Shown here: positions 1-64,000 of the stretch, in pieces
Position numbering within the stretch: position 1 is the first letter of the stretch
Layout of the letters: each line of letters opens with the position of its first letter
Assembly (NCBI GenBank): GCA_973895155.1
Contig: OZ316892.1
Span: 5,995,878 to 6,059,877, forward strand
Length of the DNA: 64,000 nucleotides
Reading direction: 5' to 3'
Origin: Marsupella aquatica
Taxonomy: Eukaryota > Plantae > Marchantiophyta
Notes under the pieces: generated by a model
Databases searched by the model: none
What the model was told of the DNA's origin: nothing
Seen by the model: the letters and a program-made list of their open reading frames with translations, nothing else
Program-made: the position numbers and the translations under genes

Positions 1-160
1 GGAAATTGAACTAGAAAGCGTAACTAAAGAACTCGTCCCCTACGTACCTCTTGCTTGTCGATATATATCAAAATGTGCTGGTAGTTCGAGATCATTCAGC
101 CCAGTATTCAGCTCTAAGTTACGGGCCGGTCTCTCGCAGTCTCGCATACCAGGCTAGCTT

Positions 161-1118
161 TGAAAGGAGTCCTTTCCGTAGGATGGGGATCGGAGATCGG
201 ATCATGGAGTCTCTGGCTAGTAGTGCGAGCCCGTTTCCACATTTTGGTGCATCCGGCGCTGTGAGCGATACTACAAAGGGTTAGAACTATTTCACACTAC
301 TCTTCCCTAAGTACCGTTGTTTCGGGGTTTGACACGATTGTGCTGCCTGGAGTTGAATGTTTCAGGTCGAGTTTACAGTTCGCCAGGGATATCAATCGAA
401 GTTGTACGTATATGGTCCATTTGGAAGAGGATCATAGAGGTCTTAATAATGTCTATCTCGCTCTCTACAGGGACTGCCAGGAGAGCTTTCTGTAACATGG
501 GGATGAAATTTCGAATCATGGAGTCTTTGGCAAAAAAGAGCCTGAGTAAGAAAATTATACTTTCTTTAAGCGCTGTGGATGATGCAAAGGGTAAGAAAAC
601 TCGTCTCTTTAAGACATGTTAATTTGACATGTGCTGGCAGACTTCCTATCGATCATCTATTCAGCTATAGTGCCGGAGGGATATAGAAGTTGCAGGGGTT
701 CTTCTCTGGATAGATATTTTAATCTCGCTCGTTTTTACATACAACAGGGTCTGAATGGAGAGCTTTCTGCAAGATGGTGATCCAGTGTGATCGAGTCATG
801 GAGTCTCATGCTACTGATAATAGCCTAAGTGGTAGAAAATGCTTCCGTTTCCAAATTTTGGGGCATGCCTTATGAGCGGTACAAAGAGTAAGAACTCTTT
901 CGAGCCTAACTATTCGTTTCGGCAACTTGAAATGCGCTGGTAGGACTTCGATCTGTGGAATGTAGTGCTCTAATTTAGATTGTCCGAGAAACAAAGTTGT
1001 CGGTTTCAATTAGCTCTGGAGAAGCATAGATGCTTAAATATTTCTTTCCCACTCTAAACAGGGTCTGAAAGGAGAGCTTTCTGTACGATGGGGACCGAAA
1101 ATCAAATCTTTGAGCCTC
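161..1118 (+). repeat. Degenerate ~300-bp tandem repeat (4 copies); the last copy contains the dioxygenase start codon
   Basis: Core GGAGAGCTTTCTG..ATGGGGA..ATCATGGAGTCT recurs at ~165, ~480, ~757 and ~1071. Confidence 0.75.
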
Positions 1119-3326
1119 TGCAGGATCTGGAGTTCAGCACCCCTTCCATTTTTTACGGCAGGGATCCTACGTTCGTCCTAGAGCCACAGTTTCGACCAAC
1201 AACGAAACACAATGATTTCGTAGAGCCTCTGGGCGACCAAATTCCTAGTATTGACCTTTCCCCTATCCATCAAAAGGATGCCGAAGGTTTGAAGAAGCTT
1301 GTTAAAGAAGTAGAGAAAGCAGCTCAGGAGTGGGGTTTCTTTGAAGTCGTAAATCATGGAGTACCTCTGAGTCTGATTGACACATTGGAGAAGGAGGCTC
1401 TGGCCTTTTTCTCATTGCCACTTGATGGAAAGAGCAAAATTCTCCGAACTTCTGAACGACCTTTCGGGTACTTTTATCAGGAGCTGACGAAGAATCGCAG
1501 AGACTGGAAGGAGGTGTTTGATTTTCTCGTCAAAGAGGGTGTCTCCTTTTCAAGCGCGGATGGTTCTCTTGACGTGCACAGGATAACCAGCCAGTGGCCA
1601 GAAGAACCAATAGGCCTACGGTATTGAGTCTGATCGATTTCTCGTAATTTTGCTCTGATCTTCGTTCTGCTCTTGTGTTGGACAGGAATTTTAAATTATA
1701 AATGCCTGGCTTGCATTTTGACGACAAAGTTCATTTTGCTGACCTTGAGAAGTTTAATATAGTTGCAGCTAACTGTTAATCCCTAGTTTAAAACTCACAT
1801 GAGATTGTTCTCAGTGTGACCTATATATTTATATAGCTAATGGCAATATAGCAAAAGTTGGGGTCTAGGTTTGTAGAGTGAAGCATGATTCTAGAATTAC
1901 ACCAAAATTTATGTGGATGAAAATAATGACATATTATGTATATCCAATTGAGTATCATGATTAATTATTTTTTTCGTCATTTCTTACTATTAATTCAATC
2001 TATTAACCTGGGCATTCAGGCTCGTATAAAACTCTCAATGGTGGTATAAAGTACTCTCAATGGTCAGGGAGCTTAATATGGTTGCGTCTTTGCGTTGGGC
2101 TGCGATGACTCAGACAGTACGTGAGTATTGGTTTCCTTGCTAACTAAGGCGTAACTTTGCTGAGCAAAAAGAAACCTCTTGAAGGCTAATTGTGTCTCAA
2201 GCGAGTACGTTGCTCGTCATTCTTGTTCAGAGATGCCTGCCAGCAATACGCACGAGCAACAGAGAAATTGGGTTTCGAGCTGTTGGGCCTTCTCTCTCAG
2301 AGCCTTGGTTTGGGACCAGAGTATTTTCACAAGCACTTCAGCAACCAAACCTCTTCTATCCGTGTAAACCACTACCCACCTTGTCCAATCCCGGACCTTG
2401 TCCTCGGGGTTGGCGGGCATAGGGATCCGACTGCTCTCACGATCCTAGCGCAGGACAAGGTGGGAGGTCTTCAAGTGAGACGCAAGGATGGAGAATGGAT
2501 TGGGGTGAAGCCCAGGGGCAATGCATTCGTCATCAACCTAGGTGACCAGTTTCAGGTATTACGCTTGCTGTTTATTATTTGGCTGTGTGTTCAGCAAACC
2601 ACTTAGACTGAAAGATCTCCAGGACTTTTATCTATGTGAACGTCAGAGAAACATTAGAGTTGCATGGTCAATGAGAATACCTTTCCAAAAAAGCACTTTC
2701 AGTCCACAGTTCTCAGAGTGCATGGTATGCCGGTATACTTTAGAGAGAAGGTGTACATCTTTAATGGGCGTCCTTGCAACTTTCCACTGACCGACCAGTG
2801 TAACAATTTTCTAGTGCGAAATGCTTACTTTAATGCAAATCGTAAACAACATTCAATTGGGAATCCAGAGTGCTAGCTAGCTTTTCCCTGGACGTTGCAA
2901 TAAGAGTCCAGGGTTTTAGATTCTGCAATTCTGGCGGTATATATGGACGATCTCGTTTTTCATCTCGAACATCTTACACTATATAAAGAGACTTCATTTG
3001 TGCATGTTATTACATCATCTCAACTTTCAGAGAGCTTCTACCACCCTGCATACGTTGTCCTCTCGATCTTGCAGGTCTGGACCAACAAGAAGTACCGCAG
3101 TATTGAGCACCGAGTGGTGGTGAACCAGAACTACGCAAGGCTCTCGTGTGCGGTTTTCATGGGTCCTGGAATAACAACAGACGTTTATCCTCTACCAGAA
3201 TTGCTGCAAGGCCAGCCGCCCAAGTACAGTCGCTACAATTACGGACACTTCATCAGCAGGAGGGTGGCAGGGAACATCCAGCAACTTGCAAGGACGGTTC
3301 AGATAGATGACTATGAAATCAATTAA
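1088..3326 (+). CDS. 2-oxoglutarate/Fe(II)-dependent dioxygenase (plant DOXC class), 3 exons: 1088-1620, 2231-2555, 3075-3326; 369 aa
   Basis: IPSIDLS and WGFFEVVNHGVP (DIOX_N), DWKEVFDF, NHYPPCP, Fe ligands H-R-D...H and RLS 2OG-binding motif; GT-AG junctions join in frame (533+325+252=1110 nt). Confidence 0.95.
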
Positions 3327-3559
3327 ATGCCTTCTGTACTTAACTTGACAATTGGTTGCCAAACAAGGAATAAAAGTCTAAGTCGATATGAAAGGAGGAT
3401 CTACCCAAGTCTCAAGATGAATGCAGGGCCGGTCTGATAATCTACATTCGACCCAGATCTCTTGCAATGGCATGACTTCTCTTCCCCCCTACTCTAACAG
3501 TTCTCATTTTCTCTCGTTTTGTTTTTTTGGGGCCCAGAGAGGCATGACTTTGTGATACC

Positions 3560-3660
3560 CCACTTGAGTAGAGACTGAGTAGGTCTTGGGTCTTGGGTTT
3601 AATTATTGTATTTTGAATGTGATACTCCACTTGAGTAGAGACTGAGTAGGTCTTGGGTTT
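3560..3660 (+). repeat. Short direct repeat (~31 bp, 2 copies)
   Basis: CCACTTGAGTAGAGACTGAGTAGGTCTTGGG at ~3560 and ~3627. Confidence 0.8.
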
Positions 3661-4822
3661 AACTATTGTGTTTGAATTTTCCTTTTCTGTGGGGTTTCAT
3701 CTATTTCCCTTCAATAATCTTTTTATTTTCAAAAAGGGAAACTGTCCCACCATTTATTCCAAACCAGCGGGAAAAAACCATGACGCCAATTATTAGATGG
3801 GTAATAGGAAGAGCCTTAAAATGTGTCATCCAGGTCAGAGTGGCCGCAAAGCCTACTCCTGCAGGTTGTCCCCTTGTGAGCAGGACTCCCCCCCCCCCAT
3901 TTGCACACCTAGTCATATAAAAGGCCCCCTGGCCTGCCAGGCTACTGTTCATTCCTGCATGCCAGAAGTGAATAGTGGAGCCTAGTACCTTAAAACGTGG
4001 AGCTCACCTTTAAAAGTTTTCCTTAGCTAGATATGCACATCTAAGAGCTACCTCTTAAAAATCCGATAAAGACATCATCAAGGCAACTTGCATTTGTCTT
4101 GTTTTGAAAGATATGACCCTAAAGAGGAGTCTGGCTTCTTGGGGACTTCTTTTGACTGGCTCATTTTTTTGGTTTATGGGACCTTTACTGATGCTCCCAT
4201 GGTCCCCTTGACCCATTCCGCTTCTGTGGACCGTGATATCTTTCACACCCTCACTCCAGGGAATTGGCTCTTCTTGGGCTCAGCAAATTGAAGCAATTTA
4301 GAAAGCTGTTTCCAGCAAGTTCATATTTCTAGTTTTCACAAAGAAATGCACAACTAGATTTTGTTGCGTCGGATGCTAACAATACCTCCTCATAATCGTC
4401 GTTAATATAATTTACGACTTCCATGACTACGTTTATAACTACGTCCGATGTAACTAAGATGTCAGAGAAATCTTAGTGCCCATTGCCCCCATTTTAACAT
4501 CGCTGGAAACATGTTTAAAATTAACGTCTCTGGATGAGCTGTCCTAAACGTCGTTCTGGTCGTCGTTCAATATTAACGTCGTAGTCGAGGACGTAATGTG
4601 TTTAGGGTATCACGACGTCAATGTTTACGTCATAAAGGGAGCCGTTAAAGTGGTAACGTAGCTCTGTACAACGTTCCAAATGAATCAAGCCATGTTAGAC
4701 GTTGAGTACATTGGTGTGGCTGACTTGAATGAGGAGTAGTCCATGCTGACTCGAGTATAGCTTGGGTTTTCTACGGGAGGATTTTGGTTTAAGAGTGCTG
4801 AGACCAAAGTAGGCTTGCGTTT

Positions 4823-5445
4823 GTGATTTTTGGAGAATGCACTCTTCCTGAGTACAGAGAAATTGCAATGTGGGATCAGTGTTCAGTCATGGTGCGCAAG
4901 TTCTTCAAGGATGTGCATTGTTGCTTCCTTCCACTTGGTGAAGAGGACAAGACTATACATGGGTTCTTTTGTCGGGGAGGTGTTATTGAGAAGTTGTGTA
5001 CGAAACAGACTACTTGCTGGCCTATACGTGGAAAAACGTTGTTGAGCACTTCAGTGACTACCATGGATTGATCGAGCACTTTGCAGAGACAGTTCATTTC
5101 ATTTCTATCCGTTGGGTAGAGTGCTCAATTCTGGCCAACAAACAGTTGGATCCAGGAGACTTCCTGCTGCATCCAGGTGATGATCAGATGTTGGATGAGG
5201 CGCCCAACCCAGATGATGGGGAGGCATATCCACCTACATTGCCCAAATGTGAGCTGTCTCCGACTGAGCTTCACATTGTCTTGTATGATTACAAGGAAAG
5301 TTGTGCAGCTGAGGTTGAGGCTGAAAGGCTAAAGACTGGGGAAGAGGTCGTCCGGAAGAAATGGAACCAGAGGCAGAGGCGTGATTCTTACAAAAGAAGG
5401 AAGGCAGATGAGGAGTACTACTGGTCTGGTGAAGGAACTCCTTAA
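4823..5445 (+). pseudogene. Frameshifted ORF of unknown function inside the CACTA element, convergent with the transposase
   Basis: Overlapping ORFs 4823-5071 and 4996-5445 have protein-like composition and lie between two ACGT-rich noncoding blocks; no domain recognised. Confidence 0.45.
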
Positions 5446-5971
5446 GTAGCAACAATCTGGATGTCAGTGGATGAGGCAGTTTAGTGATTCGGCTAGGTTA
5501 TAGTCGCTTTGTGGTGGACATGCAATACAGTGCTTTGTAGGACCTTTGTATCTCTATATCATACTGAATCTGAATAAAGACTCCCTCATGTTTTTCATTT
5601 TGAATGCATGTGCCAATTAATGTCACCACTGTCATTAACGTCGCACGGATATATTTATATAGTAACATTGCAATACATGACGTCTTTGGTTTAATACGTA
5701 CCCTAAAACAACGTAAGTTAGTGTAACGTCGTTGTATGTGGAGAATCAACGTCGTGTGGAATAAAGTAAACTGGGTCGTGGGTAAATTAATGTCGTTTAG
5801 GGCTCAATAAAATGACGTTAATTGGAATTAACGTCTGCCTAGTACGACGTAGTTTGTAGATACATTGGTCTACCAGACGTAGTAGTCATACAACGACGTT
5901 ACCCACAAATGCTACAAACCCACATGAAGGTGGCCATAACGAATATATACATGCACTGAATACATTTATGG

Positions 5972-8900
5972 TCATGGATCCATATCATCTACAATTACTG
6001 ATACCATCAAACCCTTCCTCCATCGTGGGAAGATGGGAATGACGATGAACCATCCTCTCATAGTGTGCATCGGAACCATAATACACTGATCCACCTGGCT
6101 AGGAAATACTATAGTGTCACTAACCTCAGTCCCGGATGGTGCTACACGAGTCGTGTCTACCCGATAGAACCCACACTCATCTTTCACCATGGTGGCTCTA
6201 TGTGGAGGTGACATGATGGATTTGTGCCACCGCACCTCTAACACAGTAGTATTAAATGACCCAAAGTGAACGTCTAAAATATCCAATACAGTGCCACAAT
6301 AGGGAATCTCAACATCACCTGGGTCTGTCAACATGAACACTCCTGAGTTACATGTACTCTTCTTCATGTGATCTGTCCTCCAAGTGCGAAAGTGGTGCCT
6401 TGACTCATACATGTGTGTATGGGTCGTTGCCCACAACCCTGGTCCCCTAATGATGTTCTGTACATCAATGGGAATGGATAAGGGTCCATGCTCTGCAAGG
6501 AGCCTATCCATGCGCTCCAATGCCCATACGCAAAATAATGCACACCGTCGTGGAACTATCGGTTGCTGCTCCAAGAATGCACTGCAAAAAATGTATGAAT
6601 CCATGAGAATATTGCACAATCCAAAGAAGTGCTACTTGAACCCACTCTAACTTCTACACACATAGAATGTAGAACAACATCTACTGTTAGATTAACATAT
6701 ATAGAGAGTTGCATATATGTACCTATGCAACTCCCTCCACTGAGACATCTCTGGGCGATTTCCCAACACATAATTGTGGATATGTAGGCGAAGTATGTCG
6801 TCATGTAGTGAACGCTTTTTTGATGCACCAATCAAACGCAACCCACCATTGTCATCATCTTGTGCCTCTTCCCAAGCTGTGGGAAATTCTATGTCCAAAC
6901 TCCCTATCATCCCTCCGGAATAAAAGAGGCACTCCGACATGATATACCCCGTTGCCATACTTCCCTCTGGTCGAGCTGGTTGACGCACCATGGACTTGAG
7001 CACTTTCATGAAGCGCTCTACCCAATACATCCAACGTGCATGGATAGGACCAGCAATCGCGACCTCATCCACCAAGTGACATAGTAAATGCAATTGCATG
7101 TCAAATATGCATGGGGGAAACACCTTCTCCACATTGCACATCACGCGAGCTGACCTCTCCCTCATCAAAGGAATCTCAGACTCCTTTATCTCCTTAGTGC
7201 ATACCCACCTATGTTCCTCCTCAAAACCATCAAAGATTTTGTATATCAGATCCAAATAGGGCCATAGAAAAATGAGTTTGAAATACTTGTTGAATTACAG
7301 GGCTCCTCCAGCGGTAACAAGAACTTGCAAGAGAGCAATGGGAGAGATTTTGGTTATCATACCTGAAAATGGAGCACATCTCATATATAGTCAGACGGAG
7401 TAAACGACGCTCCCGAGAATCATCACAACAACACAAGATTGCTGGTAGCACATGTTGTATCAACTTGTGATAATCATGAGACTTCAACCCTATTGGGGGT
7501 ATGTGATCATTCCTTGTAGTGCACCCACAAAAACCAGCTCCGTAATGGCTAGGGAACTTCATCTCGCTTATCATCCCATTCATGTCCCTCAAAACCTCTC
7601 TTGGCAAAATCCAAGGACCAGGAGGTTTCTCCCCAGTACATGTTATCCAACAACTCTTCACTACTCCAACCCTCTCAGCATCCTCTCGGACTCCACGAGT
7701 GTCATTCGTCCCATAAATGTGCTTCACCAAGTTCTTAGCAACATTCACTTCAATGTGCATGGGGTCCAACAACCATCGAACCTGGAGTCTCTGGAAATTG
7801 AAATAACATATTGAATCAGTTGCAATCTCTAAATTAAGCATTTTATTGGTCTAATTTGCTGTAAAGGAACCATGCACTTCTATCACTTACCCTCCAATAA
7901 GGCGAGTCCCACATAGCTAAGCGTCGGTTTACTCCACAATCCTTGGGTTTCAGTAACTTTGCTTCCACCTTCTCTGCCATTTGAATTTGTCCTTCAGCTG
8001 AAGGGCCATTAGGACATGGCCGCACTTCAGTCTCTGCCCAATGTGTTGTGTTTTGTCGCAAGTGGTCATCCATTGCCAAACGGACCCTACTGCTCTCATA
8101 TGTGGTTTTGTGCAGTAGTCTTGAGTACCTCCCACGCAACTCTGGGCCACATGAAGGGCAAGCTGAAAAACCTGCCACCTTCAGGCCAGATATTGTCCCC
8201 GTACCTGCCATTTCATTGAACCATGTTCAGACCACAAATAACCCCAACACTTGCATTGTACATGACATTGTGCAAACAATAGCCATTGGGTTGCCCAATG
8301 AATTACCTGGACCATCTGTGGTGCAATGAGTGATCATCACCCTCATATTGAAGGTCCTGCCATTGCCTGCTTCACGAGTGACATCTGTTGTCACTGCTCC
8401 AACCTCCCACAGATTATGTAGCTCTTCATAAGCTGGAGCCAAACAGATATCAGGATTCTTACGGGCCTTGGGTCCAGGAATTATAGCTAATAGAAGCACA
8501 TGACCCTTCTTCATTGCCAACCATGGAGGGATGTTCTGATTTATCAAAAGAACAGGCCAGATGGACTTAGGCTTCCGTCGTTGTTTATATGGGTTCACTC
8601 CATCGATTGCCAACCCCAAACAAACATTTCTTGGCTCCTGGGAAAATTTGGCCAAGTGGCATCAATGTGCTTCCACGCTGGACTATCTTGGTGGTATTGC
8701 ATTATCCCTGGTGGGGATTTGTTCTCCACATGCCAAGTCTGTAGTGTGGATAAGTGCTTTTGTCAGTAGAGATGCTGAAGTCGGGGAGTGATTGGGAAAT
8801 AACAAAAAACCTGCCAGATCCAATGTAACGTCGTCAATTCGACGACAATCACACTAAACGTCCTTCCACACTACGTATTATTAAAACTAACATCATGGAG

Positions 8901-11642
8901 GGCAACGTTTCTTACATATGATGTACCATGCAACGTTCGTTACTGCATCTCATACGACATAAAAACAAAAAAAATGTCAAGTGGAAAGACGTAAATTGAG
9001 ATGGACGACATAAATTAATCAATTACAACGTCATGTACGATGTTGTTTGAAAGAATGCAACGTTAAAAGTCGGACTTTCTTGTTCTCACATTGCGTTGAG
9101 GAAAACATTACCTTTTCTGCAATCTTGTCTCCAATGGTGTCTGGTCGATACCGTGGAAGCCTACAGTGCTCCTCTGGGCAGTGAGTGTGATCCTTGTACA
9201 CCCCTCTATACAAGATGCACCCACCTGGGCACATGTGGATAGTCTCTAAAGCCAATCCAATTGAGGCTAACAACTTTTTAGCCTCCCTCACACATCCAGG
9301 GAGAGTGTTTGGTTGGGGCAAGAGTTTGTCGTGGAACAATTGGAAGAGTGCATCTGTATGGACATCCGAACCATTGAAAACTCCTTGCAAATTCAACATC
9401 AACAAAGTTGCACCCAACCTGGATTTGCAAAACACAAACACCAGACTTTTTGCAGTTAGTCCAAGTAGCTAGATGGCATGCTTGGCACTACAACTTAGAC
9501 TGCCCAATATTCACTGGATGAAATTCCAGAGTTGTGATAATTTTAGGACAACCTTACCGTGAGGATGGAGATCCCTCAAATAGTGGTGTTCTGGCTTCAG
9601 TCTCCAACTAATCCCAATCTTCTTGATCCACTTCCATGATAGGGTGCTCGGCGTCAGGTGCATGAGGTCCAAAGTGAATGTCAACAAGGTGGGCAAAGGC
9701 ATCTTCTTCAAGCATAGGGTCATCTCCCTCATCTCCCTCATCGTCAACATCATCATCCAACTCTCCATCATATGCATCATGGTACTCCTCATCCTCATCG
9801 TCCATCTCATCATGGTCAAGGGGCCAGCGACCCTCAGCATCCTCCTCGTCTGAGAAATGTAAGGTGGCATGTACGTGAAAGGCACAGGCTGATGTAGTCA
9901 TCATTGATGGGTCAGGTGTGGGAGTAATATGTACACCATCCTAGAGTTTTCAATATGCAATAACAGATCACAATTAGAGAAAGGGTTTCCGTGATAAAGC
10001 TTACAATGAAACATCAATAATGAAAAATGCAAGGGTCACCCCATAATGGATATGTCATGTACACATGTAAACATCAATGCCAATCATAATCTACAAGAAT
10101 CTCTTCCCCTGCTCTAATGGTGCGGGTAGCATGTGTCAAGATGTAATGCGTGCATGCTATAGGCAAACAAGGGCGACTCTGGTCATGGTTCCAACTCGTG
10201 CCACTCAGCGTTTGGCCTAAACCCTAAACGCCGAGAACCAATAGTGTTGTTGATGTAACTCACCAAGTTCCCCGTGCGAGGTGGGTAACCATCAATATGA
10301 GCATACCTAGGGTCCAACTTTAGTGACATGCCATATCGACTAAAGGTTGGGCACTGTCGGGACAAAATGCGCCATCTCGCGGCCGAATACTTGGGCCCAT
10401 AGAATGGAAACAACTGAGGAAAATCATCGGGTGCACAACCGGTAGGGACCACGATATCCACAAGAGAAAATACTCCAAGTCCTACATGAGTCCCCAATGT
10501 GGAGGGGAGGATGACCCATGGGCGGTCCCAAAGTATAATAGGCTCCCGAAGCGGGAGGTCCATAGGGAGTCCAAACTGGGCTGGGAAGGAGTCCTTTAAG
10601 ATGTCCAAGGCTCTCCCTCGCAACTATCTCGGTGCCCGGGACACCGATGCATCAAGAAAAGGGCATCGGGGCGGAACAATCCTAGGTGGACGGGACTCAA
10701 TCGATCGGGGTCTAGTGGTCACCACTACTCCCCTCTCAATAGGGTGCATCCTAAACACTCTCCTCCTCCTATGAAATACACGGTCTATCTCCCTCAATGT
10801 GGCTGGCAAATCGGATGGATGGATGAGTGGTGCGAGTGCACGATATGCAATGTCTCTCAAGCGGTCCACAGGCAAAGATCGCACTACAATAGGAATCGGT
10901 TCCACATGTTCACCAAAACAAGTTCAGAATATGACAATCAAAAAATAATTCAAGGAAGGAGATGTTATCATAATTGCAATACCCAACAAAATTGTATTAC
11001 CTCTCGGGTCGGGGGGGTGTAACAACCATGGATCCCTAAATGGCTAAGGACAGTGGTCCTCTTGTGTAAGACAACACCCTTGCATCGTCTGCAAGGGCAA
11101 GGCATCTTGCAAACTTGCCCAATCCCCTGAAGAGCAGCCATGGCCTCTCCAAATCCATCAGCACGATGGGGGCTCCGGCCTCTACTGCCCTCGGAACGAT
11201 GTCTACGTCGATGACGCCTGGATCGGTGACGCCTAGATCGATCATACATGTCTGGTGAGTAATCTCTCTCTCGGTCCGACAGGTTGTCTCTCCCCCTATG
11301 ATGATGGTCATCTCTGCGTCGGGTGTAAGTACCCCCACCATGGTCCTCATAGGATGAGTCATCCCTCCTCCTCCCTCCCTCGTCATCCCTCCTCTGCCGC
11401 TCGTCATTGCTCCTATAGCCCGATGAAGCTGAACTCCCCCTATGCCGATGATGGTGTCTATGTCGGTGAGAACTACAGCCATGCTCATCGTCATCATCAC
11501 ACGAGTCATCCCTTCGCCTATCCGACTCATCATACGTCCCCCTATGATGATGATGGTATCTGTGCCGACGATGCCTGCCCCCATCATGGTCCGATGCATA
11601 GGTTGCCATGTCCTTTGTGATCAAATTTACAAAGGCCCCCAC
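5972..11642 (-). pseudogene. Multi-exon CACTA transposase (TnpD/Tnp2-like), disrupted by stops and frameshifts
   Basis: CPCRRCK..VLSHL (transposase-associated domain); CPGGCILY; YFPITPRLQHLY; EPRNVCLGLAIDGVNPY (Transposase_21); LDPMHIEVNV; GLKSHDYH; WMYWVERFMKVLK..PEGSM (DUF4218); FPSQVDQC (DUF4216). Introns 9941-11000, 9419-9557 and 8811-9111 splice in frame. Confidence 0.93.
10074..10905 (-). pseudogene. SET-domain lysine methyltransferase, decayed, nested in transposase intron 1
   Basis: GLGVFSLVDI, FYGPKY, IDG..TGNLVSYINN..PN, and after a frameshift ATRTIRAGEEILVDYDWH* (ends 10074); in-frame stops at 10624-10626 and 10183-10185. Confidence 0.85.
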
Positions 11643-12037
11643 AACATATTAAACCCCAAGCATAAACGTGTCCCGCTACGTTAACCAAACTAACGTCCAT
11701 CCAAACGACGTTCTTCTCAAATTAACGTTGTTGTTTAGGTTGCGGGGAACAAGCCAAATTTAGTTTACGTAGTTACGTACGACGTACAACGTACTTAATA
11801 AGTTAACATCGTTTGGTATGCTATAATTATGTGTAACATCGTGACTAAACCCTACACCCCTGGTTAACGTTGTGATTAGCGACGTTAAATTAGGGTAACG
11901 GCGGGTCTCCAAGGTTTGTGGGCTGCGGCTGTTTTCCTTTAACAAAACATCGGGAAGTGACTCGAATGTGACTCACATTCAACATTCAACACTTCCCCTC
12001 GCCCCCTCTTGACCTCCTATCTTAACAGTGAGTGACT

Positions 12038-13942
12038 ATGGCTCATCCAAGCTATCTCCCTTCCAGTGGAGATTTTGATGCAGACTTGGTGGCTATGGAT
12101 GATCCAGGGGAGTTAGAAAAGGTGCGTAAAGCTATGCAATCGACACATTTGCTGATACATGCTTTCAACCAGAGTTGGAAGTTCTTGGGAGGAAAAGGAA
12201 GCAAGGAGTCTCAGTTTCTGGAGTACCTGGAAAATATAGAAGCCAATGCTCCTGCCCTCGATGATTATGTGGAAACTAAGAATGCAAGGCTCTTGGGGGA
12301 GGGTGGGGGGCCTTCGATTGATGCTCTCAACTCCTTCCCGTCCCTACTAGATGATGGGTGGGACGATCCTGCCTTCAATGGAATGCAGCCTCATTCTCAG
12401 GCACCTAGTGGGACCCCAATCAAGAGCGTGGTCAGGGTAGCACATGACAAATTCCAACCTGATCAGGATCGGGACTCTCGCAGCCCGGGTCTCGCAGGCG
12501 GAGGAGGCATCGTGATAGAACACACAACAACAATAGCAGCCTTGATGAGAGAAGACGGAAGGGGAAAGGGAAGGAGTATAGAGATGCAGATCCACACAGA
12601 GGGAGATGCAAGGGCAGATAGAAGAGAGAGGTACTCACCTCAGCGTGAACGTCACTCCCACAAAAAGCGACAACCTTCTCCTGTGCGACCTGTAACTATT
12701 GCTGTGAGTCGAGACAAACTCCCAACCATCACCTTGGATGCGTTTGATGCTAGGCCGGATGTTCTGGATGAGAAGGCCCTCACAAATCGAGTGCAGACGT
12801 GTTGTGCCAAGCATTGTCCTGGTTGGACAACTTGGAAGGATCTCGCCCAGAACCCAAAGAAGTTTCAGCTCCTCCTAAACAATGTACAAGCTGGGTTTAG
12901 GAACGGCCGTGAAATAGACTATAGGCACATCAGACAGAAGATCGTAGGCTACCTTGCAGATCGGAGGTTTAGATGGAGAAACAAGGTTAAAAAAATGAGA
13001 TGCCCAAGGACAGAGCAATACCTGAAACTAGATGGAATGAGCGACGCCGACTTCAAGTTGATCGTGGCTGAGTTGGAAGCAGCACCTGACACCCCAATAG
13101 GCAAGCGAGTGCACATGGGGGACAAAGCTGCTGCAGCCCGCAAATCAAATGGCCGCCTGCGTGTGACCAATTTTTGGGGCCAGGGAGGATGGCGAGGCTT
13201 CCTTGCAACCTATGTAAGTCCCCCACCCTCTTCAAAGCACAGCTTGTTCATGCTTCGGCCGCTGCGGTGAGAACATTGAATTAACGTCATTTTTCTCCTC
13301 TAACATTGCAAGTTCTCAATTTTATGTCTACCCCCTATGTTCACCCTACCTAACGTCGTCTCTCACGATGTTACATTTAATTAACGTCCTTTGTGCATTG
13401 TTAATATGGCGGTTCCACTATAAACAACATCTTGGACGACGTTAATTAGGAAACGTCGTTATGTACAATCATTGTAATTAACGACGGTGGTAACGACATT
13501 CTACAATTTCCTGTAGAAATGCAAGTTTGGAGCCAACGCCAAGCCAAGTGAGCAGGAGCGGCTCTATTCAAAACACTATGGCCCGGAGGCCCTATGGGCT
13601 AAGCTGGACTCTGTCCCGGAGGACCACCCAGTGGTAAGTTACATAGTCAGGTTAGGTTCCTTCTATACTAAGTTTTGCATCCACTATTTGCAGGGAGGTA
13701 AACTGATCCCTTATGTCATGTGCAGGAGGATTGGAGTCCTCCAGAGGGGTTAGTGGCACGGCCCATTGCGAAAGATGAGGAGGCAGATCATGGAGGGGAG
13801 GAGCCTGATACGCAGGAGGAGGCCTTAGTAGACTGTGGGCAGGAGGGCAGTTTAGGTACACACGGCCGGTCATCTTCTGACCTCTCCCCTCCAATGGAGA
13901 CTGATAGGGGTCATACCAACCATAGACGACGGAGAGAGAGAA

Positions 13943-13975
<33 letters not shown>

Positions 13976-14238
13976 AGAGGGGGGGAGGGAGGGAGAGACA
14001 TAGAGAGAGGAAGAGGAGCCGTGTCAAGAGGGATACCACTAGGGGACACAGTGGCACTAGAGATGTAGTCCCCAGGAGTAGAGGCAAGGGAGCTGCGGAG
14101 TTGGTGTCTGGTAGTAGTAGTTCAGACGAGGATCCACTTCGGTACGAGTTGCGGCCCCGAGGCAAACAGTCGGAGGCACCGCCACGTATTTCTGTTCACA
14201 GGTCTGGACGTGATAGGAGCCGCTCTCAGTGGCATTAG
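12038..14238 (+). CDS. Second CACTA gene (possible TnpA-like accessory protein), predicted exons 12038-13213, 13517-13633, 13726-14238; ~601 aa, intact
   Basis: Long ORF with GTAAGT donors at 13214 and 13634 and TAG/CAG acceptors, all phase 0 with no stops; basic helical region, NFWGQGGW motif and R/E-rich tail. The TnpA-like call rests on position within the element. Confidence 0.7.
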
Positions 14239-16987
14239 GGTATACCATGCATGACTAGGTGGACGTCCACTTGCATTTTGTACATTTTTGGCAAAAACTT
14301 TTGACGCCACCCATTTATAGTGGCATTCCGGACTTCATATGTCTATTTTATGTGTATTCCGAGTGTATATGAACCTAAACCTAAAGCCCACCCAACTAAG
14401 GTAGCCTAGAAGGATGTTCCATACAAGATTAATGTTTACCACAAACGGCACTCCATTCACATCTCTCCATTCTTGGTACTATTTTCAAATGTTCTCGTTA
14501 ACACCATTTTTACCAAGCCTCACACGACTTACTACTCATACGTCCTGGACAGACTCATCATTAACAAAGTCACAAACTACGTAATATTAATCTGACATTA
14601 ACGTCGTTTTAAATGATGTTATCTGCTGATTTGCCTGTTCAATCTGCGTCCAGAATAACATCTTTACTTACGACGTTAATATGTAACGTAGTATGTACTG
14701 ACGTATGTAACGACATTTTGGACGATGTAAACTGTAACCTTTGTTACTTCGTACAAAACGTGCCCTGATTCACGTCGAGTGTGTCGCCTTTCTTTAGCAG
14801 CAAGGAGACATCGGGCTTAACGCCTTCATGTAACATGTAAAAAGTCCTGATAATGTAGTTGTGATGAGAGAGCTGTGAATTTCTAAAGATCGCTCCACCA
14901 CCCAATGTCCACACTTTTTGTTTTCAAAAGTTTTTTAACGGTAGCGACATTTGGTATATCTCTCTATGACCAATGGAATATTACTTTCTTCGGTTGCTAG
15001 ATTCCCAGGTATGCAACTCCCCTTTTTATAAAGCAAGTTTTTAATTCCTTATAATGGCCTTATATCCTAGAGCTCATTTTAGTCTACTAAAGTCTTGTAC
15101 CTTTCAACTCAAGGAATCCAAAAATGTAACTTAAAAAAAAACTGAACATGTTTTGATATATACAAAGTCCATCAAAACCAAATTATATGGATTTTTTTTT
15201 AATACAGGGGTGTACAGCCAAACTAGCCAACTTTTTAGGATTTTTATTAAAAAAAATTAAATCTTTTAACAAAAACTACAACACGTATAGGAATATTTTT
15301 TAATTTCATATGGAAAAAGAAGAGAACCAAACCTTTTATATGACTTGACAAATTTGGTAATTGTGATCTAGAGCCCTCCTTTCCAAGTCTACTACTGTAG
15401 GAGGAAGTAGAGCCTTGATACAAGCTAGCGCCGCAATTGGGCCAGCAAATTTAACAAAGAACTCCATGCAATCAAATAATATGTTGGGCAATGCATAGCA
15501 AATAAAATAAGTAAATGAGGGCCAAAAAGAAGTATTGTGCAAGAATGAATCACCTTGCCACAACAATTTTCCCACACACAAAATTGGAAAAGAAAAGAAA
15601 GTTCATCTCACCTCCAAACATGCATGTAGGAAGGTGGGAGGTGGATCAAGGGCAAGGATTCATCTTCAGTGGTCCCATGAATTTGACCCAAACCCAAGAG
15701 AAAATAATAATACCACTCCCATCCTTCCAACACTATTGAAAAGATAAGAAAATCAGGAGTAATAAACCAACAAAGAAACCTAAACAAATCAAAATTCATC
15801 TATTCTCCACATCATAATTCTCCCACCCATGCTTCATATGTATACTTTCAATGTTATTAGTTAGGTACAACCATGAGATATAGGTGTCCCAATAGGTGTA
15901 TCACTTGTAATACTGGGGTAATATCATATTATTAATATATCATGGTACAACCATACACTTATCTCCTATTTTAGTAGTATCTCCCCAAAAGGTTATAGGC
16001 CCACTGTAGGGCAGCCAATAAGCTGGGAGTAAAGGGTTTTACTATTTATGGGTTTATGTTTTCTGGACAACTTCAGAGCCGGAGTGCAAAAAACGATTGC
16101 TAAATACCCATAATCTCTTGTCCAGAAACTCTTGATCAATAACTTTTTCCAGGTCAGTTATTACATACTATGAAGGAGGTCTGGGGCAGGGGTTCTAGCC
16201 TGAACTGTGCTCCCTTAATGCTTGGAAAAGCTTCCTGCATGGCTGCCACCGTCCAGCATTTACTCACTTCAAACTATTACTGGAATTGTGAAAAAGATTG
16301 GAAAATCTTGTCCAAGAATGCAATAGCCCTGTACCACATTTTTCCATTGTTTTATTGAATCAGATTGAACCATGTTTGTATTCTGATTATTTCTTCAATC
16401 TAAGTGAACAATGGGGACCACTCTCTAAGCCTAAGTATTCCTCAATCACCAATAGCACACAAGTACTGTGAGGGAAAGGTGAAAGAACCCTCATACCTGC
16501 TACTAACCCCAGCCAATATGTGCTATCCTATACATAATTCCCCCTGTCAAGAAAACAGACCCTGCTTGAGGACCAGCACACAATCCTAGCAATCACAAAA
16601 AAACCTCAACAGTGCATTTGACAGTTTTATTTTGTTGGCTCCTTTCAATTTTGTCTATTCCAATAGTTGATATATTTCTTTCTGACAGCTCAAGTGCCTA
16701 GGATATGTCCCTCGTGAGTTGGTTCAACTTTGGGAGGTGTGTCACCTGTGGCCTGTGACACATTTTATCTGTATCTTTACATCTTCCTAGATTTTAGGAC
16801 AACCATTGCAAGTAAGCTAAAGAAAACTCTTATCTACTAAACAAGTATAGGGGTAGTAAGGGAGATGACTAATTTTGTCCAGCTTCTTGCCTTTGCATAA
16901 GTAGCCACCCAAAATCTTGGTAACAAGTTGGCAAAAAATACACACTGTCTAGCTACATTGAACATTAGAACTTGACCCTAAAACCAC

Positions 16988-17070
16988 CTAGCTTTGGTCA
17001 GCTGGCCAGGGGGGTTAGCCTAGAACCCATAGCCCCAGATTCAATCCTCCACATGCAAGGGTTGTGGAGG

Positions 17071-17103
<33 letters not shown>

Positions 17104-17429
17104 GTGTAGTAGTGGGAGTCCTGGTTTCTCCTCAGCCCTTGGCTGGTCCGCTTTGGGGCTCTGGTTCAACCCTCTCCCTCCTGGTCTGGGTCATGACCCC
17201 CTTGTGGCTACCCTACCAGGTGCATGCTCTGGAGTTGATGGCCTATCCTCTGTTGGATGGGTCAGCTCTGGGTCATGACCCCCTTGTGGCTACCCTACAC
17301 CGAGGTGCATGCTCCGGAGTTGATAGACCCTCGGAGTTGATGGTCTATCCTCTGTTGGATGGGTTGATGGTCTATCCTCTCCTCTGTTGGATGGGTCAGC
17401 TTGCTTTTTGATTGCAGGGCAAAAAACAA
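16988..17429 (+). mobile_element. tRNA-derived SINE-like element, copy 1, with internal (GT)n
   Basis: A-box-like TAGCTTTGGTCAGCTGG, B-box-like GATTCAATCC and A-rich tail; flanking direct repeat AGAACTTGACC..AAAACCAC (16967-16987 and 17430-17450, 19/21); homologous to 25420-26048. Confidence 0.7.
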
Positions 17430-20400
17430 AGAACTTGACCAGAAAACCACTTTGGCTAGAAAAAACACAATGAAGGGCCTCAAATTACACAACACAGAAT
17501 CAAGAAGCTCCGTTGAGCTGGCAGGCAGAACAGAGTCTGCCCATAAAGTTGCCTTGCAGCCAACCAGGTGCCCAAATTACTCTCCAGCACGGCAATTCCT
17601 AAGCAAAAGTTGCTCACTCTAGTGACGAGCTACAGGAGTCCCTGCTCTGGAGCAATTGGGCGCTTTCAACGGCGCTCTACAAATTTCCTAAGTCGTAAAT
17701 CACACAATCTGCAGCTCGCGGAGCTGCAGGGTCGTCAAACCTTATCCAATTCCTTGCATCCTCCGTTCCTCATTGGCCTTCTCCAGTCCTCCTCCTCCAT
17801 CCATGCATCCAGCTTGCCATTGAGCCAGCCAGCCGCCCAGGAAGTTACTCGATGGCACTGCTTACAGTTCTCTTCCTTTACCTCTCTCCTCACTGCTTCT
17901 GGTGCGTCCTGATCAGGAACCTCCTTGTAGCCTTCTCGTAGCCTTCTCTCCTGATCCGCTGAGGAGATCGTGAGGGATTATCTCGAATTTCTTGCTGTGC
18001 TTCAATTGGACTGTTAGGTCCTGAAATCTGGGGATTCACTTTCTCTTCTCTCTGTGGGAGGTGTGAATCTAGACCCTGAATCAGTGCAGTGGATCAGACA
18101 TGCTAACCATTTTGTGGATCTGCTTCTTCATCCAATTTCAGGTTCATTACCTGAGGGTGTTGCGGATATTTCTGAGGTGCTCCTGACCTTGGTCGGTCAG
18201 CTTCAAGAGAGAGAGAGAGGCTCCTGACCTCGGCTACATGCAGCACCCTAGAATTTCAGGGAGTGGAGTTTGGCAATTGGGTTTTCAGGAATTGGGCCAG
18301 AGATGGGCGGCGGCGAGATGTTGACGAAGTTGAGCAGAGTTGCAGTGATGAATCCATCTCTGGGTCGGGATTGGGTTGCGATCCAACATGTAGCACAACC
18401 CAATTCAGGACGTGATCTCACATGACAGCTGCTGAGCAAAGACACGTCTCGGTAAGTACGTTCTTCGTGCTTCTCACTCAATTGGATTCTTGATTCTGAA
18501 CTGTTGATGAACTGCTGGCTGGGGACATGTTTAACCATTTGTGGTGCAAGAGTGGGAAACAAATGGTTGTCCGGTCTTGAGGAGCCAATTTCACCCTTGT
18601 TCCCCACCACACTCGATGCTTGGGCTAAGTTGATAATTTAAAGTGCAAGAAGAACAACGATTGTTAACGATGAACTGGACCTTCTCAGCCAAAGCAAATC
18701 AGTGTCAGGTCCTGTCCAGAAACAAGTTTACCAGTCTACCTTACACGCCACGCAAAACCTTGTCACTACTATGTTCGGCTTGCATGTCTTATCCGGGCCA
18801 TCATTGGATGCAAAACTATCGAAAGGGAGCTATTGGCGGTACAAGTGGGGCACAAACGTTCATCTCGTGAACCAGTTAAAGGAGAGATTTCTAAGCACAA
18901 TATCTGACCAGGTTCGCCCAGACATGTAACGTAAGAAGACTTTAGTGAGCCTGTAGTTTTTGCTCCATAAATTTGTGTGAAATCCTTTACAAGGAATGGA
19001 CGGCGAGTTGGTCTTATGTGAGAGAGGATCTTTCACCTGTCGACGACTCAATTCGGTGAGATTTGACTTTCGAGTAGGGTTTTATGTGTGAATTGAGTAA
19101 ACGATGATGATCAACGAGTCAAGCTGCTGAAGAAGGAAGCAAAGCTTGGAATTCAAATCACTTTGAAACCCACCGAGAAGATGGTCAATGACGTTTTCGT
19201 CGAGTAGTGACGGACCTGGAGATAAAGCACGATGCGCAGACCACTCAATTTGGAAGTATCTGAATCTCTGTACCGTTTCTATATGTACAGGCAGTGGGGC
19301 AGGTGAAGATAGTGTAGGAAATGGAAGTTAAGTGCGAGGGGAGGGACATATATGCCGCATGCTGCAGGGGGATAAGACTTGACTGATCATTAGAGGTATG
19401 AGAGCAACTTGAATATGGCATGGAGAGGACGCCCCGTGTTTGGAATAGTGAACCTAGTTGACTGGGTTGAAGTGGAACAAAACCGGAAAGAGAACGAAAA
19501 AACAATTCAGCTAATGAGCAGGATTAAGCTTGCCGTGTATAGAGGAAATTGACACCAATGTTGGATTGGAATTACTAGAGCTCTGTATTGAATTCAGCGT
19601 AGTCCTCTGCTCCCCAGTACGAAACGTCTGTGGTCTACAGTAGGTACTTCTCAAATTTGTGGATCTTGGGCACAGGCTTTTGTGAGCCGCATCTTAGACC
19701 AAAAGTGTAGATTTGAGATTGGGAGGGTGAACACTATACATCCAAATTGACACTTCGAAGGAAGGGTTTGTTAATTAAAAAATACAGGGATGTAAATTTT
19801 AGAACTGGAAATCGACGTGTGGCAAGGCTCAACGAGAAGATTGGAACAAATATGGAAAGGGTATCAAGAGAAAGCATAGAATACTATCTAGAGATACTGG
19901 ACAGTAACTGGCTTTGCGAACAGACTCTAAAGTTACCTCTAGACTTCAGTATCAATATCGAGAAAAAGCTGATACATCGAGAGGTTTGCAAACATATAAA
20001 GGTCGTGAATTAACTACAAAGTCCTTAACCAAATTCAAGTTGGAAAGGAAATAGTTCTCGATATATTTGTGTTTGAATCCTTCTCCGCTCTCAACTCCAC
20101 TATTCTGCTCCTTCTTTGAAATCCACTCCCTGCAGTGATTTGAAATTGCTCATGTGATTTATTGGAAGGTAGTTGGAGGCTGGAATCTAAAATTTAGCGA
20201 GACCATGGCATAGCACATGGAACCATATCTTTCCAGGAGACACAGAAAGTACAGGAGTTTTGCTCCACAGCTTGAGTAAAACCATATCGTGTTAACCTCC
20301 CAAGAGGACTGGTCAAATTTCCATCTAACCTGGCCATGTGAATTGCACATGTAGAAAGCTGAGAGTCTTTTTCACCCTAGCGGTGCAGATTGTAGTAAAT

Positions 20401-20989
20401 ACACATGCTCCCTGCTCTAGTAATCTATCTTCAGCTATCAGTTTCTAGCAGTAGAATGTTCAAGATAAGCCAATGCTTATGAACGACCGACAGCATGGCT
20501 GCCTCTATGTGAGATTGGTGCTGGATTAGTGATAGTTGTGTCTTCTTCCACCCTTTACCCTCCTACTGTCATCCAAGTTTCCTTAATGAGATATTGCTAC
20601 AATACTTTCCTCGGAATGCATTCTTTCGGACTAATCGTGCGTTCGTTATGCGGAGTCGTTGGTTGAGGAAGTTCCAACCGGTTCTGCTGTACGAGCTTGT
20701 GTAAGGAAGCCACCCTTGTCTATGATTAAGTCCCTTAAGATAAATGACAGGGAGATCGTGCGAGCGTTGCAAAATGCTGAAGCGCTTCTTCAACGCTGGA
20801 AGTGAGATAGGGAATGGATGAATGAGTGGAACTTGATTTTACAAGGTCTTAACTAGATACAGCTTTGATGTGGCTTTTAGAGTATGACCAAGTCGTGGCT
20901 CTGTTGTCCTGTAAAAAACTTTTTGCTACGAATCGACGGTGATGAGGAATTTGGTCCAGTCATTTTGATTTTAATATGCTTGGTGGCGG

Positions 20990-21883
20990 ATGGTGGCTCT
21001 TGTGATGAACGTTGACCTTGGTGTTATTTTGGGTGCTTCCCTCCAGTCCTATAACAGCATGCGGGAGCTAGTCCACGTTCTTCTGCGAGTTCTACCATGG
21101 CTCATGACCACAGTTTCTGCCAATGTGATTCACTACTTCTCATTATTGATCGCCAAAGAAGAAGCCCACAGGCAAGTACTAGAAGCTGCAACTCCCACGA
21201 CTGGCAGACGTGGGAGATGGTACCCGGGAAGTGACCCCGAGGAGCATGAGCGCCTGTCGTTTGATCTGATGAACTCTCCAGCCATGAGAAAGGCAAGGTA
21301 CCTGGTCAAGCTGGTTCGCTACGGATGCACCTTATTGTATGTCGCACTATTTTGTGACTTTTTGCCAGAGCTTAGCATTGAAACTTTCTCCCCTGGATTG
21401 GGCACGATAGAAGCACTTGTTGTGGGAGTGCTGGGTGGATTGGTGACCTTGTATTTGAATGAGAATGGGGACTTTGATATAAGGACTTGTTGGAGACCTG
21501 ACGTGGACTTTGGCTCCGAGTTCTGGGGTTGGCTATGGGATGGTATCCGGATTGCTGGGGCGTTTGCCACTCCAGTTGAGGATTCACTGATGTATCATTC
21601 CTGGATATACAGGTCACTCACTTGTTATCTTACAAGAAACTCATACAACAGTTTCATAGACGTTCCATTCTTGGATTGGAATTGGGTAGCATGCATTGCA
21701 TCAAATGGCGTGTTTGCTTTGTATAATGGGAAGGAGTGGCGGAGCTCTGGGTTGATAGGAATTCTCTCATTGTGGGTTACAAGCAGGAGAGGCCAGTTGC
21801 TTGATGGAATTCTGGCTCATGGACTCTGTAGAGTGACCATCAGTACCTGGGTTTTGTATACCGGACAACGGCAATATTGGTGA
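20990..21883 (+). CDS. CPBP/Abi (CAAX prenyl protease II)-like membrane protein with degenerate catalytic motifs; probably the last exon of a longer gene (candidate acceptor at 21047)
   Basis: Hydrophobic segments; PVEDSLMYHSWIYR (cf. EExxxR), VFALYN (cf. FxxxH), DGILAHGL (cf. HxxxN); upstream exons not resolved. Confidence 0.65.
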   Translation: MVALVMNVDLGVILGASLQSYNSMRELVHVLLRVLPWLMTTVSANVIHYFSLLIAKEEAHRQVLEAATPTTGRRGRWYPGSDPEEHERLSFDLMNSPAMRKARYLVKLVRYGCTLLYVALFCDFLPELSIETFSPGLGTIEALVVGVLGGLVTLYLNENGDFDIRTCWRPDVDFGSEFWGWLWDGIRIAGAFATPVEDSLMYHSWIYRSLTCYLTRNSYNSFIDVPFLDWNWVACIASNGVFALYNGKEWRSSGLIGILSLWVTSRRGQLLDGILAHGLCRVTISTWVLYTGQRQYW

Positions 21884-24099
21884 CAGTGCTTGTCGCGAGG
21901 CTTGCGTTATTCAGGAGGGAATACATAGAATGTTTGAGAACTCTTCAAAACTCATTTCAAACTAAACGGGAGATTTCACTGTGCCCAGGATGTGGCATTC
22001 ATTTGCTCAAGACCTAGCTCGAGATTGTTCTAAACTCCTAATATCACGACCCTGCATGCCAAGACATCTCCCGACTGCCTCAACTTTGTAATGCTTAATA
22101 GCGTGCATCCTGCCGTACTTATTGGTTTCGACCAAGAATTGGGCTGACGTATGAATGCTGGTACTTCTGTTGTTTACTTTTCTTATTGCGAGTATCTCCG
22201 TCGCATTTTTTTCCAACCATTGAACCATGAATTCGAGCACCATGGAGGGTTGGGTGTGCTGCATGTCTTCCATTATGGTCAACAACGCTGGTTACTCTGG
22301 AGTCTTGTCTTAGATGTATGAGGGGCATGGATCTTTGGTCACTGACATAAACTGTGAAACGAGAAACAATTCAAGAGCCTAACACAACATCTCTATGACT
22401 TCATCATCTTAGTTTGCTTTCTAACCACAGACATACACCTGATAAGGCATCAGTTAAGGATTCTAGCATTGCAACCTTAACGAGCCCAGTTTAAGGGCAG
22501 CTATTTTTCTCCCTGAGGATATCTTCCAACGGAGGAATGCCACGATTGGGTCAGCTCAGTAACGACTGACTGGTTGAGATTGAACAACTCACTGAATTTG
22601 TCAAACCTCTTATTAGTGCACAGTTTCAGCATCAAGAGTCTACTCCTAAAGATAAACACAAACTTCCAAAGATAAAATCTCAAATTGCAGACCAACTAGT
22701 GGAAGGACTGCTTCGACTGAGGAGCCCAATCCACGCATACAGTGTACTAGTGTAACAAATCATGAACGAGTAAGTCGGTTAATTGGGTAGGACTCACAAA
22801 GAATTACTCGAGTAGACTGAAATGCGCCTAAAAGGGATTTCCAAGAAACCATGTTAAATTACTCATGAAACAGATTAGAAAAGAGTTTCCTTTTGAGTCC
22901 TCAAAGTCAGCAAGAACTATCACTTGAACATATGCATTTAGTTTTCAAGATGTCTCCAGATAAGGTTCATACTCTCAAGTTGAAATCCCTTGAAGTGTGC
23001 CCTTGCATCAGCCTGCAATGCAAGAGAGCGCTGTAAGTCACCCAAGTAGGACAACTATCCTATCTTGCAGTAACATGGAAATATGATTAAGGAACCCTAA
23101 TGAGAAAGCGTTCCTTAGAGAGGCAACGGTGAAACCAAAATTATCTCTGGGAATGGGGAAGACCCATTGAGTTTATTTACAAGAAAAAGAACCAAGGTCA
23201 CAAAGGCCCAAACAGAATGAGGGTTTAGGGTTTACTTAAACAGCATTCTTGATCATATATTACTTGAACCCACAATGTTACTTCCTTAATTCAGTTCTCA
23301 AAAACCATCACTATTGGGTACTCGCTCACCCCAAACAAATCCCTTAGTAGATGGCCTTAATCGTTAGTTTTACAACATTGCCACCGATATCATGCACTGA
23401 CAATTATGACCCTAGTTTATTCAAAATTCATGATCTCAAATGCATTCATCTATAGTTGAGCTTCTGAGATTTTGTAAATTTTTGTTTTGCCAGTTTGAAG
23501 ACGGTCTTGAAATTAGCCCATTAGAGAAGTAATGTCAGCAGTGCCAACCTTTATTTCTGTTTAGAAATTTTCTAATCCTTTTGACACATGGGCAGTAAGA
23601 AATATATCAGGGACACACAAAGACCATAGTTCTACACAATCACTGCAAACAGAATCTCGTGACTTGTACGATATTTCCGTTCTGAATCAGCGCCCTTTGG
23701 CCGTTGCCTTTGTTCTCCATGGAATTATGGTTCTAATTAATGACACACATGAAACATGTACACTTCATCATAGACACGTAGGAAGACAGCGTACAGACTT
23801 CAGAACTTCTTGTAACTTGAAAGTTGAAACCAACTTCCTGTGATGCATCAGTAACGTTTCCCATTATTGTTCTCGAGGGAGTCGTCAGTTTTGCTTTAAT
23901 TTTTGGTGTACCTGCTTGGGATCCAGGCGAGGCTATGGCCTATGGGACAATCCCATCTCTCCCCACTCCTCCCACTCCCTAGGTCCCAGGATCTACCTGG
24001 ACTAGCCTCGGTACCTAGGATTGATTAACTGGTAACGTGAGTGCACGGACGATTATTAGAGTACTGCACTGCACTGAGCTGAAGGAGTACCGCCCTCAT

Positions 24100-24285
24100 C
24101 ACTGAAGCAACAGCAGCTATTTACTAGCAAAGCTGAATCAGAGCTCAGCTCTAACACGCGATCGAGCCGTGACAGGCAGAATGGGGCACACTGAAGCAAC
24201 AGCAGCTGCTATTCACTGGCAAAGTTGAATCAGAGCTCAGCTCTAAACACGCGATGGAGCTGGGACAGGCAGAATAGGGCACACT
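24100..24285 (+). repeat. Tandem duplication, ~90-bp unit x2
   Basis: CACTGAAGCAACAGCAGCT..TGAATCAGAGCTCAGCTCTAA..GACAGGCAGAAT occurs twice. Confidence 0.8.
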
Positions 24286-24899
24286 GCCACAGTAGCACAG
24301 GAGCATTGTGGCCGGTCCAGAATTATAGTCCAGACTCCAGAAAAGGAATATATTAATGCTACATCACCGAGAGCAGGAAGGAGCTCACCATACTTACTAC
24401 TGACGGCATCAGTGCTTGATTTGAAGCTTGCGTGAAAATCCTAAATGCTTGTAGATGCCTGCCCCCATTGCTTGCCCCCATTTGCAAGCAATTTAGGCAC
24501 GCACAGCAGAGCAGTGTACGACGGGGCGAGGATGAATTGCCCTGCAGCTCCACGCAGAGACAGGCTGCCCTTCTGTAGCTCGAGCACGAGCTCGTCCATG
24601 TATAGGTTGCAAGGACACATAGAGACAGGCTGCCCTACTGATTGGGGCTACTTCTACCCTAGTGCCATCTAGTTTGAGGAAAAGATAATCAATTATTTCA
24701 ATTTTAGACCTGGCTGGCAAATTATAGGTTGCTTGTGAAACCTTAAATGAATTTCAGGAGAAATTTAAGAACACAGAAGTTTTCATTAAGTGAAAATTTT
24801 ACTATAGCCGTACACTGGTCAAATTTTTCTAGAACTACAGTAGTGTACTCAGACACGGAGTAGTAATGTCCACCAAGGTTTCAAGGCACAGAATGCCCT

Positions 24900-25310
24900 G
24901 TTCAGTCCCCAGCCAATGTTTCTACGAATAAAGGTCCCCACATATACAAACAAAAATGTAGCTACTGTGTTCCCAGTAAGGTGAGGGCTCTAGACAAAAC
25001 AATAGTGTTAAGTGAGGGCTCTAGACAATGTTCAGCCATGATTGTTTCTTGGAATGAAGGTCTCCAAAATTACAAACAAAAAAACTAGGGGAGTGCTCCC
25101 GAGCTAAGGGAGGGCATAGACAATCCCCAGCCAATGTTTCTCTGAATGAAGGTCTCCAAATATACAAACAGAATTAGAGAAGTGTTCCCTATCTAAGCGA
25201 GAGCTCTCTAAACAATCCCCAGCACATGTTTTTTTTCTGAAAAAAGGGGTCCAAATGTACACACACAAATTTTGGGTAGTGTTCCAGAGCTAAGTGAGGG
25301 CTCTACAGTA
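24900..25310 (+). repeat. Degenerate tandem repeat, ~90-120-bp unit, ~4 copies
   Basis: CCCCAGCCAATGTTTCT..AAGGTCTCCAAA..TACAAACA..AAGTGAGGGCTCTA recurs. Confidence 0.7.
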
Positions 25311-25419
25311 GACAGACAAATTAATAAATTATTGGCTATTTGTATGTGGAACATAGGGAGAACCAAAGGGTGATCATGAATTTACCAAGTGACATGAAAG
25401 TCCCTGCAAGAACCTAGAG

Positions 25420-26048
25420 CTTTGAACCTAGAGCTTTGGTCAGTTGTCCAGGGGATGAGCCTAGAACTGAGAGGTCTCAGATTGAATCCCCCCTCCACAC
25501 ACAAGGGGTGTGAAGTGTATAATTATGTGTGTATAGGGTGTAGTGGTGAAAATATTGGTTATCTCCTCAGCTCCTGGCCCTGGGGAATCACTCATTGGAT
25601 TATTAGAATGAGGTGCGAACAAATGAATGTTATTTTTAATCTTGTCGGGCTAATAATTATAATCAAAAATTTATACTAAAAACATTTAAAAATACAATCT
25701 TGGTAAAAATATTATTTTTTTAATTTAGCAAAGGTAATTAAAAAAATTTCAAAAGGTTTATAATAAAAGCAAAAGTATTTTTTATTTATTTTTATTTTTT
25801 AATTTATTTTTTCAAATTTCAGTGATTTGTTTTCATGTGTTTTAGAGGTTTTATTCTAAGTGGATTTTACTCTAAGTGATTCCCTGGTTGCCAGCTTTGG
25901 GCCCCTGTTTTAACCTTCTCTCCCTCCCTCCTAGTCTGGGTCAGATCCTTGGGTAGGGATCCCTCCTGGCTATCATACATAGAATTGCATGATCTAGAGG
26001 GACTTTTATCCTCTGTTGGATGGGGTATTCAAGGCAGAAAACAAATTA
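25420..26048 (+). mobile_element. SINE-like element, copy 2, interrupted by an AT-rich insert (~25585-25880)
   Basis: Perfect 16-bp direct repeat CTGCAAGAACCTAGAG at 25404-25419 and 26049-26064; 5' part CTTTGGTCAG..AGCCTAGAAC..AGATT.AATCC and 3' part ATCCTCTGTTGGATGGG match copy 1. Confidence 0.7.
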
Positions 26049-26179
26049 CTGCAAGAACCTAGAGTGACAAGGGAAGTGGCCAAGTGAAACTAAATGTCCA
26101 TAATCTGTATGGCCTAGCGGGGCCCGGTTTGACCTTGCCCGTCAAACTGGGCGTTTGAGAGCGGCAAATTGACAACCCG

Positions 26180-26740
26180 GCACCCGGGTTCGGAAGCAGT
26201 CCGGGAAAGGAAACGTCCGGTTCGGGGTTCGGGTTCGGGAGGAGGTTCGGGAGAGGTTCGGGTGGGGGTCCGGGTGACTAATCGGGTCCGGGTCCGGGTC
26301 CGGGTCCGGGGCGGAGGCGCTCGGTGGGGGCTCGGGGTGGGGTCCGGGTGGGGTTCGGGTCCGCTCGGTGGGGGTTCGGGGTGGGGTCCGGGTGCGGCTC
26401 GGGTCCGGGAGGAGGAGGTGCGGGGGGTTCGGGTGGGGGTCCGGGTGGGGTTCGGGTCCGGGTCCGAGGGGTTCGGGTTCGGGAGGTACGGGGGGTTCGG
26501 GTGGGGTCCGGGCCCGGGGCGGAGGCGCTCGGTGGGGGTTCGGGGTGGGGTCCGGGTGGGGTTCGGGTCCGGGAGGCCGGGGTGGGTCCGGGTGGGGATC
26601 GGGGTTCGGGGTCCGGTTCGGGGTTCGGGGTCCGGTTCGGGGTTTGGAAGTTCGGGTTCGGGATTGAGGCTCGGAGAATTAGGGTTTCGCAATTTAGGGT
26701 TGGAGGATGGGGCCGGCCGGGAAAGGGTCGGGGGCTCGGG
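26180..26740 (+). repeat. Left subterminal G-rich array (GGGTTCGG/GGGTCCGG) grading into telobox-like TTAGGGTT
   Basis: Dozens of GGGT(T/C)CGG units; TTAGGGTTT at ~26679 and TTTAGGGTT at ~26693. Confidence 0.9.
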
Positions 26741-26774
26741 AGAGGATAAAAGGAGGAGATCCCTCCTCTCCCTC

Positions 26775-26892
26775 CTCATTTTCGGTTTTGCAGAAAGGAG
26801 GAGAGGAGGAGAGGAGGAAGAGGAGAGGAGAGGAGGAGGAGGAGGAGAGGAGGTGGAGGAGGAGGAGGAGGAGAGGAGGAGGAGGAGGAGGT
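26775..26892 (+). repeat. (GGA)n/GA-rich microsatellite ending in a GTAAGT splice-donor-like site
   Basis: Direct reading; GAG|GTAAGT at 26890-26896. Confidence 0.75.
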
Positions 26893-27793
26893 AAGTGTTT
26901 GGTTTTGGTTTTTATTTTTTATTTTTGGTTTGTTTTTATTTGTTTGTGTTTTGTTTTGTGATTTTTTAAGTTTTTTTTGTGTTTTAAACCTTAACCTTAG
27001 AGCCAAATGGAGGGATATAAAGAAACACTTGTACGCACACGCTTTGAGCCTCGGTTCAGTTTGCGATACTCCGTACAAGAATTTCTTAATATCACCTTAA
27101 CAATTTAGTCTCCTTTGTTCATTAAGTAAAACATTTGCGGAGATAGAGGAATCCATGTACGCATGCTTAGAGTTTTGGCTCGGTCTGCGATACTTTGCAT
27201 GGATACCACGATTCGTCGAGAATGTTTTTACTTGAATTACAAATGAGTGTTAAGTTATAGACACCAAATCACATATGTCGAAGCAGGAATATAACAACTT
27301 TGAAAGAAAAGAACACTTTTGTGCGCATGCTTTGAGCGTCCACTCGGTCTGCGATATTTCACAAGTGTTGTCTTTCTCTTTTATTGTTGTTATATAGAAA
27401 GGTAATTAAAATCATGTGTGCAATAAAAATACATAATGCATGGGAGAAATAAACCGGGAAAAGATAATAACAATACGACTTGTAATTTTCAGGTTGGTCG
27501 TTGAATCCTTATTGGAAGGATTTTATTTAAATCCCAGTAAGATCTTGTTCCTCCCTCACATATTCCTTTTGTGAAGGGAAAACATGGTCATCGAAAATTT
27601 TAGTTTAGAGTATAGGCAAGTGTTGAAGATGATCACAAAACATGTGAATGAGGGATATGAGCCGAATCTTGTTGCTCTGGATGCATTGAAGAACGCTCGA
27701 AACACTCTCGAACATGCTAGGAATTCTAGCAAAGTGGCCGGGAAATGAAAACGGAAGGGGGCAAACGAAGAGGCAAAACAGGTTCGACACAAT

Positions 27794-29239
27794 GTGGTAG
27801 TGTCGATATGGAAAGAGATACTTTATCGCTACACTCAACCGAAACAGTATGGGGTGGACGGGTTCGAGAGGGAGTTCACAAGACACGGAGAGAAAGGATA
27901 CAAGAACTTTCTTGGTGAGATAACCCGTTGTATGCGGGAAAGTGTACAAAAGGAGGACAATTTCACACGAGAGCAAATGAAGTCATTTGAAGATGAAACT
28001 GAGAAACCGGGAGGATTTCTGGAAAATTTGGCACTCAACTTGGAGAAGCATGTTTGGGATAATTTGGCAGCCAAAGTGGAAGAGGGTGACACTACATTGC
28101 TTGGAAACCCCGGGATGTACACACACAAGAGAGAATTGCTAGTGAAGTGGAGTAAGGAGTTGGCAATGGCAAAATCTGATAGCAATGTCAAATATGCTAA
28201 CGAGATTGTGCACTTTGGGGATGTCAGCATCAAAAGTGCTCGAAAAGGAACACGTCCATCGCGTGTAGTTCCAGAGGTTAGGAGTATCCATTTTCTTAAA
28301 CCTGAGCAGGTGCACAACACACGTCGCATTGGGAAAGGAATCCAAGGAGAGGTATACACTTGTCGTATATTACATTGTCCTCTCATTCCCGTCAACGTGA
28401 CCTTAGTCGCAAAGCGGTTCAAGGATGGAGACAAGCATAAGAGACGAACTGACGCATTACAAGAAGTGCTTATGGGAGGACTGAATCATAAGGGAATCGT
28501 TGGAGCTCTTGCGTTGACTATTGAGGATCCGCCAAAACTTATTTACGATCACTATAATGGAGGTGACTTGGGTAGCTTTATTGATAAGTGCAGCATATCG
28601 TCAAAGAGCAAGGGGAAGGCACAGATCACGATGGACCTTGATTTCAAGTTTATTTCGGAGAAGAAACTCTTGTTGGAGAACCGGTTGGGAATCGCCTTGG
28701 CTTTGCTGGAGACACTGCAATACTTGCATGAGCATGATCGATTTCATTGTGATCTTCACTTTGGAAACATCCTTCTTCATTTCGATCACGAGCACGATGT
28801 GGCTATTAAGGTGTATGTTGGTTTATGTGATTTTGGCTTGTCTAAGCATAAATCACAGTGCAAATTACCAGCTAATCGGATGTGGCCCACAGCAACAGAA
28901 AAAGCAGCAACATACCAAAAACAATTTCCACAGTTGGCTCCGGAGCTTGTTCAACCTACCCCTGTCGAGTTTAGTGAAAGTACCGATATATATGCTTTGG
29001 GGAATATTTTTGAGACATTGTTGACAGAGAATTGGGATGGAATGTCTAAGGGTTCACGGTTTTTGGGGAGGGGTTGGAGTGCACAAGTGCATGGCCCCAA
29101 ATTGGATATCATAATCAGTGAAATGATGGCCACGGATGCCAAGAAAAGAATGGATTGTGCTTTTTGGAGTTTGAAGATAGTTCGAATGTTTCCAGATTGC
29201 ACATTGCATTTGCACAACAGTCCATATCTTAGAGATTAG
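27794..29239 (+). CDS. Protein kinase (ePK fold) carried by the hAT element; N-terminal extension broken by two in-frame TGA
   Basis: IGKGIQGEVY (Gly loop), VAK, QE (helix C), HCDLHFGNILL (catalytic loop), DFGLS, LAPEL, DIYALG; intronless; the frame extends upstream past TGA at 27746 and 27572. Confidence 0.88.
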   Translation: MVVSIWKEILYRYTQPKQYGVDGFEREFTRHGEKGYKNFLGEITRCMRESVQKEDNFTREQMKSFEDETEKPGGFLENLALNLEKHVWDNLAAKVEEGDTTLLGNPGMYTHKRELLVKWSKELAMAKSDSNVKYANEIVHFGDVSIKSARKGTRPSRVVPEVRSIHFLKPEQVHNTRRIGKGIQGEVYTCRILHCPLIPVNVTLVAKRFKDGDKHKRRTDALQEVLMGGLNHKGIVGALALTIEDPPKLIYDHYNGGDLGSFIDKCSISSKSKGKAQITMDLDFKFISEKKLLLENRLGIALALLETLQYLHEHDRFHCDLHFGNILLHFDHEHDVAIKVYVGLCDFGLSKHKSQCKLPANRMWPTATEKAATYQKQFPQLAPELVQPTPVEFSESTDIYALGNIFETLLTENWDGMSKGSRFLGRGWSAQVHGPKLDIIISEMMATDAKKRMDCAFWSLKIVRMFPDCTLHLHNSPYLRD

Positions 29240-29419
29240 GGTTTACACAATTTTGTAAAGGTCACCTTAACGATTATATGTTTATTCATTGTATGTCAAT
29301 TACAATGTTCTGCATTTTGTTGATAATATTCTATCAAACTTTGTCGTGAATGCCCAAAATTGTGCTAAATGTGTTTGTACATTGTCAAATATCGCAGATC
29401 TTTTGTACACATCGCAAAC

Positions 29420-31318
29420 ATGGGACGATGGGAATTGTCTTCTGATGATGAAGACAAAGAGTTCACGACACAACATCTTACCATGCAAGATGGTCAAGGA
29501 TCCTATTGTGACGATGAAGCTCTTCGTAATAATGTGTTGGATAATCTTACAACCATTGGCATTCACTATGAGGCTAAACCCAAGGTTGATGGAACACCGG
29601 CGCCAAACACAAGAAGATGGGAAGATGAGGGTATGAAGGATGAATGGAGTATATTAACGCCCAATGTAAATCCTCCCCATGACGAATGGGCCATGAATGC
29701 AAAGGAATTGGAGATGTTGATGCCAAAGAAAGACTTTTGGCCATTAGCACAACAAGTTTTTCACGATCCGGATCTTTGGGCAACAAGATCATGGGCGCAA
29801 GAAAAATTCACCATGTCCAAAGTAACACATGCAGGTGTTAAATCACATTGGCAGCAACAATATCGAGAGTTTGCTCCACACAAAGCCCAAACGAAAATGA
29901 GTTCCGTTTACCCTCCTTTTATCCGATGTCTGATTGCTGAATTCATTCTCAAGTGGAAGGTGGATTACCGTTGGGAAAACAGTGCTGGCAAGCTGACTCA
30001 TCAGGTGCATCCATCAGTGGTTGCGATTGCAACGAATAGGAATACAACTATTGCAAAGGACCCTTCAATGGAGACTTCCAACAAGGGATCCAAAAGAAAG
30101 CTAGATGACACTGGGGAGGGATATGCGCATGAGAAGGGGAAAGCGGCTGTACTTCCTCGAGTCTCCATGCCTGACCGTGCAGCACCACCAACCAATGTGG
30201 AGTCAACGCACACCAAAAAACCAATCCTTGTAGGTGTTGGGAGTAGAACTCCACATGCAAAGAACAACAATGTTACTGATGCTAACAAGGATAAGTTCAA
30301 CCTGCACAACATATGCAAGAGCTTGGGGGCAGATGTTGCAGAGGTGATTGAGACAAATCTCCGCACGAAGTATGTAGTGGAGCTATGTGAATGTGGCAGC
30401 ATCGAAAAGTTCAAGTCACAATTGCAACAAGCTGATATAAAGATGAGATCACTTGAGAAGAAGCAGAACGAGCCGACGACCAATTCGGAAGTGATGTTGT
30501 ACAAGTGTCAATTGTTTGACAAGATGGAAGAAATCAATAAGCTGACAAAACAACTTGCTGAAAAAGAGCGTCAATGCAATGAACTGGCACGACTTGAGGA
30601 GAAGGACAAGATCATTAATGATCTTAAAAGTGAACTTGCAACGCAAGCAATCATCATATCAAATCTTCACGAAGAGGTGCAAGAATTTAACAATGGTGCT
30701 TTGGGGATGAGGTCAAACAAAGGGCAAGGTGAATTATCGTCGCCAAATTTTGTTAACATGCAAATCATAGATCCTACAGGGCACAGCAACCTTTTTCCAG
30801 ATGTGGAGGTTGACGCGGAAGGTATTGATAGGTTTTTTGATAAGTGGAAAAAGGATGAAACTATGACAGCATTTGTTCGTGAAAAGGATGACAAGTGTAC
30901 TTGGTGCCTATATCCTTGGGGCCCTGAATCTGTTTCCATGTTGGGAACCTGCGGTCATATATGGCATCATGCTTGCTTGTCTAAATGGTTGAAGAAAAGC
31001 CGAAAATGTTGGTGTCGCACACCATTTCATGAACGTGAGTATGAGCAACGAGGATTGTTGAAGCAAATGCCATCAATAGAGACTCAACAAAATACTGAAG
31101 ATATGACTGAAGATATGACTGAAGATACTATACCGGCGATGCAAATAGATGAAACTCCCATTGAACATTTCACAATCAATGAATATAATTTGTCAGATGG
31201 GGAATTTGACAGGTTGTTATTCAGTGGTCGACTCGATGAGTGGAAACAATATGCGGCAGCCAACCAGCCATCAATAGATGAGCAAAATTTGCAACGATCC
31301 ATTTGGCGCCATCGATGA
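29420..31318 (+). CDS. Coiled-coil + RING-H2-like protein carried by the hAT element (ATG at 29420; ORF track starts at 29369)
   Basis: Intronless ORF over 630 aa; heptad-rich KMEEINKLTKQLAEKERQ region; CTWC..CGHIWHHACLSKWL..KCWC zinc finger. Confidence 0.8.
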   Translation: MGRWELSSDDEDKEFTTQHLTMQDGQGSYCDDEALRNNVLDNLTTIGIHYEAKPKVDGTPAPNTRRWEDEGMKDEWSILTPNVNPPHDEWAMNAKELEMLMPKKDFWPLAQQVFHDPDLWATRSWAQEKFTMSKVTHAGVKSHWQQQYREFAPHKAQTKMSSVYPPFIRCLIAEFILKWKVDYRWENSAGKLTHQVHPSVVAIATNRNTTIAKDPSMETSNKGSKRKLDDTGEGYAHEKGKAAVLPRVSMPDRAAPPTNVESTHTKKPILVGVGSRTPHAKNNNVTDANKDKFNLHNICKSLGADVAEVIETNLRTKYVVELCECGSIEKFKSQLQQADIKMRSLEKKQNEPTTNSEVMLYKCQLFDKMEEINKLTKQLAEKERQCNELARLEEKDKIINDLKSELATQAIIISNLHEEVQEFNNGALGMRSNKGQGELSSPNFVNMQIIDPTGHSNLFPDVEVDAEGIDRFFDKWKKDETMTAFVREKDDKCTWCLYPWGPESVSMLGTCGHIWHHACLSKWLKKSRKCWCRTPFHEREYEQRGLLKQMPSIETQQNTEDMTEDMTEDTIPAMQIDETPIEHFTINEYNLSDGEFDRLLFSGRLDEWKQYAAANQPSIDEQNLQRSIWRHR

Positions 31319-31879
31319 CGTCAACAACAGGCAGAGGTGAAAACAGAAGTTGTTGACAATAACAACAAAAGGAACTAAAACCAATAGTCTCTACATTTTG
31401 ATGTTATTTTCATGTAGTTACTATTAGAGACATTTTGTTAAAATAGAAGCGGCATATCCTCTTTGACAATTATTTTCAACTTGTAATTGGTAAAGAGATT
31501 TTGGAGTGACATTACATTGCATATCTCGTTGAGTACATATATTTTTCATTGGGGGCATGGCGTCGCCTTTTGGAGAATGTGTATTTTCGTAAGAATATTC
31601 CATCCTCCAATCAGCCATAGGTTTTGGAAGCATATTGTCGGGCTCACAATCATATTTTTGGACAAGTATGAGGAAAATAGACGTGATGAGAGACGGTAGC
31701 ACAGTAGACTCAGGTACTGATCCTTCTCTGAAATCATTTCCAAAAGGAGATCGTGTAGCACAATGAGTTCAACAAAGTCAACATCGCAATGGTTTTAGCC
31801 GCCCAAGTTGAGAATGATTTTGTAGAAGGATGTATACCTAAGTCCACTCACTTTTCCTGTCTTTCATAATTTTTTCCGC

Positions 31880-33210
31880 TATTGCTGCTACGGCCAATGA
31901 CATTCATGCACATGCGAACCGAGGCCAACGCCTACTCCTTTGCCCACCGCAAAAATGGGCCCTCATTACAACTTGAAGTTGAACGGAGTTTATTTGAGTA
32001 CGAGAGAAGTTCTGAAAGCAAATGCACTCTCAGGTCAAATTTTCAGGTCCTTCGAGCAAAAAATTACTGAGTATGTCATCGATCCGTTGGTTTCACAACT
32101 TCTCTCGTACTCAAATAAACTCTGTTCAACTTCAAGTAGCGTAGCTGCTACGACCAATGACATTCATGGGCATGCAAACCGAGGCCAACGCCTCTACATT
32201 TGCCTACCCCAAAAATGGGCCCTGATTAGAACTTGAAGTTGAACAGAGTTTTTTTCATTATGAGAAGGTTTATTCAAGCAATGGCACTCTCAGGTCAATA
32301 TTTCAGGTCCTCCTGACTTTGTTATTATTGAATATGTTCGTGCTCCGTTGCTTGAATAAATCTTCTGATAATGAAATGAACTGACCAATTACTGGAGTAC
32401 GGCTGCTACGGCCTATGACATTAATTCGCACAATTGCATGTTTATATCCTCTCCTTTCCGAATTCCAATTCGAGCTTGGACATCCTCTCGTCAGCTGGTC
32501 TCCACCATTGCAGTTGCTCTTCACGCAAACCAAGATAGCAGTCTCTAGAATCCTCGAACCTATTTTATTTCAATGCATCATTCATAGTGTTTGAGGAATC
32601 CAGAGGTTCGCATGAGGAGCAACTGAAAGGGTGGAGACCTGCTGACGAGAGGGTGTCCAAGCTCGAATTGGAATTCGGACAGGAGAGGATATAAACGGGT
32701 GAACTTTGACTTGAAATTGGTGACTGTATTTTGCGTCTGCATATCAATTTGGTGACCGATCTTGCGGAATCCCCGTGACCGTGTCTGATCATCATCATGA
32801 CATTGCTCTCCTTGGCCACCAATGGGCCCTCATTACAACTTCAAGTTGAACGGGGTTTATATGATTATGAGAAGGTTACTGATTATGTAGGCGATGTGTT
32901 CATTTCACAACTTCTCTCATAGTCATATAAACTCTGCCCAACTTCAAGTAGTGCAGCTGCTACGGTCAACGACATTCACCCACCCCAAAAATGGGCCCTC
33001 ATTACAACTTCAAGTTCAACTAAGTTTATTTTATTACGAGAAGGTTTATTCAAGCAATGACATTCTCAGGTCCAATAATGAGGTCCTCTCGACCTCATTA
33101 TTATTGAATATGACGGTGCTCTATTGCTGGACTAAATCTTCGCATAGTGAAATGAACTAACCAATTAATGGAGGGGGCTAGTATGGACTACGGCTGCTAT
33201 GGCCAACAAC
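31880..33210 (+). repeat. Internal dispersed/tandem repeats between the convergent cargo and transposase genes
   Basis: GCTGCTACGGCCAATGACATTCA and AATGGGCCCTCATTACAACTT.AAGTTGAAC recur at ~31884, 31953, 32144, 32213, 32402, 32821, 32956, 32989. Confidence 0.8.
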
Positions 33211-33445
33211 AAGGTACTTTGAAATAGTCAGTGTTGGAGATTTGGAAAACATGTTGCGTTGGTGTGTCTCTATGGCATTCTCAAATGCAAATACAAATAA
33301 ATTATTCAATCATTGTACAATAATAAACACACTGGAAGACAATACAATCATGTTACAAAAAATATAATTGTTTATAATTTTGTCTATGTCAGATACGACA
33401 ATATAAGAGTAGCAACACTTGATATTATCCTAATGAAAAGATGCT

Positions 33446-35738
33446 TCAAGGCTGTGAAGAGAAATTTCGTGCATTGTTGTTAAGATTTTTGCACAAAAGC
33501 GCATTCCACTCGTCTTGTTTGTCTCCCCAACTGAGTGGATCACGATTGTGTGACTGAACATTGTGCGATGTTTCTTGAAATGATGATATTCCTCGAAACC
33601 CACCAAGGCCAATAGGCCTGTTCGACGTATATGGATTCATGACACTTGGCCCTGCATACGCATTCAAGGGTGGACCTGCATGGTGTTGCCAGTTTGCATG
33701 TGGGTCGTTTGAAGTTTGACCTTCATGATTGTTGTATCCATGAAAAAAGGTTGATGTCCTTCCATTCGTCGGATGCCCTGCTGTGCCTGTGCGTTGCTCG
33801 TTGAAATATGGTCTGCTTGTGTCAACATCATTCGCAAAGTTCGACCAAGGTGACCTTGGTTGGGAAGGCATCATAAAGTTTATGTCCAGTGATGCATCTT
33901 CCTCGTCTTGGATTTGCGATTCATCAATTGTAGGATACATCTCCAAATCCATTTCATTCTCCCATTCCTCTGCAGCAGTGATGTCTGTATCTGGTGGAAT
34001 ACGAGTCAAGAACTCACTATCCTTATCCAGTGAAAATCCGTGTAGCAATTCATCAGCATCATCAATTGTATCATAATCTTCGACATCTTCTTCACCAAGA
34101 GCCGCACGTGTTGCATCGTACTCTTCATTGCTGCACAACTCCATGGAGATAGGTCTAGGTCCATCATTTGTTCTTCTTCTTTGGTCATAACGTTCATATA
34201 TAAACGTATGCGGGTTTCGAACATTTGTGAGCCCTTTCTCTACCCTCATGTTTGTAAATACAAACACCAAATCTTTTGCTCGATCATTTGTCAATCGATT
34301 GCGACTTTTGGAATGTATAAATCCATACGAACTCCAGTTTCGCTCGCAAGCTGATGCGCACACTTTTTGGTGTAAGATTCTTCGCGCCAGGATTCTCAAA
34401 TATTTATAATCTGCACCATACGCATGCCACCACTCTGCTGGACTGACATTACCTATACTTGATTGGGCGGCTCCCATCGCTATTGATGTGTTGGGATTTT
34501 TTTTGGGCGTCAATGGCTTGACTGTGGATGGCAGAAATAAGTTCTCTGACGTCGCGATCATGGTTGATCCCCTCCTTCACCTGTTGTTCTGAATATCTAG
34601 CAATGTATTCACTGAAACCCCTGTAGAGTTCTGGATCTCCAGCGACATCTATGTCCTCATCAAAAAACATTTGGGGATTGAGATATGTTGTCGCTAGCAT
34701 GAAATCAGTGGTAAGAGATTTTTTTCGATCCAAATACACTTTTAGTATCTTCGGTTTCAATACCTCTGTTACCAATGGACAATCCTCCATGCTTGCTTTC
34801 AAAACATCAATCCCTCTTTTCAAACTCCAATACAACCAACCTGATTGCGGAGAATCACCATCAAATTCTCGCAACATCTTGACCAACGGAGTAAAGAATT
34901 TAACTATATCCTTCACTTCAACCCAAAATGTATCTTGCTGTATCCACATTTTAAGTTCGTCTGCCTTTCCCCTCGTCATGTGTCCAGCTGATTTTGGTCG
35001 CAATGGAAGTCTATCACGATAAGACTGCCAATTATCATCAATGACCATCTGTTGTAAAGCTCCTCTTAGCTCCAACGCTCTTTGTGCCATTAGGAAATTG
35101 GTCGCAAATCTAGTTGCATTTGGATTCAACAGTTTTTTGTCAGGAGATTTTCTTGCAAATATTGCAGAAAGCTTTTGCGATGATGAAACTGCTTTTACTA
35201 TCCACCTCAACTGTTTAAAAATCTTTTGGAATGGATTCTGTCCAGCATCATCTAGCACTACACGCTTGTGACCACACATATCCTCTAGCAGCAAATTAAA
35301 CACGTGGGCAGCACACCAGCTCCAAGTGACATGAGGATACTTTTTCATGACTACCTCACAACCTGCTACGCGATTTGCGGGTGCTCCATCAGTTACAATT
35401 TGAATAATATGATCTGCACCAATATCCTCAATGTATTTCAACCACATGTCGCCAAGATATTTCCCATCTTTCTTGTCAGCTTGCGCAGCATTCCAACTAT
35501 CCAAGAAGAAGTCACCTTTAGAAGTCAACAACATGACATTCATCAAAGGTTCTCTTCGGACGTTTTCCCATCCATCTGAAGAAAGAGAATACCCATAAGG
35601 TTTTGCCTCCTTTAAAGTTTGCATCATGTCCTTTGTGAGATCCTCCTTACTGTCTTCCAATAATTTCAATCGCAAACTTCGCATCGTAGGTAGAGAATAA
35701 CCATTGACAATCCCTTTTGAAGTCTCTATGACTGCTTC
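33446..35738 (-). pseudogene. hAT transposase, catalytic and C-terminal part (DUF659 + dimerisation domain), with a 1-nt frameshift in the A8 run at 34497-34504
   Basis: SDGW, VTDGA, WCAAHVFNL, TRFATNF, WWHAYG..ARRIL..ASACERNWS..KSRNRL. Confidence 0.93.
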
Positions 35739-36199
35739 CTCGGGGGTCTCACTATATGGAGGACCCCCCCATCACCTGCGACGTTTTCATGCCTAGACCC
35801 CCATACTTATTAAGTTGAATTTTTTTTTTCCTCCCTCTTTCTTTCTTCTAAGAGTCTAAAATCCAAATTGTATTGCCCCTATAATTTGTGAAGTAAAGTG
35901 TCACATATCAATATAAAATGCCTAGAAAGAAAAGATAAGTCTATGTCAGTACCTTGTGAAGTCGTATGTCAGACATGGCACGCCCTGCAACAGTTCTTGC
36001 ACCTTTGTCAACCTTAAACTTTGATCATTTCAATGCATCATTTATATTGTGTACCTAAAAGGTCATCCCAATATAAACCTTACGTGCATAAGTGGGATGG
36101 CCTTTAAGGTCACAACATAAATAATCCATTCCACCCATTGATCACCAATCCCATGCTCCATCCATACTCCATTTAAAACTTATGTTGAGAGATGTAACA

Positions 36200-36283
36200 T
36201 GTGACGGAGGGGAATTGAACCCCTAATTGAGAAAGGATCTCAAGTTGCCAATCCGTCACCCCCTATCCTATCCCACTACACCC
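36200..36283 (-). other. Short tRNA-like/SINE-head fragment
   Basis: Minus strand reads GGTGTAGTGGGATAGG..GGGGTTCAATTCCCCT (A-box-like, then a T-arm/B-box hairpin); no convincing full cloverleaf. Confidence 0.35.
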
Positions 36284-36385
36284 ACTAATATTAACAAAAT
36301 AAAACATATATACAGACTCTCAAAAACTAAACAACAAAATAAAACATATATACAGACTCTCAAAAACTAAACAGTAACATGATAT

Positions 36386-39300
36386 TCATACCATTGTTTG
36401 AAGATACTGATCCAAAGCACGTCTATCTATTGGATCCAACACATAGATACGATCCATAACCCCTTCTTTCATGGTTAAACTAACACTAGCAATGACCATT
36501 TCAATATCCATCCATTTCAAATCAGTGGTATCATATCTGAATTCACTTTTGCTCTTACCAATAGGACTATACCAATTTAACAACAGTTCACAAATGTTAC
36601 CTGATTGCCCTGCAAGTGGATTTGGCCTATCCATCAAATCAATTGGTGACCGACAATTGCCCCACCTACTGCCATACTTCTGTCTCATTTGGACAATCCG
36701 ACCCAACCAAAAATATTTCTTACCTGCTGAGATTGCCTCCACCACAACCTTATTCTTTCCTCCCTTTCTTTTTCCAGATCTAGTACTTGGAGCAGGACTA
36801 TCATCAGACTCAAATGCAATTGCACAATCAGTGCCAACATCAACAAAACATGAGTTAGGATTGACTTCTTGCACTTTTCTCTTGCCAGTACTATAGTATA
36901 GCACTTGTTTCACCCTTGTCAGCCTATCTTTTGACAAATGCGGATTTCCTACCAACTGGCTTACCAGAGTGGATTTGTAAATCACCTTGCCTTCATAAGT
37001 AACAGTAGGCACTACCTTGGTACGATTCTGTACATTAGTTACAGCATGGACAACTGATCCAAACACATGCCGAACTTCATGACCTAATGTCTCAAGCTCA
37101 TCTGAGGGGTCTACATCAAACTGTATATCATCTCTGTGTACATCATCTGAATGCATCTCAGGAACAACAATGGGATCTGGTTCTGTTAACCATGCATCTA
37201 TTCTATTCAGATCATCCTCAGGATCTTCCAATTCATGAAAATCTCCAGTTGGGCGAGGACCTATGTCTGGTGGTTGGTGCTCTACTTGCTCCTCAGAATC
37301 ATTGCAAACAATTGCTTCCTTCAGAACCACCTCTAGTGGCCAGGTCTCACTTTCCACAACCCAAGGACATGTCCACCATCTCTTTCTAGCTGCTGGTAAG
37401 GAACTTCGTGGAGACATCTGCAATTGATGCATAAGATCCTTAGCAGCAACAAAACCTTCTTTAAGGGCTGCAACCACTAATTCATTAGTCTCAATGAGAG
37501 AATAGTCAAGTAGATTTGGTGCTTCCTCCCCTTCCCCTATAGGATGAATCTTCCCCCATACATGATCTTGTTTCTTATGTGAACGACCTATCTTCAAGCC
37601 TTCTGGTCCATATTCTAGGGCAGCAAGCCGGTTCAGTCCAACAGCACTATCCAACAGAGAGCCAAAATCATAATTCCGCTCATGGCCACTCATGCCTCCT
37701 ACCTTGCTGAAGAAAATCTCACAACAATCTGAACCTAGCAAGTGGAAGGGAACACCTAGATGTGGGAACTTATCTCGAAAGGCACAAATTAACAGCACAA
37801 TGAAATGACATGACATGTTAACATCATGAAAAGCCTGAATAGACATCATGTCTTTCTCAGTGTGTGCTGCAAAGTTCCCACCCACTGAATGGTCACCAAA
37901 CCTCAACCACAATCTCCACAAACGTAGAAAGAATGAAACCTTGGATGCTAACACAATACGGGACCTCAAATCATGAACTGGAGAAAAGAAAATATCTAAG
38001 TAATCTGCACAAATCTCCAAGTACAACTGAGTTCCTAAACTTCGTTCATGTTGTACATCTCTCCTCTCATACATATCTTTTAGACATTGCTGCACTCTTC
38101 TTGCTGCTATTCGTTGTGGACCTGCCCAATTCTGCCGGTCAGTCCTATTCACATCATCCCAAGCCATGCCATGTTCATGAATTGGATAATGATTGTAGAC
38201 ATTAGCTACATAAGATAAAGATGCATGTTGATCTCCTAGCACCAGTAAAGAAGACACTCTGTCTAAGGGGTTTATCATCTTTTTCCCATTATGAGGTTGG
38301 TCTTGGTCACCAAAGCCATACAAATCTCCATTTGGTAGAATTGAAACAGAGTATGTCCACCCTTCCCACCCAACTCCGTACCTTGGGTATGATCCATTCT
38401 GCCCTCTGTAATCTTCCAGCATCAGCTTTCGGCGACGTGCATCACCATCACTAGCATGTCCAAGCAAAGGGCCTACCATAGCTCTACAATATTCATCCCA
38501 AAAAGCCTTTAACTGGACCCAATGCTCTCGTACCCGGCCAAGAAGCTGTGAACTTATTACAAGTTGGAAGTGCACACACAGCCAATTTAGGTAAGGACTC
38601 ATGCAGAGGATTCACAATCACAACTCGGGCATACATGCACTTGGGGCATTGTTCAAATGTACTTACAATTTTATCATACCCCTCATCACCTTCACCAACT
38701 AGAATTTCCAAACCATAGGAGCATACATGCTGCTCTGAAGGTCCACAGAAACCAATGAGAGTATCATACTTTGCCTCCCACCTGAAACACAGACATGCAA
38801 TTTTTCAATATCACAGCAATTCCAGCCAAGTGCTACTTGTAAAGTCATTAAAAAAACAATTGGAAAAATGTCCAGTTCCAATTACCTAGGGCGTTCTTTG
38901 ATCCTTGTTTCATCCTCAGCAAAGATAACAGGCACATCCCCCTCAATGCCCAATGAGTGCTTTGCAGCAGACAACACTCTAGCAATCTCCTGAAAGGTTT
39001 CCTTCCGTAACCCGGTTCGAAAAGGTGTGAGTTTTGCTCTATCACGTTTTAGGGTCACAAGGCTAGGGGCTGTCAAGTTTCGTGCAAAACAATGAGCAAC
39101 TTGACGGCCCCCAAATTGGAACATAGCCTGAGCAATAGCTCGAGTCCTATTACTGTAACGATTACCTTTTGGCTTCCTGCCTAAATTGCGAGCTACATCC
39201 TTCAAGAAATCCCACAAACCCTCCTTACCACCAAATGCACCATTCCTGTGTCCATTCAAAATACTCCTAAGAAACAATCTCAAATCCTTCCTGTCTGCTG

Positions 39301-40966
39301 CAACTCCTAACAACTCCTCTAGTTTACGTTTCCTGGTGCTCAAGGCACATACTTTCTGAGCCTGCAAAGCTAACAACCAACGCTCTTTTCGTCGCACAGA
39401 GTTCAGGTTGTGCACTTGATCTCTTAACTCTGTGTTGGTCAAATAATCCAAACGTATACCACCAGCAGTGGTTCGGCTCCCTCTGTGGACTACTGCTTCC
39501 GCTTCCCTGTGCACCCGTCCACGAAAATCATCTTCTAGTGTTATAGAATCACATTCACTACAAGTTAGATTTTCAAATCCTCCTCCATTCTGTGATAACC
39601 TCAAGCAATCCTTGTCTCTAAAACAGCCTGCTATACTCACAACACTCTCTCTACTTGGATGGAAAACATCCAAGCAACAACTTGGCTCACAATGCCATGT
39701 AATTCCCCCAGACTGATCATCTAAAATGCCAGAAATATCATAAGATATACCCTTCCATAACAGTCGAGGCACACCTCTCTCTACCCATAATCCCCAGCAA
39801 AGCAAACTCAGACCAAGATCAACAAATTCACACACACCTGAACCTGAACCTGAACTGCTGCCTGTCCGGGACCCATCATCTTTAAAGAACTTCAAAATCC
39901 CGCTCTGACCAGGATGTAGGTCCCTAGAATCAGTCCTCTTTGGCCTGCCCCTCTTCCCAGACCTCAAGGCAAGCATTTTTGTGTCATGCCTAGTCTCCAA
40001 TGCATCCAAGTGATCTCGACTCACTAAGTGTGTCCTCAAATTGGGCTCCAAGGTAAGCTTCTTGGGGCACAAGTCAGTGTGAAGCATTCCACAGACAGTG
40101 CAGCGAACCTTAAATAGGAAAGACCTGTTTACATACTCAGGAGTACTGGGATCAGGAACAATAGAGAATAGTTTGCCATCATCCCCAAGCTCAGCATTCA
40201 ATCGCTGAACTATCTCAACACCTACTTTGATGGCGTCTGCATGATCATATTCTGGCTTCTCAGAGATGTCTGCTACCTGAACCAAAGTAGAAGGAATGCC
40301 CCTTCTCCGACAATAGTTATCCTTGTGCTTATTGAAGACCAAGTGTTTGGTCTTAAAATTACTAAAGCAATTGGAGATGGATTTAGGGTTCTGAGAGTTG
40401 TCTGCATTGCCATAAGTTTCCCTACATTCAAGACACTCCAGATGCCCTCGAACATCTGTCCCCTCATCCCAGGTACGAATTCTCCAATTGTGATCACCAT
40501 AACCCTTCTTATGTACCCATTTCTCTAACCTCATCCACTCATCTTTCCATAGCTTTGATGGGACATCTCCCATCAATTGTGACTCAAAAGAAGCCCTTAC
40601 AGGGGAGGGTGCTAGTGCTGTTGGCCTCAGTTGTGGTGTCTCAGTATTTGGACCCAATGATGCAGGAGTGCAAGGATGACAGGGTACTGGTGGGATCCTC
40701 CCACCATCTCCAAGTTCTTGTTGTACAACAATAACTCTTCCATCCAGCTCAGACAGATCAATTAATTTCTCATGTACAAGTTTCACTCGACCAGGAAGTC
40801 TCTCATCCCAAAAATCGAAGTCAAAGTCTAGAGTAGAGGCAATACGAGCCCTAAAATCATGTAGGGTGTGTCCTTCTTTGAATGACAAAACACAGATTGG
40901 TAAATCAGCCTTGTCATCCCCAACTTTGCGTATTAATTTAACAGAGTTGGGTTTAGGGGCTGCCAT
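36386..40966 (-). pseudogene. P-element-like DDE transposase, ~1490 aa reconstructed; intron 38782-38885; one frameshift near 38535
   Basis: Ordered motifs FAEDETRIK, DTLIGFCG, HASDGD, DQPHNGKKMINPL (DxxH), DRQN, GSDCCEIFFS resemble the P/THAP9 catalytic core; N-terminal CxxC..H zinc-finger-like motifs and an AT-hook (KRGRPK). Confidence 0.75.
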
Positions 40967-41465
40967 TGCAATACAAATCTAGAACATGCATAGCACCATT
41001 GCTTTTGGAGTCGATAACAGAAAGACCTGCACAAATACATTTGAAATACACACAAGGGAAACACATTAGGATCTTCAAGAGATGCAATGACAACATACAC
41101 ATTCTCATGTCAGTAATGTACATAATGTCAGCATACATTTAACAATAGAAGTGCTAATAGGCCAAAACACTTTATAATGCAATCCATCATACATGCAAAT
41201 GTATTCAGTGAAAATCATGATATACCGTTAAAGTTGGATAAAATATCTTTAGAAAAAATATCCTTTTTGCCTAGTTTTCTAACAATTCCTGAGGTTTAGT
41301 GCTTTTGCTCATCAAAATGCAGCACTATTAGTGACCGTAATTATGACAAAATGTCAACACTAATAAAATTGGGTACTACCACCCATGATGCAGCTTAAGT
41401 ATATGCCTTGCTCATACCCCACTAAGACGTTGAAACCTAAGTAATAGGTTTGTTCATTATTCAGA

Positions 41466-42215
41466 TCACTGGAGCCATGAAATGTGGTCCCTGATTGGAG
41501 TCTTCAGGTGTGGATCAATAGGATGACGGGGGCAATAAAACATCTGTCGCTGTTGTCCATGTGCTTCATGTTCCCAGATGTCCCTATCATGAGCAAACCC
41601 TTTGCTTTTGATCATCTGGAGACAATCTGTATGCCAGGCATTTGGACATCGTAAACATTGTACCATGTTCTTGACCATCTGACCCTCAAGACTCTGATAA
41701 CATGTCACACATGTATGCAGTGGGCAGGACTTTGCAGCAGCTACCAAACACCCAAAGCAATAAAATCGTACACAAAAATGATCAGAGCATTTTCGCACAA
41801 TTGTAGGTGACGGTCCCACAGTGCGGCACCCATAACACATGGCCTGGTCCTGGTTACAATTTGGGCAAAACCATGGCTTCCCTCCATGATGGAGGGGAAG
41901 GACTACACAGGGGCAAGAGTCATTAGGGGCTTCATCTCCAACCACATAATGAAATTGCCTGTGACATGGCCCATCACAAATTACCAACTTCCCACCATGC
42001 TCACAAATTGCACAAACATGAGGGCTGGTTTGTAGAATCTCTTGCTCAGAGAACAAGGGAATACACAATACCTCTTCTAAAGAGGATTGTGTTGCTTTCT
42101 TTATGTTTGAAGTCCTTGTCGGCATGGTTACAACTGAAATCATCACAAAGCACATCACATATGAGAGGGACATGTATGATACTGGGCAATCCATAGAACT
42201 TGGAGAAATCCACAT
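41466..42215 (-). CDS. EDM2/NSD-type tandem PHD-finger protein carried by the P-like element (true start uncertain)
   Basis: CAICEHGGKLVICDGPCHRQFH..WFCPNC..CYGC..CPLHTCVTC..CLRCPNAWHTDCL..FYCPRHPIDPHLKTPIRDHI follows the EDM2 PHD-cluster pattern. Confidence 0.85.
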   Translation of the reverse strand: MWISPSSMDCPVSYMSLSYVMCFVMISVVTMPTRTSNIKKATQSSLEEVLCIPLFSEQEILQTSPHVCAICEHGGKLVICDGPCHRQFHYVVGDEAPNDSCPCVVLPLHHGGKPWFCPNCNQDQAMCYGCRTVGPSPTIVRKCSDHFCVRFYCFGCLVAAAKSCPLHTCVTCYQSLEGQMVKNMVQCLRCPNAWHTDCLQMIKSKGFAHDRDIWEHEAHGQQRQMFYCPRHPIDPHLKTPIRDHISWLQ

Positions 42216-42467
42216 TTGAAGTAGTTACAAACCTGCTCCAATGATCTGCAAACCTCCCTCCCAGATGAAGTCAACTACACAGTGCAGCCTGGACACCCAC
42301 CAACCAAGACATACATAAATACAATGCCAGCTTGCGAAACTTTGCCACATAATGGGAATGAAAATTATTCTCATATATCATGGATGGTACAATTGCAGCC
42401 TTGCAAACAAAGGCCTAGTCATCCCGGACCTCAAGTCATGAACAACGCATCCATGTACTATCAGGGA

Positions 42468-42866
42468 CTACAATGTCAAGCATCCATGGGCTGTAACCTT
42501 AGCTTGACCTGGAATACTATCTGGGGCTACAATATCAAGCTCAGTTATATGTGGAATACTATCTAGGACTACAATGTCAAGCGTGTCCGGGATGACAATC
42601 TTGCGTAAAAGACACTCATTTTGAGGCCAAATGGTTGGCCTTATACAAGAGCACCTCCAGCGACGTGTGACAACTTTGCCATGCTTTCCCATGTATGTCC
42701 TAGTAACAAGTCTTCCACGCATTTTCAAGCAGAAGCAATGGAACCATTCAAAATTGCCATCACCAACCCTGCACTTCACACAAGATTCGCACCAGCAGCA
42801 TTCATCTGGATGCTGCAAAAGGAGCTTCTCATAATTCGCTTCTAATGTAATGCCCAATTTAGCCAT
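42468..42866 (-). CDS. Small Cys-rich ORF of unknown function in the P-like element, possibly an upstream exon of the PHD gene
   Basis: 132 aa, ATG start, CCWCESCVKC..HCFC..CSC, same strand as the neighbouring genes. Confidence 0.35.
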   Translation of the reverse strand: MAKLGITLEANYEKLLLQHPDECCWCESCVKCRVGDGNFEWFHCFCLKMRGRLVTRTYMGKHGKVVTRRWRCSCIRPTIWPQNECLLRKIVIPDTLDIVVLDSIPHITELDIVAPDSIPGQAKVTAHGCLTL

Positions 42867-44999
42867 GGCACTATTTTTTTTACTCGGTGAATGGCCAGGC
42901 GATCAGACGTGCAATGACAGGCAACTTACAATTCACTAGGTACAGTATGTGCTCTAGCAAACTGCTTCACCGCAAGTGCTGGTGCTCACAGCTACAAGCA
43001 CTGATTGCTTTTGCAACCTGTGAACAAAATTAAAACCACCAGTTCAATAAGTTTCAAATGCTGCAAGCACTGAAGACAACCAATTGGCCATGATGCATGT
43101 TACGACAGCAATAAACAAATAATTGGGCTCAACAGACCTGAATAGCTAACCTGAATAGCTAACCTGAATAGGATCATGGACCTCTCATAGCTATGGTGTC
43201 CTTCCTACATTACACATTGGTCTAATTTATGCAGTGTTTCACTATGATTGTGTTCCATAGAAGAGCATCCAATCTGGCTGACCATTGGAGGAAGCTTGGG
43301 CTGGGTCATAGCTACAGCAATTACTCCTCTGCAAATGCTATTTGTTGGTAACACATGTTTACTCATCAGTAGATGAATGAAGCATCTGAGGTTTTTGAAA
43401 CTTGTGCTCTGATGAGGGAGTGAGTGACGTGGGAGCCATGATAATCATAGATTCAATGCAAAAGCAAAATCCGTGCTCAAAGGCAAACGTGGCAAAATTG
43501 GGTATATGTTCTTCACTGCCAAAGCTTCTGTTTGCGCAGCAAAATCCACGAAAGGAATGAAGGAACAAGGGGGAACTCCAGACTCAAGAGCCTCAATTGC
43601 TGCATTGTGGAAACGCGTTGCGTGGGAGAAGTCATTGGCTTGTAGAAGAAGTAAAAGTGTGCTGGTGAAGGATTTTGTGGTCGGGGTGCATCATAAGGTT
43701 GACACAGAGAAGAGAGAGGTGTGGAGAGGCGAGGAGAGGAGCAGAAAAGTAGGAAAGGCCGTGTAAGGCAGTCGATAAAAAGCGAGTTAGGTTTGGAGTG
43801 TCCTCTCGACAGCAAAGGATTTCGTGTGTGCTGAATTTGTTGCTGGTCCAAATTCCAGGAGCCAGTCAGTAACGGAATAGTGGAATTTTGGGAATAGCAG
43901 ATGCTCATCAGTCGCAGCATCTGCGTATGTTTTGTCATCTGGGGAGAATTCAATGAGGTTTGTGGTTTTGGGGAAGGCTGCTGTGAAGAGTTTGTGTTCG
44001 TGTGGAGGGATTGGTGGCAAATTTTGATTGGTGCAGGGCAGAAGTAGCAAGAGATGGGAGAGTGACAGGATGTGGAGATCGGTTGGCCGTAACCAAGGCA
44101 GCGCCAATGACGACGAGGAGCGCGAAGAGGCAAAGGCGGAGGAAGATGAGGAGGTAGAAGAACCAGACCACCAAATAGAGAATTTACTACATCAAAGACA
44201 CTACAGAGATGAGCGCATCAATGGGCTACAACATATTCAAGTGTGGATCCCTTTTTTGCAATCAACTCACGGAAATAGAGGATTTACACTTACTTGCCCC
44301 ACCACAAATCATTCTTGGAAGTGTCTTCCTTGACAACACGTTTGTCCTTCGGAGATCGGCCAGTTTTCGCCCCGGAAAGCGTGGCAAGAGCCCCTGTCCA
44401 GGTGATGTACAAACTCTTCTCGTGCTTCAGAGCCTGTTCGTAAAGCGCTGCAAAGAGAAACGGCAAAAACTTTAGTCATTATAATTGAATCAGAACATGG
44501 GAACAGACAGAGACAGCTTCCAAACGCTCAACTAAATCCTGAAGCAACAACCATGACGATCGCGACCCATATGCGGCGAATGGACACAACTATGCTAGGA
44601 CAGGACACAACGAGAGGGCACCGATCACCGTATCTAGAGAGCTGATTTATTCGTCTCCTACAAATCATAAGTCGCACAGTAGAGTTTCTACGCATCTTAA
44701 CGTAGGAACGAAGGTAAAAGGTAGTTTTTTTACCAGGCATCCTTGGAAATGAAAGCAACTTTTGAACTATCGACATGATGTGACAGAGTACAAGAAAGGC
44801 CTTCAGTGCATGTGAAACAGAAATGCTAGAACTACTCATGAGTTCACATGAAACACAATTCCCCGGTCTAACTACTTTCAAATCTCGATGGGCAAATCTA
44901 ATGCATATGACTTGCGCAAGCAATGTCTATGGAACACATCGGCTACGACCGCTACCAGATAAGGTGTGCCATGCGTGGTACATATGGGCTTCAAACAGT

Positions 45000-45965
45000 A
45001 GCAAGCAAGCATGATTGAGCGTCAAACAATAGCAAGCAAGCAAGCACGATCGTCAAAGCAGGAAGCGCCCACCTCCTGGTTGAGCAACACAGCAATGCTG
45101 GCAGTAGCCCTCGCAATCCTGTTTGAGCAAGCAACAATGCAACACTCTCGCTCCCGTTTCAGCAAGCTAGTAGCTCCCGTTTCAGCAAGGTAGCAGCTTC
45201 CGTTTCAACAAGCAGCAACGCCACACTCCCGGCACCCACCTCTTGTTTGAGCAGCTGCAACGCAGCACTTGCAACAGCCACACTCCCGCCCGCACTCCCT
45301 GTTTGAGCAACAACACAGCAGTCACATAAACTTTCCTATCATTTCAGCAACAGGAACGTAGCACACTCCCTCAACCAAGACAATAGCGCACCTATACACT
45401 CCAACCTTGCAGCGCAACACTCTCGCCTAATCCTTCATTCCCGGGTTCACTCCAAGCAGCAGTGCAACCGAGAAGTCTCGCTCTCCCCTTTACTCTAAGC
45501 AGCAGCGCAGCTGAGAAGTCTCGCTCTCCCCTTCACTCTAAGCAGCAGTGCAGCTGAGAAGTCTCGCTCTCCCCTTCACTCTAAGCAGCAGCGTAGCCAA
45601 GAACGACCTTGATCCTTCACTCCCAAGTAGCAGCGCGCAGTCGAGAACTCTGGGTTGATCCTTCACTTCAAGCAGCAACAGCAGCAACGCAGCCGAGAGC
45701 GCAACACTCTCGCTCTCCTCTTCACTCCAAGGCGCAGCCAACAACTCTCGCTCGATCCTTCGCTCTAAGCAGCAGTGCAGCCAATAAATGTTGCTTGATC
45801 CTTCACTCCAAGCAGCCGTAGCAGCAGCGCAGGCGAGACCACAACACTCTCGCTCGATCCTTCTTCACTCACAGCCGAGAGCACAACACTCTCGCTTGAT
45901 CCATCTTCACTCGCATCCGAGGTCACAACACTCTCTCTCAATCCTTCTTTGCTCCAAGCAGCAGC
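45000..45965. repeat. Subterminal tandem repeats of the P-like element, including a 43-bp unit
   Basis: TCGCTCTCCCCTTCACTCTAAGCAGCAG.GCAGCTGAGAAGTC x3 at ~45475-45600, plus degenerate ACACTCTCGCT..ATCCTTC..CACTC units. Confidence 0.85.
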
Positions 45966-46517
45966 ACACTCGTTTAGACCCCCGTTTACACCATTTGCTG
46001 CAAGGTACAAACAAAAGAGTCTCTCATCCCAAACAGCGGGTGGGGCCAAAGGGATATTGGAGGGAAATGACACGGGAGGAGACTAAGAAGGGCGGCCAAT
46101 TGAGGGAAACTAGACATGTTAAACGGAACAATTTCAAACTTAATCCCACTCAAACCCTAAACGTGAGTCCCCAAAAAACCAGACCCACTTAAATCATTCT
46201 CAAATTAGAATCCATGTTAAAATAAACATGACTTAGGAAAATATATTGAGAATGTTATGTGTGCCATGTGTACCAATGATATAGTGACACGTGTAATTTA
46301 CATAGTCCGACACAAAGACCCCCTAACTTCCTTGTATGCCTTCCATCTACATAGTCAAAAATATTAATATCCCTATTATTCTTACAAGTTGTCCAACATA
46401 TAAAATTGACCCTATTGTTCTTACACAAATCTTCTTAAGTCTTCCGAGAAACCCAATTAACGGACCCTATACTTAGTCGCACGTGATATGAGATTTTCGC
46501 GAAGTGAGACCCCCGAG

Positions 46518-47137
46518 ACTGCTTCTCGAAAAAAAGGATTATTTGAAACATTGAATGGAATACCACTGGTGTAGAAAGCTTTCGCCCAAAGCTTATCCAA
46601 ATTTGTTCTATTTGGAATTTGATAGGCATCCATAATTGGGTTAGGAAGATTTACTGGCCTATCTCCTTCCCTTACATGTGTATCATCCATGTCAACATAG
46701 TTTGACCCTCGTGTGGATGCTTGCGAATATGAACTTCCAACGCTTGGCCTACGACCTCTCACATCCCGCAAGATATGACTTCCATCTCGTCGTTTGTACT
46801 TTAAGGTCGGTGGAACCTTTATCACATTGTACATAATGTTGATGGCATCCAAATCGACGACACCATAGAGTTGCATGCAAGGGGGCGCATCCCCTTTTTG
46901 GATGTTTCCCATCAAATGCGCCTTTGCTCGTGTTGCATGATGAGTAACGTATGTTAAACAATACTTGCATCTTCGATAGATACGATTGACATCATGACAT
47001 GTTGAAGGCGCATCACATCGTTCAAAATATCTCCACACTGGAGATTGTTTTGAAGGGTGTTCTTGCACACGAGTTGGACCAGGCCTGGGAGTAGTGGAAT
47101 GATATCCAGTTTCATGCGAATCCTCTTCATCGGACAT
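46518..47137 (-). pseudogene. hAT transposase N-terminal part with BED zinc finger, separated from the rest by the nested element
   Basis: MSDEED..SPVWRYF..CKYC..RAKAHL..C; AFYTSGIPFNVSNNPFF; the joined product is 967 aa after removing the insertion and one extra A. Confidence 0.9.
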
Positions 47138-47709
47138 TGTTACGACTCTCAATGGTAAAAAAATAAAAGGGTTGATTCTTTTGATTTTGTGAATATAACA
47201 AATATAGTACAATGGGTTACTTTCCTGAATTATCGCAGACTGGGCCTAAGCTCAAAGCATGCGCAGGAAAGTTTCCCAAATTCTTATATTTGTCAACATC
47301 CCTACTTCAACCTATGTTATGTAATATCTATAACTTCACAATAGTTTATCTTTGAAGTGAACATATGTACGAGAAATCGTGATACCCATATGAAATGTCA
47401 TAGACCGAGCCAAAGCTCTAAGCATATGCACATGGGTATCTCTTTACTCGCAAGTAGTTCACTTTCAAACAAAACAATGATGCAAAGTTGTTAAGGCGAT
47501 ATAAGGAACTTCTCGTACGAATTATCGCAGACCGAGCCGAGCTCAAAGCATGCGCGTACAAGAGTTCCAATGTATCCCTCCGATCTCTCCCTAATGCTAA
47601 ACCACAAGAGAGAGAAACACAATGAGACTGTGGATTAGTGAAATGAATTAGTTATTCCTACTTATACTAAATCATCTACTTCTTATCCTCTCTTAAAACT
47701 CTTAATCTT

Positions 47710-48250
47710 TGATCCTAACCCTAATTGCGCCTCCCTTAACCCTAATCTCGCGCCCCTAACCCTAATCCCGCCTCTAACTCTTCCCCGGCCACCAATTCCC
47801 GAGCCCCGTCCCCGAACCCCGCACCCCGTTCCCCGAACCCCGCACCCCGTTCCCCGAACCCCGTTCCCCGCATCCCCGAACCCCCTACCTCGTTCCCCGA
47901 ACCCCGTTCCCCAAATCCTCGAATCCCGGCCCCCCTTTCCCGCCCCCCCTTCCCCGGTTCCCCGAATCCTCTTCCCCGAATGCCCCCCGTCCCCGGTTCC
48001 CCGAATCCCGTCCCCCGGGCCACCTTTACCCCGGCCGGCCCCGGAAGGGTCCGGGCAGGGTTTGGGTGGGGGTCCGGGGAGGGTTCGGGAAAGGCCCGAG
48101 AGTCCGGGGAGTGTTCGGGGGAGGGTCCGGGGAGGGTCCGGGAAGGGCCCGGGAGTCCGGGTTCGGGTCAGGGGGAGTTCGGGTTCAGGTCCGGGGTGCT
48201 CGGGAGGTGTTCGCGAAAGGTCCGGGGAAGTCGGGGTTCGTTCGGGAGAA
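47710..48250. repeat. Right subterminal GC-rich array: CCCTAA boxes, then C-rich CCCCGAACCCC, then a switch to G-rich GGGTCCGGG
   Basis: Direct reading; strand skew inverts at ~48040. Confidence 0.9.
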
Positions 48251-48514
48251 TCTTCAGGAATATACGTCAAATTGCGTGTTTTCGGGCCGTCATTTGACGA
48301 TTTGACGTGCCCGACAAGGCGTCAAGGTGCCTGTCAGATTAAACCGGGTAGCGGGGTGTAACAATTTACATGCAGCATAGATAGAAGTCGTCTATAAAGG
48401 TCTCCAAAATATATTGAATAAAATTTACGAAAGTTCTTAGGAGTACCTGATGGTTGCCTTCAATATGCTAGTCCAGAACGTGCCTGAAAAGGTGCTGGCC
48501 AAAAAGGTGCAATA

Positions 48515-49260
48515 TAGCATGCTCATCCTGGAACATGTTTTACTTTTTGTCTTGTAGTGATATTAAGTGGACAAAATTAAAGAGTAAGACTAGAATACAT
48601 ATTAAATGTGAATGAAATCAAATAATATAAATAAAGTACATGCAATAAAAGCACATAGTGACCAATGGAAAGTACAATTTCATTACACAAAGTTGCTATG
48701 AGTTGTGCACAATGAAATCAAATAATATAAATAAACCACATGCAATAAAAGCACATAGTGACCAATGAAAAGTACAATTCTATTACACAAAGATCCTACC
48801 AGTTGTGCACATATTTCAGTGTGTATTATTAATGACTCTTATTCAATAAAAACCATAAACTTAGGAAAGAAAGCCACAAGGGGAGCTTAAGACAGGATTT
48901 GCTGACATTTTTTAGAATCATTCCTCTCACTCATGAGTATACTTAAAAGGGGTAGAAAATGAAACCCTTAGTTTCTCTCTAGGACTTAACAAAGTTTACA
49001 AATTATACAAATTAAGGGGGCTGACAAAATAAATTTCAAACACTATAGAATACCAAAAATTTAAAGGGGTCCAAAAATGAATTAAAAGTCTATATGATAC
49101 AAAGAATGCCCCTTGTTAAGGTACATTCAAATAAAAATTCATGATACACAAATATGAATAAGACAAAACATGAGAGTTAATAAAAATTCATGATACACAA
49201 ATATGAATAAGACAAAACATGAGAGTTGGATTCACCATATAGCAGCTTCAAAAATATCAA
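48515..49260. repeat. AT-rich dispersed repeat, copy A (includes a 100-bp tandem duplication at 48611-48810)
   Basis: GCATG.TCATCCT.GAACATGT..GTCTTGTAGTGATAT and TGAATAAGACAAA..TGGATTCA.CATATAGCAGCTTCA also occur at 59230-59785. Confidence 0.65.
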
Positions 49261-50007
49261 GAAAGGGCTCAAGATTTGGTCTACGAGAAGGATTGGCTGC
49301 TATGAGAGTAAAGGTCGTCCAGAGAGTTGCATTGCATGCATAGTAGAGGCTAGAGGCCCAATGGTAAGTATCATCAGGAACGTGTGAGGTTGCCTTCAGC
49401 TCGTTGCCTTCAGCTGTGGCCTTCCTCTCTACTAGGATTGGGTGCTTGCGAGAGAACTTATGAAAAGCAGTTTGGCGAACGACGATCGGCCATGATAGCA
49501 ACGACCACTGTGCCATGTTCGGGGACCACCGTGCATGCTTGATGACGGCGTCCCCAGGCTTCCGCGATCATCATCGATTGCGAGTGACCTCCACTCCACA
49601 GTTCACAGTCAAGGTGGATCCAGTATAGGTTGAGGAAAAAGACCCCCACACTGAACGGGACAGTCCTAACACTACATTCCAGACTTCATTCCAGACTTCT
49701 GCAGAGGTACGCATGGGGCAGGGCAGAGTGCTGGGACCGAGACTAGCTTTACGTGCTGTAATGAAGAGCAGTTACTGCGATGACGGGAGTGTGGTGCTAC
49801 TTGCAAAGTCATTCCGGCTATAAGTTTCTACTGGGTGGACGTAAAGCAGGGGAGGATGTAGCCAATACGATGCTTCATGGGATGTTTTCAAGACAATTTT
49901 TGTCCATGCAGATAGTACCACCATGGAAGGTCGGCTAGTGCATGAACAGAATTGCCGATTACTGTACTTCATATACGTAAATCGGGACTTTATCATCTCT
50001 TGATAGG

Positions 50008-50164
50008 AGTGAGAGCACGAGCTTAGTATACTTGGTAATTCCAACCTGTCGATAATACTTCATATTCGATGAATTTAGGAAGATAGTGAGAGCACGAGCT
50101 TAGTATACTTGGTAATTCCAACCTGTCGATAATACTTCATATTCGATGAATTTAGGAAGATAGT
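50008..50164. repeat. Perfect 77-bp tandem duplication
   Basis: AGTGAGAGCACGAGCTTAG..TTTAGGAAGAT starts at 50008 and at 50085. Confidence 0.9.
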
Positions 50165-51059
50165 TTGGAGTACGATAGTTCCGTCTCTAAAGTCCGCTGT
50201 TCGAGTTCTCAACGTTGGAAAGCTGCACGAATTTATCCTCCCTACTTAATTTCTACTTCGTAATGCGCTATTCGAAGCAAAGTAACTACGGAATTCATCG
50301 CCATTTCAATAACAATTGGTGGAAACCGTCCAATGTTTGAAGAGTAGACTTTATTTACCAGCAGCACTTTCTTTGCGGTGCTCAATAACTGCAAACTGTC
50401 AAAACTTATTATTTTTATATTTTAGCAACTTCCTCACACTTGCGAATAGAATTCGAAGTGAAATTCACATTCCTGAGACACAGCATGAAGTGAAATTATA
50501 CTGGAACGAGAACTTTGCCTTGACAAAACTTTTATTCAACATATATGGAGCGAATATATACACTCTGGCCAGCAGTACGGAAAGAGGGCAGCGCAACAAT
50601 GCGCTACGCTTGCCAGCATTAATATTTGAAGTTTCATTCAATACGAATGAGGACCCCTCGTAGAACGGACAATTGATCGGAACAAGATCGTCGACGAACA
50701 GAAGCTTGTTGTTTAATCGGTCGGAGAGAGAAACCTTCCGATAACAACTCCAGAAAGAGATTTCTGCGGGTGAGACAGAAATACATCGTCGACAGATCTC
50801 AGGAATACTGAACCATAACTTTAACTTCGAAGGGAAGTCCCCTATTTATTGGTTACATCTCCACTGTAGGAATCAATATCTGTCTGAAGCTAACAACGTT
50901 AACTACAAATTAACATCGCGATGGCGTTGTCTTCAAATAGGGTACCGGCTCCATGTTCCAACCGAATCACGAACCCCGCTCCTGTATTTGAACCGTGTAC
51001 ACACAGCTCCAAATCGGAGAGCATCATCGAGTTGGTAGGAGCCACGACGAAGTGACGAT

Positions 51060-51931
51060 TTACATCGGGGCTGCGGCGGTGGCGATGAGACGGCGAGAAG
51101 CAATGAGCTGAGCACGCCTCTGCTCGCCGCAAAATTCGGAAAGAGTAAGACCTTCACCGGCAATGATGTTGCTGTAAATGTCGACCAGATTCACGCAGTT
51201 ATTTCTGCAGTCTTTGGAGCACATCTTGCTGATGAAAGCATGGGACGTCAGCTCGTCAGTGGAGAAACCAACGGTCATTCTCTCCACTCCGCAGGCTGCG
51301 ACGCACTCGTTGGACTCGATGTATTCAATTGGAGAATCTTCTCCGGCCTTCACGTTGGAGGTCTGCATGGCACGAGAAAACGTCAGCAGACAGCCTAGCG
51401 ACATCAATTTCTTAAGCCACGCACCCACACATTCCAGACTGCAGCAACAAATCAAGGGTCCGGCCACTGGTACAATTCACCGAAAATTAAACCATATGCA
51501 TGTTGCCCAGGGAATGAACGCAGCAGTAACAGGAACGCAGCAGTAATTGGACCCTAGGGGTCACTCTATGTACCGAATACCGAACGGCATGCTTAAGGCA
51601 AAGCATGCAAAGAGTAAGGTCCCCAGTTGAGAATCATTCATGAACAATCTTAGTACAACCAGAAAGTACTAACAGCTGATGACTTACTCCGTGTTACAAA
51701 ACGAGCCCATCATTCATAACACGCGGCAGGAGGAATAGTGATATGTACCTCGCAGACATAGAGGTCAGAACCGACAGTCTTTTCGAGGACACATCGGTGG
51801 CCGGAGTAGGAAACGGCGAAAGCGCACTCCTCAGCTGGGAGCATAGGGCATTCCAGCTGGAAATCAGCCTGAGCCAAAGGAACCACCACGAGGGCAACGA
51901 ATAGAGCCAAGATAGCGTGCTGGAAAGCCAT
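51060..51931 (-). CDS. PAR1 (photoassimilate-responsive) family secreted Cys-rich protein; exons 51931-51749 and 51362-51060; 161 aa
   Basis: Signal peptide; C..LP.EECAFAVSYSGHRCVLEK, EYIESNECVAACGVER.TVG.STD.L, CS..C.NNC.NLVDIY.N..AGEG; phase-0 GT-AG intron. Confidence 0.92.
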
Positions 51932-54900
51932 TGCTACGATTCGTGTGGGTTGCAAACACTGCCATAACAGGACCCATATTAGCCACGCGACTTCTAAACG
52001 GCATCATAACTTTAAAATTCTGCTACTGTCCACTCGACAACTACCTCTCGAAAAATCCAGCAGAGGCAGAGCAGATTCAGTTGACAATATTATCTAACGC
52101 TACAACATGCAGAAATTTTAAGCTCCCCCCTACACAAGACAGTGCAGCTTTTCAACTCTCGAACATCAATAATATATCCATTAGATGAACCTCCTCTCCA
52201 CCAGACTGTCGTCTGATGACGACCTCTCTCATCCTCATTGGTATTGGCTCACTTTGGTAGGATGTAACTTCTCGTAACAAAAATCGGCGTGCAGAAACAC
52301 AACGAGTCCAAGTAGACGTAAATTAGGAATGGAGCTCATCATGAGTTGAAGCCAGGAAACTGGCGTATCATATTGTGCTGTCATCCACTATTTTGAGTCT
52401 ACCCTGGCACGAAACAGAGGTACAAAGCCCCAAGTGATGCCTCAGCGCTGCAGCAAATTAACTTCAGACCCTCAATTATCATCCAACCCTCACTTCACTC
52501 GACGTATCTATCTGGAAGCAGGAAGCTGGAAGCAGGATATGTGACTCCACGCACTATAATCATCAATCTACTGCCCATCTGCCTGAGACTTGGCAACACA
52601 GATATCGACCATGAAAACGTATACATTAGGACGACTCTCTCTTCCGTTCGTAGAGTGAGAACAATCTGCGACTCCACGGGACAAAGTCAGCTTTGTGACA
52701 TGTCTTCCACGCGGCTTTGGCGACAGCGGATTCTATTATCAAGTGGTAGACTGTTTTGAAATCCTTCACCACACCATCCTATCCCGCAGACGACTTGATG
52801 TCCCGACCCAACTTCGAGATACCTATAAACTGGTGCGTCACAGAAATCCAGGATCCGCCTCGACTTCAAGGGAGAAGCACAACACACTACCAGCTGAGGG
52901 CAAGACTGTCACTAGACGCACGCCATAGAGAAGCCATTTTCTGTGATTCCTTACGCTAGATACACCCATATCCAGAGGCCATCCAGCGAAGAAGTCCACA
53001 GTCACTCCAAGTCCACCAAACCCAAGGACGCGAGACGCTTATCGATCACTCATCCCAGCGGATCTTCGCCAGGCCTCTGTTTCAAGTCCAGTACCTCAAG
53101 GCTCATGAGCTAACCTGAACTAATGTGCAATCCGTGTCCAACACCACCTCAAGGGACCTTTGAGCGAGAGCCGAACCAAACCGTAACACCAACTGCACTC
53201 AGCTAAACATTCACACTATCCACCAGTACACGTCCTATTCTACAATCACAAAAAACATCCTGTTGCCACGAGATTATTCTGTACAGCCGAGATTTACTTC
53301 AGTTTCAGCTCATCCCGTCCTCCTCACCTGTTGTAAAATACGCAGCAGACGATCTTCCGAGAAGGCAAATTCCTCGGTAAGCTGAAAAACCCTCGTGTTC
53401 TCGAGCTGACTGAAGAACCGAACGTGTAGCTGTTGCTGATCAAGCTTTCGTAGTTTCGGTTCCGTTGAGTAGAGTCGAGCAACAACTGGTGTGTTGCAAT
53501 GCGACTGCTTGAGGCTTCCGCTGGAGGCAGAGCGAGATATATGCTGTTTCGTTTGGGCCGCGAGTTCGGACTTCCGAACCTTTCGAACCTTTGGCCAGAG
53601 AGTCGTCGCCCTCCGCGCTGACACGTCCTGACATCGACCCTCGGCTGACACCACGCCGAGGGGACCCTACCGTCAAGCGCGGGACGGGACGGGGCGAAGC
53701 AGGACGGAAGGCCCCGTGCCAACCCGCCCCCACGAAGGCACGAACTGGCTCCCATGAACCGCCCCCGCCTGCGTCCTTCCCTTCGGGAGAACTGGGGACG
53801 TCACAGGCCGGGGACAGGGAGCCCCCGAGATGGTGTCAAGGCAGAGACTGGGCCGGGGGCGACGTGGTTGCCGGGGGCCTCGTCGGCGACGGGTCTTTCA
53901 CCCGTTTTACAACTACAGCGGATGTATTTAGGGTAGTTTATAAGGTTGTGTATTTTTCGCAAGGTGGCCCTTGAACAGAAAATGCTAAGAATATTTTATG
54001 TAGTTTCATAGTTTGCTTCGTTTATTGTCGGAGTGGTGCAGTAGATCTCCGTGAAGAGCTGGGGGTAACATTCGCATTCTGCTTAATTCATGGGTTTGGT
54101 CATATATAGCATGTTCCTCCTAATGCATGCCTGTTTTGTCTTATGGAATACTTCATTGTCTTAATTCATGGGTTTGGTGAGAAACCGGCTGATGGGAGAC
54201 AACGAGGTTGGTCAAAAGTGACATTTAATTTAGGGAAATATGCTGTGTATGGTAGAAGCAACAAAAATTATGATATTATTATGAACTGTTAATTCAATAA
54301 TTAATTAAAGATCACCCTTTCGCAAGTTCTGGAGTTCAAGTTCAGAAGCAACGTCCATTGTTGCCAAAAATGATACGATAGGCTTTTGTATCTCAAAATG
54401 ACCATAGCCAAACACCCTTTTCTGCTCATTCGGTACATGTAACAGCTACTAGTTGCGACAACAACCAGAGACAGACATCTTGAAGCAAGAAGGCCTCTCA
54501 ACTCTCCATGATTTTTTATGATACTACCTCGCAAAACATTCAAAGTGTCTATTCCATTGGAGTTTGAGGAAGATATTAGACCTATCCACAAAGCTGTGAC
54601 TATCTCAGGTATGTTTTGCAAAAAGCTTTCAATTTATGACCTATCTGCAAACTTGTTTAGCGAGGCATGATTGGTGACTCCTTCTTGACAGAAAGTGGCA
54701 CGACATGACAAAAGTAGCACTAAAGGAAAACTTTGCATTGGCAACCAAAGTCATGCAAAAAATTTCAAAAGTTGCACCAACACAAGCAGTATGCTCTTGG
54801 CGGGTTCCCTTTGTATTTTCAGGGCATTCTTGGAGAAGAACTCAGAGTCAAGATTTAGATCAACTCATTACGAAGCTTTTGCTCACTTCTACTAAAATTA

Positions 54901-57329
54901 GTACAAAGAAAAATCTCTTAAGCCTTTAGATTTATGAGGGTCATCTTGCATGTAAGCAGTCCTTTCTTTTGAGGGACTAAATTAGTACTGTACAATAAAA
55001 ATCGCATAGGCCTTCAATGTATTAGGGTCATCTGGCATGTAAGTGGCCCTTCTTTTGGGCCCAACTTCTCCGTAATCTGCTGCTGCTAGGTGTCACTGGG
55101 CTCAACTTTAGTGACCCTGTCTAATTTTGTTTCATTTAGATTTTACATGTCATGACTCTAAGGATGGATAGTATCGGACTCTCAGGATGGATGGTATCCG
55201 GCCCTTGGTTCTCCCTTATAAATGGAGTCAGGTCTGCCTGGCCAGGAGGTTCATGCATAAAATTCCCATGCAATGTTTCAATGTCATGGTTAAGTTAAGA
55301 GCCAGACATTGAAGGTCTTACCACATGCAAGACGGCCCTTAAGGTCTTCTTACCAGAGCATTACTGACAATAATAGTTACTCAAAACTCAAGTTGAAGTT
55401 CTCATTTGGCGGGGTATTATATTCCACTAGCCCCGACTACCCGTTCTTTGAACATAAATAGCAGAGAGTACAATACAAAATTATCAAAATATATTTTCTA
55501 TCCATATTCTTTGAAGGTAAATGAAATGATAAAAAAATTCATCATTTTAATAATCATATATAATATACTCTTCTCCTTTATGTGCACATGAGTATTTTTT
55601 AATGCACATATGTTGTGGTGGGGCCATAGTGCATATAGAAATTATCAAGGAAAACTGGTATGTACATACATCATGTCATGAGTTTCTCCCATGCACATGA
55701 TGGCCATAAAGTTACGGTCTAGAGGCTTCACTCTAGACCTAGGCTCTTAAAAGTAGACTTGAGTTGGTGCTTTAATAGTAAGATAATACCCCTGCAACAC
55801 ATGACATTACTTTAAACTATAAAATCACAAACTATTAAAATCACAAAGTTTGGACACTGAGTAACCCATAGAAATTCATAGTTCTCCAATTCTGAGTGAA
55901 AATGAGCCATATAAGGCTGATTGGGAAGCTTTTTTCAGATTGCTTCTAACAAGCCCAATACATCCTGTTTCTAGTGTATATTAAGGGTGATATTGAAGAT
56001 CAGAGCTTGCTGTTAAAACACTTTCAGAATCTCAAAGGGTGTCAATGAGTAAGGGTAGAGGGTGTCACAATCCATGGGGATTGTTTGGTCCACTTTGCAA
56101 TTTGTTGCCATTCTGGGTTTAGAAAGCATCATGCTTATTGCATTGATTATGTAAAACCCAATGTATATATGCTGTGTCTGTTTTGAGGAGGGGTTTTCCT
56201 TCATTTCGGAGTAGCTTATGAAAGCCACTCCAAACAAGGAGGACGTTGAGGACAGCTCACACCATTCTCATCATTGGACATGCAAATGAAAAGTTTGTTT
56301 GAATTCAACAAACTTATTCCGCATGCCTTTGGCATGGGGACAAGTTTTGTTGTGCTTCTAAAGTTTGTTTGAATTCAACAAACTCATTCAGCATGCCTTT
56401 GGCATGGAGACAAGTTTTTTTTTCCGAAAGAATGAGGACTAAACTTGCGAATACATTTTGAGCATGATTGATACTGGAAAATAGTTCATCCACTGTACAA
56501 CACAATTCAGTGTCTTTCTAGGTTTATTATGGCAAAGCAAGTGATCATGTAAGAATGTGGACAAAATAAATCTGTGTTTAACGGAAAATATATAGAACAC
56601 TGACAAAGAACTTAAAGAGTCAAACCAGGAGTCAGGATTGCAAAAGGCAGAAGAATCAATAAAGGAGAAGAAAAAAATAAGGGAAAACCTACTCAGACCC
56701 AAAACCAGAGTCTCCAACAACAGCAAAACTGAAGCCCAACTAAGCAACAAATTGAAAAACCCTTGGTCCATTTGCTTTAGTTTTGTTTCTTCTTTCTTGA
56801 TTGTTAGGGGTTTCCCTTTGCTCACTTCTTTTGAGTTTTATTTTTGTCCACTTTGGACGTCTTCCCTTGGTTCTTTTGTGCTATGTTTGGCCCTTTCTGT
56901 AACAAATTTATATTCACTTCTTGATAGAGCTCCAAACAAGCAAGCATTGAACACCCTGGTTACGGACCCCCATGAGAGGTCTCTTGCAAATTCCCTGCAA
57001 CGAGGTTGCACCACATCACCACAACCAGCCACAAACAGGAATGATCCTACTTTTAACAATAACAAACGTGCACATTTCTGTTTGTGGCAAAAGCAACGTA
57101 ATTTTTGGGGCGCCATGCCGTAAATATTGAACTTAAAAAAACCAAAATACAAAGGGAGATATGTCATTTAGTAAAATAAAGTTACCATTTTGATGTTTGT
57201 CAAAGATATATCAATGTTTTATATCAAAATGCTTGTATTTTTTAATTGTTTGCAAGCTTGAAAAAAGTAACCAACCAATAGAAATGTACATAGTTAAACC
57301 CCATTTGGCTTCACATTGTAAAACTAAAT

Positions 57330-57760
57330 AATCAATCTCCTTAGTACTTGATAAAATCTGTTAATGTTTGATTCATTGGAAAACTCAAGATCAAGATTTA
57401 GAATCTCGTGACCTCTTTAGTATTGTCTTGATAAAATCTCTCAATGTCACACTCATTGGAAAGTTAAAGTAAAATTAAAAACTCATCATCTCCTTAGTAC
57501 TTGACAAAATCTATCAATGTTAGGTTCATTGGAAAGCTAGAGAAATTAAGATACTCATGATCTCTCTAATTCTTGACGAATAATCTCAATGTTGACCACA
57601 CATTAGAAAGCTAGAGAGATTGAAAACCTCATGATCTCTTTAGTATCGTGACAAAATTTGACATAAAATTTGTCAATGTCGGACTCAATGTTGGAAAGCT
57701 AAAAGAATTCATGGACTCATGATCAATATTTCTTTTACTCACACTCATTGGAAAGGCAAA
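57330..57760. repeat. Degenerate ~70-bp tandem repeat
   Basis: CATTGGAAAG..CTCATGATCTC..TAGTACTTGACAAAATCT..CAATGT recurs about 5-6 times. Confidence 0.7.
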
Positions 57761-58054
57761 GAACAACATCACACCAAAACACATACAAGCCCCAAAATCT
57801 CCCCAAAGAATGGGACGACCACCAGCACTTGTAGTAGACTTTAGCAGAAACCATAAAAGGTTAAGTAGACTGCCATTGAAATGTGTGGCGCTGTGGCAAA
57901 GCAAACAGCCCGACTGGAATAATCATCACAGCAGAAAAAATAAATCCAGCTTTGGCTTTATCTCACCAATAGCGTTGCTTGGACACCCAGCTTTGACAGG
58001 TGCCAGGCGTGCAGCCAAACAACGCCAGGCTGCCCCTACCTTGTGGCCTGGGCT

Positions 58055-58770
58055 GGGCTGGGCTGTACCTTGTGTGTCGAAGGTGCTTTCTCAGCCCTCA
58101 ATTACTGTACCACGGAGACCGATTATATTTTGCTCTACTCTTCCCTCAATTACTGTATGACAGAGACCGATGATATTGAGGTCTACTACAGAACTTATCC
58201 CTCAATTACTGTGCTATACCTTGTGTGTCGAGTGCTTTTCTCTCCCCTCAATTAGTGGGCTATATACCTTGTGCGTCGAGTGCTTTTCTCACGCCTCTAT
58301 TACTAGGCTACACCTTGTGTGTCGAGTGCTTTTCTCACGCCTCTATTCTTGGGCTATACCTTGTGTGTCGAGTGCTTTTCTCACGCCTCCATTACTGTAC
58401 CACGGAGCCCGATGATATTGTGCTCCACTACTAATAATCCCTCTATTCTTGGGCTATACCTTGTGTGTCGAGTGCTTTTCTCACGCCTCCAGTACTGTAC
58501 CACGGAGACCGATGATATTGTGCTCCACTACTAATAATCCTTCAATTACTGGGCTATACCTTGTGCGTTGATTGCTTTTTCTCACCCCTCAATTACTGGG
58601 CTATACCTTGTGTGTGGAGTGCTTTTCTCACGCCTCCATTACTGGGCTATGCCTCGTGTGTCGAAGGTACTTTTCTCACCCCTCAACTACTGTACCACGG
58701 AGACCGATGATATATTGATATTGCACCTTTACTCATCCCTCAATTAATGTCCCATGGAGACCAATTATAT
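58055..58770. repeat. Composite minisatellite: ~46-bp unit A interspersed with ~54-bp unit B
   Basis: A = GGGCTATACCTTGTGTGTCGAGTGCTTTTCTCACGCCTC.ATTACT (~9 copies); B = GTACCACGGAGACCGATGATATTG.. (~5-6 copies). Confidence 0.9.
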
Positions 58771-59229
58771 GGCAGGAGGTCCATCTGTCCAAGATGTACA
58801 CTGTTTACAGTAATCCAATTTTTTTCAGCTTCATTGTCTGTTCTTTGAGGGTAACCAGAGGTGATACATGCTGCTTGCTATGCCATTTTCAAAGACTCCC
58901 CTCTCTCAAGAGATTGTTTTATCAGCCCTCAAGTAGGCCTTCACTCTCAGACATTGTTGCCCGCATTTGTTTTTGAAGGTGAACTCCAAGTTCATTCCAT
59001 TGGCCCTCACCTGACACGGTCTCATGTGACAAAAGTAACAGTTGACAGGAAACCAGTGACGGTGAACCTGGAATGCAATTCCTACAGACTGTTGTGCAGT
59101 CATTAAACAAATAAACAGCTAAACCCCTAAATTGCTATTCAGTGACCTGGTGAGTGTCACCCTTCCGTACACATGTGGTGCAACATGTTTCTTTGCAGCT
59201 TTGGGTCCTCCATTGTTCTAGCCCAGATA

Positions 59230-59785
59230 TTGCATGTTCATCCTCGAACATGTCTTCTTTTTTAGTCTTGTAGTGATATGTAATTAGTTTGAATTATTAT
59301 ATGCGCAAAGAAATAGGTATATATAAAGTATATGCCAAGAACTCACTTAATAAGAGTGAGTGACATAGTACACATGCAAAGAAAAGCACATTATGACCAA
59401 AAAAATACAAAAGTACTAAAGAGTCGTGCACATGCATTACAAAATTTCACTTGCTTCTAGGTAATGACAATAAACTCAATTAAAAACATAAATTTTGTAA
59501 AGGAAACCAAGAGAGTAACTTAGTACACCTGATGTGCAGATTGTTCAAACTCATTTCTCTTACTCTCATGAGAAAAATGATAATTCACTAAGGAGTATTG
59601 AAAAGGAAAGATTAAACATTTATGAGTGGAGCCAAATACATTAGAAGGTGTCCAAAAGTTAATTCAAAAGAAAATTAATAGAAATGATTCACCTAGTAAA
59701 GGCACATTAAAATCAAAATACTGAACACAAAATCTGAATAAGACAAACTATGAAAGGTGGATTCAACATATAGCAGCTTCATACT
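59230..59785. repeat. AT-rich dispersed repeat, copy B
   Basis: Colinear similarity to 48515-49260. Confidence 0.6.
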
Positions 59786-62700
59786 TTCCTAATTTCCCAG
59801 AAAATGCCTGTCCTACTTGGACCCATCATGAGTATGGCCACTAAATATATTTCCAGTTTGGTCTATTCCATGTGGGAAAATGGAGGCCCAAATGGAGGTT
59901 AAAGTTTTGTTACAACTGAAGTAGATGGTAAATATGGACCCACAAGGGAAGTTCTTTGTAAAAGTTTTGGCACCATGTGTAGTCACATTATCACTTTGGG
60001 TCACAAACAGGAACAATGGTGTTTTCAACAAGAAACAAATACAAGTATTCATGTTTGATCCACACAAGGAAAGATAAATAGACTGGGAGTTAACCCCAAT
60101 AAAGTGAAAAGATCAAAGTAATTTTAAATAGAAAAAAGGTTTCATTGAGAGATCAGGGAGAAATTCAAAATCACTTTTTGTTAATGACATAATTAGACTT
60201 TCAGAGAACGGCAGAACAGCTTAAAAAATACACGAACTCTTCAATACTTCATAAATCTATCAATGTTAGGTTCATTGAAAAACTCTTTCAAAAGCTTTCC
60301 TATGAATTCTAAGCATGATTTCAAATTTCTCCCTTATCTCTTGACAAACCCTGATGACAAAGCTAGACTTGCAAGGAAGTGTAGAGTGATTTACCAATTT
60401 GTGAGCTCTTCCATACTTGACAAAATCTGACAATGTTACTTCGGGGGCCTCACTCCAAGGGAGTTTCCATATCACGTGTAAAGTTTTCAAATAATAAACA
60501 CCTTAAAACTTTAAAAAATAAAATTAAATAAATGTAGGTCCTCTGCTTGATCCTCTTTGGACTAGCTCTTTGTCCCCCGATGCCTCTTTGGTATTTCTGC
60601 CTTTTGGCTTGCTAATTCCTCCCATCCATGGGGTTCACACTGAATAAATTTGAAAATTTTCTATTTAATATTCACAATTGATTTGACATCACTAACTTTA
60701 TGGAATATTTTAGGAATATTCTCAAATTTGCTATTAAAAACCCTATAGTCTTAAAAATAGATTAAAACACCTCTATTTTTCTTCAACATTTTTTAAAAAG
60801 TCTTCCGCCTACTTGAATTAAACCCCTAACTTCTTCGCGTTTGATGCGTTGGAAGAAACAAAGTGAGAACGCCGGAAATGTTATGCTTATTGAATATATG
60901 TTTCCAGAACAATTCTAAGTAAAAAATGTTTCATCAAGATATTAGTGAAAATTTGATAGTGTTTTCTGTTGACACCATAGCTGGACAGTCAAGGAAGGGG
61001 AGAGAAATTTAGGAATTGTGATCTCTTTGATATGTGAGGATATTTGACAACATTAAGCTCACTGTAAAGCTCTTTCCAAAATGATTATAAGAGTCCAAAA
61101 AGTTCACATGCCCCCCCCCCCTCCTTCCCCCCGACTATCTTGGCCCTTGACATATAATTACGAAGAGTGACTCCCAATCCAGCATAATTTTGTGGGGGAC
61201 GTAGGGAACAGACACCATGGAATTCCCTGCAACCAAAAATGAACTCACTCCAGCAATCCAGCCGATGAACACTGCACTCAGATTTATCGTTGAAGCCCCA
61301 AATTGCCCCAGCAGTTTGAAAGAGTAATGGCAAGCCAAAAGTTGACGAAAAGCACTCCGCTGAACTAAATGCATGATCTTCCAGAACCAATGGCCACCTG
61401 AGACCCTGAGTGGCTGAGTGGTCTTTACACCGTCGGCGCGTAAACGGCAATGATGGTGCGACAGGAATTTAGCGAACGGACCGCTCTCCCCGCGAATGCT
61501 AAAGGCCCCTCTCTGTCATACCCTGTTCGCATCGAACCAGCCGACCGCGCGGCACCTTCGCCAAGTATGCCGCACGGTCGGTTCCTTCGTTCCTTCCTCA
61601 AACTTACTGTGCTGCATAGCAGCTGTACGCAAACTCTTTCCCTCTCTCAGTCTCTCACTCAAGCTTGCTATCGAGTCTCCTTTGACACTTCACAGTAAGT
61701 TGACACTGGCGTCGTCCCCAGTCAGTGGCGCCTTGGTCGGTGTCAACCGTACTTAGGTACAGTACTGCCCCTGCATAGGGGCCTCCCGTCAGCGTGCCCC
61801 AGCCCGAGCCTGTACAGATTCTGCAGTACGGATAGGGTACTGCATTAGACGGTATGGTACCATAGCCCCCGCCGTCGACAGCCCCTGCGGAGGGGTCCTT
61901 CTCCGGCTCGCCATCCCCAATTCCCTGTCCTGTATTTCTGCATTACTTTAGTTCACAGTACTTCACAGGACTCTTGTAGGCGTTGTCAGCTTGTCACCCT
62001 ACTACCCCGTCTCAAGTCTCAATAGCGTGCCTTGACAATTTTTCCTTGCATTATACAGTGACCTCTCTCTAAAGGTACACTCCCTGGAAGAAACCCTCCT
62101 GTGTGCGCTTACTGAGAATTTGCACTATTTCAGGATTACAAACATTTGGAATTTGCACTTATCAGTGTGCACAAACCCTTATGACAGAGTTAAATGTACT
62201 TCTTTAGTGCAGGCCCCATTGACCGGAAAAAATAGTCTGAGAAAGGAAAAGAACAGGACACCATTCAATTGTCTAGGGTTTAGGGCACTGGTGTCTTGTG
62301 GACTGTTCACTGCGCAATTAGAGATGTCACTGTACAATGACTCCACTGACTGCCCAACGTTGTTCGTTCGTTGTCAGACACAATTTTTTTCTCTAGCGCA
62401 CGTCCACACGGTGCGGAAGCCGGAAGGAAAAGCCACCGATGACCGATCGAACCGGTACGCCGGTAGGTAAAGAAGGGACATCCCCATCATCGCGGACAGC
62501 CTGTACCGTACGCATTAATGAGCGGCCATACGCCCATACTTGCATACGGTGTCGTTGACTTGATGCAGGTGTTTACAGAAATCAGCGTGGCCAATAAGAA
62601 GTGACCCTCCGTTCGGCCCCAAAGCTAACCTGTACTTGGCTACTCTGAAACCTGACCTAGTCTAGGTTGCTTCCGTTTACAGTGGCGTCCCCGTCCGGCC

Positions 62701-64000
62701 GTATTTGGGGACAGTTTTAGGGCGAGTGCGCGTGGGGCAGCCGAGGAGGGTACTCACCTCTGCACCTAGTCCGTACCAGAGATTCGCTGTCATCTTGGTG
62801 GCGACTCTAATGTGGAGGACAGTGGCGAATCATACCGTTATACTACCCTTCTACGCGACAACGTCACCGGTCCTTTTAACTTTCCTCTGACTCCAACGAT
62901 GAGAATCAACGGTCCTCAGAGCAGACAGTCTTCTAGGAGACCGTTATTTACCGTTGATTGGAGCCGGTAAATCCTGGTGAGAAGCGGGCCGACGAGGCTA
63001 CTACAGTGGAACGGAAAGTAATAAACATTTAATAAGTCGGAAAGCACCGACTCGAGAGCGCTTTACAGGTGGTTTGTAACAGTACTACGGAAGTATGCAG
63101 GGGTGCCGAACTGTACGGTGTTGGGTGCCGTAAGACAGCGGCCAGTGCGGCGCTGCGGCGTGCTCGCGTTTGACTGGATCACTAATGCAACGAAAATGGA
63201 GACTTATAAATTTATGCGTTGTATTCCAGTGTCATAAAGTGGGAAGCTGGAATCTCTGATGATTGTTTGTAGACCCTGGTGTCGACCTTGCTCGTAGGCG
63301 ATCCGTGACGACAGCCCAATGATTAGAGGAAACCCAAAGGAAACACCAAAACAATGCCAGTCTTGAGTTGAAACACGTTGTGACAAGACAAAATCTATAA
63401 CCCTTGGCAATGTTGGCACGAAAAGTAATTGCCTCAGACATTCAAAAAATGGAATATGTACTAGGGCGCGTGAACAGAGAGGTTTAATGCCCAAAGGTAC
63501 TTCAAGGACCTCCAATTGTATTTTACTCGGCATAGTCACAACCATGATATACACAGATCAAACCTTATGATATGATAAGTGCATTCTGAAGAGGTTTGCA
63601 TTGAAAGGTATTAAAGAGTCATGTTGTAGCAAGTTGGGCTTCAACACTTCCTTACAAATAGCAAAGCATTGAGAAGTGCTTCAACATGTTTTACAACTCG
63701 CCAAGTCCTAGATGAAGATGCAGAGGCTCCCTAAGTAAGGCCTCCTCTTGTGACTTGCATGGGATTATCAGGATAGGAGCATCCTTGACAAAATTGTGCT
63801 CCCCTGGGCTTTAACATAACTTTACAAAGGAAAGAGGGATTTAGTTTGTGAGCCCAAACCTTGTCATATTTGTTGACATTGACATTTGCATGTTCAAACA
63901 GTGTTGCATTCTCTAATACAGGCATATAAAACTAATCTTGTTTATTATCTTTTTAACTGTCAATTGGAAGGCCAGGATGGGAGGAAAGTCCAACCTGAAG

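Follow-up and report, generated by a model that had tools for sequence, protein, structure and literature searches.

In flowering plants, transposons have been shown to counter silencing in a sequence-specific way: VANC proteins act at the internal noncoding DNA of Mutator-like elements and TnpA acts at the ends of Spm elements. The motifs bound by VANC21 lie in introns as well as in intergenic and terminal regions (PMC5735166). TnpA recognises motif clusters specific to its family and, via host glycosylases, brings about CG hypomethylation; the Arabidopsis TnpA^Spm1 is reported to do both at the termini only (10.64898/2026.08.24.746577). TnpA-like proteins are reported to be restricted to flowering plants. 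Here we describe a transposon of the liverwort Marsupella aquatica, lying within a stretch of 64,000 nucleotides that was analysed as a whole (the window), which carries clusters of a spaced palindrome (the dyad) at both ends and in four internal noncoding blocks. Our reading, to which we assign a probability of roughly 0.5, is that these are TnpA-like sites which have spread in the style of VANDAL elements for anti-silencing. In the open-access literature (bioRxiv supplements and figures, perhaps relevant to other Spm families, being outside this scope) no description of dyad clusters in the interior of a CACTA element came to light. The element, its ends and its genes are:

4349..14863, no strand assigned: EnSpm/CACTA-superfamily DNA transposon of 10,515 bp, a decayed copy of a multi-copy family
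4346..4360, forward strand: left target-site duplication ATG (4346-4348) and 12-bp terminal inverted repeat (TIR) with a CACAA start
14852..14866, reverse strand: right TIR (14852-14863) and target-site duplication ATG (14864-14866)
5972..11609, reverse strand: transposase gene, about 8 exons predicted from open frames and splice consensus, with premature stops in the window copy
10077..10890, reverse strand (same as the transposase): SET-domain reading frame in transposase intron 1, with one stop and one frameshift in the window copy
12038..14238, forward strand: ORF2, 601 aa, exons 12038-13213, 13517-13633 and 13726-14238; candidate DNA-binding accessory protein
4802..5448, forward strand: ORF3, a protein of some 215 aa or longer and of unassigned function; start not fixed, frameshift near 5001

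The EnSpm superfamily is recognized by CAC..GTG termini with a 3-bp target-site duplication (PMC12730594). The termini of this element fit it in their short TIRs (identical at 11 of 12 positions), their CAC..GTG ends and the ATG duplicated on either side; bases 4 and 5 are AA and not TA, and the ends thus read CACAA in place of CACTA. The left junction is spanned without a single difference by a contig of sequencing run X1 matching 4000-4378, and piled-up contigs from four public runs cover the element. The decay of this copy is evident in the stops of the transposase and the broken SET and ORF3 frames, and it is the one copy that was read base by base. Pattern searches for related loci gave 88 matches in metagenome contigs with the SET alignment as query, 29 with a transposase exon and 27 in viral contigs, with 0 confirmed in each case.

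The transposase matches the Pfam models Transposase_21 (E 7e-31) and DUF4218 (E 7e-29), along with a Transpos_assoc match (E 7e-4) that falls under its cut-off; its predicted introns at 7235-7360, 7793-7885 and 8207-8300 are where diverged copies skip. Two further frames, both overlooked by the original prediction, accompany it. The broken SET piece of the window itself gave no Pfam match, while all seven of its homologs match Pfam SET (E 9e-5 to 5e-3; two of the seven above cut-off); the best ESM Atlas match of the frame is likewise SET (score 0.97), tblastn also backs it, and other copies differ from the window copy at both breaks. Canonical SET motifs usually include an NH pair. Here GxG-like and YxG-like motifs and a final DY can be aligned, with the NH pair replaced by NS or NN. 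The predicted SET structure was unusable (pLDDT 38), and a search of PDB sequences with the SET pieces and their homologs returned nothing meaningful. In the window copy, the strong donor of exon 1 (at 11000) and the closest SET acceptor differ in phase, and hence a first exon shared by the transposase and SET is not demonstrated in that copy. ORF3 has one homolog, 80% identical, and no Pfam match; a 4-base difference near 5001 was seen in one contig each of runs X1 and X4. Either the SET-domain frame or ORF3 could take part in the candidate site system formed by the following clusters, none of which is assigned a strand:

4382..4700: left subterminal cluster, dyads at 4412, 4546, 4574, 4625 and 4654; also upstream of ORF3
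5634..5903: half-site-rich cluster in the gap where ORF3 and the transposase converge with their 3' ends
8826..9065: cluster in the 296-bp transposase intron, dyads at 8856, 8888 and 9023 (6 by profile)
11675..11904: cluster in the divergent promoter of the transposase and ORF2, dyads at 11691, 11765 and 11865
13280..13501: cluster in ORF2 intron 1, dyads at 13351 (1 mismatch), 13422 and 13479
14562..14792: right subterminal cluster, dyads at 14562, 14599, 14656, 14684, 14696 and 14708

That ACGT-core motifs cluster in these six places, at a density above a composition-matched background, was borne out. The words TAACGTC/GACGTTA (16 copies) and ACGACGT/ACGTCGT (15 copies) occur in the element and not at all in the 53,485 flanking bases; all 31 copies fall inside the six noncoding blocks (5, 9, 2, 4, 7 and 4 per block), as compared to a mean of 1.5 and a maximum of 7 in 500 dinucleotide-preserving shuffles of those blocks. 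The transposase-intron block is the weakest in these 7-mers, its 2 copies being equalled in 21 of 500 shuffles; its 8 ACGT were reached in 4 of 500 and its 3 dyads in none. The predicted rarity of the motifs in exons and flanks also held: half-sites with at most one mismatch number 26 across the 3,526 bases of noncoding DNA, with none in the 6,989 bases of coding sequence and 1 in the flanks. In a held-out test, the top six 7-mers drawn from the two terminal blocks alone recurred 49 times in the 1,550 bases of the internal blocks, never in the 898 bases that make up the short introns, twice in coding sequence and 5 times in the flanks, and the four internal clusters match the terminal ones in density. 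The statement that most noncoding blocks carry the motif is right by length (2,628 of 3,526 bases) and wrong by number (6 of 14 blocks): every block of at least 296 bases has it (6/6) and none of the eight blocks of 69-154 bases does.

Enrichment of ACGT-core words was therefore real, but the original prediction missed the dyad structure, the actual repeat unit being a spaced 23-bp palindrome, TAACGTCGT-N5-ACGACGTTA, rather than a loose ACGT word. At a gap of 5 and up to five mismatches, the six clusters hold 21 dyads, which are all of those in the element, and the flanks hold none, this family specificity being measured solely against the other DNA of the window; other gaps from 0 to 15 give counts of 0 to 6. 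The subterminal repeats expected of EnSpm elements are present, the motif occurring in both orientations with 5 dyads in the left and 6 in the right terminal block. When half-sites were kept and their order shuffled, the 10 observed gap-5 pairs were reached in 0 of 2,000 trials, and 10 pairs at any one gap or orientation in 4 of 2,000. An unbiased scan of 256 words at 25 gaps placed ACGT-N11-ACGT first (10 versus 1.15 expected; P 4e-7, uncorrected for the 6,400 tests). With profiles built by leaving out one block at a time, gap 5 was the most frequent spacing in each of the six blocks (6, 3, 6, 4, 3 and 6 hits), and there were 0 hits across 53,463 flank positions. Dyads are few in the convergent block, with one at up to five mismatches (reached in 19 of 500 shuffles) and 3 by profile. 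At another place in the window, a plain repeat family scores strongly as a dyad too.

The spacers of the dyads vary freely, many half-sites are without a partner, and changes in one arm are mirrored in the other in 10 of 81 cases against 10.9 expected; the fixed 5-bp spacing, the free spacer and the unmirrored arm changes together fit a site for a dimeric protein and not a hairpin. Tandem Repeats Finder (TRF) detected 7-bp and 12-bp arrays only, in two clusters. Ten of the 22 dyad-to-dyad distances lie at 24-32 bp, which could reflect old arrays or tight packing.

The CpG content of the blocks sets them apart: the observed/expected ratio is 1.23, as against 0.11 for the short introns, which lack the motif, 0.48 for exons and 0.58 for flanks. 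Once half-sites with up to two mismatches are masked, the ratio is 0.62 (P 1.6e-4 versus the short introns), and with up to three it is 0.41 (P 0.013); the remaining excess could represent decayed motif copies or the ordinary retention of CpG in promoters. Of the 84 CpG slots in the dyads, 21 read TpG/CpA, which means that the sites have been methylated at times. Comparison with other copies drew on 40 tool-chosen rows from 2,177 differences between family and window, 17 in blocks and 23 in exons. Among the block differences, 9 add a CpG in the other copies and 1 does the reverse, as opposed to 1 and 3, respectively, among the exon differences; at recognisable half-sites (9 of the 40) the other copies lie closer to the consensus in 6 cases, farther away in 2 and neither in 1.

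The region 12038-14238, originally proposed to encode the binding protein, proved to contain a real gene model with GT-AG introns, and a homolog from Calypogeia fissa covers all three exons. The core of ORF2 (residues ~229-431) is basic (pI 9.7) and predicted to be all-helical, with six helices and a mean pLDDT of 80; it has 12 homologs by full HMMER search, a word-indexed search having yielded 0 among 398 candidates. No Pfam family and no decisive fold match connected it with TnpA or VANC: Pfam gave no match for ORF2 even at E 5, nor for the core and its homologs. TnpA is marked by Transposase_24 and two tandem tri-helical HTH units. Among the fold matches near the top for the ORF2 core are Reb1, the P-element transposase, BEN and homeodomain chains (Z 4.5-5.8), the best being a tRNA synthetase at Z 6.0, a range that the tool deems uninformative for helical proteins; the HTH-type matches reach only Z 4-6. 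Foldseek against the PDB and viral libraries, where TnpA is outside the solved chains listed, found nothing at E up to 0.001, no usable match to the core came from ESM Atlas, and alignment to PDB sequences brought up low-complexity or unrelated matches. ORF2 shows no similarity to the last transposase exon.

Accordingly worded, our proposal has parts of unequal strength. Judging by the fixed spacing and the unit common to ends and interior, the part of the original prediction that saw binding sites is supported, since the sites resemble targets of a dimeric protein with sequence specificity; the dyad is quite probably such a protein site. We lean towards the dyad-binding protein being encoded by the element, with ORF2 as the candidate. 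A dimer of this 601-aa helical protein would bind the arrays in the six clusters, acting TnpA-like at the ends of the element, and its binding would keep the internal promoter, the terminator region and the long introns unmethylated and active, either by blocking methylation or by recruiting host demethylases, as reported for the Arabidopsis TnpA. That internal binding counters silencing, a view suggested by CpG retention and by analogy with the Arabidopsis systems, is to us an evenly balanced proposition. That the SET protein of the element acts at the dyad sites is no more than a possibility. A bolder version, in which a CACTA family of the liverwort lineage independently evolved a self-contained VANDAL-like anti-silencing kit, with the ORF2 dimer on the dyads recruiting the element's own SET enzyme, which would deposit protective chromatin marks, and with no sole reliance on host demethylases, appears rather improbable.

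Other explanations place the binding protein, or the purpose of binding, elsewhere. The dyads might be enhancers recruiting a host transcription factor, either of the bZIP type, whose sites in plants have ACGT as their core, or of the NAC type, whose dimers typically recognise spaced palindromes of CGT/ACG, and ORF2 is no more than a candidate; we find this decidedly unlikely in view of the 0 dyads in 53.5 kb of flank containing host genes and other transposons, and of the use of the dyad in subterminal arrays, where CACTA elements have family-specific sites for their own proteins. Alternatively, an element protein might bind the dyads with the internal arrays serving transposition or autoregulation, through looping and synapsis of the ends or as a roadblock that tunes how the genes for the transposase and ORF2 are transcribed and spliced. 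This draws on the same gap-5 pairs, scan and profiles, and two clusters do lie within introns of the two main genes; it is nonetheless unlikely, as by itself it leaves the CpG retention outside recognisable half-sites unexplained, and the clusters also occupy the promoter and the convergent 3' gap, which is the VANC layout (PMC5735166).

The internal clusters might also be functionless relics, namely old ends or duplicated subterminal DNA in a composite element. Local duplications do occur (a 7-bp unit at 11775-11794, of which one copy at 11782 is missing from other copies, and a 12-bp unit at 14680-14713), and the dyad-like score of the plain repeat family counts on the same side. This origin is very unlikely, given that the longest alignments shared by different blocks are of 13-15 bases, that the arms are kept while the spacers are unrelated, and that the CpG-rich motifs persist where motif-free introns lost nearly all CpG; internal old termini in particular are unsupported, the best internal TIR copy having 2 mismatches in 12 and lying in an exon. 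Finally, the palindromes might matter as DNA or RNA hairpins or cruciforms. On paper, a stem of 9 bp could close on a loop of 5 bases, and the subterminal repeats of soybean CACTA elements have been drawn as stem-loops in the literature; selection for hairpins is unsupported by the unmirrored arm changes, and with the primary sequence kept and so many half-sites unpaired we hold it to be most improbable.

If the anti-silencing reading is true, a CACTA family outside the flowering plants has converged on the VANDAL layout, and the SET gene of bryophyte CACTA elements gains a possible address. The exact dyad and a named candidate protein make this reading testable; should binding fail, there would still remain a spread of subterminal repeats into the interior that is unusually well defined.

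In comparison to the described systems, the element shares with Spm/En of maize and with the Arabidopsis families of TnpA^Spm1 and TnpA^Spm3 the EnSpm transposase, the 3-bp target duplication, family-specific CpG-containing motif clusters at both ends and a separate accessory gene with a helical core. It differs in that its motif is a dyad of fixed spacing filling four internal noncoding blocks, whereas TnpA^Spm1 reportedly binds and causes hypomethylation just at the termini (10.64898/2026.08.24.746577). Its accessory gene is divergent from the transposase, while that of Spm is spliced with the transposase or in tandem (PMC13547354); the named relatives of ORF2 come from a liverwort, and ORF2 is likened to TnpA by its predicted helical core. 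With VANDAL and VANC it has in common several accessory genes and clusters in introns, intergenic and terminal noncoding DNA that are absent from exons (PMC5735166, PMC10398659). However, VANDALs are Mutator-like, as opposed to its EnSpm transposase and short TIRs, and VANC motifs lie in recognisable tandem repeats, whereas its motif is a CpG-containing dyad, with two short arrays recognised by TRF. HarbingerS and oomycete MuDR are also DNA transposons with a SET-domain gene of their own, but belong to other superfamilies and hosts, with motif clusters unmentioned in the accessible part of the source citing them (PMC12730594). The red algal Plavaka, again an EnSpm element, has three accessory genes (PAG1-3), one with a SET domain, and inverted-repeat arrays proposed as sites for an element protein; PAG2 is a SET and DNA methylase fusion and PAG3 a putative 2OG oxygenase that also has a DNA-binding domain, neither of which was seen in the window element, and the Plavaka repeats are adjacent to PAG3 (10.1101/2025.02.11.637652), whereas the dyads of the liverwort element occupy every long noncoding block.

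The motifs lie in a decayed transposon of the EnSpm/CACTA superfamily, delimited by 12-bp terminal inverted repeats (TIRs; 11/12 identical, starting CACAA), with ATG adjoining it at both ends. Its transposase, on the minus strand, matches Transposase_21 (E 7e-31), DUF4218 (E 7e-29) and, weakly, Transpos_assoc in Pfam; the gene has about eight exons, as judged from open frames and splice consensus, and carries premature stops in this copy. The element and its accessory frames are:

4349-14863: EnSpm/CACTA element
12038-13213, 13517-13633, 13726-14238: exons of ORF2 (601 aa), with GT-AG introns
About 10890-10077, minus strand: SET-domain frame, inside transposase intron 1
About 4802-5448, plus strand: ORF3, convergent with the transposase; one homolog, 80% identical

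As the summed contig depth over the element in four public runs is far above that of the left flank (depth not being copy number), and contig matches to it range from <90% to >99% alike, it fits a multi-copy family with subfamilies.

The element carries 16 copies of TAACGTC/GACGTTA and 15 of ACGACGT/ACGTCGT, confined to 4522-14678, and the 53,485 flank bases have none. All 31 fall where the original prediction had placed them (5, 9, 2, 4, 7 and 4 per window), namely in the left subterminal block, the convergent 3' gap, a transposase intron, the divergent promoter, ORF2 intron 1 and the right subterminal block, as against a mean of 1.5 and a maximum of 7 in 500 shuffles of these six blocks that preserved dinucleotides and retained the CpG count. 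The transposase intron is the weakest by this measure, its two copies being matched in 21 of 500 shuffles. Because these words came from the same sequence in which they were counted, we also took 7-mers from the two terminal blocks only and counted them elsewhere: the top six have 49 occurrences in the four internal blocks (1,550 bases), two in coding sequence (6,989 bases), five in the flanks and none in the short introns (898 bases). The clustering is real and statistically firm, and the scarcity of these motifs noted for exons and flanks is borne out. The further claim that they occupy most noncoding blocks of the element needs correcting, as it holds for the long ones only: in our gene model (300 shuffles per block) the motif is present in just 6 of 14, comprising every block of at least 296 bases, while the eight blocks of 69-154 bases all lack it.

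Within the clusters, half-sites of consensus TAACGTCGT pair as inverted repeats at 5-base spacing, forming a 23-bp dyad. When as many as 5 of the 18 positions may mismatch, the clusters hold 21 gap-5 dyads, with none in the rest of the element or the flanks; other gaps (0-4, 6-15) yield 0-6 each. Upon shuffling of half-site order, the 10 observed gap-5 pairs were matched in none of 2,000 trials, and 10 pairs at any gap or orientation arose in four of 2,000. An unbiased scan ranked ACGT-N11-ACGT first of 6,400 word-gap pairs (10 vs 1.15; P 4e-7, uncorrected). Leave-one-block-out profiles, whose training dyads were picked with a consensus built from all blocks, gave gap 5 as the commonest in 6/6 held-out blocks, and no match at any of 53,463 positions in the flanks. 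Of the six, the convergent block gives the weakest signal, having a single strict dyad.

A dyad score alone is no proof of function, since an ordinary direct-repeat family at 31970-33020 scores as strong a dyad as the element's; it has six copies with a short palindrome, AACTT-N-AAGTT, between RING and hAT ORFs. Its surroundings (26123-48348) may represent nested elements. Elsewhere, a ~300-bp repeat (four copies, 150-1120) lies upstream of a dioxygenase gene that ends ~1 kb left of the CACTA insertion. Outside this insertion the window holds:

1058-3326, plus strand: host 2OG-Fe(II) dioxygenase gene (DIOX_N, 2OG-FeII_Oxy)
20975-21883, plus strand: 302-aa ORF, weak Rce1-like (CAAX protease) match, E 0.002
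26123-48348: possible 22-kb hAT-type element (8-bp duplication, 11/14 TIR, GC-rich subterminal arrays), containing the next five
27749-29239: protein kinase
29369-31318: RING protein
33446-35771: hAT transposase
36386-40978: two long ORFs, no Pfam match
41466-42224: NSD-like PHD fingers

Calypogeia fissa, a leafy liverwort, is the sole named source of accessory-protein relatives, so a liverwort or other bryophyte is the likely host; the C. fissa protein P0004 matches all three exons of ORF2. For ORF2, a search of 1.84 billion representatives yielded 12 homologs (E up to 0.001), and no Pfam family matches it. Its core (pI 9.7) is modeled as six helices (mean pLDDT 80), with fold matches that include Reb1 (Z 5.8, rmsd 3.6, 71 aligned), P-element transposase (Z 5.2, rmsd 3.6, 70 aligned), BEND6 (Z 5.2, rmsd 2.9, 64 aligned) and a homeodomain (Z 4.5, rmsd 3.0, 60 aligned); the top match is a tRNA synthetase (Z 6.0), scores of this size not being decisive for helical proteins. 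ORF3, which matches no family, is also a candidate dyad-binding protein. Canonical SET motif III carries an NH pair; the SET frame encodes a putative methyltransferase-type domain whose motif III reads NS or NN, without the usual histidine. All seven of its homologs (47-66% identical) match Pfam SET, two above cut-off, and ESM Atlas places SET clusters top (0.97). The frame has one stop and one frameshift here, other copies differing at both, and recurs on a contig ~83% alike, a subfamily.

We posit, with a probability of about 0.5, that ORF2, as a putative dimer, recognizes the dyad: at the element ends it would help transpososome assembly, like TnpA, and inside the element it would sit on the divergent promoter, the gap between the convergent 3' ends and both long introns, shielding them from methylation. 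This putative function is read from one decayed copy. Dyads serving transposition or autoregulation alone seem somewhat unlikely, and their recognition by a host ACGT-binding factor unlikely. That the clusters are neutral relics, such as old ends, is improbable: the blocks contain no convincing internal TIR and just two tandem arrays, both short, and the longest alignment common to different blocks is 15 bases. Hairpin action is hard to credit, the deviations in the arms being mirrored in 10 of 81 cases against 10.9 expected; as the spacer sequence is also free, this argues for base reading by a dimer rather than a stem.

CpG observed/expected stands at 1.23 for the six blocks, 0.48 for exons, 0.58 for flanks and 0.11 for the short introns (3 CpG vs 28 expected); once half-sites are masked, the blocks retain 0.62 or 0.41, above the short introns (P 1.6e-4, 0.013). 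This excess could be the trace expected of long-term local protection, but decayed copies of the motif, or the usual retention of CpG in promoters, could leave it too. Of the 84 dyad CpG slots in this copy, 21 read TpG or CpA. Across half-sites (4412-14730), CA fills 15 slots and TG six, small numbers whose asymmetry could mean a reader tolerating thymine, a methyl-cytosine mimic, on one strand. Among 40 tool-chosen family-versus-window differences listed of 2,177, nine of the 17 in blocks give other copies a CpG absent here and one the reverse, the 23 in exons giving one and three, respectively; of nine touching a recognizable half-site, six go toward consensus, two away and one neither. Small and tool-chosen as it is, this sample suggests that dyad sites are maintained across the family and are being lost from this dead copy.

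Among known systems, Arabidopsis TnpA is described as binding family-specific motif clusters, with CG hypomethylation via ROS1/DML2/DML3, binding and hypomethylation by TnpA^Spm1 as limited to termini, and TnpA-like proteins as reported only from flowering plants (10.64898/2026.08.24.746577). Other work predicts TnpA homodimers and lists split TnpA/TnpD genes in tandem (PMC13547354), treats subterminal repeats (PMC2613891), and records transposon SET genes in HarbingerS and oomycete MuDR (PMC12730594) and in the red-algal Plavaka group within the EnSpm superfamily, which has inverted-repeat arrays as well (10.1101/2025.02.11.637652). Our search of the open-access literature turned up no account of dyad arrays inside a CACTA element. 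VANC, for its part, is reported to bind in introns, intergenic and terminal regions (PMC5735166, PMC10398659). The element resembles the VANC system internally, yet is not a VANDAL, and the TnpA system at its ends, with ORF2 as a candidate counterpart of TnpA; the element most likely acts like TnpA at its ends and like VANC inside.

Follow-up and report, generated by a model that had tools for sequence, protein, structure and literature searches.

Additional SET, PHD, kinase and RING genes inside dead copies of three DNA transposon families from a liverwort

Introduction

Why should three kinds of DNA transposon, found within 44 kb of one another in the liverwort Marsupella aquatica, each enclose genes for chromatin or signalling proteins? 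The known plant anti-silencing factors, VANC and TnpA, are DNA-binding proteins of flowering-plant elements. The original prediction for this region was that autonomous elements here carry full-domain regulators as maintained accessory genes, a SET writer in a CACTA element, an EDM2-type PHD reader in a P-like element and a kinase with a RING ligase in a hAT element, and that these plausibly modify or evade host heterochromatin. In bryophytes, according to the available text of one study, DNA transposons are tied to H3K27me3 (PMC11982613). Coordinates below are those of the window, the whole stretch of 64,000 nucleotides that was analysed.

Results

Three bounded elements, each a dead copy

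All three elements are present within the 44 kb and all three are bounded by terminal inverted repeats and a target-site duplication, with the additional genes inside these boundaries, as had been predicted.

4349-14863: EnSpm/CACTA-type DNA transposon, dead copy; ends CACAACTA; 3-bp duplication ATG on both sides
26123-48348: hAT (DUF659-type) DNA transposon, dead copy; ends CCCGGTTT; 8-bp duplication TAGCGGGG
35739-46517: P-like DNA transposon, nested within the hAT transposase; perfect 15-bp inverted repeat; 8-bp duplication ACTGCTTC

The first element has the CAC ends and 3-bp duplication of EnSpm/CACTA elements. These have a strict CACTA pentamer at their ends, and since the ends here read CACAA we call the element CACTA-type. 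The second has the 8-bp duplication and short inverted repeats of hAT elements, with ends in CCCGG, which differs from the usual hAT terminal start. The third has inverted repeats and a duplication of the P-superfamily type (7-8 bp), and its perfect 15-bp repeat together with the 8-bp duplication is far above chance expectation. Pfam confirmed the domains that had been read from the sequence (Transposase_21, DUF4218, DUF659, hAT dimerisation, kinase and NSD-type PHD), with RING and SET below the cut-off.

What the original prediction had overlooked is that all three elements are dead. Stops break the CACTA transposase, the hAT transposase is interrupted by the P-like insertion and has a frame change, and the frame of the P-like transposase is broken near 38534 by a 4-base frameshift, which is missing from the main contig in three of four runs; an intron at this point was rejected, the break being a 4-base difference from the contigs. 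The elements are therefore not autonomous here, a term that holds for the families at best. The cargo was expected to be full-domain, which likewise holds for the families at best: in the window the PHD and RING frames are open, but the SET has two apparent stops and a frameshift and the kinase an in-frame TGA.

A SET exon within the CACTA-type transposase gene

5972-9940, minus strand: later exons of the CACTA transposase, which contain stops and encode Transposase_21 and DUF4218; the acceptor at 9941 is in phase 0
10074-10896, minus strand: SET-domain exon within the first intron of the transposase gene
11001-11609, minus strand: first exon of the transposase, with a His/Arg-rich stretch and a transposase-associated Cys/His domain; phase-0 GT donor at 11000
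12038-14238, plus strand: second CACTA gene, probably of three exons, without a Pfam match; its likeness to TnpA is one of position and was judged by eye
4522-14680, no strand: CG-rich motif clusters (ACGACGTTAA type), restricted to non-coding sequence (the two ends, the introns and the stretch that separates the two genes)

The transposase is of the Tnp2 type, with Pfam matches to Transposase_21 (E 7e-31) and DUF4218 (E 7e-29), while the transposase-associated domain of its first exon matches PF13963 at E 0.0008, below the cut-off. In the window the SET exon is damaged. It contains a stop at 10626-10624 and a 4-base frameshift near 10190 that also creates the second apparent stop, its likely acceptor has no AG, and only a 34-residue piece matches the Pfam family, at an E of 0.0012 that lies below the cut-off. 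Other copies, seen as contigs from four runs of two organisms, have the SET without the frameshift and with an AG at the acceptor (10898-10897) in all four runs. Of 131 candidates seven are homologs, with 47-66% identity over the query, and all of these align across the whole stretch of about 270 codons with the same end and a similar start; the stop at 10626 was rejected as a splice acceptor because they align on both its sides. One of the seven is named by species, the leafy liverwort Calypogeia fissa. PF00856 (SET) matches in all seven, in two of them at the curated cut-off, and judged by eye two homologs (P0026 and P0027) start with an intron-like hydrophobic run that ends in Q near the predicted acceptor.

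The comparison with the contigs covers 40 of 124 differences, of which 34 were classified, the six intronic ones being left out. Twenty of the 40 lie in the SET. Eleven of these vary among the copies and eight of the 11 are silent, though some silent sites may share contigs; the other nine are private to the window and all but one change a residue, two of these changes departing from the family motif LAGYINS. The contigs run from the SET into the transposase exons on either side, and diverged ones align to the SET and to these exons but leave out the intron (joints 9943->10073, 9709->10072, 10625->11022 and 10788->11020). That the SET has been kept by selection is well supported.

In the other copies the acceptor AG and the GT donor at 11000 share a phase, which is also that of the transposase acceptor at 9941, so that two alternative splices of the first exon are predicted, one to the SET exon and one to the transposase. 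It would seem likely that the SET is an alternative exon spliced in frame to the transposase first exon, though none of the seven longer matches of the SET homolog search is such a fusion. SET lysine methyltransferases have the catalytic motifs GxG, NH and ExxxDY. The family here retains GLG and EILVDY, has INS where INH is usual, and has no Cys-rich tail. Sequence and profile searches of the PDB with the SET gave no match, AlphaFold models of two homologs failed as models (mean pLDDT 36.3 and 35.9), and the best Atlas score, 0.81, is a lead only.

Internal motif arrays had been predicted and were found. In the CACTA-type element the 7-mer ACGACGT was counted 15 times and GACGTTA 16 times, all within 3,477 non-coding bases, with no occurrence in the coding parts or in the other 53,485 bases of the window. 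Element-specific motifs in non-coding regions are a feature shared with VANC/TnpA-type systems, and the second gene may be TnpA-like.

A kinase and a RING-H2-like gene in the hAT element

26206-26663 and 47718-48211: GC-rich subterminal arrays
26990-27410, plus strand: module preceding the kinase; an inverted counterpart with about 72% identity precedes the hAT transposase at 47180-47601
27584-29239, plus strand: single-exon protein kinase with glycine loop, VAK, HCD, DFG and APE motifs
29417-31318, plus strand: 633-residue open frame with a coiled region and a RING-H2-like finger
31884-33173, no strand: internal direct and inverted repeats
33446-35738, minus strand: middle and C-terminal part of the hAT transposase (DUF659, dimerisation domain); frame change near 34500
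46518-47137, minus strand: N-terminal part of the hAT transposase, severed by the P-like insertion

The hAT transposase was identified through DUF659 (E 2e-30) and the dimerisation domain (E 1e-10). The duplicated module, about 420 bases and inverted, precedes both the kinase and the transposase, which may place the two under shared control. The in-frame TGA of the kinase is at 27746-27748, 55 codons past the likely start, and homologs align upstream of it. These number 11 among 7,994 scored candidates, are 47-82% identical and retain the catalytic motifs; two are named by species, both as Calypogeia fissa. The likeness to solved kinases is distant (best E 5e-8), and the Pfam match of the RING finger is below the curated cut-off. 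For the hAT and P-like part of the window 31 of 40 listed differences were classed, and two of five in the kinase and three of five in the RING gene are silent, which does not decide on selection. Maintenance by selection is fairly supported for the kinase and weakly for the RING gene.

In run X1 one contig, at a depth of 184, joins the left arm of the hAT element to the kinase, and another, at 214, joins the spacer to the transposase, with diverged contigs at depths of 16-30. This suggests about ten close copies, a rough figure as contig depth is not copy number; none of the contigs listed for this run spans the whole element. In run X5, from the more distant organism, the bins of the kinase, RING, hAT transposase and PHD are covered and the spacers are almost uncovered.

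A stand-alone PHD gene in the P-like element

36386-40966, minus strand: P-like transposase, one likely intron near 38790-38884
41466-42125, minus strand: intact stand-alone NSD-type multi-PHD finger gene (about 220 residues), 500 bases upstream of the transposase
42468-42866, minus strand: Cys-rich open frame, no family match
44290-44451, minus strand: fragment of a host PEP carboxykinase (PEPCK) gene, a Pack-type passenger; contig depth is lower here than elsewhere in the element
45419-45959, no strand: tandem 42-43-bp arrays close to the right end

At E <= 0.001 the transposase has 1,140 relatives, and its conserved columns include SDGD, DxxHxxK and GxDxxE. The P superfamily has a catalytic core with a GTP-binding insertion, to whose signature these columns may belong. 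Its Atlas feature score to P-type (TNP-like) clusters is 0.96. Pfam gave no P-type match in it or in any of the 30 relatives scanned, sequence and profile searches of the PDB gave no match, and no THAP domain was matched by Pfam on its N-terminal 698 residues, which is why we label the element P-like only. A comparison of one half of the protein with the other gave no result. Among the 30 relatives a terminal Tudor domain and a C1 domain occur in one protein each; none of 158 homologs has PHD, SET or kinase within the same protein.

The PHD protein matches the PHD cassette of NSD2 in the PDB (E 1e-9), and seven of its eight family matches are whole-length, 43-82% identical, with the same start and end. 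Selection on it is fairly supported. It had been called EDM2-type, and the resemblance holds for the PHD cassette, though the gene encodes a stand-alone protein; it may be kin to EDM2. An EDM2 methyltransferase-like domain encoded upstream was considered and rejected, no domain match being found there. The decayed frame at 43448-44158 gave no match in a PDB search.

The depth of the PHD tracks that of the P-like transposase, and 43600-44927, the stretch with the PEPCK fragment, is several-fold lower. The CpG ratio is 0.23 for the PHD and 0.28 for the transposase, against 0.70 for the passenger stretch and 0.65 for the host gene. Depth and CpG ratios together suggest that the PHD has long been resident in the element and that the PEPCK piece is a recent passenger. 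A metagenome scan found two short PHD loci, both broken, with no transposase in the short flanks of either, so that beyond the window the link between PHD and P-like element is drawn from depth only.

Proposed action on the element's own copies, or possible service to transposition

The reading that we favour, with a confidence somewhat above even, is that the dead elements of the window belong to three separate families of DNA transposon, each multi-copy, whose additional genes are kept by selection and act on the element's own copies. Action on the element's own chromatin is placed first because the layout of the CACTA-type element matches the motif-guided anti-silencing of Spm TnpA and VANC and adds an enzyme domain; it is in this family that action on its own copies is likely to be clearest. 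Here the SET exon, spliced onto the transposase first exon, would give a methyltransferase, either the first exon that it shares with the transposase or the TnpA-like second gene would bring it to the CG-rich motif clusters, and the SET would mark the chromatin at the element and so help it to stay transcribed. The PHD protein may recognise histone marks at P-like copies or close to them. The kinase and RING protein would be switched on together with the hAT transposase by way of the duplicated module, and might tune either the transposase or a host protein.

A bolder form of this, that unrelated superfamilies of bryophyte DNA transposons run chromatin toolkits of their own, appears doubtful. 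It would make the exon-1-SET product of the CACTA-type family a self-targeting histone writer, the P-like PHD a free reader that shields its copies or serves as a decoy for EDM2-like host factors, and the kinase and E3 ligase of the hAT family a co-expressed pair directed against a host silencing protein.

The main rival, which we think rather unlikely, is that the genes are kept by selection yet serve transposition and not escape from silencing. The PHD could steer insertion to marked chromatin, the kinase and RING protein could modify or degrade the transposase, and the SET could methylate a non-histone protein or silence the element to limit harm. For the kinase and RING this is the more natural reading than action on the element's own chromatin, as neither has a chromatin-specific feature that we could see and the upstream module is common with the transposase. 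CpG depletion in the window is strongest in the P-like element, hence its PHD did not spare it CG methylation, and the Tudor and C1 domains of its relatives are like targeting reader domains. The non-standard motifs of the SET point the same way. Against this, the CACTA motif is placed like the targets of VANC, within introns and in the sequence separating the genes, and the CpG ratio of the CACTA and hAT parts (0.61-0.70) shows no greater depletion than that of the host gene (0.65), a weak hint.

Genes of the families or captured host sequence

The additional genes might instead be passively captured host sequence of the Pack type, drifting without selection, with the conserved homologs being host genes or remnants. 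Every cargo copy in the window is broken except the PHD and the RING, the two metagenome PHD loci are broken as well, and the P-like element does contain a true passenger, the PEPCK fragment. Pack-type capture of short unselected host fragments describes that piece; it does not describe the SET, PHD or kinase. These are single-exon genes whose homologs have the same start and end at 43-66% identity, the SET copies show a bias to silent changes and conservation of exons only, and no ordinary host gene was found among the matches of the kinase, PHD and SET homolog searches, which were limited in length. Passive capture is therefore improbable. In other runs the cargo is multi-copy together with its element, and its whole-length homologs, known as protein sequences, are 43-82% identical overall. 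Cargo that is single-copy and evolving neutrally, which would have told against maintained accessory genes, is thus not what was found, and the cargo is a trait of the families although the copies in the window are dead. The viral contigs searched held no relative of the kinase, PHD or SET, and a single weak match of 47 residues in a scan of prokaryote genomes (L003, 32%) was taken as unrelated.

Two loci within the 44 kb

Though all three elements fall within 44 kb, the P-like element sits inside the hAT element, so there are two loci and not three. The joint of the empty site (35729->46517), that is the hAT element without the P-like insertion, is present in all four runs, and the hAT transposase frame carries on across it. 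Between the CACTA-type and hAT elements lie 11 kb of other sequence including a host-like gene; a spliced 2OG dioxygenase gene was identified by Pfam at the left end of the window. That the three form one co-operating or co-selected locus, as their closeness and nesting might suggest, is very improbable given the empty sites, the P-like insertion that breaks the hAT transposase and the intervening 11 kb, and their gathering is most simply explained by nested insertion, not by a functional cluster.

Discussion

Selected genes that act on the element's own copies would have their closest parallel in En/Spm (TnpA/TnpD in maize, Spm3 in Arabidopsis), which, in the available text of the sources, is likewise CACTA-type with clustered motifs and, as predicted here, makes a second product and splices its transposase gene in alternative ways (10.64898/2026.08.24.746577, PMC13547354). 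Spm TnpA lowers CG methylation on cognate copies (10.64898/2026.08.24.746577, PMC13547354). However, TnpA is there described as derived from the DNA-binding part of the transposase, whereas the predicted alternative exon here is a SET domain and the putative TnpA-like gene is separate. The available text of these sources names no SET, PHD or bryophyte case (10.64898/2026.08.24.746577, PMC13547354). VANC of the VANDAL (MuDR) elements is similarly an element-encoded accessory protein with short motifs massed in non-coding regions, but of a different superfamily and, as far as the text available goes, with a function shown by experiment (PMC5735166). No VANC-like domain was detected in these elements.

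Transposons carrying such enzymes are known outside plants. HarbingerS and MuDR elements of Phytophthora carry SET genes (Kojima and Jurka 2014, cited in PMC12730594), and are thus DNA transposons with a SET methyltransferase gene; from what the citing text gives, they differ in being of an oomycete and of other superfamilies, while here the SET lies in the first intron of a land-plant CACTA transposase (PMC12730594). The same source, in its available part, describes fungal transposons that bear TET/JBP genes, among them IS3EU, which has an alpha-kinase gene (PMC12730594). There too several superfamilies of one lineage carry chromatin- or DNA-modifying cargo, one of them a kinase, with function inferred, but one enzyme family moves between superfamilies, whereas each family here has different cargo (PMC12730594). 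The PHD cargo has the tandem atypical NSD-type fingers reported for Arabidopsis EDM2 and the NSD2 cassette, though by the domains named in the available text it is the cassette alone, without the ELP methyltransferase-like, PGR and acidic domains (PMC7529245). Transposon-borne SET and kinase cargo and anti-silencing accessory proteins are already precedented, and the bryophyte arrangement adds to them. A literature search, with Repbase Reports and most subscription journals outside its scope, found no published description of these bryophyte elements.

Should the SET, PHD, kinase and RING genes act on their own copies, element-encoded proteins in bryophytes would widen the silencing arms race to catalytic cargo, and under the bolder toolkit reading they would provide a catalytic, motif-guided route of counter-silencing in land plants. 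If the cargo serves transposition only, the value would be less, though accessory enzymes under selection would still be notable.

The P-like transposases are relevant to transposon classification in their own right. As in the P superfamily, so far as the available text describes it, there are inverted repeats, an 8-bp duplication and transposase features nearest to P-type clusters; unlike it, there is here no THAP or P-type match in Pfam and none in the PDB (PMC3698922). The family occurs in liverworts and ferns, the nearest named transposases being from Riccia sorocarpa and the fern Adiantum nelumboides, and a relative is also present in a coral.

Relatives of the P-like transposase

Relatives of the P-like transposase (window 36386-40966) occur in Riccia, Adiantum and one coral. 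The transposase family itself has no match in Pfam, and the N-terminal 80 or so residues of the transposase look ubiquitin-like by eye, with no match on searching. Amongst the 30 relatives scanned for Pfam domains, P0108 has a Tudor domain at its end and a C1 domain lies within P0171. These are additional reader-type domains in the P-like transposase clade.

Other frames within the elements

The P-like element and the CACTA element contain further frames:

42468-42866, P-like element: an open frame rich in Cys, with depth at family level
43448-44451, decayed frame with a PEPCK gene fragment, in the P-like element
4990-5445, short open frame close to the left end of the CACTA element

The Cys-rich frame looks, by eye, like a degenerate zinc finger; neither it nor the short CACTA frame gave a match in a Pfam search. 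The decayed frame and PEPCK fragment are likely to be captured host sequence, present in only a subset of P-like copies.

Surrounding genes and repeats

1089-3326, host 2OG-Fe dioxygenase gene
20975-21883, open frame whose Rce1-like (CAAX protease) match is weak
58058-58781, repeat array (46-100 bp)

Upstream of the dioxygenase gene, at 152-1120, its start region is found in repeated copies with a spacing of 277-314. The Rce1-like frame is likely a host gene. Two AT-rich stretches, 48512-49250 and 59227-59781, resemble each other in a dispersed fashion and, together with the array, are likely to represent more non-autonomous elements.

Outside plants, a locus in a bacterial genome assembly (L003:157-297) gave a weak 47-residue match (32%) to the end of the SET family.

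Follow-up and report, generated by a model that had tools for sequence, protein, structure and literature searches.

In the Spm elements of maize and Arabidopsis, an accessory protein, which is either an alternative splice product or encoded by a gene of its own, binds clusters of a family-specific motif of 7-10 bp (PMC13547354; bioRxiv 10.64898/2026.08.24.746577). The available portions of the same two sources describe TnpA as a DNA-binding activator that needs host DNA demethylases and that leaves H3K9me in place. In VANDAL elements with their VANC proteins, a nine-base motif is concentrated in introns and in intergenic and terminal non-coding parts (PMC5735166). Among transposons that carry SET domains, the red-algal Plavaka elements belong to the EnSpm/CACTA superfamily, and their accessory gene PAG2 encodes an adenine methylase fused to a SET domain (bioRxiv 10.1101/2025.02.11.637652). 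HarbingerS and MuDR elements of Phytophthora have SET genes (PMC12730594, citing Repbase Reports), as do oomycete Helentrons, and the SET of the proto-Helentron is a canonical Clr4-like open reading frame with a CDD E value of 3e-24 (PMC4067079). For Ectocarpus, the only transposon cargo mentioned in the available text is a DNA methylase. Judging from the accessible parts of this literature, the plant anti-silencing proteins VANC and TnpA bind DNA motifs, whereas the transposon SETs of oomycetes and red algae have been described from sequence.

Structure of the element

The window, by which we mean the whole stretch of 64,000 nucleotides analyzed here, comes from Marsupella aquatica (contig OZ316892.1) and is numbered from its first letter. 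It contains a 10.5-kb element, assigned to EnSpm/CACTA, that spans 4349-14863. The terminal inverted repeats present CACAACTA at either end (4349 and 14863), with the left repeat CACAACTAGATT at 4349-4360 on the plus strand, the right repeat CACAACTACATT at 14852-14863 on the minus strand, and 11 of the 12 terminal bases matching. The termini are CACAA and not the literal CACTA; CAC..GTG termini are given as consistent with EnSpm in the available text of PMC12730594. A 3-bp target-site duplication, ATG, lies on both flanks (4346-4348 and 14864-14866).

A TnpD-type transposase gene runs along the minus strand, with Pfam matches to Transposase_21 (E 7e-31) and DUF4218 (E 6.8e-29). Exon 1 (11001-11609, 203 codons, ATG at 11609) contains a low-complexity R/D/H/S tract and a CPCxxC...H zinc motif that is Transpos_assoc-like (PF13963 at E 7e-4, below the cut-off). 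Exon 2 (9558-9940), exon 3 (9112-9418) and exon 4 (8307-8810), which holds the Transposase_21 match, are followed by downstream exons with the Transposase_21 tail and DUF4218 over an approximate span, supported by tblastn, of 5972-8226 (DUF4218 at 6692-7294). The transposase of this copy is broken: exons 2 and 4 each contain an in-frame stop, and exon 4 is frameshifted as well. The exon-2 stop (TAG 9610-9608) is private, as a sense codon occupies the same site in sister contigs.

Two further genes lie on the plus strand. The first long exon of a divergent gene, a candidate for a TnpA-like accessory protein, spans 12038-13210, and likely further exons, with no meaningful Pfam match, occupy approximately 13517-14238; for the gene from 12038 there was no weighty Pfam match and no usable Atlas match, and its model has a pLDDT of 39. 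The third gene (4692-5445) is decayed, with stops and frameshifts in its 5' part, and has no Pfam match and one homologue, P0196, which is 80% identical.

A SET-fold block in the first transposase intron

Exon 1 ends ...TRE|GT at 11001|11000 and exon 2 starts AG|GAT, or AG|DGVH in translation, at 9940, both in phase 0 and with 1060 bases between them, just as a preliminary description of this DNA had it. Within this intron, and also on the minus strand, lies a SET-fold coding block (10074-10896, about 272 codons in sister copies), which reads GLGVF and IDGYPPRTGNLVSYINN and then, in another frame, HYILTHATRTIRAGEEILVDYDWH, before its frame closes at TGA 10076-10074. The preliminary description reported all of the SET motifs, with the last one falling outside the open reading frame. 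GLGVF, IDG..GN..YINN and TIRAGEEILVDY are indeed present on the minus strand, and the TIRAGEEILVDY stretch does read in another frame, but the histidine of NHxCxPN is not canonical (see below). When the decayed block was compared with the Pfam SET profile (PF00856), the C-terminal piece gave an E value of 3.2e-4 and 21.5 bits against a cut-off of 22.4, and two upstream pieces gave no match. Of 20 intact homologues, 19 match the profile and six pass the curated cut-off, and 11 of a second set of 29, which includes one canonical SET (P0165), also exceed the cut-off.

The block is very likely an alternative last exon that is joined to transposase exon 1, judging from sequence comparisons with sister copies and homologues. 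Sister contigs came from four public runs, with all 30 bins covered in three of the runs and 21 in the fourth. In all four runs the sisters differ from the window at position 10898, restoring a CAG at 10899-10897 where this copy has CCG. The sister CAG provides an acceptor in phase with the exon-1 donor, 104 nt away, and thereby defines a proximal intron at 10897-11000 on the minus strand. Other candidate starts in this copy fail. None of the three AGs left between 11000 and 10840 has the right phase, and the upstream in-frame ATG at 10971 leads into a stop at 10926-10924. Homologues do not share the first ATG that could serve (10749), which sits past a conserved N-terminal helix.

Some homologues in protein databases combine the two parts. 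The zinc motif of exon 1 and SET-family sequence occur in one chain in P0050, P0055, P0066, P0083 and P0096; P0050 comes from an open frame that lies on a contig of 2141 bases and represents either a spliced RNA or an intron-free variant, and three of the other four are named Riccia gene predictions. When P0066 is compared with the unfused P0059, similarity begins two residues past a hydrophobic-Gln stretch that resembles a translated acceptor, and several unfused homologues have hydrophobic residues followed by a Gln at their N-terminal border, which is what translation through an acceptor would produce. A blind count found this acceptor-like N-terminal signature in 8 of 35 cases against 2 of 35 in the control, a weak difference that likely includes false positives. 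In the Riccia models P0042, P0096, P0110 and P0141, SET-family sequence is joined to transposase exon 3.

Because the sister CAG is in phase, no start codon is conserved and five homologues are fused to exon 1, the block most likely begins at the acceptor (10897|10896) and not at a start codon at 10905. We infer that exon 1 is spliced to the block, and the product is most likely a protein of about 475 amino acids with the zinc motif ahead of the SET domain. The earlier idea that the family encodes its own methyltransferase thus survives in altered form: the family does encode a SET-fold protein, but most likely through an alternative terminal exon rather than a stand-alone minimal SET gene.

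Decay of this copy

The stop at TAG 10626-10624 is private, with sisters reading CAG or GAG in 4/4 runs. A private 4-bp insertion lies near 10189-10193, and each of the three listed contigs that span it is 4 bases shorter. The TGA at 10185-10183 is simply a consequence of this frameshift. Both stops had been explained as single C>T changes from sense codons; the TAG is a true stop of this copy, whereas the TGA is an out-of-frame reading, and the insertion before it rules out decay of a sense codon at that site. The broader claim of decay holds.

The listed substitutions in the block (n=25) are distributed unevenly, with nine replacement and one silent change among those near-fixed against this copy, and five replacement and ten silent among those that vary among sisters (Fisher p 0.012). 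This contrast is indicative only, as the tally covers displayed rows (40 of 247 in one comparison, 11 of 11 in the other) and omits the rows with stops and, in one codon hit by two changes, the second of them. Private changes also fall at conserved residues, for example LVSYINN here against LAGYINS in the sisters and the family. With its acceptor lost, one stop, a 4-bp frameshift and a broken transposase, this copy is dead and can produce neither the SET protein nor the transposase.

A conserved family

Using the read-through protein as query, 20 relatives were recovered at 41-60% identity, mostly whole, including two from the liverwort Calypogeia fissa. A profile search extended the family to 133 clusters at 50% identity, and the 20 clusters that were looked up comprise six from Riccia sorocarpa, two from Calypogeia, one from Ginkgo and 11 without a species name. 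The tree has 67 rows that cover the core, with the shorter matches (82 of 149) excluded. The window copy falls within a supported clade of 12 (98/92) that includes both close Calypogeia proteins, a position that by itself points to a liverwort or moss as the likely host. A larger supported clade of 49 rows (99/95) has two halves, and linkage to the transposase appears in each, one half containing Riccia and unnamed fusions and the other containing the window copy and close relatives of L001, a metagenome locus that is not itself a row of the tree. Outside the 49-row clade, the distant Ginkgo protein Gb_21150 included, no transposase linkage was seen, and no relative was found in viral contigs.

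L001 is the single stretch confirmed among 60 candidates in the metagenome scan, so that direct evidence on the surrounding DNA comes from a single diverged locus together with the sister contigs. Its layout is that of the window: exon 1 with CPCxxC..ATTE|GT, a 144-nt intron ending in CAG, the SET block, 189 nt ending in AG, and exon 2 with EEDAF. The SET follows the acceptor as CAG|ATG in phase 0, and the locus has one internal stop. Between L001 and the window, the SET blocks share 43% protein identity over 224 codons, base identities by codon position are 0.52/0.62/0.35, 34 of the 46 four-fold sites are different, and the intron pieces on either side align no better than shuffles. These codon-position identities, four-fold differences and shuffle-level introns argue for purifying selection over a saturating time, and the block is, by this sequence evidence, conserved under purifying selection. 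The preliminary description had asked whether the segment might be a one-off insertion or neutral cargo; the layout of L001 and the codon-position conservation rule out both.

Fold and active site

A fold model was built on the homologue P0002 (pLDDT 78). Foldseek matched this model to SET domains in 239 chains at E up to 0.001, and VIA-align gave Z scores of 11.7-11.9 with rmsd of 2.2-2.9 A over 116-133 residues (for example, 2.4 A over 117 residues), whereas there was no sequence-level match in the PDB. The top matches, MLL1, SET7/9, SET8, PRC2 and PRDM5, are tied within 1 Z and are 15-23% identical to the model. Because this tie takes in H3K4, H3K27, H4K20 and PRDM proteins, the fold names neither a substrate nor a direction of effect. 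Viral SETs also match the P0002 model by Foldseek, down to E 1e-6.

Canonical SET motifs are given as GXG, YXG and NHXCXPN in the available text of PMC7412744. Residues at these sites were counted in an alignment of 196 rows, which includes cluster members and split hits. The first Gly of GxG is present in 140/151 rows and the second in 147/153; the motif-III Asn is kept in 143/155 and the second Asn in 136/139; and the final Tyr is kept in 122/125. The canonical NHXCXPN is absent, with Ser in place of His in 93 of 98 scored homologues and no Cys. At YXG the Gly is kept in 142/148 rows, and the first position is Tyr in 54 and Phe in 37 of the 92 scored, with Phe in the clade of this copy. In EZH2, a Tyr-to-Phe change at the YxG position raises the methylation state and favors trimethylation (PMC3868588), and the YxG position of the family is, judging from the motif, putatively equivalent to that site. 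The tail past the last Tyr has a median of 7.5 amino acids, and in 63 of the 76 scored homologues the chain ends no more than 15 residues beyond this Tyr; a post-SET CxC occurs in 0/76, in agreement with the preliminary description. In canonical enzymes the post-SET segment helps to form the cofactor pocket (PMC6917776, PMC3868588).

The family is best classed as having a SET fold and, probably, the function of a lysine methyltransferase, without being assigned to any canonical histone-methyltransferase subfamily. We consider it fairly likely that the product is an active lysine methyltransferase. The His is missing from many PR domains, and there are inactive PR domains. Given the missing His and post-SET segment, the product may be a pseudo-enzyme. 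A divergent PR-type SET fold can nevertheless work, as the PR-domain enzyme PRDM9 is an active H3K4/K36 trimethylase (PMC6917776).

Motif clusters and a possible role for the SET protein

Allowing one mismatch, ACGACGTTA occurs 27 times in the window against 5.3 expected, a number reached in none of 100 shuffles, and 26 of the 27 matches lie inside the element. Core motif matches within coding spans number 0 of 31, even though these spans make up 7591 of the element's 10515 bases. The matches cluster in the left subterminal spacer (4522-4620), in the stretch separating the third gene from the transposase 3' end (5636-5901), in the spacer of the divergent genes, which is likely a promoter region (11691-11887), in an intron of the divergent gene (13282-13461) and in the right subterminal spacer (14599-14692), with a further copy in transposase intron 3 (8826-8834). 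In L001 the core ACGACGT is present at two sites, one upstream of exon 1 and one intronic. By analogy, the clusters resemble TnpA and VANC targets, which suggests a self-targeted anti-silencing system that includes a histone writer.

The most likely way to join these observations is by a single transcript with two acceptors. Use of the near acceptor (10897|10896) would yield the SET protein of about 475 amino acids, and use of the far acceptor (9941|9940) would yield the transposase, a choice that would parallel the production of TnpD and TnpA by Spm elements. The SET protein would then methylate histone lysines on element chromatin and keep the element active, being targeted either by the shared exon-1 zinc motif or by the divergent accessory gene product binding to the ACGACGTTA clusters, in analogy to Spm TnpA and VANC. 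Since bryophyte transposons are repressed partly by H3K27me3, an opposing mark would presumably be useful to the element. That the protein is enzymatically active, that histones are its substrate and that its effect is activating are all predictions, and our confidence that the zinc-motif-SET protein methylates the histones of the element's own copies and thereby counters silencing falls a little short of even. The full picture is more tentative: an old bryophyte CACTA lineage in which a single transcript would give the transposase or, alternatively, a histone methyltransferase with a zinc motif and a SET domain. This enzyme would form a class by itself, with Ser for His and without a post-SET segment, and would be guided to ACGACGTTA clusters and write activating marks, with a distant relative surviving as a Ginkgo gene.

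Several other explanations deserve weighing. The same spliced exon could encode an active methyltransferase with a non-histone substrate, such as the transposase, the accessory protein or a host silencing factor. SET7/9, which has been solved with TAF10 and ER peptides, is among the best fold matches (Z 11.8), and exon 1, being shared, could bring the enzyme into the transpososome. However, those who described other transposon SETs read them, from sequence, as histone methyltransferases (PMC12730594, PMC4067079, in their available text), and we regard a non-histone substrate as rather unlikely.

A catalytically weak or dead PR-domain-like SET, serving as a scaffold or decoy for histone tails or host writer complexes, would fit with the His-to-Ser replacement, the missing post-SET segment and the PRDM2/3/5 domains that score within 1 Z of the top match. 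It is nonetheless unlikely, because GxG, the Asn and the last Tyr hardly vary in a family that has diverged deeply, because PRDM9 provides a precedent for activity in a PR-domain enzyme, and because the YxG position is restricted to Tyr or Phe in 91 of 92, with Phe raising the methylation state at the putatively equivalent site of EZH2.

The mark might instead be a repressive one, on H3K27 or H3K9, written by an active histone methyltransferase that limits the element's own copy number or dampens host genes in the manner of viral vSET. PRC2/EZH2 lies within 0.5 Z of the top match, H3K27me3 represses bryophyte transposons (bioRxiv 10.1101/2022.10.24.513474) and vSET is an H3K27 trimethylase (PMC3868588). 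Against this, those transposon chromatin factors that are already known to go with motif clusters of this kind counter silencing (PMC5735166; bioRxiv 10.64898/2026.08.24.746577, as far as these texts are available), and a repressive mark appears distinctly unlikely.

The original model, in which a nested gene stands alone in the intron and has a promoter and a start codon of its own, draws on the ATG right past the acceptor in L001 and its clade and on the internal ATG 10749 in the subfamily of this copy. It fits poorly with the lack of conservation of that Met and its position past the conserved N-terminal helix, with a donor-to-block distance of only 104 nt, and with the in-phase sister acceptor and the exon-1 fusions of five homologues, and is very unlikely. 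Least probable of all, and hardly to be expected, is a cassette exon that yields a SET-transposase fusion via a donor just ahead of the last motif: ten database proteins do pass from SET-family into exon-2-like sequence, several by the same GEE|GFDPP join, and this copy has an in-phase GT at CTT|GTAGAT, but the joins drop or scramble the otherwise conserved last Tyr, most homologues end within 15 residues past it, and the fusions look like gene predictions.

Comparison with known systems

The alternative terminal exon that we favor bears on several wider questions. Intact members of the family in sequenced liverworts (Riccia, Calypogeia) make the idea of a transposon that writes its own histone marks directly testable. 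The family also probes the minimal needs of a SET enzyme, since it is without the His and the post-SET segment. Furthermore, some bryophyte gene models annotated as "SET domain-containing protein" would be transposon exons. In the openly accessible papers searched, no SET exon in a land-plant CACTA element was found.

In its core fold the family resembles SET7/9, SET8, the MLL1 SET, PR domains and viral SETs (Z 11.1-11.9), and the model chain aligns to SET7/9 up to residue 336-337, where the last Tyr of the family corresponds to about residue 335. It differs from SET7/9, SET8, MLL1 and the PR domains in its 15-23% identity to solved structures, its lack of a post-SET segment and its Ser for His.

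Among transposons, the HarbingerS, MuDR and Helentron elements share with this one a transposon-borne SET, which in their case has been read as a histone lysine methyltransferase, but they belong to other superfamilies and other hosts. Unlike the canonical Helentron SET, as far as its description is available, the present family is divergent (15-36 bits with Pfam), without the His and without a post-SET segment. VANDAL elements have similarly dense motif clusters in their non-coding parts, yet they are Mutator-like and their VANC does not belong to the SET proteins, whereas here a CACTA element carries a SET and the motif is a putative binding site. The Spm elements, with their TnpA and TnpD, likewise combine a CACTA transposase with motif clusters, and the element described here has a candidate accessory protein; its alternative product differs in having a predicted enzyme fold, and its motif clusters are also found in internal spacers and introns.

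A further parallel is PAG2, which also involves an EnSpm-superfamily, large multi-gene element with a SET domain and has been proposed to modulate chromatin. No named red-algal protein was found among the homologues looked up, and an N6-adenine methylase domain is absent by Pfam from the 21, 1 and 29 homologues scanned. According to the available description, PAG2 is a separate gene, whereas the SET here lies in intron 1 of the transposase gene, likely shares transposase exon 1 and belongs to a land-plant host. Transposon-borne SETs are already known in oomycetes and red algae. If the proposed role is true, land plants would have here their first example of a histone writer that is encoded by a transposon and for which sequence-specific anti-silencing is shown.

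Relatives of the SET-fold block

Four Riccia sorocarpa gene models annotated as 'SET domain-containing protein' (P0042, P0055, P0058 and P0110) fall in the transposon-linked SET family, so that tallies of the host's own SET genes may be too high. A remote family member was found by profile search in Ginkgo biloba (Gb_21150, P0113; E 2e-11) and was placed outside the transposase-linked clade; it may represent a domesticated copy, a gene that served as the source, or part of a different element.

Surroundings of the CACTA element

A host 2OG-Fe(II) dioxygenase gene (1058-3323, + strand; domains DIOX_N and 2OG-FeII_Oxy) ends about 1 kb to the left of the element, and an ORF with a weak match to Rce1-like CAAX proteases is found at 20975-21880 (+).

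Long GC-rich inverted repeats flank a unit of about 22 kb at 26100-48300. Inside it are a hAT transposase (domains DUF659 and Dimer_Tnp_hAT), a kinase-like ORF (27749-29236, +), a RING ORF (29369-31315, +), PHD fingers resembling those of NSD proteins (41469-42224, -), and two unnamed ORFs, each roughly 700 aa long (38885-40978 and 36389-38611, both -). A giant hAT element carrying chromatin-related genes as cargo is one possible reading of this unit, whose ends are provisional. At 31884-33173 and 58058-58781, direct repeats are interspersed with inverted ones in arrays that may be MITE-like or satellite sequence.

Third gene and spacer motif

The third gene of the CACTA element (4692-5445, +) has one homologue, at 80% identity, and the search assigned it to no family. 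CpG-rich clusters of the short motif ACGACGTTA, which has been likened to TnpA/VANC targets, are restricted to the element's non-coding spacers, at 4522-4620, 5636-5901, 8826-8834, 11691-11887, 13282-13461 and 14599-14692.

Follow-up and report, generated by a model that had tools for sequence, protein, structure and literature searches.

A P-type element of 10.8 kb lies at 35739-46517 of the 64,000-nt stretch of Marsupella aquatica DNA analysed here (the window). It is inserted in a hAT element and splits the hAT transposase. The features located are listed below.

26123-48348, minus strand: host hAT with its own 8-bp TSD (TAGCGGGG) and imperfect ends
35731-35738: left copy of the 8-bp TSD, ACTGCTTC (boundary search with shuffle control)
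35739-35753: 15-bp TIR at the element 3' end (with respect to the transposase strand), CTCGGGGGTCTCACT
36386-38781, minus strand: predicted transposase exon 2 (remaining RNase H fold, helical insertion domain, catalytic E, acidic linker, C-terminal domain)
36389-37015, minus strand: C-terminal domain of about 200 aa
37718-37720, minus strand: catalytic E1047, counterpart of Drosophila E531 (65/65 aligned homologs)
38293-38302, minus strand: DxxH at the start of the insertion domain, counterpart of Drosophila D339/H342 (D in 64/65 homologs, H in 65/65)
38447-38449, minus strand: catalytic D804, counterpart of Drosophila D303 (65/65 homologs)
38534-38537, minus strand: 4 extra bases, shifting the frame in the window copy
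38782-38885, minus strand: predicted GT..AG intron of 104 nt just after the first catalytic D, with an in-frame stop inside
38886-40966, minus strand: predicted transposase exon 1 (ubiquitin-like domain, two CxxC..H..H fingers, AT-hook, cysteine domain, coiled coil, HTH, D685)
Within exon 1, minus strand: first catalytic D, D685 (63/65 aligned homologs)
39023-39229, minus strand: HTH region, residues 580-648, from structural and profile alignment
39512-39829, minus strand: cysteine domain C-x-G..W..EP..G-x-FR..C..CxxC, immediately ahead of the coiled coil, the position of THAP in P
39938-39952, minus strand: AT-hook-like RGRPK
40010-40435, minus strand: two zinc-finger-like units of CxxC..H..H type (from residues 178 and 289)
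40709-40957, minus strand: predicted ubiquitin-like (beta-grasp) domain, residues 4-86 (many ubiquitin-like matches, Z about 6)
41466-42224, minus strand: passenger ORF with NSD-type PHD fingers (PF23004, E 1e-7; NSD2, E 4e-6)
45419-45960: internal direct repeats of 42-43 bp, close to the element 5' end
46503-46517: 15-bp TIR at the element 5' end, exact inversion of CTCGGGGGTCTCACT
46518-46525: right copy of the TSD, ACTGCTTC

An earlier note on this DNA had described a perfect TIR, an 8-bp TSD and precise interruption of the hAT ORF, and all three were borne out. The two 15-bp ends are exact inversions of each other, both TSD copies were located, and this combination was the sole case within the window and appeared in 0 of 20 shuffles of it. 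When the element and one TSD copy were excised in silico, the hAT frame was open again across the junction; the pieces of the host transposase matched Pfam DUF659 and Dimer_Tnp_hAT. The empty site, joining 35729 to 46517, was present in contigs of all four sequencing runs examined (runs X7 and X8, share 0.06, were left out of this count). A 9-bp asymmetric TSD is formally possible at the window site, and was rejected because an independent element, L003, unambiguously shows 8 bp. The element is a complete TIR DNA transposon inside a hAT gene.

The transposase has 1490 aa, the length given earlier, once the predicted intron and the 4-nt insertion are discounted (ATG at 40966). The claim of a single frameshift did not hold: the raw DNA has two breaks, one of them being the predicted intron. 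Full-length relatives lack this intron, and the ORFs of three homologs (P0002, P0008 and P0010) start just behind its position. The frameshift near 38535 was checked against sequencing runs. Contigs without the 4 bases were found in runs X1, X4 and X6, those in X4 making up about half of the local contig depth; run X2 had zero coverage at the site.

We also examined the parts of the protein outside the catalytic core. As noted earlier, there is no recognisable THAP domain: the THAP Pfam family matched neither the window pieces nor any of 83 homologs, of which many have an incomplete N-terminus, and the C..C..CxxH pattern was absent from exon 1. This was expected for a plant element, THAP being reportedly confined to animals (PMC7776569). 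The CxxC..H fingers and the AT-hook named in place of THAP were both located in exon 1. Fold searches with the N-terminal half did not list THAP, and their lists were filled by ubiquitin-like and ribosome-hibernation-factor-like matches; these searches barely covered residues 240-480 and were not counted toward the absence of THAP. The ribosome-hibernation-factor-like matches (Z 6-7, residues 123-225) may reflect merely a common arrangement. The cysteine domain also occurs in homologs beyond the plant group. With a profile built on the C-terminal 270 residues of 13 close relatives, 79 of 200 homologs were matched. PDB profile searches were uninformative for both the cysteine domain and the C-terminal domain. 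For the C-terminal domain the Atlas offered no more than a lead at 0.75, and our guess from its residue pattern is a BAH/SH3-like barrel.

The motif order D..D..DxxH..E described earlier was found as D685, D804, a DxxH between D804 and E1047, and E1047. The D at E-3, counterpart of Drosophila D528, is present in the window and kept in 56/65 homologs. The fold was predicted on the homolog P0016, which is 47% identical to the C-terminal part of the window transposase, and not on the window's own protein. In Foldseek, the P0016 core model (pLDDT 81) matched the Drosophila P transposase structure 6p5a with E 1.3e-10 and TM 0.72 of the target, and the next family, RAG1, followed at 2.5e-3. In VIA, P transposase scored Z 24.3 (rmsd 4.3, 413 aligned) and the next best match Z 8.4. 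Identity with P transposase at the sequence level amounts to 11-13%, and PDB searches with a single sequence or a narrow profile found no transposase. A profile of 65 homologs reached 6p5a at E 0.017, ranked second among chance matches of similar E-value, with D230 in register with the first catalytic D. The DxxH register with D339/H342 comes from the same alignment, which covers the HTH region as well. The structural alignment of the HTH region to residues 134-199 of P transposase was middling (Z 5.6, rmsd 3.7, 65 aligned), and the window model has a long helix at 511-543, a coiled coil ahead of the HTH. P-type Pfam families had no match in the window's three transposase pieces and matched 5/83 homologs weakly, one of them above the cut-off (P0095, PF12017). 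Language-model neighbours in the Atlas belonged to TNP-like RNaseH/GBD Pfam families (scores 0.91-0.96), and the two best clusters were basidiomycete proteins. The TSD lies within the range of the P superfamily, 7-8 bp and at times 9 bp (PMC3698922). The fold of the P0016 model, the profile register and the Atlas neighbours all agree with the P kinship claimed earlier, and the transposase is predicted to have the P-superfamily fold.

Compared with Drosophila P transposase (6p5a/6pe2), the plant enzyme has the same predicted HTH, split RNase H and helical insertion domain, the same D/D/E, DxxH and D at E-3, and the same coiled coil ahead of the HTH; the elements share an 8-bp TSD and termini of 5' C and 3' G. 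The Drosophila enzyme, however, has 751 aa with a THAP domain, whereas the plant enzyme is about twice that size, as the earlier note had said, with no THAP detected. It has in addition a ubiquitin-like domain, two fingers, an AT-hook, a cysteine domain and a C-terminal domain, and 118 instead of 72 residues separate its first two catalytic D residues. The plant element also differs in its host and its PHD passenger ORF. Animal P elements have 5'-CA termini, in contrast to the CT termini here. THAP9-like transposases are Atlas neighbours of the plant proteins, at 0.95, with TNP-like RNaseH/GBD Pfam families; THAP9 itself carries a THAP domain. Fungal and protist P-like transposases (Allomyces, Pucciniales, Trichomonas, Aureococcus) are, by their published description, similar in being non-animal members of P.

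Transposition of Drosophila P depends on GTP and leaves 17-nt 3' overhangs, and this use of GTP is described as unique among transposases (PMC7776569). Only two of the eight GTP-contact residues (D444 and D528) are identical in the window; the others appear changed (K385 to G, K400 to N, V401 to W, S409 to A, F443 to L, N447 to F). Among 65 homologs, K385 is replaced by G in 54 and K400 by N or D in 57, the N447 position is mostly hydrophobic and D444 is variable; the mapping from K385 to N447 depends on a part of the alignment that scores low (-0.2 bits). R379 and R390 are conserved and could stand in for the pocket lysines. THAP9 also keeps only part of the contact set, with the counterparts of F443, D444, N447 and D528 (PMC10824691); it differs from the plant clade at N447 and D444.

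Homologs were numerous (809 clusters at E<=1e-30). Named relatives came from the liverworts Riccia sorocarpa, R. fluitans and Calypogeia fissa as well as from the fern Adiantum nelumboides; the moss Ceratodon purpureus contributed a 115-aa member of the cluster of P0039. Their labels were hypothetical, uncharacterised or unnamed, with a few automatic 'Transposase' or 'C2H2-type'. The search for further element ends, which left out 25/80 loci for want of a usable match or flanks, gave a second convincing pair at 1 of 55 loci tested, most loci being too short or degraded. This was L003, an independent 6096-bp element with perfect 26-bp ends, an 8-bp TSD and one open frame of 1520 codons. Its ends start with CTCGGGGG, as do those of the window element. 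The CT termini pointed out earlier were found in both complete elements (2/2) and at one end of another locus, L002. Three further end matches, at L006, L033 and L055, consisted of AT-rich or simple-repeat sequence and were dismissed as due to chance.

In quick trees the liverwort, moss and fern relatives formed one group, with SH-aLRT 99 in the first tree, where 94/201 sequences were dropped for cover below 85%, and 92 in the second, built on 46 chosen rows (L058 had no usable frame). In the second tree the liverwort, moss and fern branches (SH-aLRT 81, 92 and 91) grouped roughly as their hosts; supports were SH-aLRT only and mostly below 95. These relatives likely represent an old plant branch of the P superfamily. 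A flanking 2OG-dioxygenase exon had its best named relative in Calypogeia fissa (65%), in agreement with the land-plant origin assumed earlier. The window transposase is nearer to that of Riccia, whereas the host 2OG-dioxygenase gene is nearer to that of Calypogeia, and therefore paralogous lineages or transfers exist.

Several observations bear on the recent activity proposed earlier. The ends and the TSD are identical, the empty site occurs in 4/4 runs, and contigs of run X1 (0.5-1.1 kb, depth 450-530) show 0-4 differences from the window; X1 may be the window's own sample. On the other side, CpG observed/expected is 0.28 in the transposase region vs 0.70 in the hAT, consistent with a long stay under methylation and no sign of current activity. 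The element was probably recently mobile.

Other assignments were weighed against membership in P. An 8-bp TSD is common to hAT, the host hAT included, and to Zisupton, the cysteine clusters and large size resemble KDZ, and Kolobok has a DxxH motif. Kolobok, however, duplicates TTAA, and the TSDs of the window element and L003 are 8 bp and not TTAA, which speaks against a Kolobok identity. A hAT identity is disfavoured as well: PF05699 matches the host hAT and not the P-type transposase, and Hermes scored only Z 6.9 against 24.3 for P with the P0016 model. No hAT, KDZ or Kolobok Pfam family matched the window pieces or the 83 homologs at the thresholds applied, and no KDZ/Zisupton structure was among the Foldseek or VIA matches; to our knowledge, the comparison library holds no solved structure of KDZ/Zisupton or Kolobok. 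We regard one of these superfamilies as very improbable. A separate superfamily, sister to P, with a common fold but its own ends, domains and cofactor needs, is a little likelier, though still unlikely. It would account for the CT ends, the long D1-D2 spacing, the apparently altered GTP pocket, the 78/83 homologs with no P-type Pfam match and the clade-wide cysteine and C-terminal domains, and the number of clusters makes the group a large one. Repbase, however, joins groups once their profiles are seen to converge (PMC4455052). Here one profile round extends to 6p5a at E 0.017, while a narrower profile gave no match to it. P0095 lies above the PF12017 cut-off, the Atlas neighbours are THAP9-like clusters, and TSD length, DxxH, the D at E-3 and domain order are all as in P.

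A further alternative, compatible with the P reading, is that Repbase or Dfam already has an entry for the lineage from bryophytes or ferns and only its description is new. Repbase lists P families of Chlamydomonas, a 'DNA/P' class turns up at times in the automated annotation of plant genomes, and the closest Atlas clusters are basidiomycete. P-like elements are also known outside animals, from Trichomonas (PMC3698922), Allomyces and Pucciniales (PMC5751038), and Polysphondylium and Aureococcus (PMC3985635). In the other direction, two papers name six or seven superfamilies of plant DNA transposons, P not among them (PMC9033089, Table 1; PMC6839031, introduction), the named homologs are mostly hypothetical, uncharacterised or unnamed, and we found no report of a land-plant P element in the open literature, the scope of which did not extend to Repbase, Dfam and supplements of genome papers. 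Prior cataloguing seems to us the lesser chance, at perhaps one in three or somewhat under. The earlier remark that such elements are rarely reported in land plants stands as regards the open papers; the element itself is no rarity, its family occurring in liverworts, moss and fern.

We favour, with a probability of about 0.85, a complete TIR transposon, likely cut-and-paste and recently mobile, with a predicted P fold and likely from a lineage of seed-free land plants that is old and without THAP. We take it as a real, divergent lineage of a superfamily that is itself already known. The transposase would pair both element ends through the HTH, and the zinc fingers, AT-hook and cysteine domain would take the DNA-tethering role held by THAP in animals. 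The D685-D804-E1047 site would excise the element and join it to the target with a stagger of 8 bp. In the insertion domain the P architecture would be kept but the pocket rebuilt, so that GTP may be bound in another way or have no place as cofactor. For its movement the frameshifted window copy would depend on sister copies that lack the 4-base insertion and act in trans.

The occurrence of this lineage in liverworts, moss and fern would add a superfamily to the lists of plant DNA transposons, one that Pfam-based annotation misses. GingerRoot and Replitrons, whose enzymes are unrelated, are a precedent only: both transposon groups went unnoticed in plants before the genomes of seed-free species had been read (PMC6839031, PMC10288648). 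The plant clade could show how a P transposase finds its own ends without THAP. Since the predicted fold is the same and the pocket apparently changed, the need for GTP is directly testable, and the near-identical, uninterrupted relatives (L003) make the enzyme assayable. A much bolder version, which we hold tentatively and think doubtful, is a large uncatalogued P branch inherited since the land-plant ancestor and still jumping in liverworts, transposing without GTP or with a rebuilt pocket and with fingers, AT-hook and PHD reader replacing THAP. If true, this branch would serve as a natural experiment on the GTP requirement of P and could provide a native P-type vector for plants.

The PHD passenger and the other non-transposase parts of the element had no match among 80 relative loci. 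The passenger ORF is open over 252 codons and may be the final exon of a larger gene; its product likely reads histone marks, which would steer insertion or counter silencing. Both this ORF and the apparently altered GTP pocket were missing from the earlier description.

The P-type element lies in the transposase gene of a host hAT element, and both carry passenger open reading frames (ORFs).

Features of the nested elements (window positions)
26123-48348: host hAT element, bounded by an 8-bp duplication (TAGCGGGG) and imperfect CCCGGTTT ends
27749-29239, plus strand: protein-kinase ORF, hAT passenger
29369-31318, plus strand: RING-finger ORF, hAT passenger
35739-46517: P-type element, 10,779 bp, with inverted ends and target duplication
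41466-42224: open frame, passenger ORF with NSD-type PHD fingers

The perfect 15-bp inverted repeat and 8-bp duplication claimed in the earlier note were present, with the target duplication ACTGCTTC on both sides of the element. They formed the sole structure of inverted ends and 8-bp duplication in a scan of the whole window, and none occurred in 20 shuffles of it. The claimed precise interruption of the hAT ORF also held: removal of the element in silico reopened the frame, and the hAT halves on either side carried DUF659 and hAT dimerisation domains (Pfam). The junction 35729->46517 was found in contigs of all four sequencing runs examined (three organism labels, three studies, one run possibly of the window's own sample), indicating that hAT copies without the insertion exist. 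We concluded that the element is real and complete, and probably recently mobile. The host hAT element has GC-rich subterminal repeats, direct and inverted repeats of 50-200 bp at 31884-33173 (between the RING ORF and the end of its transposase), and its own transposase frame change at 34449-34576, between the catalytic part and the dimerisation domain.

The P-type transposase gene starts with an ATG at 40966 on the minus strand. Its raw frame meets a stop after the first catalytic aspartate, within a 104-nt GT..AG stretch (38885-38782) that is absent from full-length relatives and is read as a predicted intron. The frame is also changed by 4 extra bases near 38534, which were missing from X1 and X6 contigs at full depth and from about half of the depth in X4; X2 contigs gave no cover at this site. 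These bases may be a mutation private to this copy or may stem from misassembly. The single frameshift claimed earlier, at about 38535, is one of two breaks in the raw frame, the other being the predicted intron. With both breaks discounted the transposase has 1490 aa, matching the claimed size, and its catalytic positions are D685, D804, and E1047.

The three transposase pieces of the window had no informative Pfam match, and a single-sequence PDB search with the transposase was unsuccessful. The core of P0016, a homolog 47% identical to the C-terminal part of the transposase, was modelled with pLDDT 81. This model matched the Drosophila P transposase with a Foldseek E of 1.3e-10 (next, RAG1, 2.5e-3) and with Z 24.3 over 413 residues (next best, 8.4). 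A profile of 65 diverse homologs retrieved the Drosophila structure 6p5a at E 0.017, second in rank amid chance matches, aligning the first aspartate with D230 and the DxxH with D339/H342. The catalytic triad and DxxH were conserved in 63-65 of the 65. Among Atlas neighbours (language-model protein clusters), basidiomycete clusters came first and THAP9/P-like clusters next. A Pfam scan of 83 of the 200 homologs gave weak P-type matches in five, one over the cut-off, and THAP in none. Our verdict, which upholds the claimed superfamily, places the element in the P superfamily in its broad sense, as a divergent member outside the THAP-bearing animal subgroup.

THAP is reportedly restricted to animals (PMC7776569), so its absence here is expected, and the interest lies in what stands in for it. 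The model of the N-terminal half contained a ubiquitin-like domain (residues 4-86, Z ~6), a cysteine domain, a coiled coil, and an HTH alignable to that of P; this half also has two CxxC..H..H fingers and an AT-hook-like RGRPK, as had been noticed earlier. Outside the plant group the ubiquitin-like domain and fingers were hardly seen; more widely spread are the cysteine domain and the C-terminal domain, whose profile matches 79 of the 200 homologs. Of the eight residues contacting GTP in Drosophila P (PMC7776569), the window's transposase keeps D444 and D528. In the homologs, mapped through a low-scoring alignment stretch, K385 is replaced by G in 54/65 and K400 by N or D in 57/65, and the N447 position is mostly hydrophobic. 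Conserved arginines near the pocket are possible substitutes, and THAP9 likewise keeps only part of the contact set (PMC10824691). Given the low-scoring mapping, these arginines, and the partial set of THAP9, a putatively rebuilt GTP pocket is a lead, not a result.

Among 80 metagenome loci, 55 were testable for element ends, and L003 was the only complete element in these. It is 6096 bp long, with perfect 26-bp ends starting CTCGGGGG, an unambiguous 8-bp duplication, one open frame of 1520 codons, and no PHD passenger gene; locus L002 had one similar end. The end signature of P elements is CA. The CT ends claimed for the window's element were found there and again in L003, and since both complete cases share them and the 8-bp duplication, these are family traits. 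Degraded copies in L006, L014, L016, L028, L029, L033, L037, L052, and L078 lie on long AT-rich, CpG-poor contigs (GC 0.31-0.36) and are likely old insertions in plant genomes.

Among named hits, the 2OG-dioxygenase exon flanking the element was closest to Calypogeia fissa (65%), followed by Riccia (52%), which makes a liverwort host likely. Riccia sorocarpa, R. fluitans, and C. fissa have transposase homologs, which run to about 1420-1530 aa when full-length. Two of 30 clusters looked up added Ceratodon purpureus and Adiantum nelumboides; the named homologs and these clusters included no seed-plant name. Quick trees, modestly supported and with most rows lacking a species name, joined the window, the named species, and other relatives in one group (SH-aLRT 99 and 92 in two trees); in the second tree the liverwort branch had 81, the moss branch 92, and the fern branch 91. 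This grouping fits inheritance from the land-plant ancestor. It is no proof, because of the supports, the nameless rows, and a mismatch: the window's transposase is nearer Riccia's, its host gene nearer Calypogeia's. The wider clade counted 809 clusters at the E<=1e-30 threshold, rising to 4927 at E<=0.001; add-on domains in far members were Tudor (P0072, E 1e-9), SAP (P0086, E 6e-10), C1 (P0097, E 5e-6), and a weak OTU-like match (P0048).

P families are known in Chlamydomonas. P elements occur in fungi and protists (PMC5751038, PMC3985635, PMC3698922), and the available parts of two sources list six TIR superfamilies in plants (PMC9033089 Table 1) and seven plant DNA-transposon superfamilies (PMC6839031), P being in neither. 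No plant P element appeared in the accessible parts of PMC7466625, PMC4455052, PMC10288648, PMC12477816, and the bioRxiv centromere atlas, and no report of land-plant P elements was found in the accessible open literature. We consider it rather unlikely that the family is already entered in Repbase, Dfam, key papers, or supplements.

The mechanism is most likely P-type cut and paste. The HTH would pair the two element ends, the fingers, AT-hook, and cysteine domain would tether subterminal DNA, and the DDE site would excise the element and join it with an 8-bp stagger. The element's 3' terminus is still G, the base in contact with GTP in the Drosophila structure. Because its transposase is frameshifted, this copy would depend on intact sisters. 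Recent spread is suggested by the identity of the two ends and of the two duplication copies, and by long contigs that are nearly identical and deeply covered (depth is no copy number). The recent activity claimed earlier stands to this extent, with one qualification: CpG depletion in the transposase region (observed/expected 0.28) records a history under methylation.

In X1, X2, and X4, the PHD ORF and the transposase had similar contig depth, so the ORF is likely present in most copies; it might help to choose targets or counter silencing. Upstream of it, a 144-codon cysteine-rich frame (42468-42902) without Pfam match is possibly another passenger-gene exon. In the segment 43078-46349, contig depth drops (from 43146 to 46349), and around 43100 the contigs of three runs show loose ends or replaced letters; copies therefore likely differ in their 5' 3.4 kb, which contains short ORFs and 42-43-bp repeats.

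Elsewhere in the window, ORF fragments at 4990-14238 look by eye like a decayed element, perhaps of CACTA/En-Spm type. A 302-codon ORF (20975-21883) resembles, by eye, a CAAX-protease-type membrane protein, and a direct-repeat array of 46-100 bp occupies 58058-58781.

Follow-up and report, generated by a model that had tools for sequence, protein, structure and literature searches.

On sequence evidence, a small gene for a triple-PHD protein in the liverwort Marsupella aquatica is genuine and under constraint, and serves as an accessory gene in a plant transposon of the P superfamily with defined ends; its function is inferred. The transposon lies within the stretch of DNA analyzed here (the window, 64,000 nucleotides of contig OZ316892.1). 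It can be read as a two-gene P transposon whose triple-PHD protein may act as a chromatin adaptor for its own transposase, and to this reading we assign a probability of roughly 0.4.

The P-superfamily element and its setting

The element spans positions 35739–46517 (10,779 bp, approximately 10.8 kb) and is bounded at both ends. Within the whole window, the core of the left terminal repeat is present only at the two ends of the element, and an empty-site joint (35729 to 46517), which skips 10787 bp, i.e., the element plus 8 bp, is found in contigs from three of four runs (X2, X4, and X6); contigs of the fourth run show a looser joint at the same position. A 9-bp target duplication was ruled out because it would break the perfect inverted repeat. 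One X4 contig joins 35824 to 46500 (depth 1000) and represents an internally deleted derivative of about 100 bp that keeps both terminal repeats. The features of the element are as follows.

35731–35738, no strand: left copy of the 8-bp target-site duplication ACTGCTTC (sequence; empty-site joint)
35739–35753, plus strand: left terminal inverted repeat, 15 bp (CTCGGGGGTCTCACT), matching the right repeat at 15/15 positions
36386–38533, minus strand: C-terminal coding part of the transposase, with the putative second catalytic Asp (38449), D(2)H motif (38302–38291), catalytic Glu (37720), and BAH-like tail (model and conservation)
36422–36856, minus strand: predicted BAH-like C-terminal transposase domain, model residues 560–704 (VIA structural alignment)
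38534–38537, minus strand: four additional bases that throw the transposase of the window copy out of frame (homologues align in two frames around the site; X4 and X6 contigs occur without the four bases)
38538–38781, minus strand: first part of transposase exon 2 (tblastn of homologues, 48–81% identity)
38782–38885, minus strand: putative GT-AG intron in the transposase gene, 104 nt (sequence; homologues continue from one side to the other)
38886–40966, minus strand: transposase exon 1, 694 codons, with its own N-terminus, Cys/His clusters, and the putative first catalytic Asp in an EDET motif (38914; Riccia protein alignment)
41466–42125, minus strand: stand-alone PHD gene for a 219-aa protein with a basic N-terminus, three NSD/EDM2-type PHD fingers, and a conserved 16-residue tail (Pfam, structure matches, homologues)
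42126–43200, minus strand: conserved upstream part of the element core, putatively promoter and 5' untranslated region (core-like depth, low CpG)
43500–46200, no strand: variable, recently captured segment (low depth; CpG observed/expected 0.62–0.89)
44293–44454, minus strand: host PEP carboxykinase (PEPCK) exon (Pfam PEPCK_ATP, E 3.2e-13)
45419–45950, no strand: 43-bp tandem repeats in the captured segment (repeat scan)
46503–46517, minus strand: right terminal inverted repeat, 15 bp, pairing with the left repeat
46518–46525, no strand: right copy of the 8-bp target-site duplication (sequence; empty-site joint)

The transposase gene runs from 40966 to 36386 and, with its one putative intron, comprises approximately 1490 codons. 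Two Riccia proteins (P0186 and P0015) align to it from their first residues onward. The EDET motif is nearly invariant (at least 90% of 28 rows), and conservation among the relatives reaches 96% at Asp29, 93% and 100% at Asp78 and His81, and 97% at Glu272, the catalytic residues being assigned from their position. The model of the C-terminal part (pLDDT 81.6) has the Drosophila P transposase 6p5a as its best Foldseek match (probability 1.00, E 6.7e-03), and VIA aligns the same structure at Z 15.0 (rmsd 3.8 over 269), with the next family at Z 6.4. By its modeled fold, the transposase belongs to the P superfamily. Pfam assigned no family to the window's transposase ORFs and detected no THAP domain at E 0.1 in the N-terminal ORF, where other Cys/His clusters are present; 4 of 30 relatives have Pfam matches, one of them a weak match to TNP-like RNase H, and sequence and profile searches of solved structures gave no match. 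A search with the C-terminal ORF returned 1140 relatives, the named ones from Riccia, Adiantum, and a coral. In a tree of the 60 of 99 aligned rows with a core coverage of 75% or more, the window transposase clusters with one Riccia, one Adiantum, and four further proteins (96/99), which by itself points to a seed-free land plant as the likely host.

The window copy of this gene is frameshifted by the four extra bases at 38534–38537. The form without them accounts for a depth of 8527 of 18062 in X4, 0 of 551 in X2, and all of 41 in X6. The frameshifted form is seemingly widespread, which suggests a defective subfamily moved in trans.

A BAH-like domain is predicted, with moderate confidence, at the C-terminus of the transposase. 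Ranks 3–24 of the VIA comparison (22 consecutive rows) are all BAH-containing chains, among them DNMT1, ZMET2 (rmsd 2.9 over 83), ORC1b, AIPP3, Rsc2, Orc1, and Ash1L, at Z values of 5.3–6.4 that lie below the caution line of Z 8 and only slightly above those of Tudor (5.1) and MazF-type barrels (4.5). The Pfam BAH model matches 1 of 14 transposase members, weakly (E 0.15), and Atlas returned no usable match for the tail. The domain is found throughout the related transposases, animal ones included. Since the tail is this widespread, it is older than the PHD gene and did not arise with it. In two P-like transposase relatives, the C-terminus carries a further small domain: a PTM/DIR17-like Tudor in P0069 (E 9.7e-10) and a C1 domain in P0132 (E 4.8e-06).

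The P insertion is housed in a large hAT element (26200–48200) with inverted subterminal repeats (27009–27361 and 47226–47581) and GC-rich tandem repeats at both ends. The insertion split the hAT transposase gene, the halves of which lie at 46457–47245 and 33446–35771 (minus strand). On the opposite strand, the hAT element contains long ORFs for a protein kinase (27749–29239) and a coiled-coil RING-H2 protein (29369–31318), and a hairpin-forming array of direct and inverted repeats of 50–330 bp occupies 31884–33173. Elsewhere in the window are a CACTA element (5972–13270; Transposase_21, DUF4218) with an opposite-strand ORF (12032–13270) that has no Pfam match, and host-type genes for a 2-oxoglutarate dioxygenase (DIOX_N, 1058–3326) and, by a weak match, an Rce1-like CAAX protease (20975–21883).

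The PHD gene as part of the element core

The first-pass annotation had described an open ORF with a full Cys/His pattern and a C-terminal signature, co-oriented with and just upstream of the transposase. This description is borne out: the ORF (41466–42224, minus strand) is open over 252 codons and has NSD-type Pfam matches, and the transposase ATG (40966) lies 500 bp past the PHD stop. Its start had been placed at 42215, which is rejected on the basis of homologue starts and of frame-breaking indels at 42198–42229 in another organism's contig. By alignment, the start is probably at 42125, where the aligned Met is the start in four of seven full-length homologues and is present in two more, and one homologue begins three residues later. 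Farther upstream in the conserved core, a 144-codon ORF (42468–42902, minus strand) has a Cys/His pattern and an EWFH motif; it has no Pfam match and no match among stored proteins.

The three fingers extend over C38–C90, C97–H137, and C139–H201, and 21 of their 24 zinc ligands are invariant in all nine family members, with the exceptions found in P0005 and P0007. Fingers 2 and 3 close with His (H137 and H201), and finger 2 has Cys at the usual PHD His position in all nine members. Finger 1 has no counterpart of AIRE's acidic residue two positions ahead of the first cysteine, so histone binding is not assured. Pfam matches the window ORF above cut-off with PHDvar_NSD (E 1.1e-07) and below it with PHD-1st_NSD (2.4e-05), PHD (0.0016), and PHD_NSD (0.007), and the three NSD-type models match 9/9 members of the family. 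The best match among solved structures is NSD2 (E 3.1e-06 with the single protein, 9.9e-10 with the family profile); it covers NSD2 residues of approximately 650–838, and the family profile stops at position 199 of 218, leaving the tail unaligned. The first Atlas cluster is a streptophyte NSD-type PHD set (0.93), followed by a chordate one (0.90). The structure model of the protein itself has a pLDDT of 38.8.

A protein search yielded eight relatives among 59 candidates, seven of them full length (43–82% identity), and a metagenome scan yielded two PHD loci among 50 candidate stretches; viral contigs contained no PHD relatives (0/29). A stop codon at a conserved position closes the protein 18 residues past the last ligand, and its end motif recurs in six of the seven full-length relatives. 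EDM2's ELP methyltransferase-like, PGR, and acidic domains are absent. Because it stops 18 residues after the last ligand, the PHD protein is not an EDM2 protein, whatever its way of working. Of the earlier label of an EDM2-like module, the NSD/EDM2-type cassette stands (Pfam, NSD2 match), and the tail signature is putatively that of EDM2, with EDM2 and other NSD-type proteins as candidate ancestors. The earlier view of a stand-alone reader without a methyltransferase part inside a P-like transposon likewise stands, with the addition that the gene is conserved along with the transposon. Searches for longer PHD relatives returned EDM2 in 0 of 1335 and 0 of 64 candidates and returned no fused PHD forms, both of which count as weak evidence.

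On sequence criteria, the PHD gene belongs to the core that members of the element family have in common and that is under constraint. Its summed contig depth (7595 and 4413 in X2; 27588 and 26118 in X4) falls in the same range as that of the transposase (3835–9158 in X2; 20339–39269 in X4), where summed depth is no measure of copy number and X2 is possibly a relative of the window's source. Depth in the captured segment is 96–1743, a several- to 30-fold drop over 43.2–44.9 kb. CpG is depleted over 36.0–43.5 kb and not beyond: its observed/expected ratio is 0.23 in the PHD gene vs 0.29 in the transposase (p 0.73), vs 0.68 in the hAT ORFs (p 0.0006), and vs 0.70 in the captured segment (p 0.002). 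Across codon boundaries of the PHD gene, no CpG is observed against 9.8 expected. The earlier note had named neutral decay across copies as what would speak against a functional gene, and the data lean modestly against such decay: 10 of 23 coding substitutions are synonymous vs 21–26% expected (p 0.012–0.048), a modest excess that mixes private changes of the window copy with between-subfamily differences and draws its 23 coding changes from 40 listed differences out of a total of 52. None of the 23 removes a zinc ligand, and X5 and X6 carry an in-frame insertion of 15 nt. Compared with two distant loci (L001 and L002), amino-acid identity is 47% and fourfold sites are near saturation (7/29 and 8/27 identical). 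Broken members also occur (a stop in L001, a frameshift in L002, and a 268-nt deletion in X4), as is expected for copies of a transposon.

The captured segment offers a direct comparison, since its PEPCK exon is host DNA within the same element. This exon is flanked upstream and downstream by host-like sequence and occurs within a near-identical young subfamily. If the PHD gene were neutral cargo of the same kind, the capture of host pieces by this element, the 13 of 23 non-synonymous changes among close copies, and the broken members would all be accounted for. Against this, the PHD gene has an open frame, a depth at the level of the core, CpG loss like that of the transposase, more synonymous changes than expected, and ligands that do not vary, and the PEPCK piece differs from it in all these respects; the exon is fragmentary, unconstrained, and subfamily-restricted, as in Pack-type capture, and the PHD gene is none of these. 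Neutral cargo is therefore very unlikely. Because its depth and CpG loss match those of the transposase and are joined by a synonymous excess, unlike in the PEPCK exon, the PHD gene looks like an old resident of the element and not like recent cargo. The distant relatives lie on short contigs; at one such locus, L001, about 670 bp past the PHD stop contain no credible transposase match, vs the 500-bp spacing in the window. Diverged first-finger relatives in two further organisms (C and D) are up to 10764 and 19646 deep vs 138–652 for the P transposase core, and because they are so much deeper, elements of other kinds may carry the PHD family as well.

The PHD product is probably a separate protein, as judged from the reading frames. 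Still less probable than neutral cargo is an N-terminal or alternatively spliced PHD part of the transposase, which is suggested by the shared strand and 500-bp distance, by two AG acceptors (41027 and 40979) from which the transposase frame is read in phase 0, and by the abundance of PHD–transposase fusions elsewhere (10.1101/2021.11.30.470311). The splice link proposed earlier, through an acceptor near 41028, fails at an in-frame TAG (40981–40979) that follows the exon start at 41026, and fusion through this acceptor is rejected for that reason. Further points against a fusion are the conserved place of the PHD stop codon across the family, the absence of a phase-0 donor after the last PHD ligand among the donor patterns scanned, the start of the Riccia transposases where that of the window starts, and the lack of this PHD in the stored transposase relatives (0/173). 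A shared promoter with alternative splicing of PHD and transposase is possible.

Possible functions of the PHD protein

As an adaptor, the PHD protein would be made separately from the transposase, brought into the nucleus by its basic N-terminus, and bound to the transposase. PHD protein and BAH-like tail together would then anchor the transposition complex to nucleosomes that bear certain modifications, and landing or excision would be biased to CG-methylated, gene-body-like chromatin, away from CHG/H3K9 silencing. This reading is preferred because a reader that has no DNA-binding or catalytic part can help its own element only through a partner that recognizes the element. Accessory proteins that bind their transposases are described for MURB–MURA, Harbinger, and CACTA (PMC12973397), and a Kelch–PHD protein, RAG2L, accompanies a Transib transposase (PMC4411706). 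CWG is not depleted in the core (1.29–1.37, vs 1.2–1.4 in host genes, 0.84 in hAT, and 0.92 in CACTA), and CG loss without CHG loss hints at gene-body-like chromatin as a better fit than H3K9me2/CHG heterochromatin, although CG decay by itself inflates CWG counts and weakens this reading. Several observations count against the adaptor: the one known insertion site is in another transposon and not in a gene body, no P transposase could be connected with the distant PHD homologues, the PHD family may have other carriers, close copies show modest constraint (13/23 changes alter the protein), finger 1 lacks AIRE's acidic residue, the BAH match is below Z 8 with Tudor and MazF-type barrels near, and the tail predates the PHD gene.

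The other readings concern either the host machinery or chromatin at large. A diffusible decoy or protein–protein module would occupy histone marks or bind a host silencing factor without touching the transposase. NSD-type PHDs also serve as protein-binding modules. That the PHD protein is reader-only and separate would suit such a role, as would the Cys for His in finger 2 of all nine members and the missing AIRE-type acidic residue in finger 1; a benefit common to all transposons would, however, select only weakly for the carrier, whereas the gene has persisted until its silent sites were saturated, and we regard the decoy as distinctly unlikely. Mimicry of host EDM2, in which the protein would promote full-length transcription through repressive chromatin, or shielding from it, via the ASI1–AIPP1 machinery, was the main idea of the earlier note and is doubtful but has a better claim. 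EDM2, whose roles are treated in PMC7529245, PMC3632883, PMC9292364, and PMC10241880, has two and a half atypical PHD repeats with a C-terminal unit ending in His, like fingers 2 and 3 (PMC7529245; PMC3776765), and His as the last ligand is described as a mark of the EDM2/NSD1 type (PMC3776765). COPIA4 transcripts are raised by EDM2 (PMC3632883), the best Atlas cluster is the streptophyte set, and CWG sites are kept in the element and lost in neighboring ones. Conversely, the protein has none of EDM2's other parts (acidic, PGR, and ELP domains), a free reader would be unable to favor its own element, Mu1 is repressed by EDM2 too (PMC3632883), and much transposon chromatin in Marchantia is reported to be marked by H3K27me3 and not by H3K9 modifications (10.1101/827881). 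Adaptor and EDM2 mimic are both more likely than decoy, fusion, or neutral cargo.

Relation to known elements and wider meaning

The element resembles the Drosophila P element, Galileo, and 1360 in transposase fold, D-D-E triad with D(2)H, 8-bp target duplication, and terminal inverted repeats (PMC4168063). It differs from them in its transposase (approximately 1490 codons, extended at the N-terminus and predicted to end in a BAH-like tail), in its second gene, in its length of 10.8 kb, and in that no THAP domain was detected; its transposase falls in a clade with Riccia and Adiantum proteins, which sets it apart from other P elements. A survey of 1007 plant genomes does not list P among its seven superfamilies of active TIR elements (PMC12973397).

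The PHD cassette is like that of Arabidopsis EDM2/ELP1 and animal NSD1–3 in its tandem atypical fingers with His as the last ligand, but the window protein is the cassette alone, with no acidic, PGR, ELP, PWWP, or SET domain and no intron, and with the His-to-Cys change in finger 2 and a tail that does not align to NSD2. The TransibSU element with RAG1L–RAG2L is a comparable cut-and-paste transposon with a separate PHD-bearing accessory gene (PMC4411706). There, the transposase is of another superfamily, and RAG2L is mainly a Kelch propeller plus one PHD, head to head with RAG1L, whereas the window element has three NSD-type fingers, head to tail with the transposase. Second genes that aid transposition or counter silencing are known as MURB and VANC (MULE), TnpA (CACTA), and the Myb-like protein (Harbinger) (PMC12973397; PMC5735166); none of these is a PHD cassette, and VANC, an anti-silencing protein (PMC5735166), binds DNA motifs. 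Free-standing PHD accessory genes in plant TIR elements are rare: a PHD accessory protein is given for 1 of 1846 MULE clusters and PHD–transposase fusions for five (PMC12973397, Table S6).

Capture of chromatin readers by transposons is already well known. Chromovirus chromodomains, CopiaMBD (PMC6673714), PHD fusions, and Tudor and chromo Gypsy elements (PMC12477816) are likewise host chromatin-reading domains under selection in mobile elements, and 823 transposon fusion models, mostly PHD and Chromo, have been reported (10.1101/2021.11.30.470311). These captured readers are fused to transposon proteins, mostly of retrotransposons, whereas the reader in the window is a free-standing gene in a P element whose transposase is predicted to carry another reader fold. 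The literature covered describes no P element that has a PHD gene or a BAH domain, with Repbase, subscription journals, and bioRxiv supplements lying outside that coverage.

Chromatin choice and silencing evasion by cut-and-paste transposons are largely open, and plant P elements have barely been described. In a broader and unlikely version of the adaptor reading, a P lineage of seed-free plants would use its BAH tail and a captured EDM2-type PHD subunit to copy the layout of the host ASI1–EDM2 and AIPP3–PHD modules, and would thereby direct itself to gene-body-like chromatin where CHG/H3K9 silencing does not reach it. Because the reader gene is small and free-standing, it lends itself to expression, histone-peptide assays, and deletion by itself, in lineages with tractable models (liverworts and mosses). 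The predicted BAH-like tail in a wide set of P-like transposases may indicate a general nucleosome-binding module of this subgroup. If the adaptor reading is true, the element would also provide a natural design for retargetable transposases.
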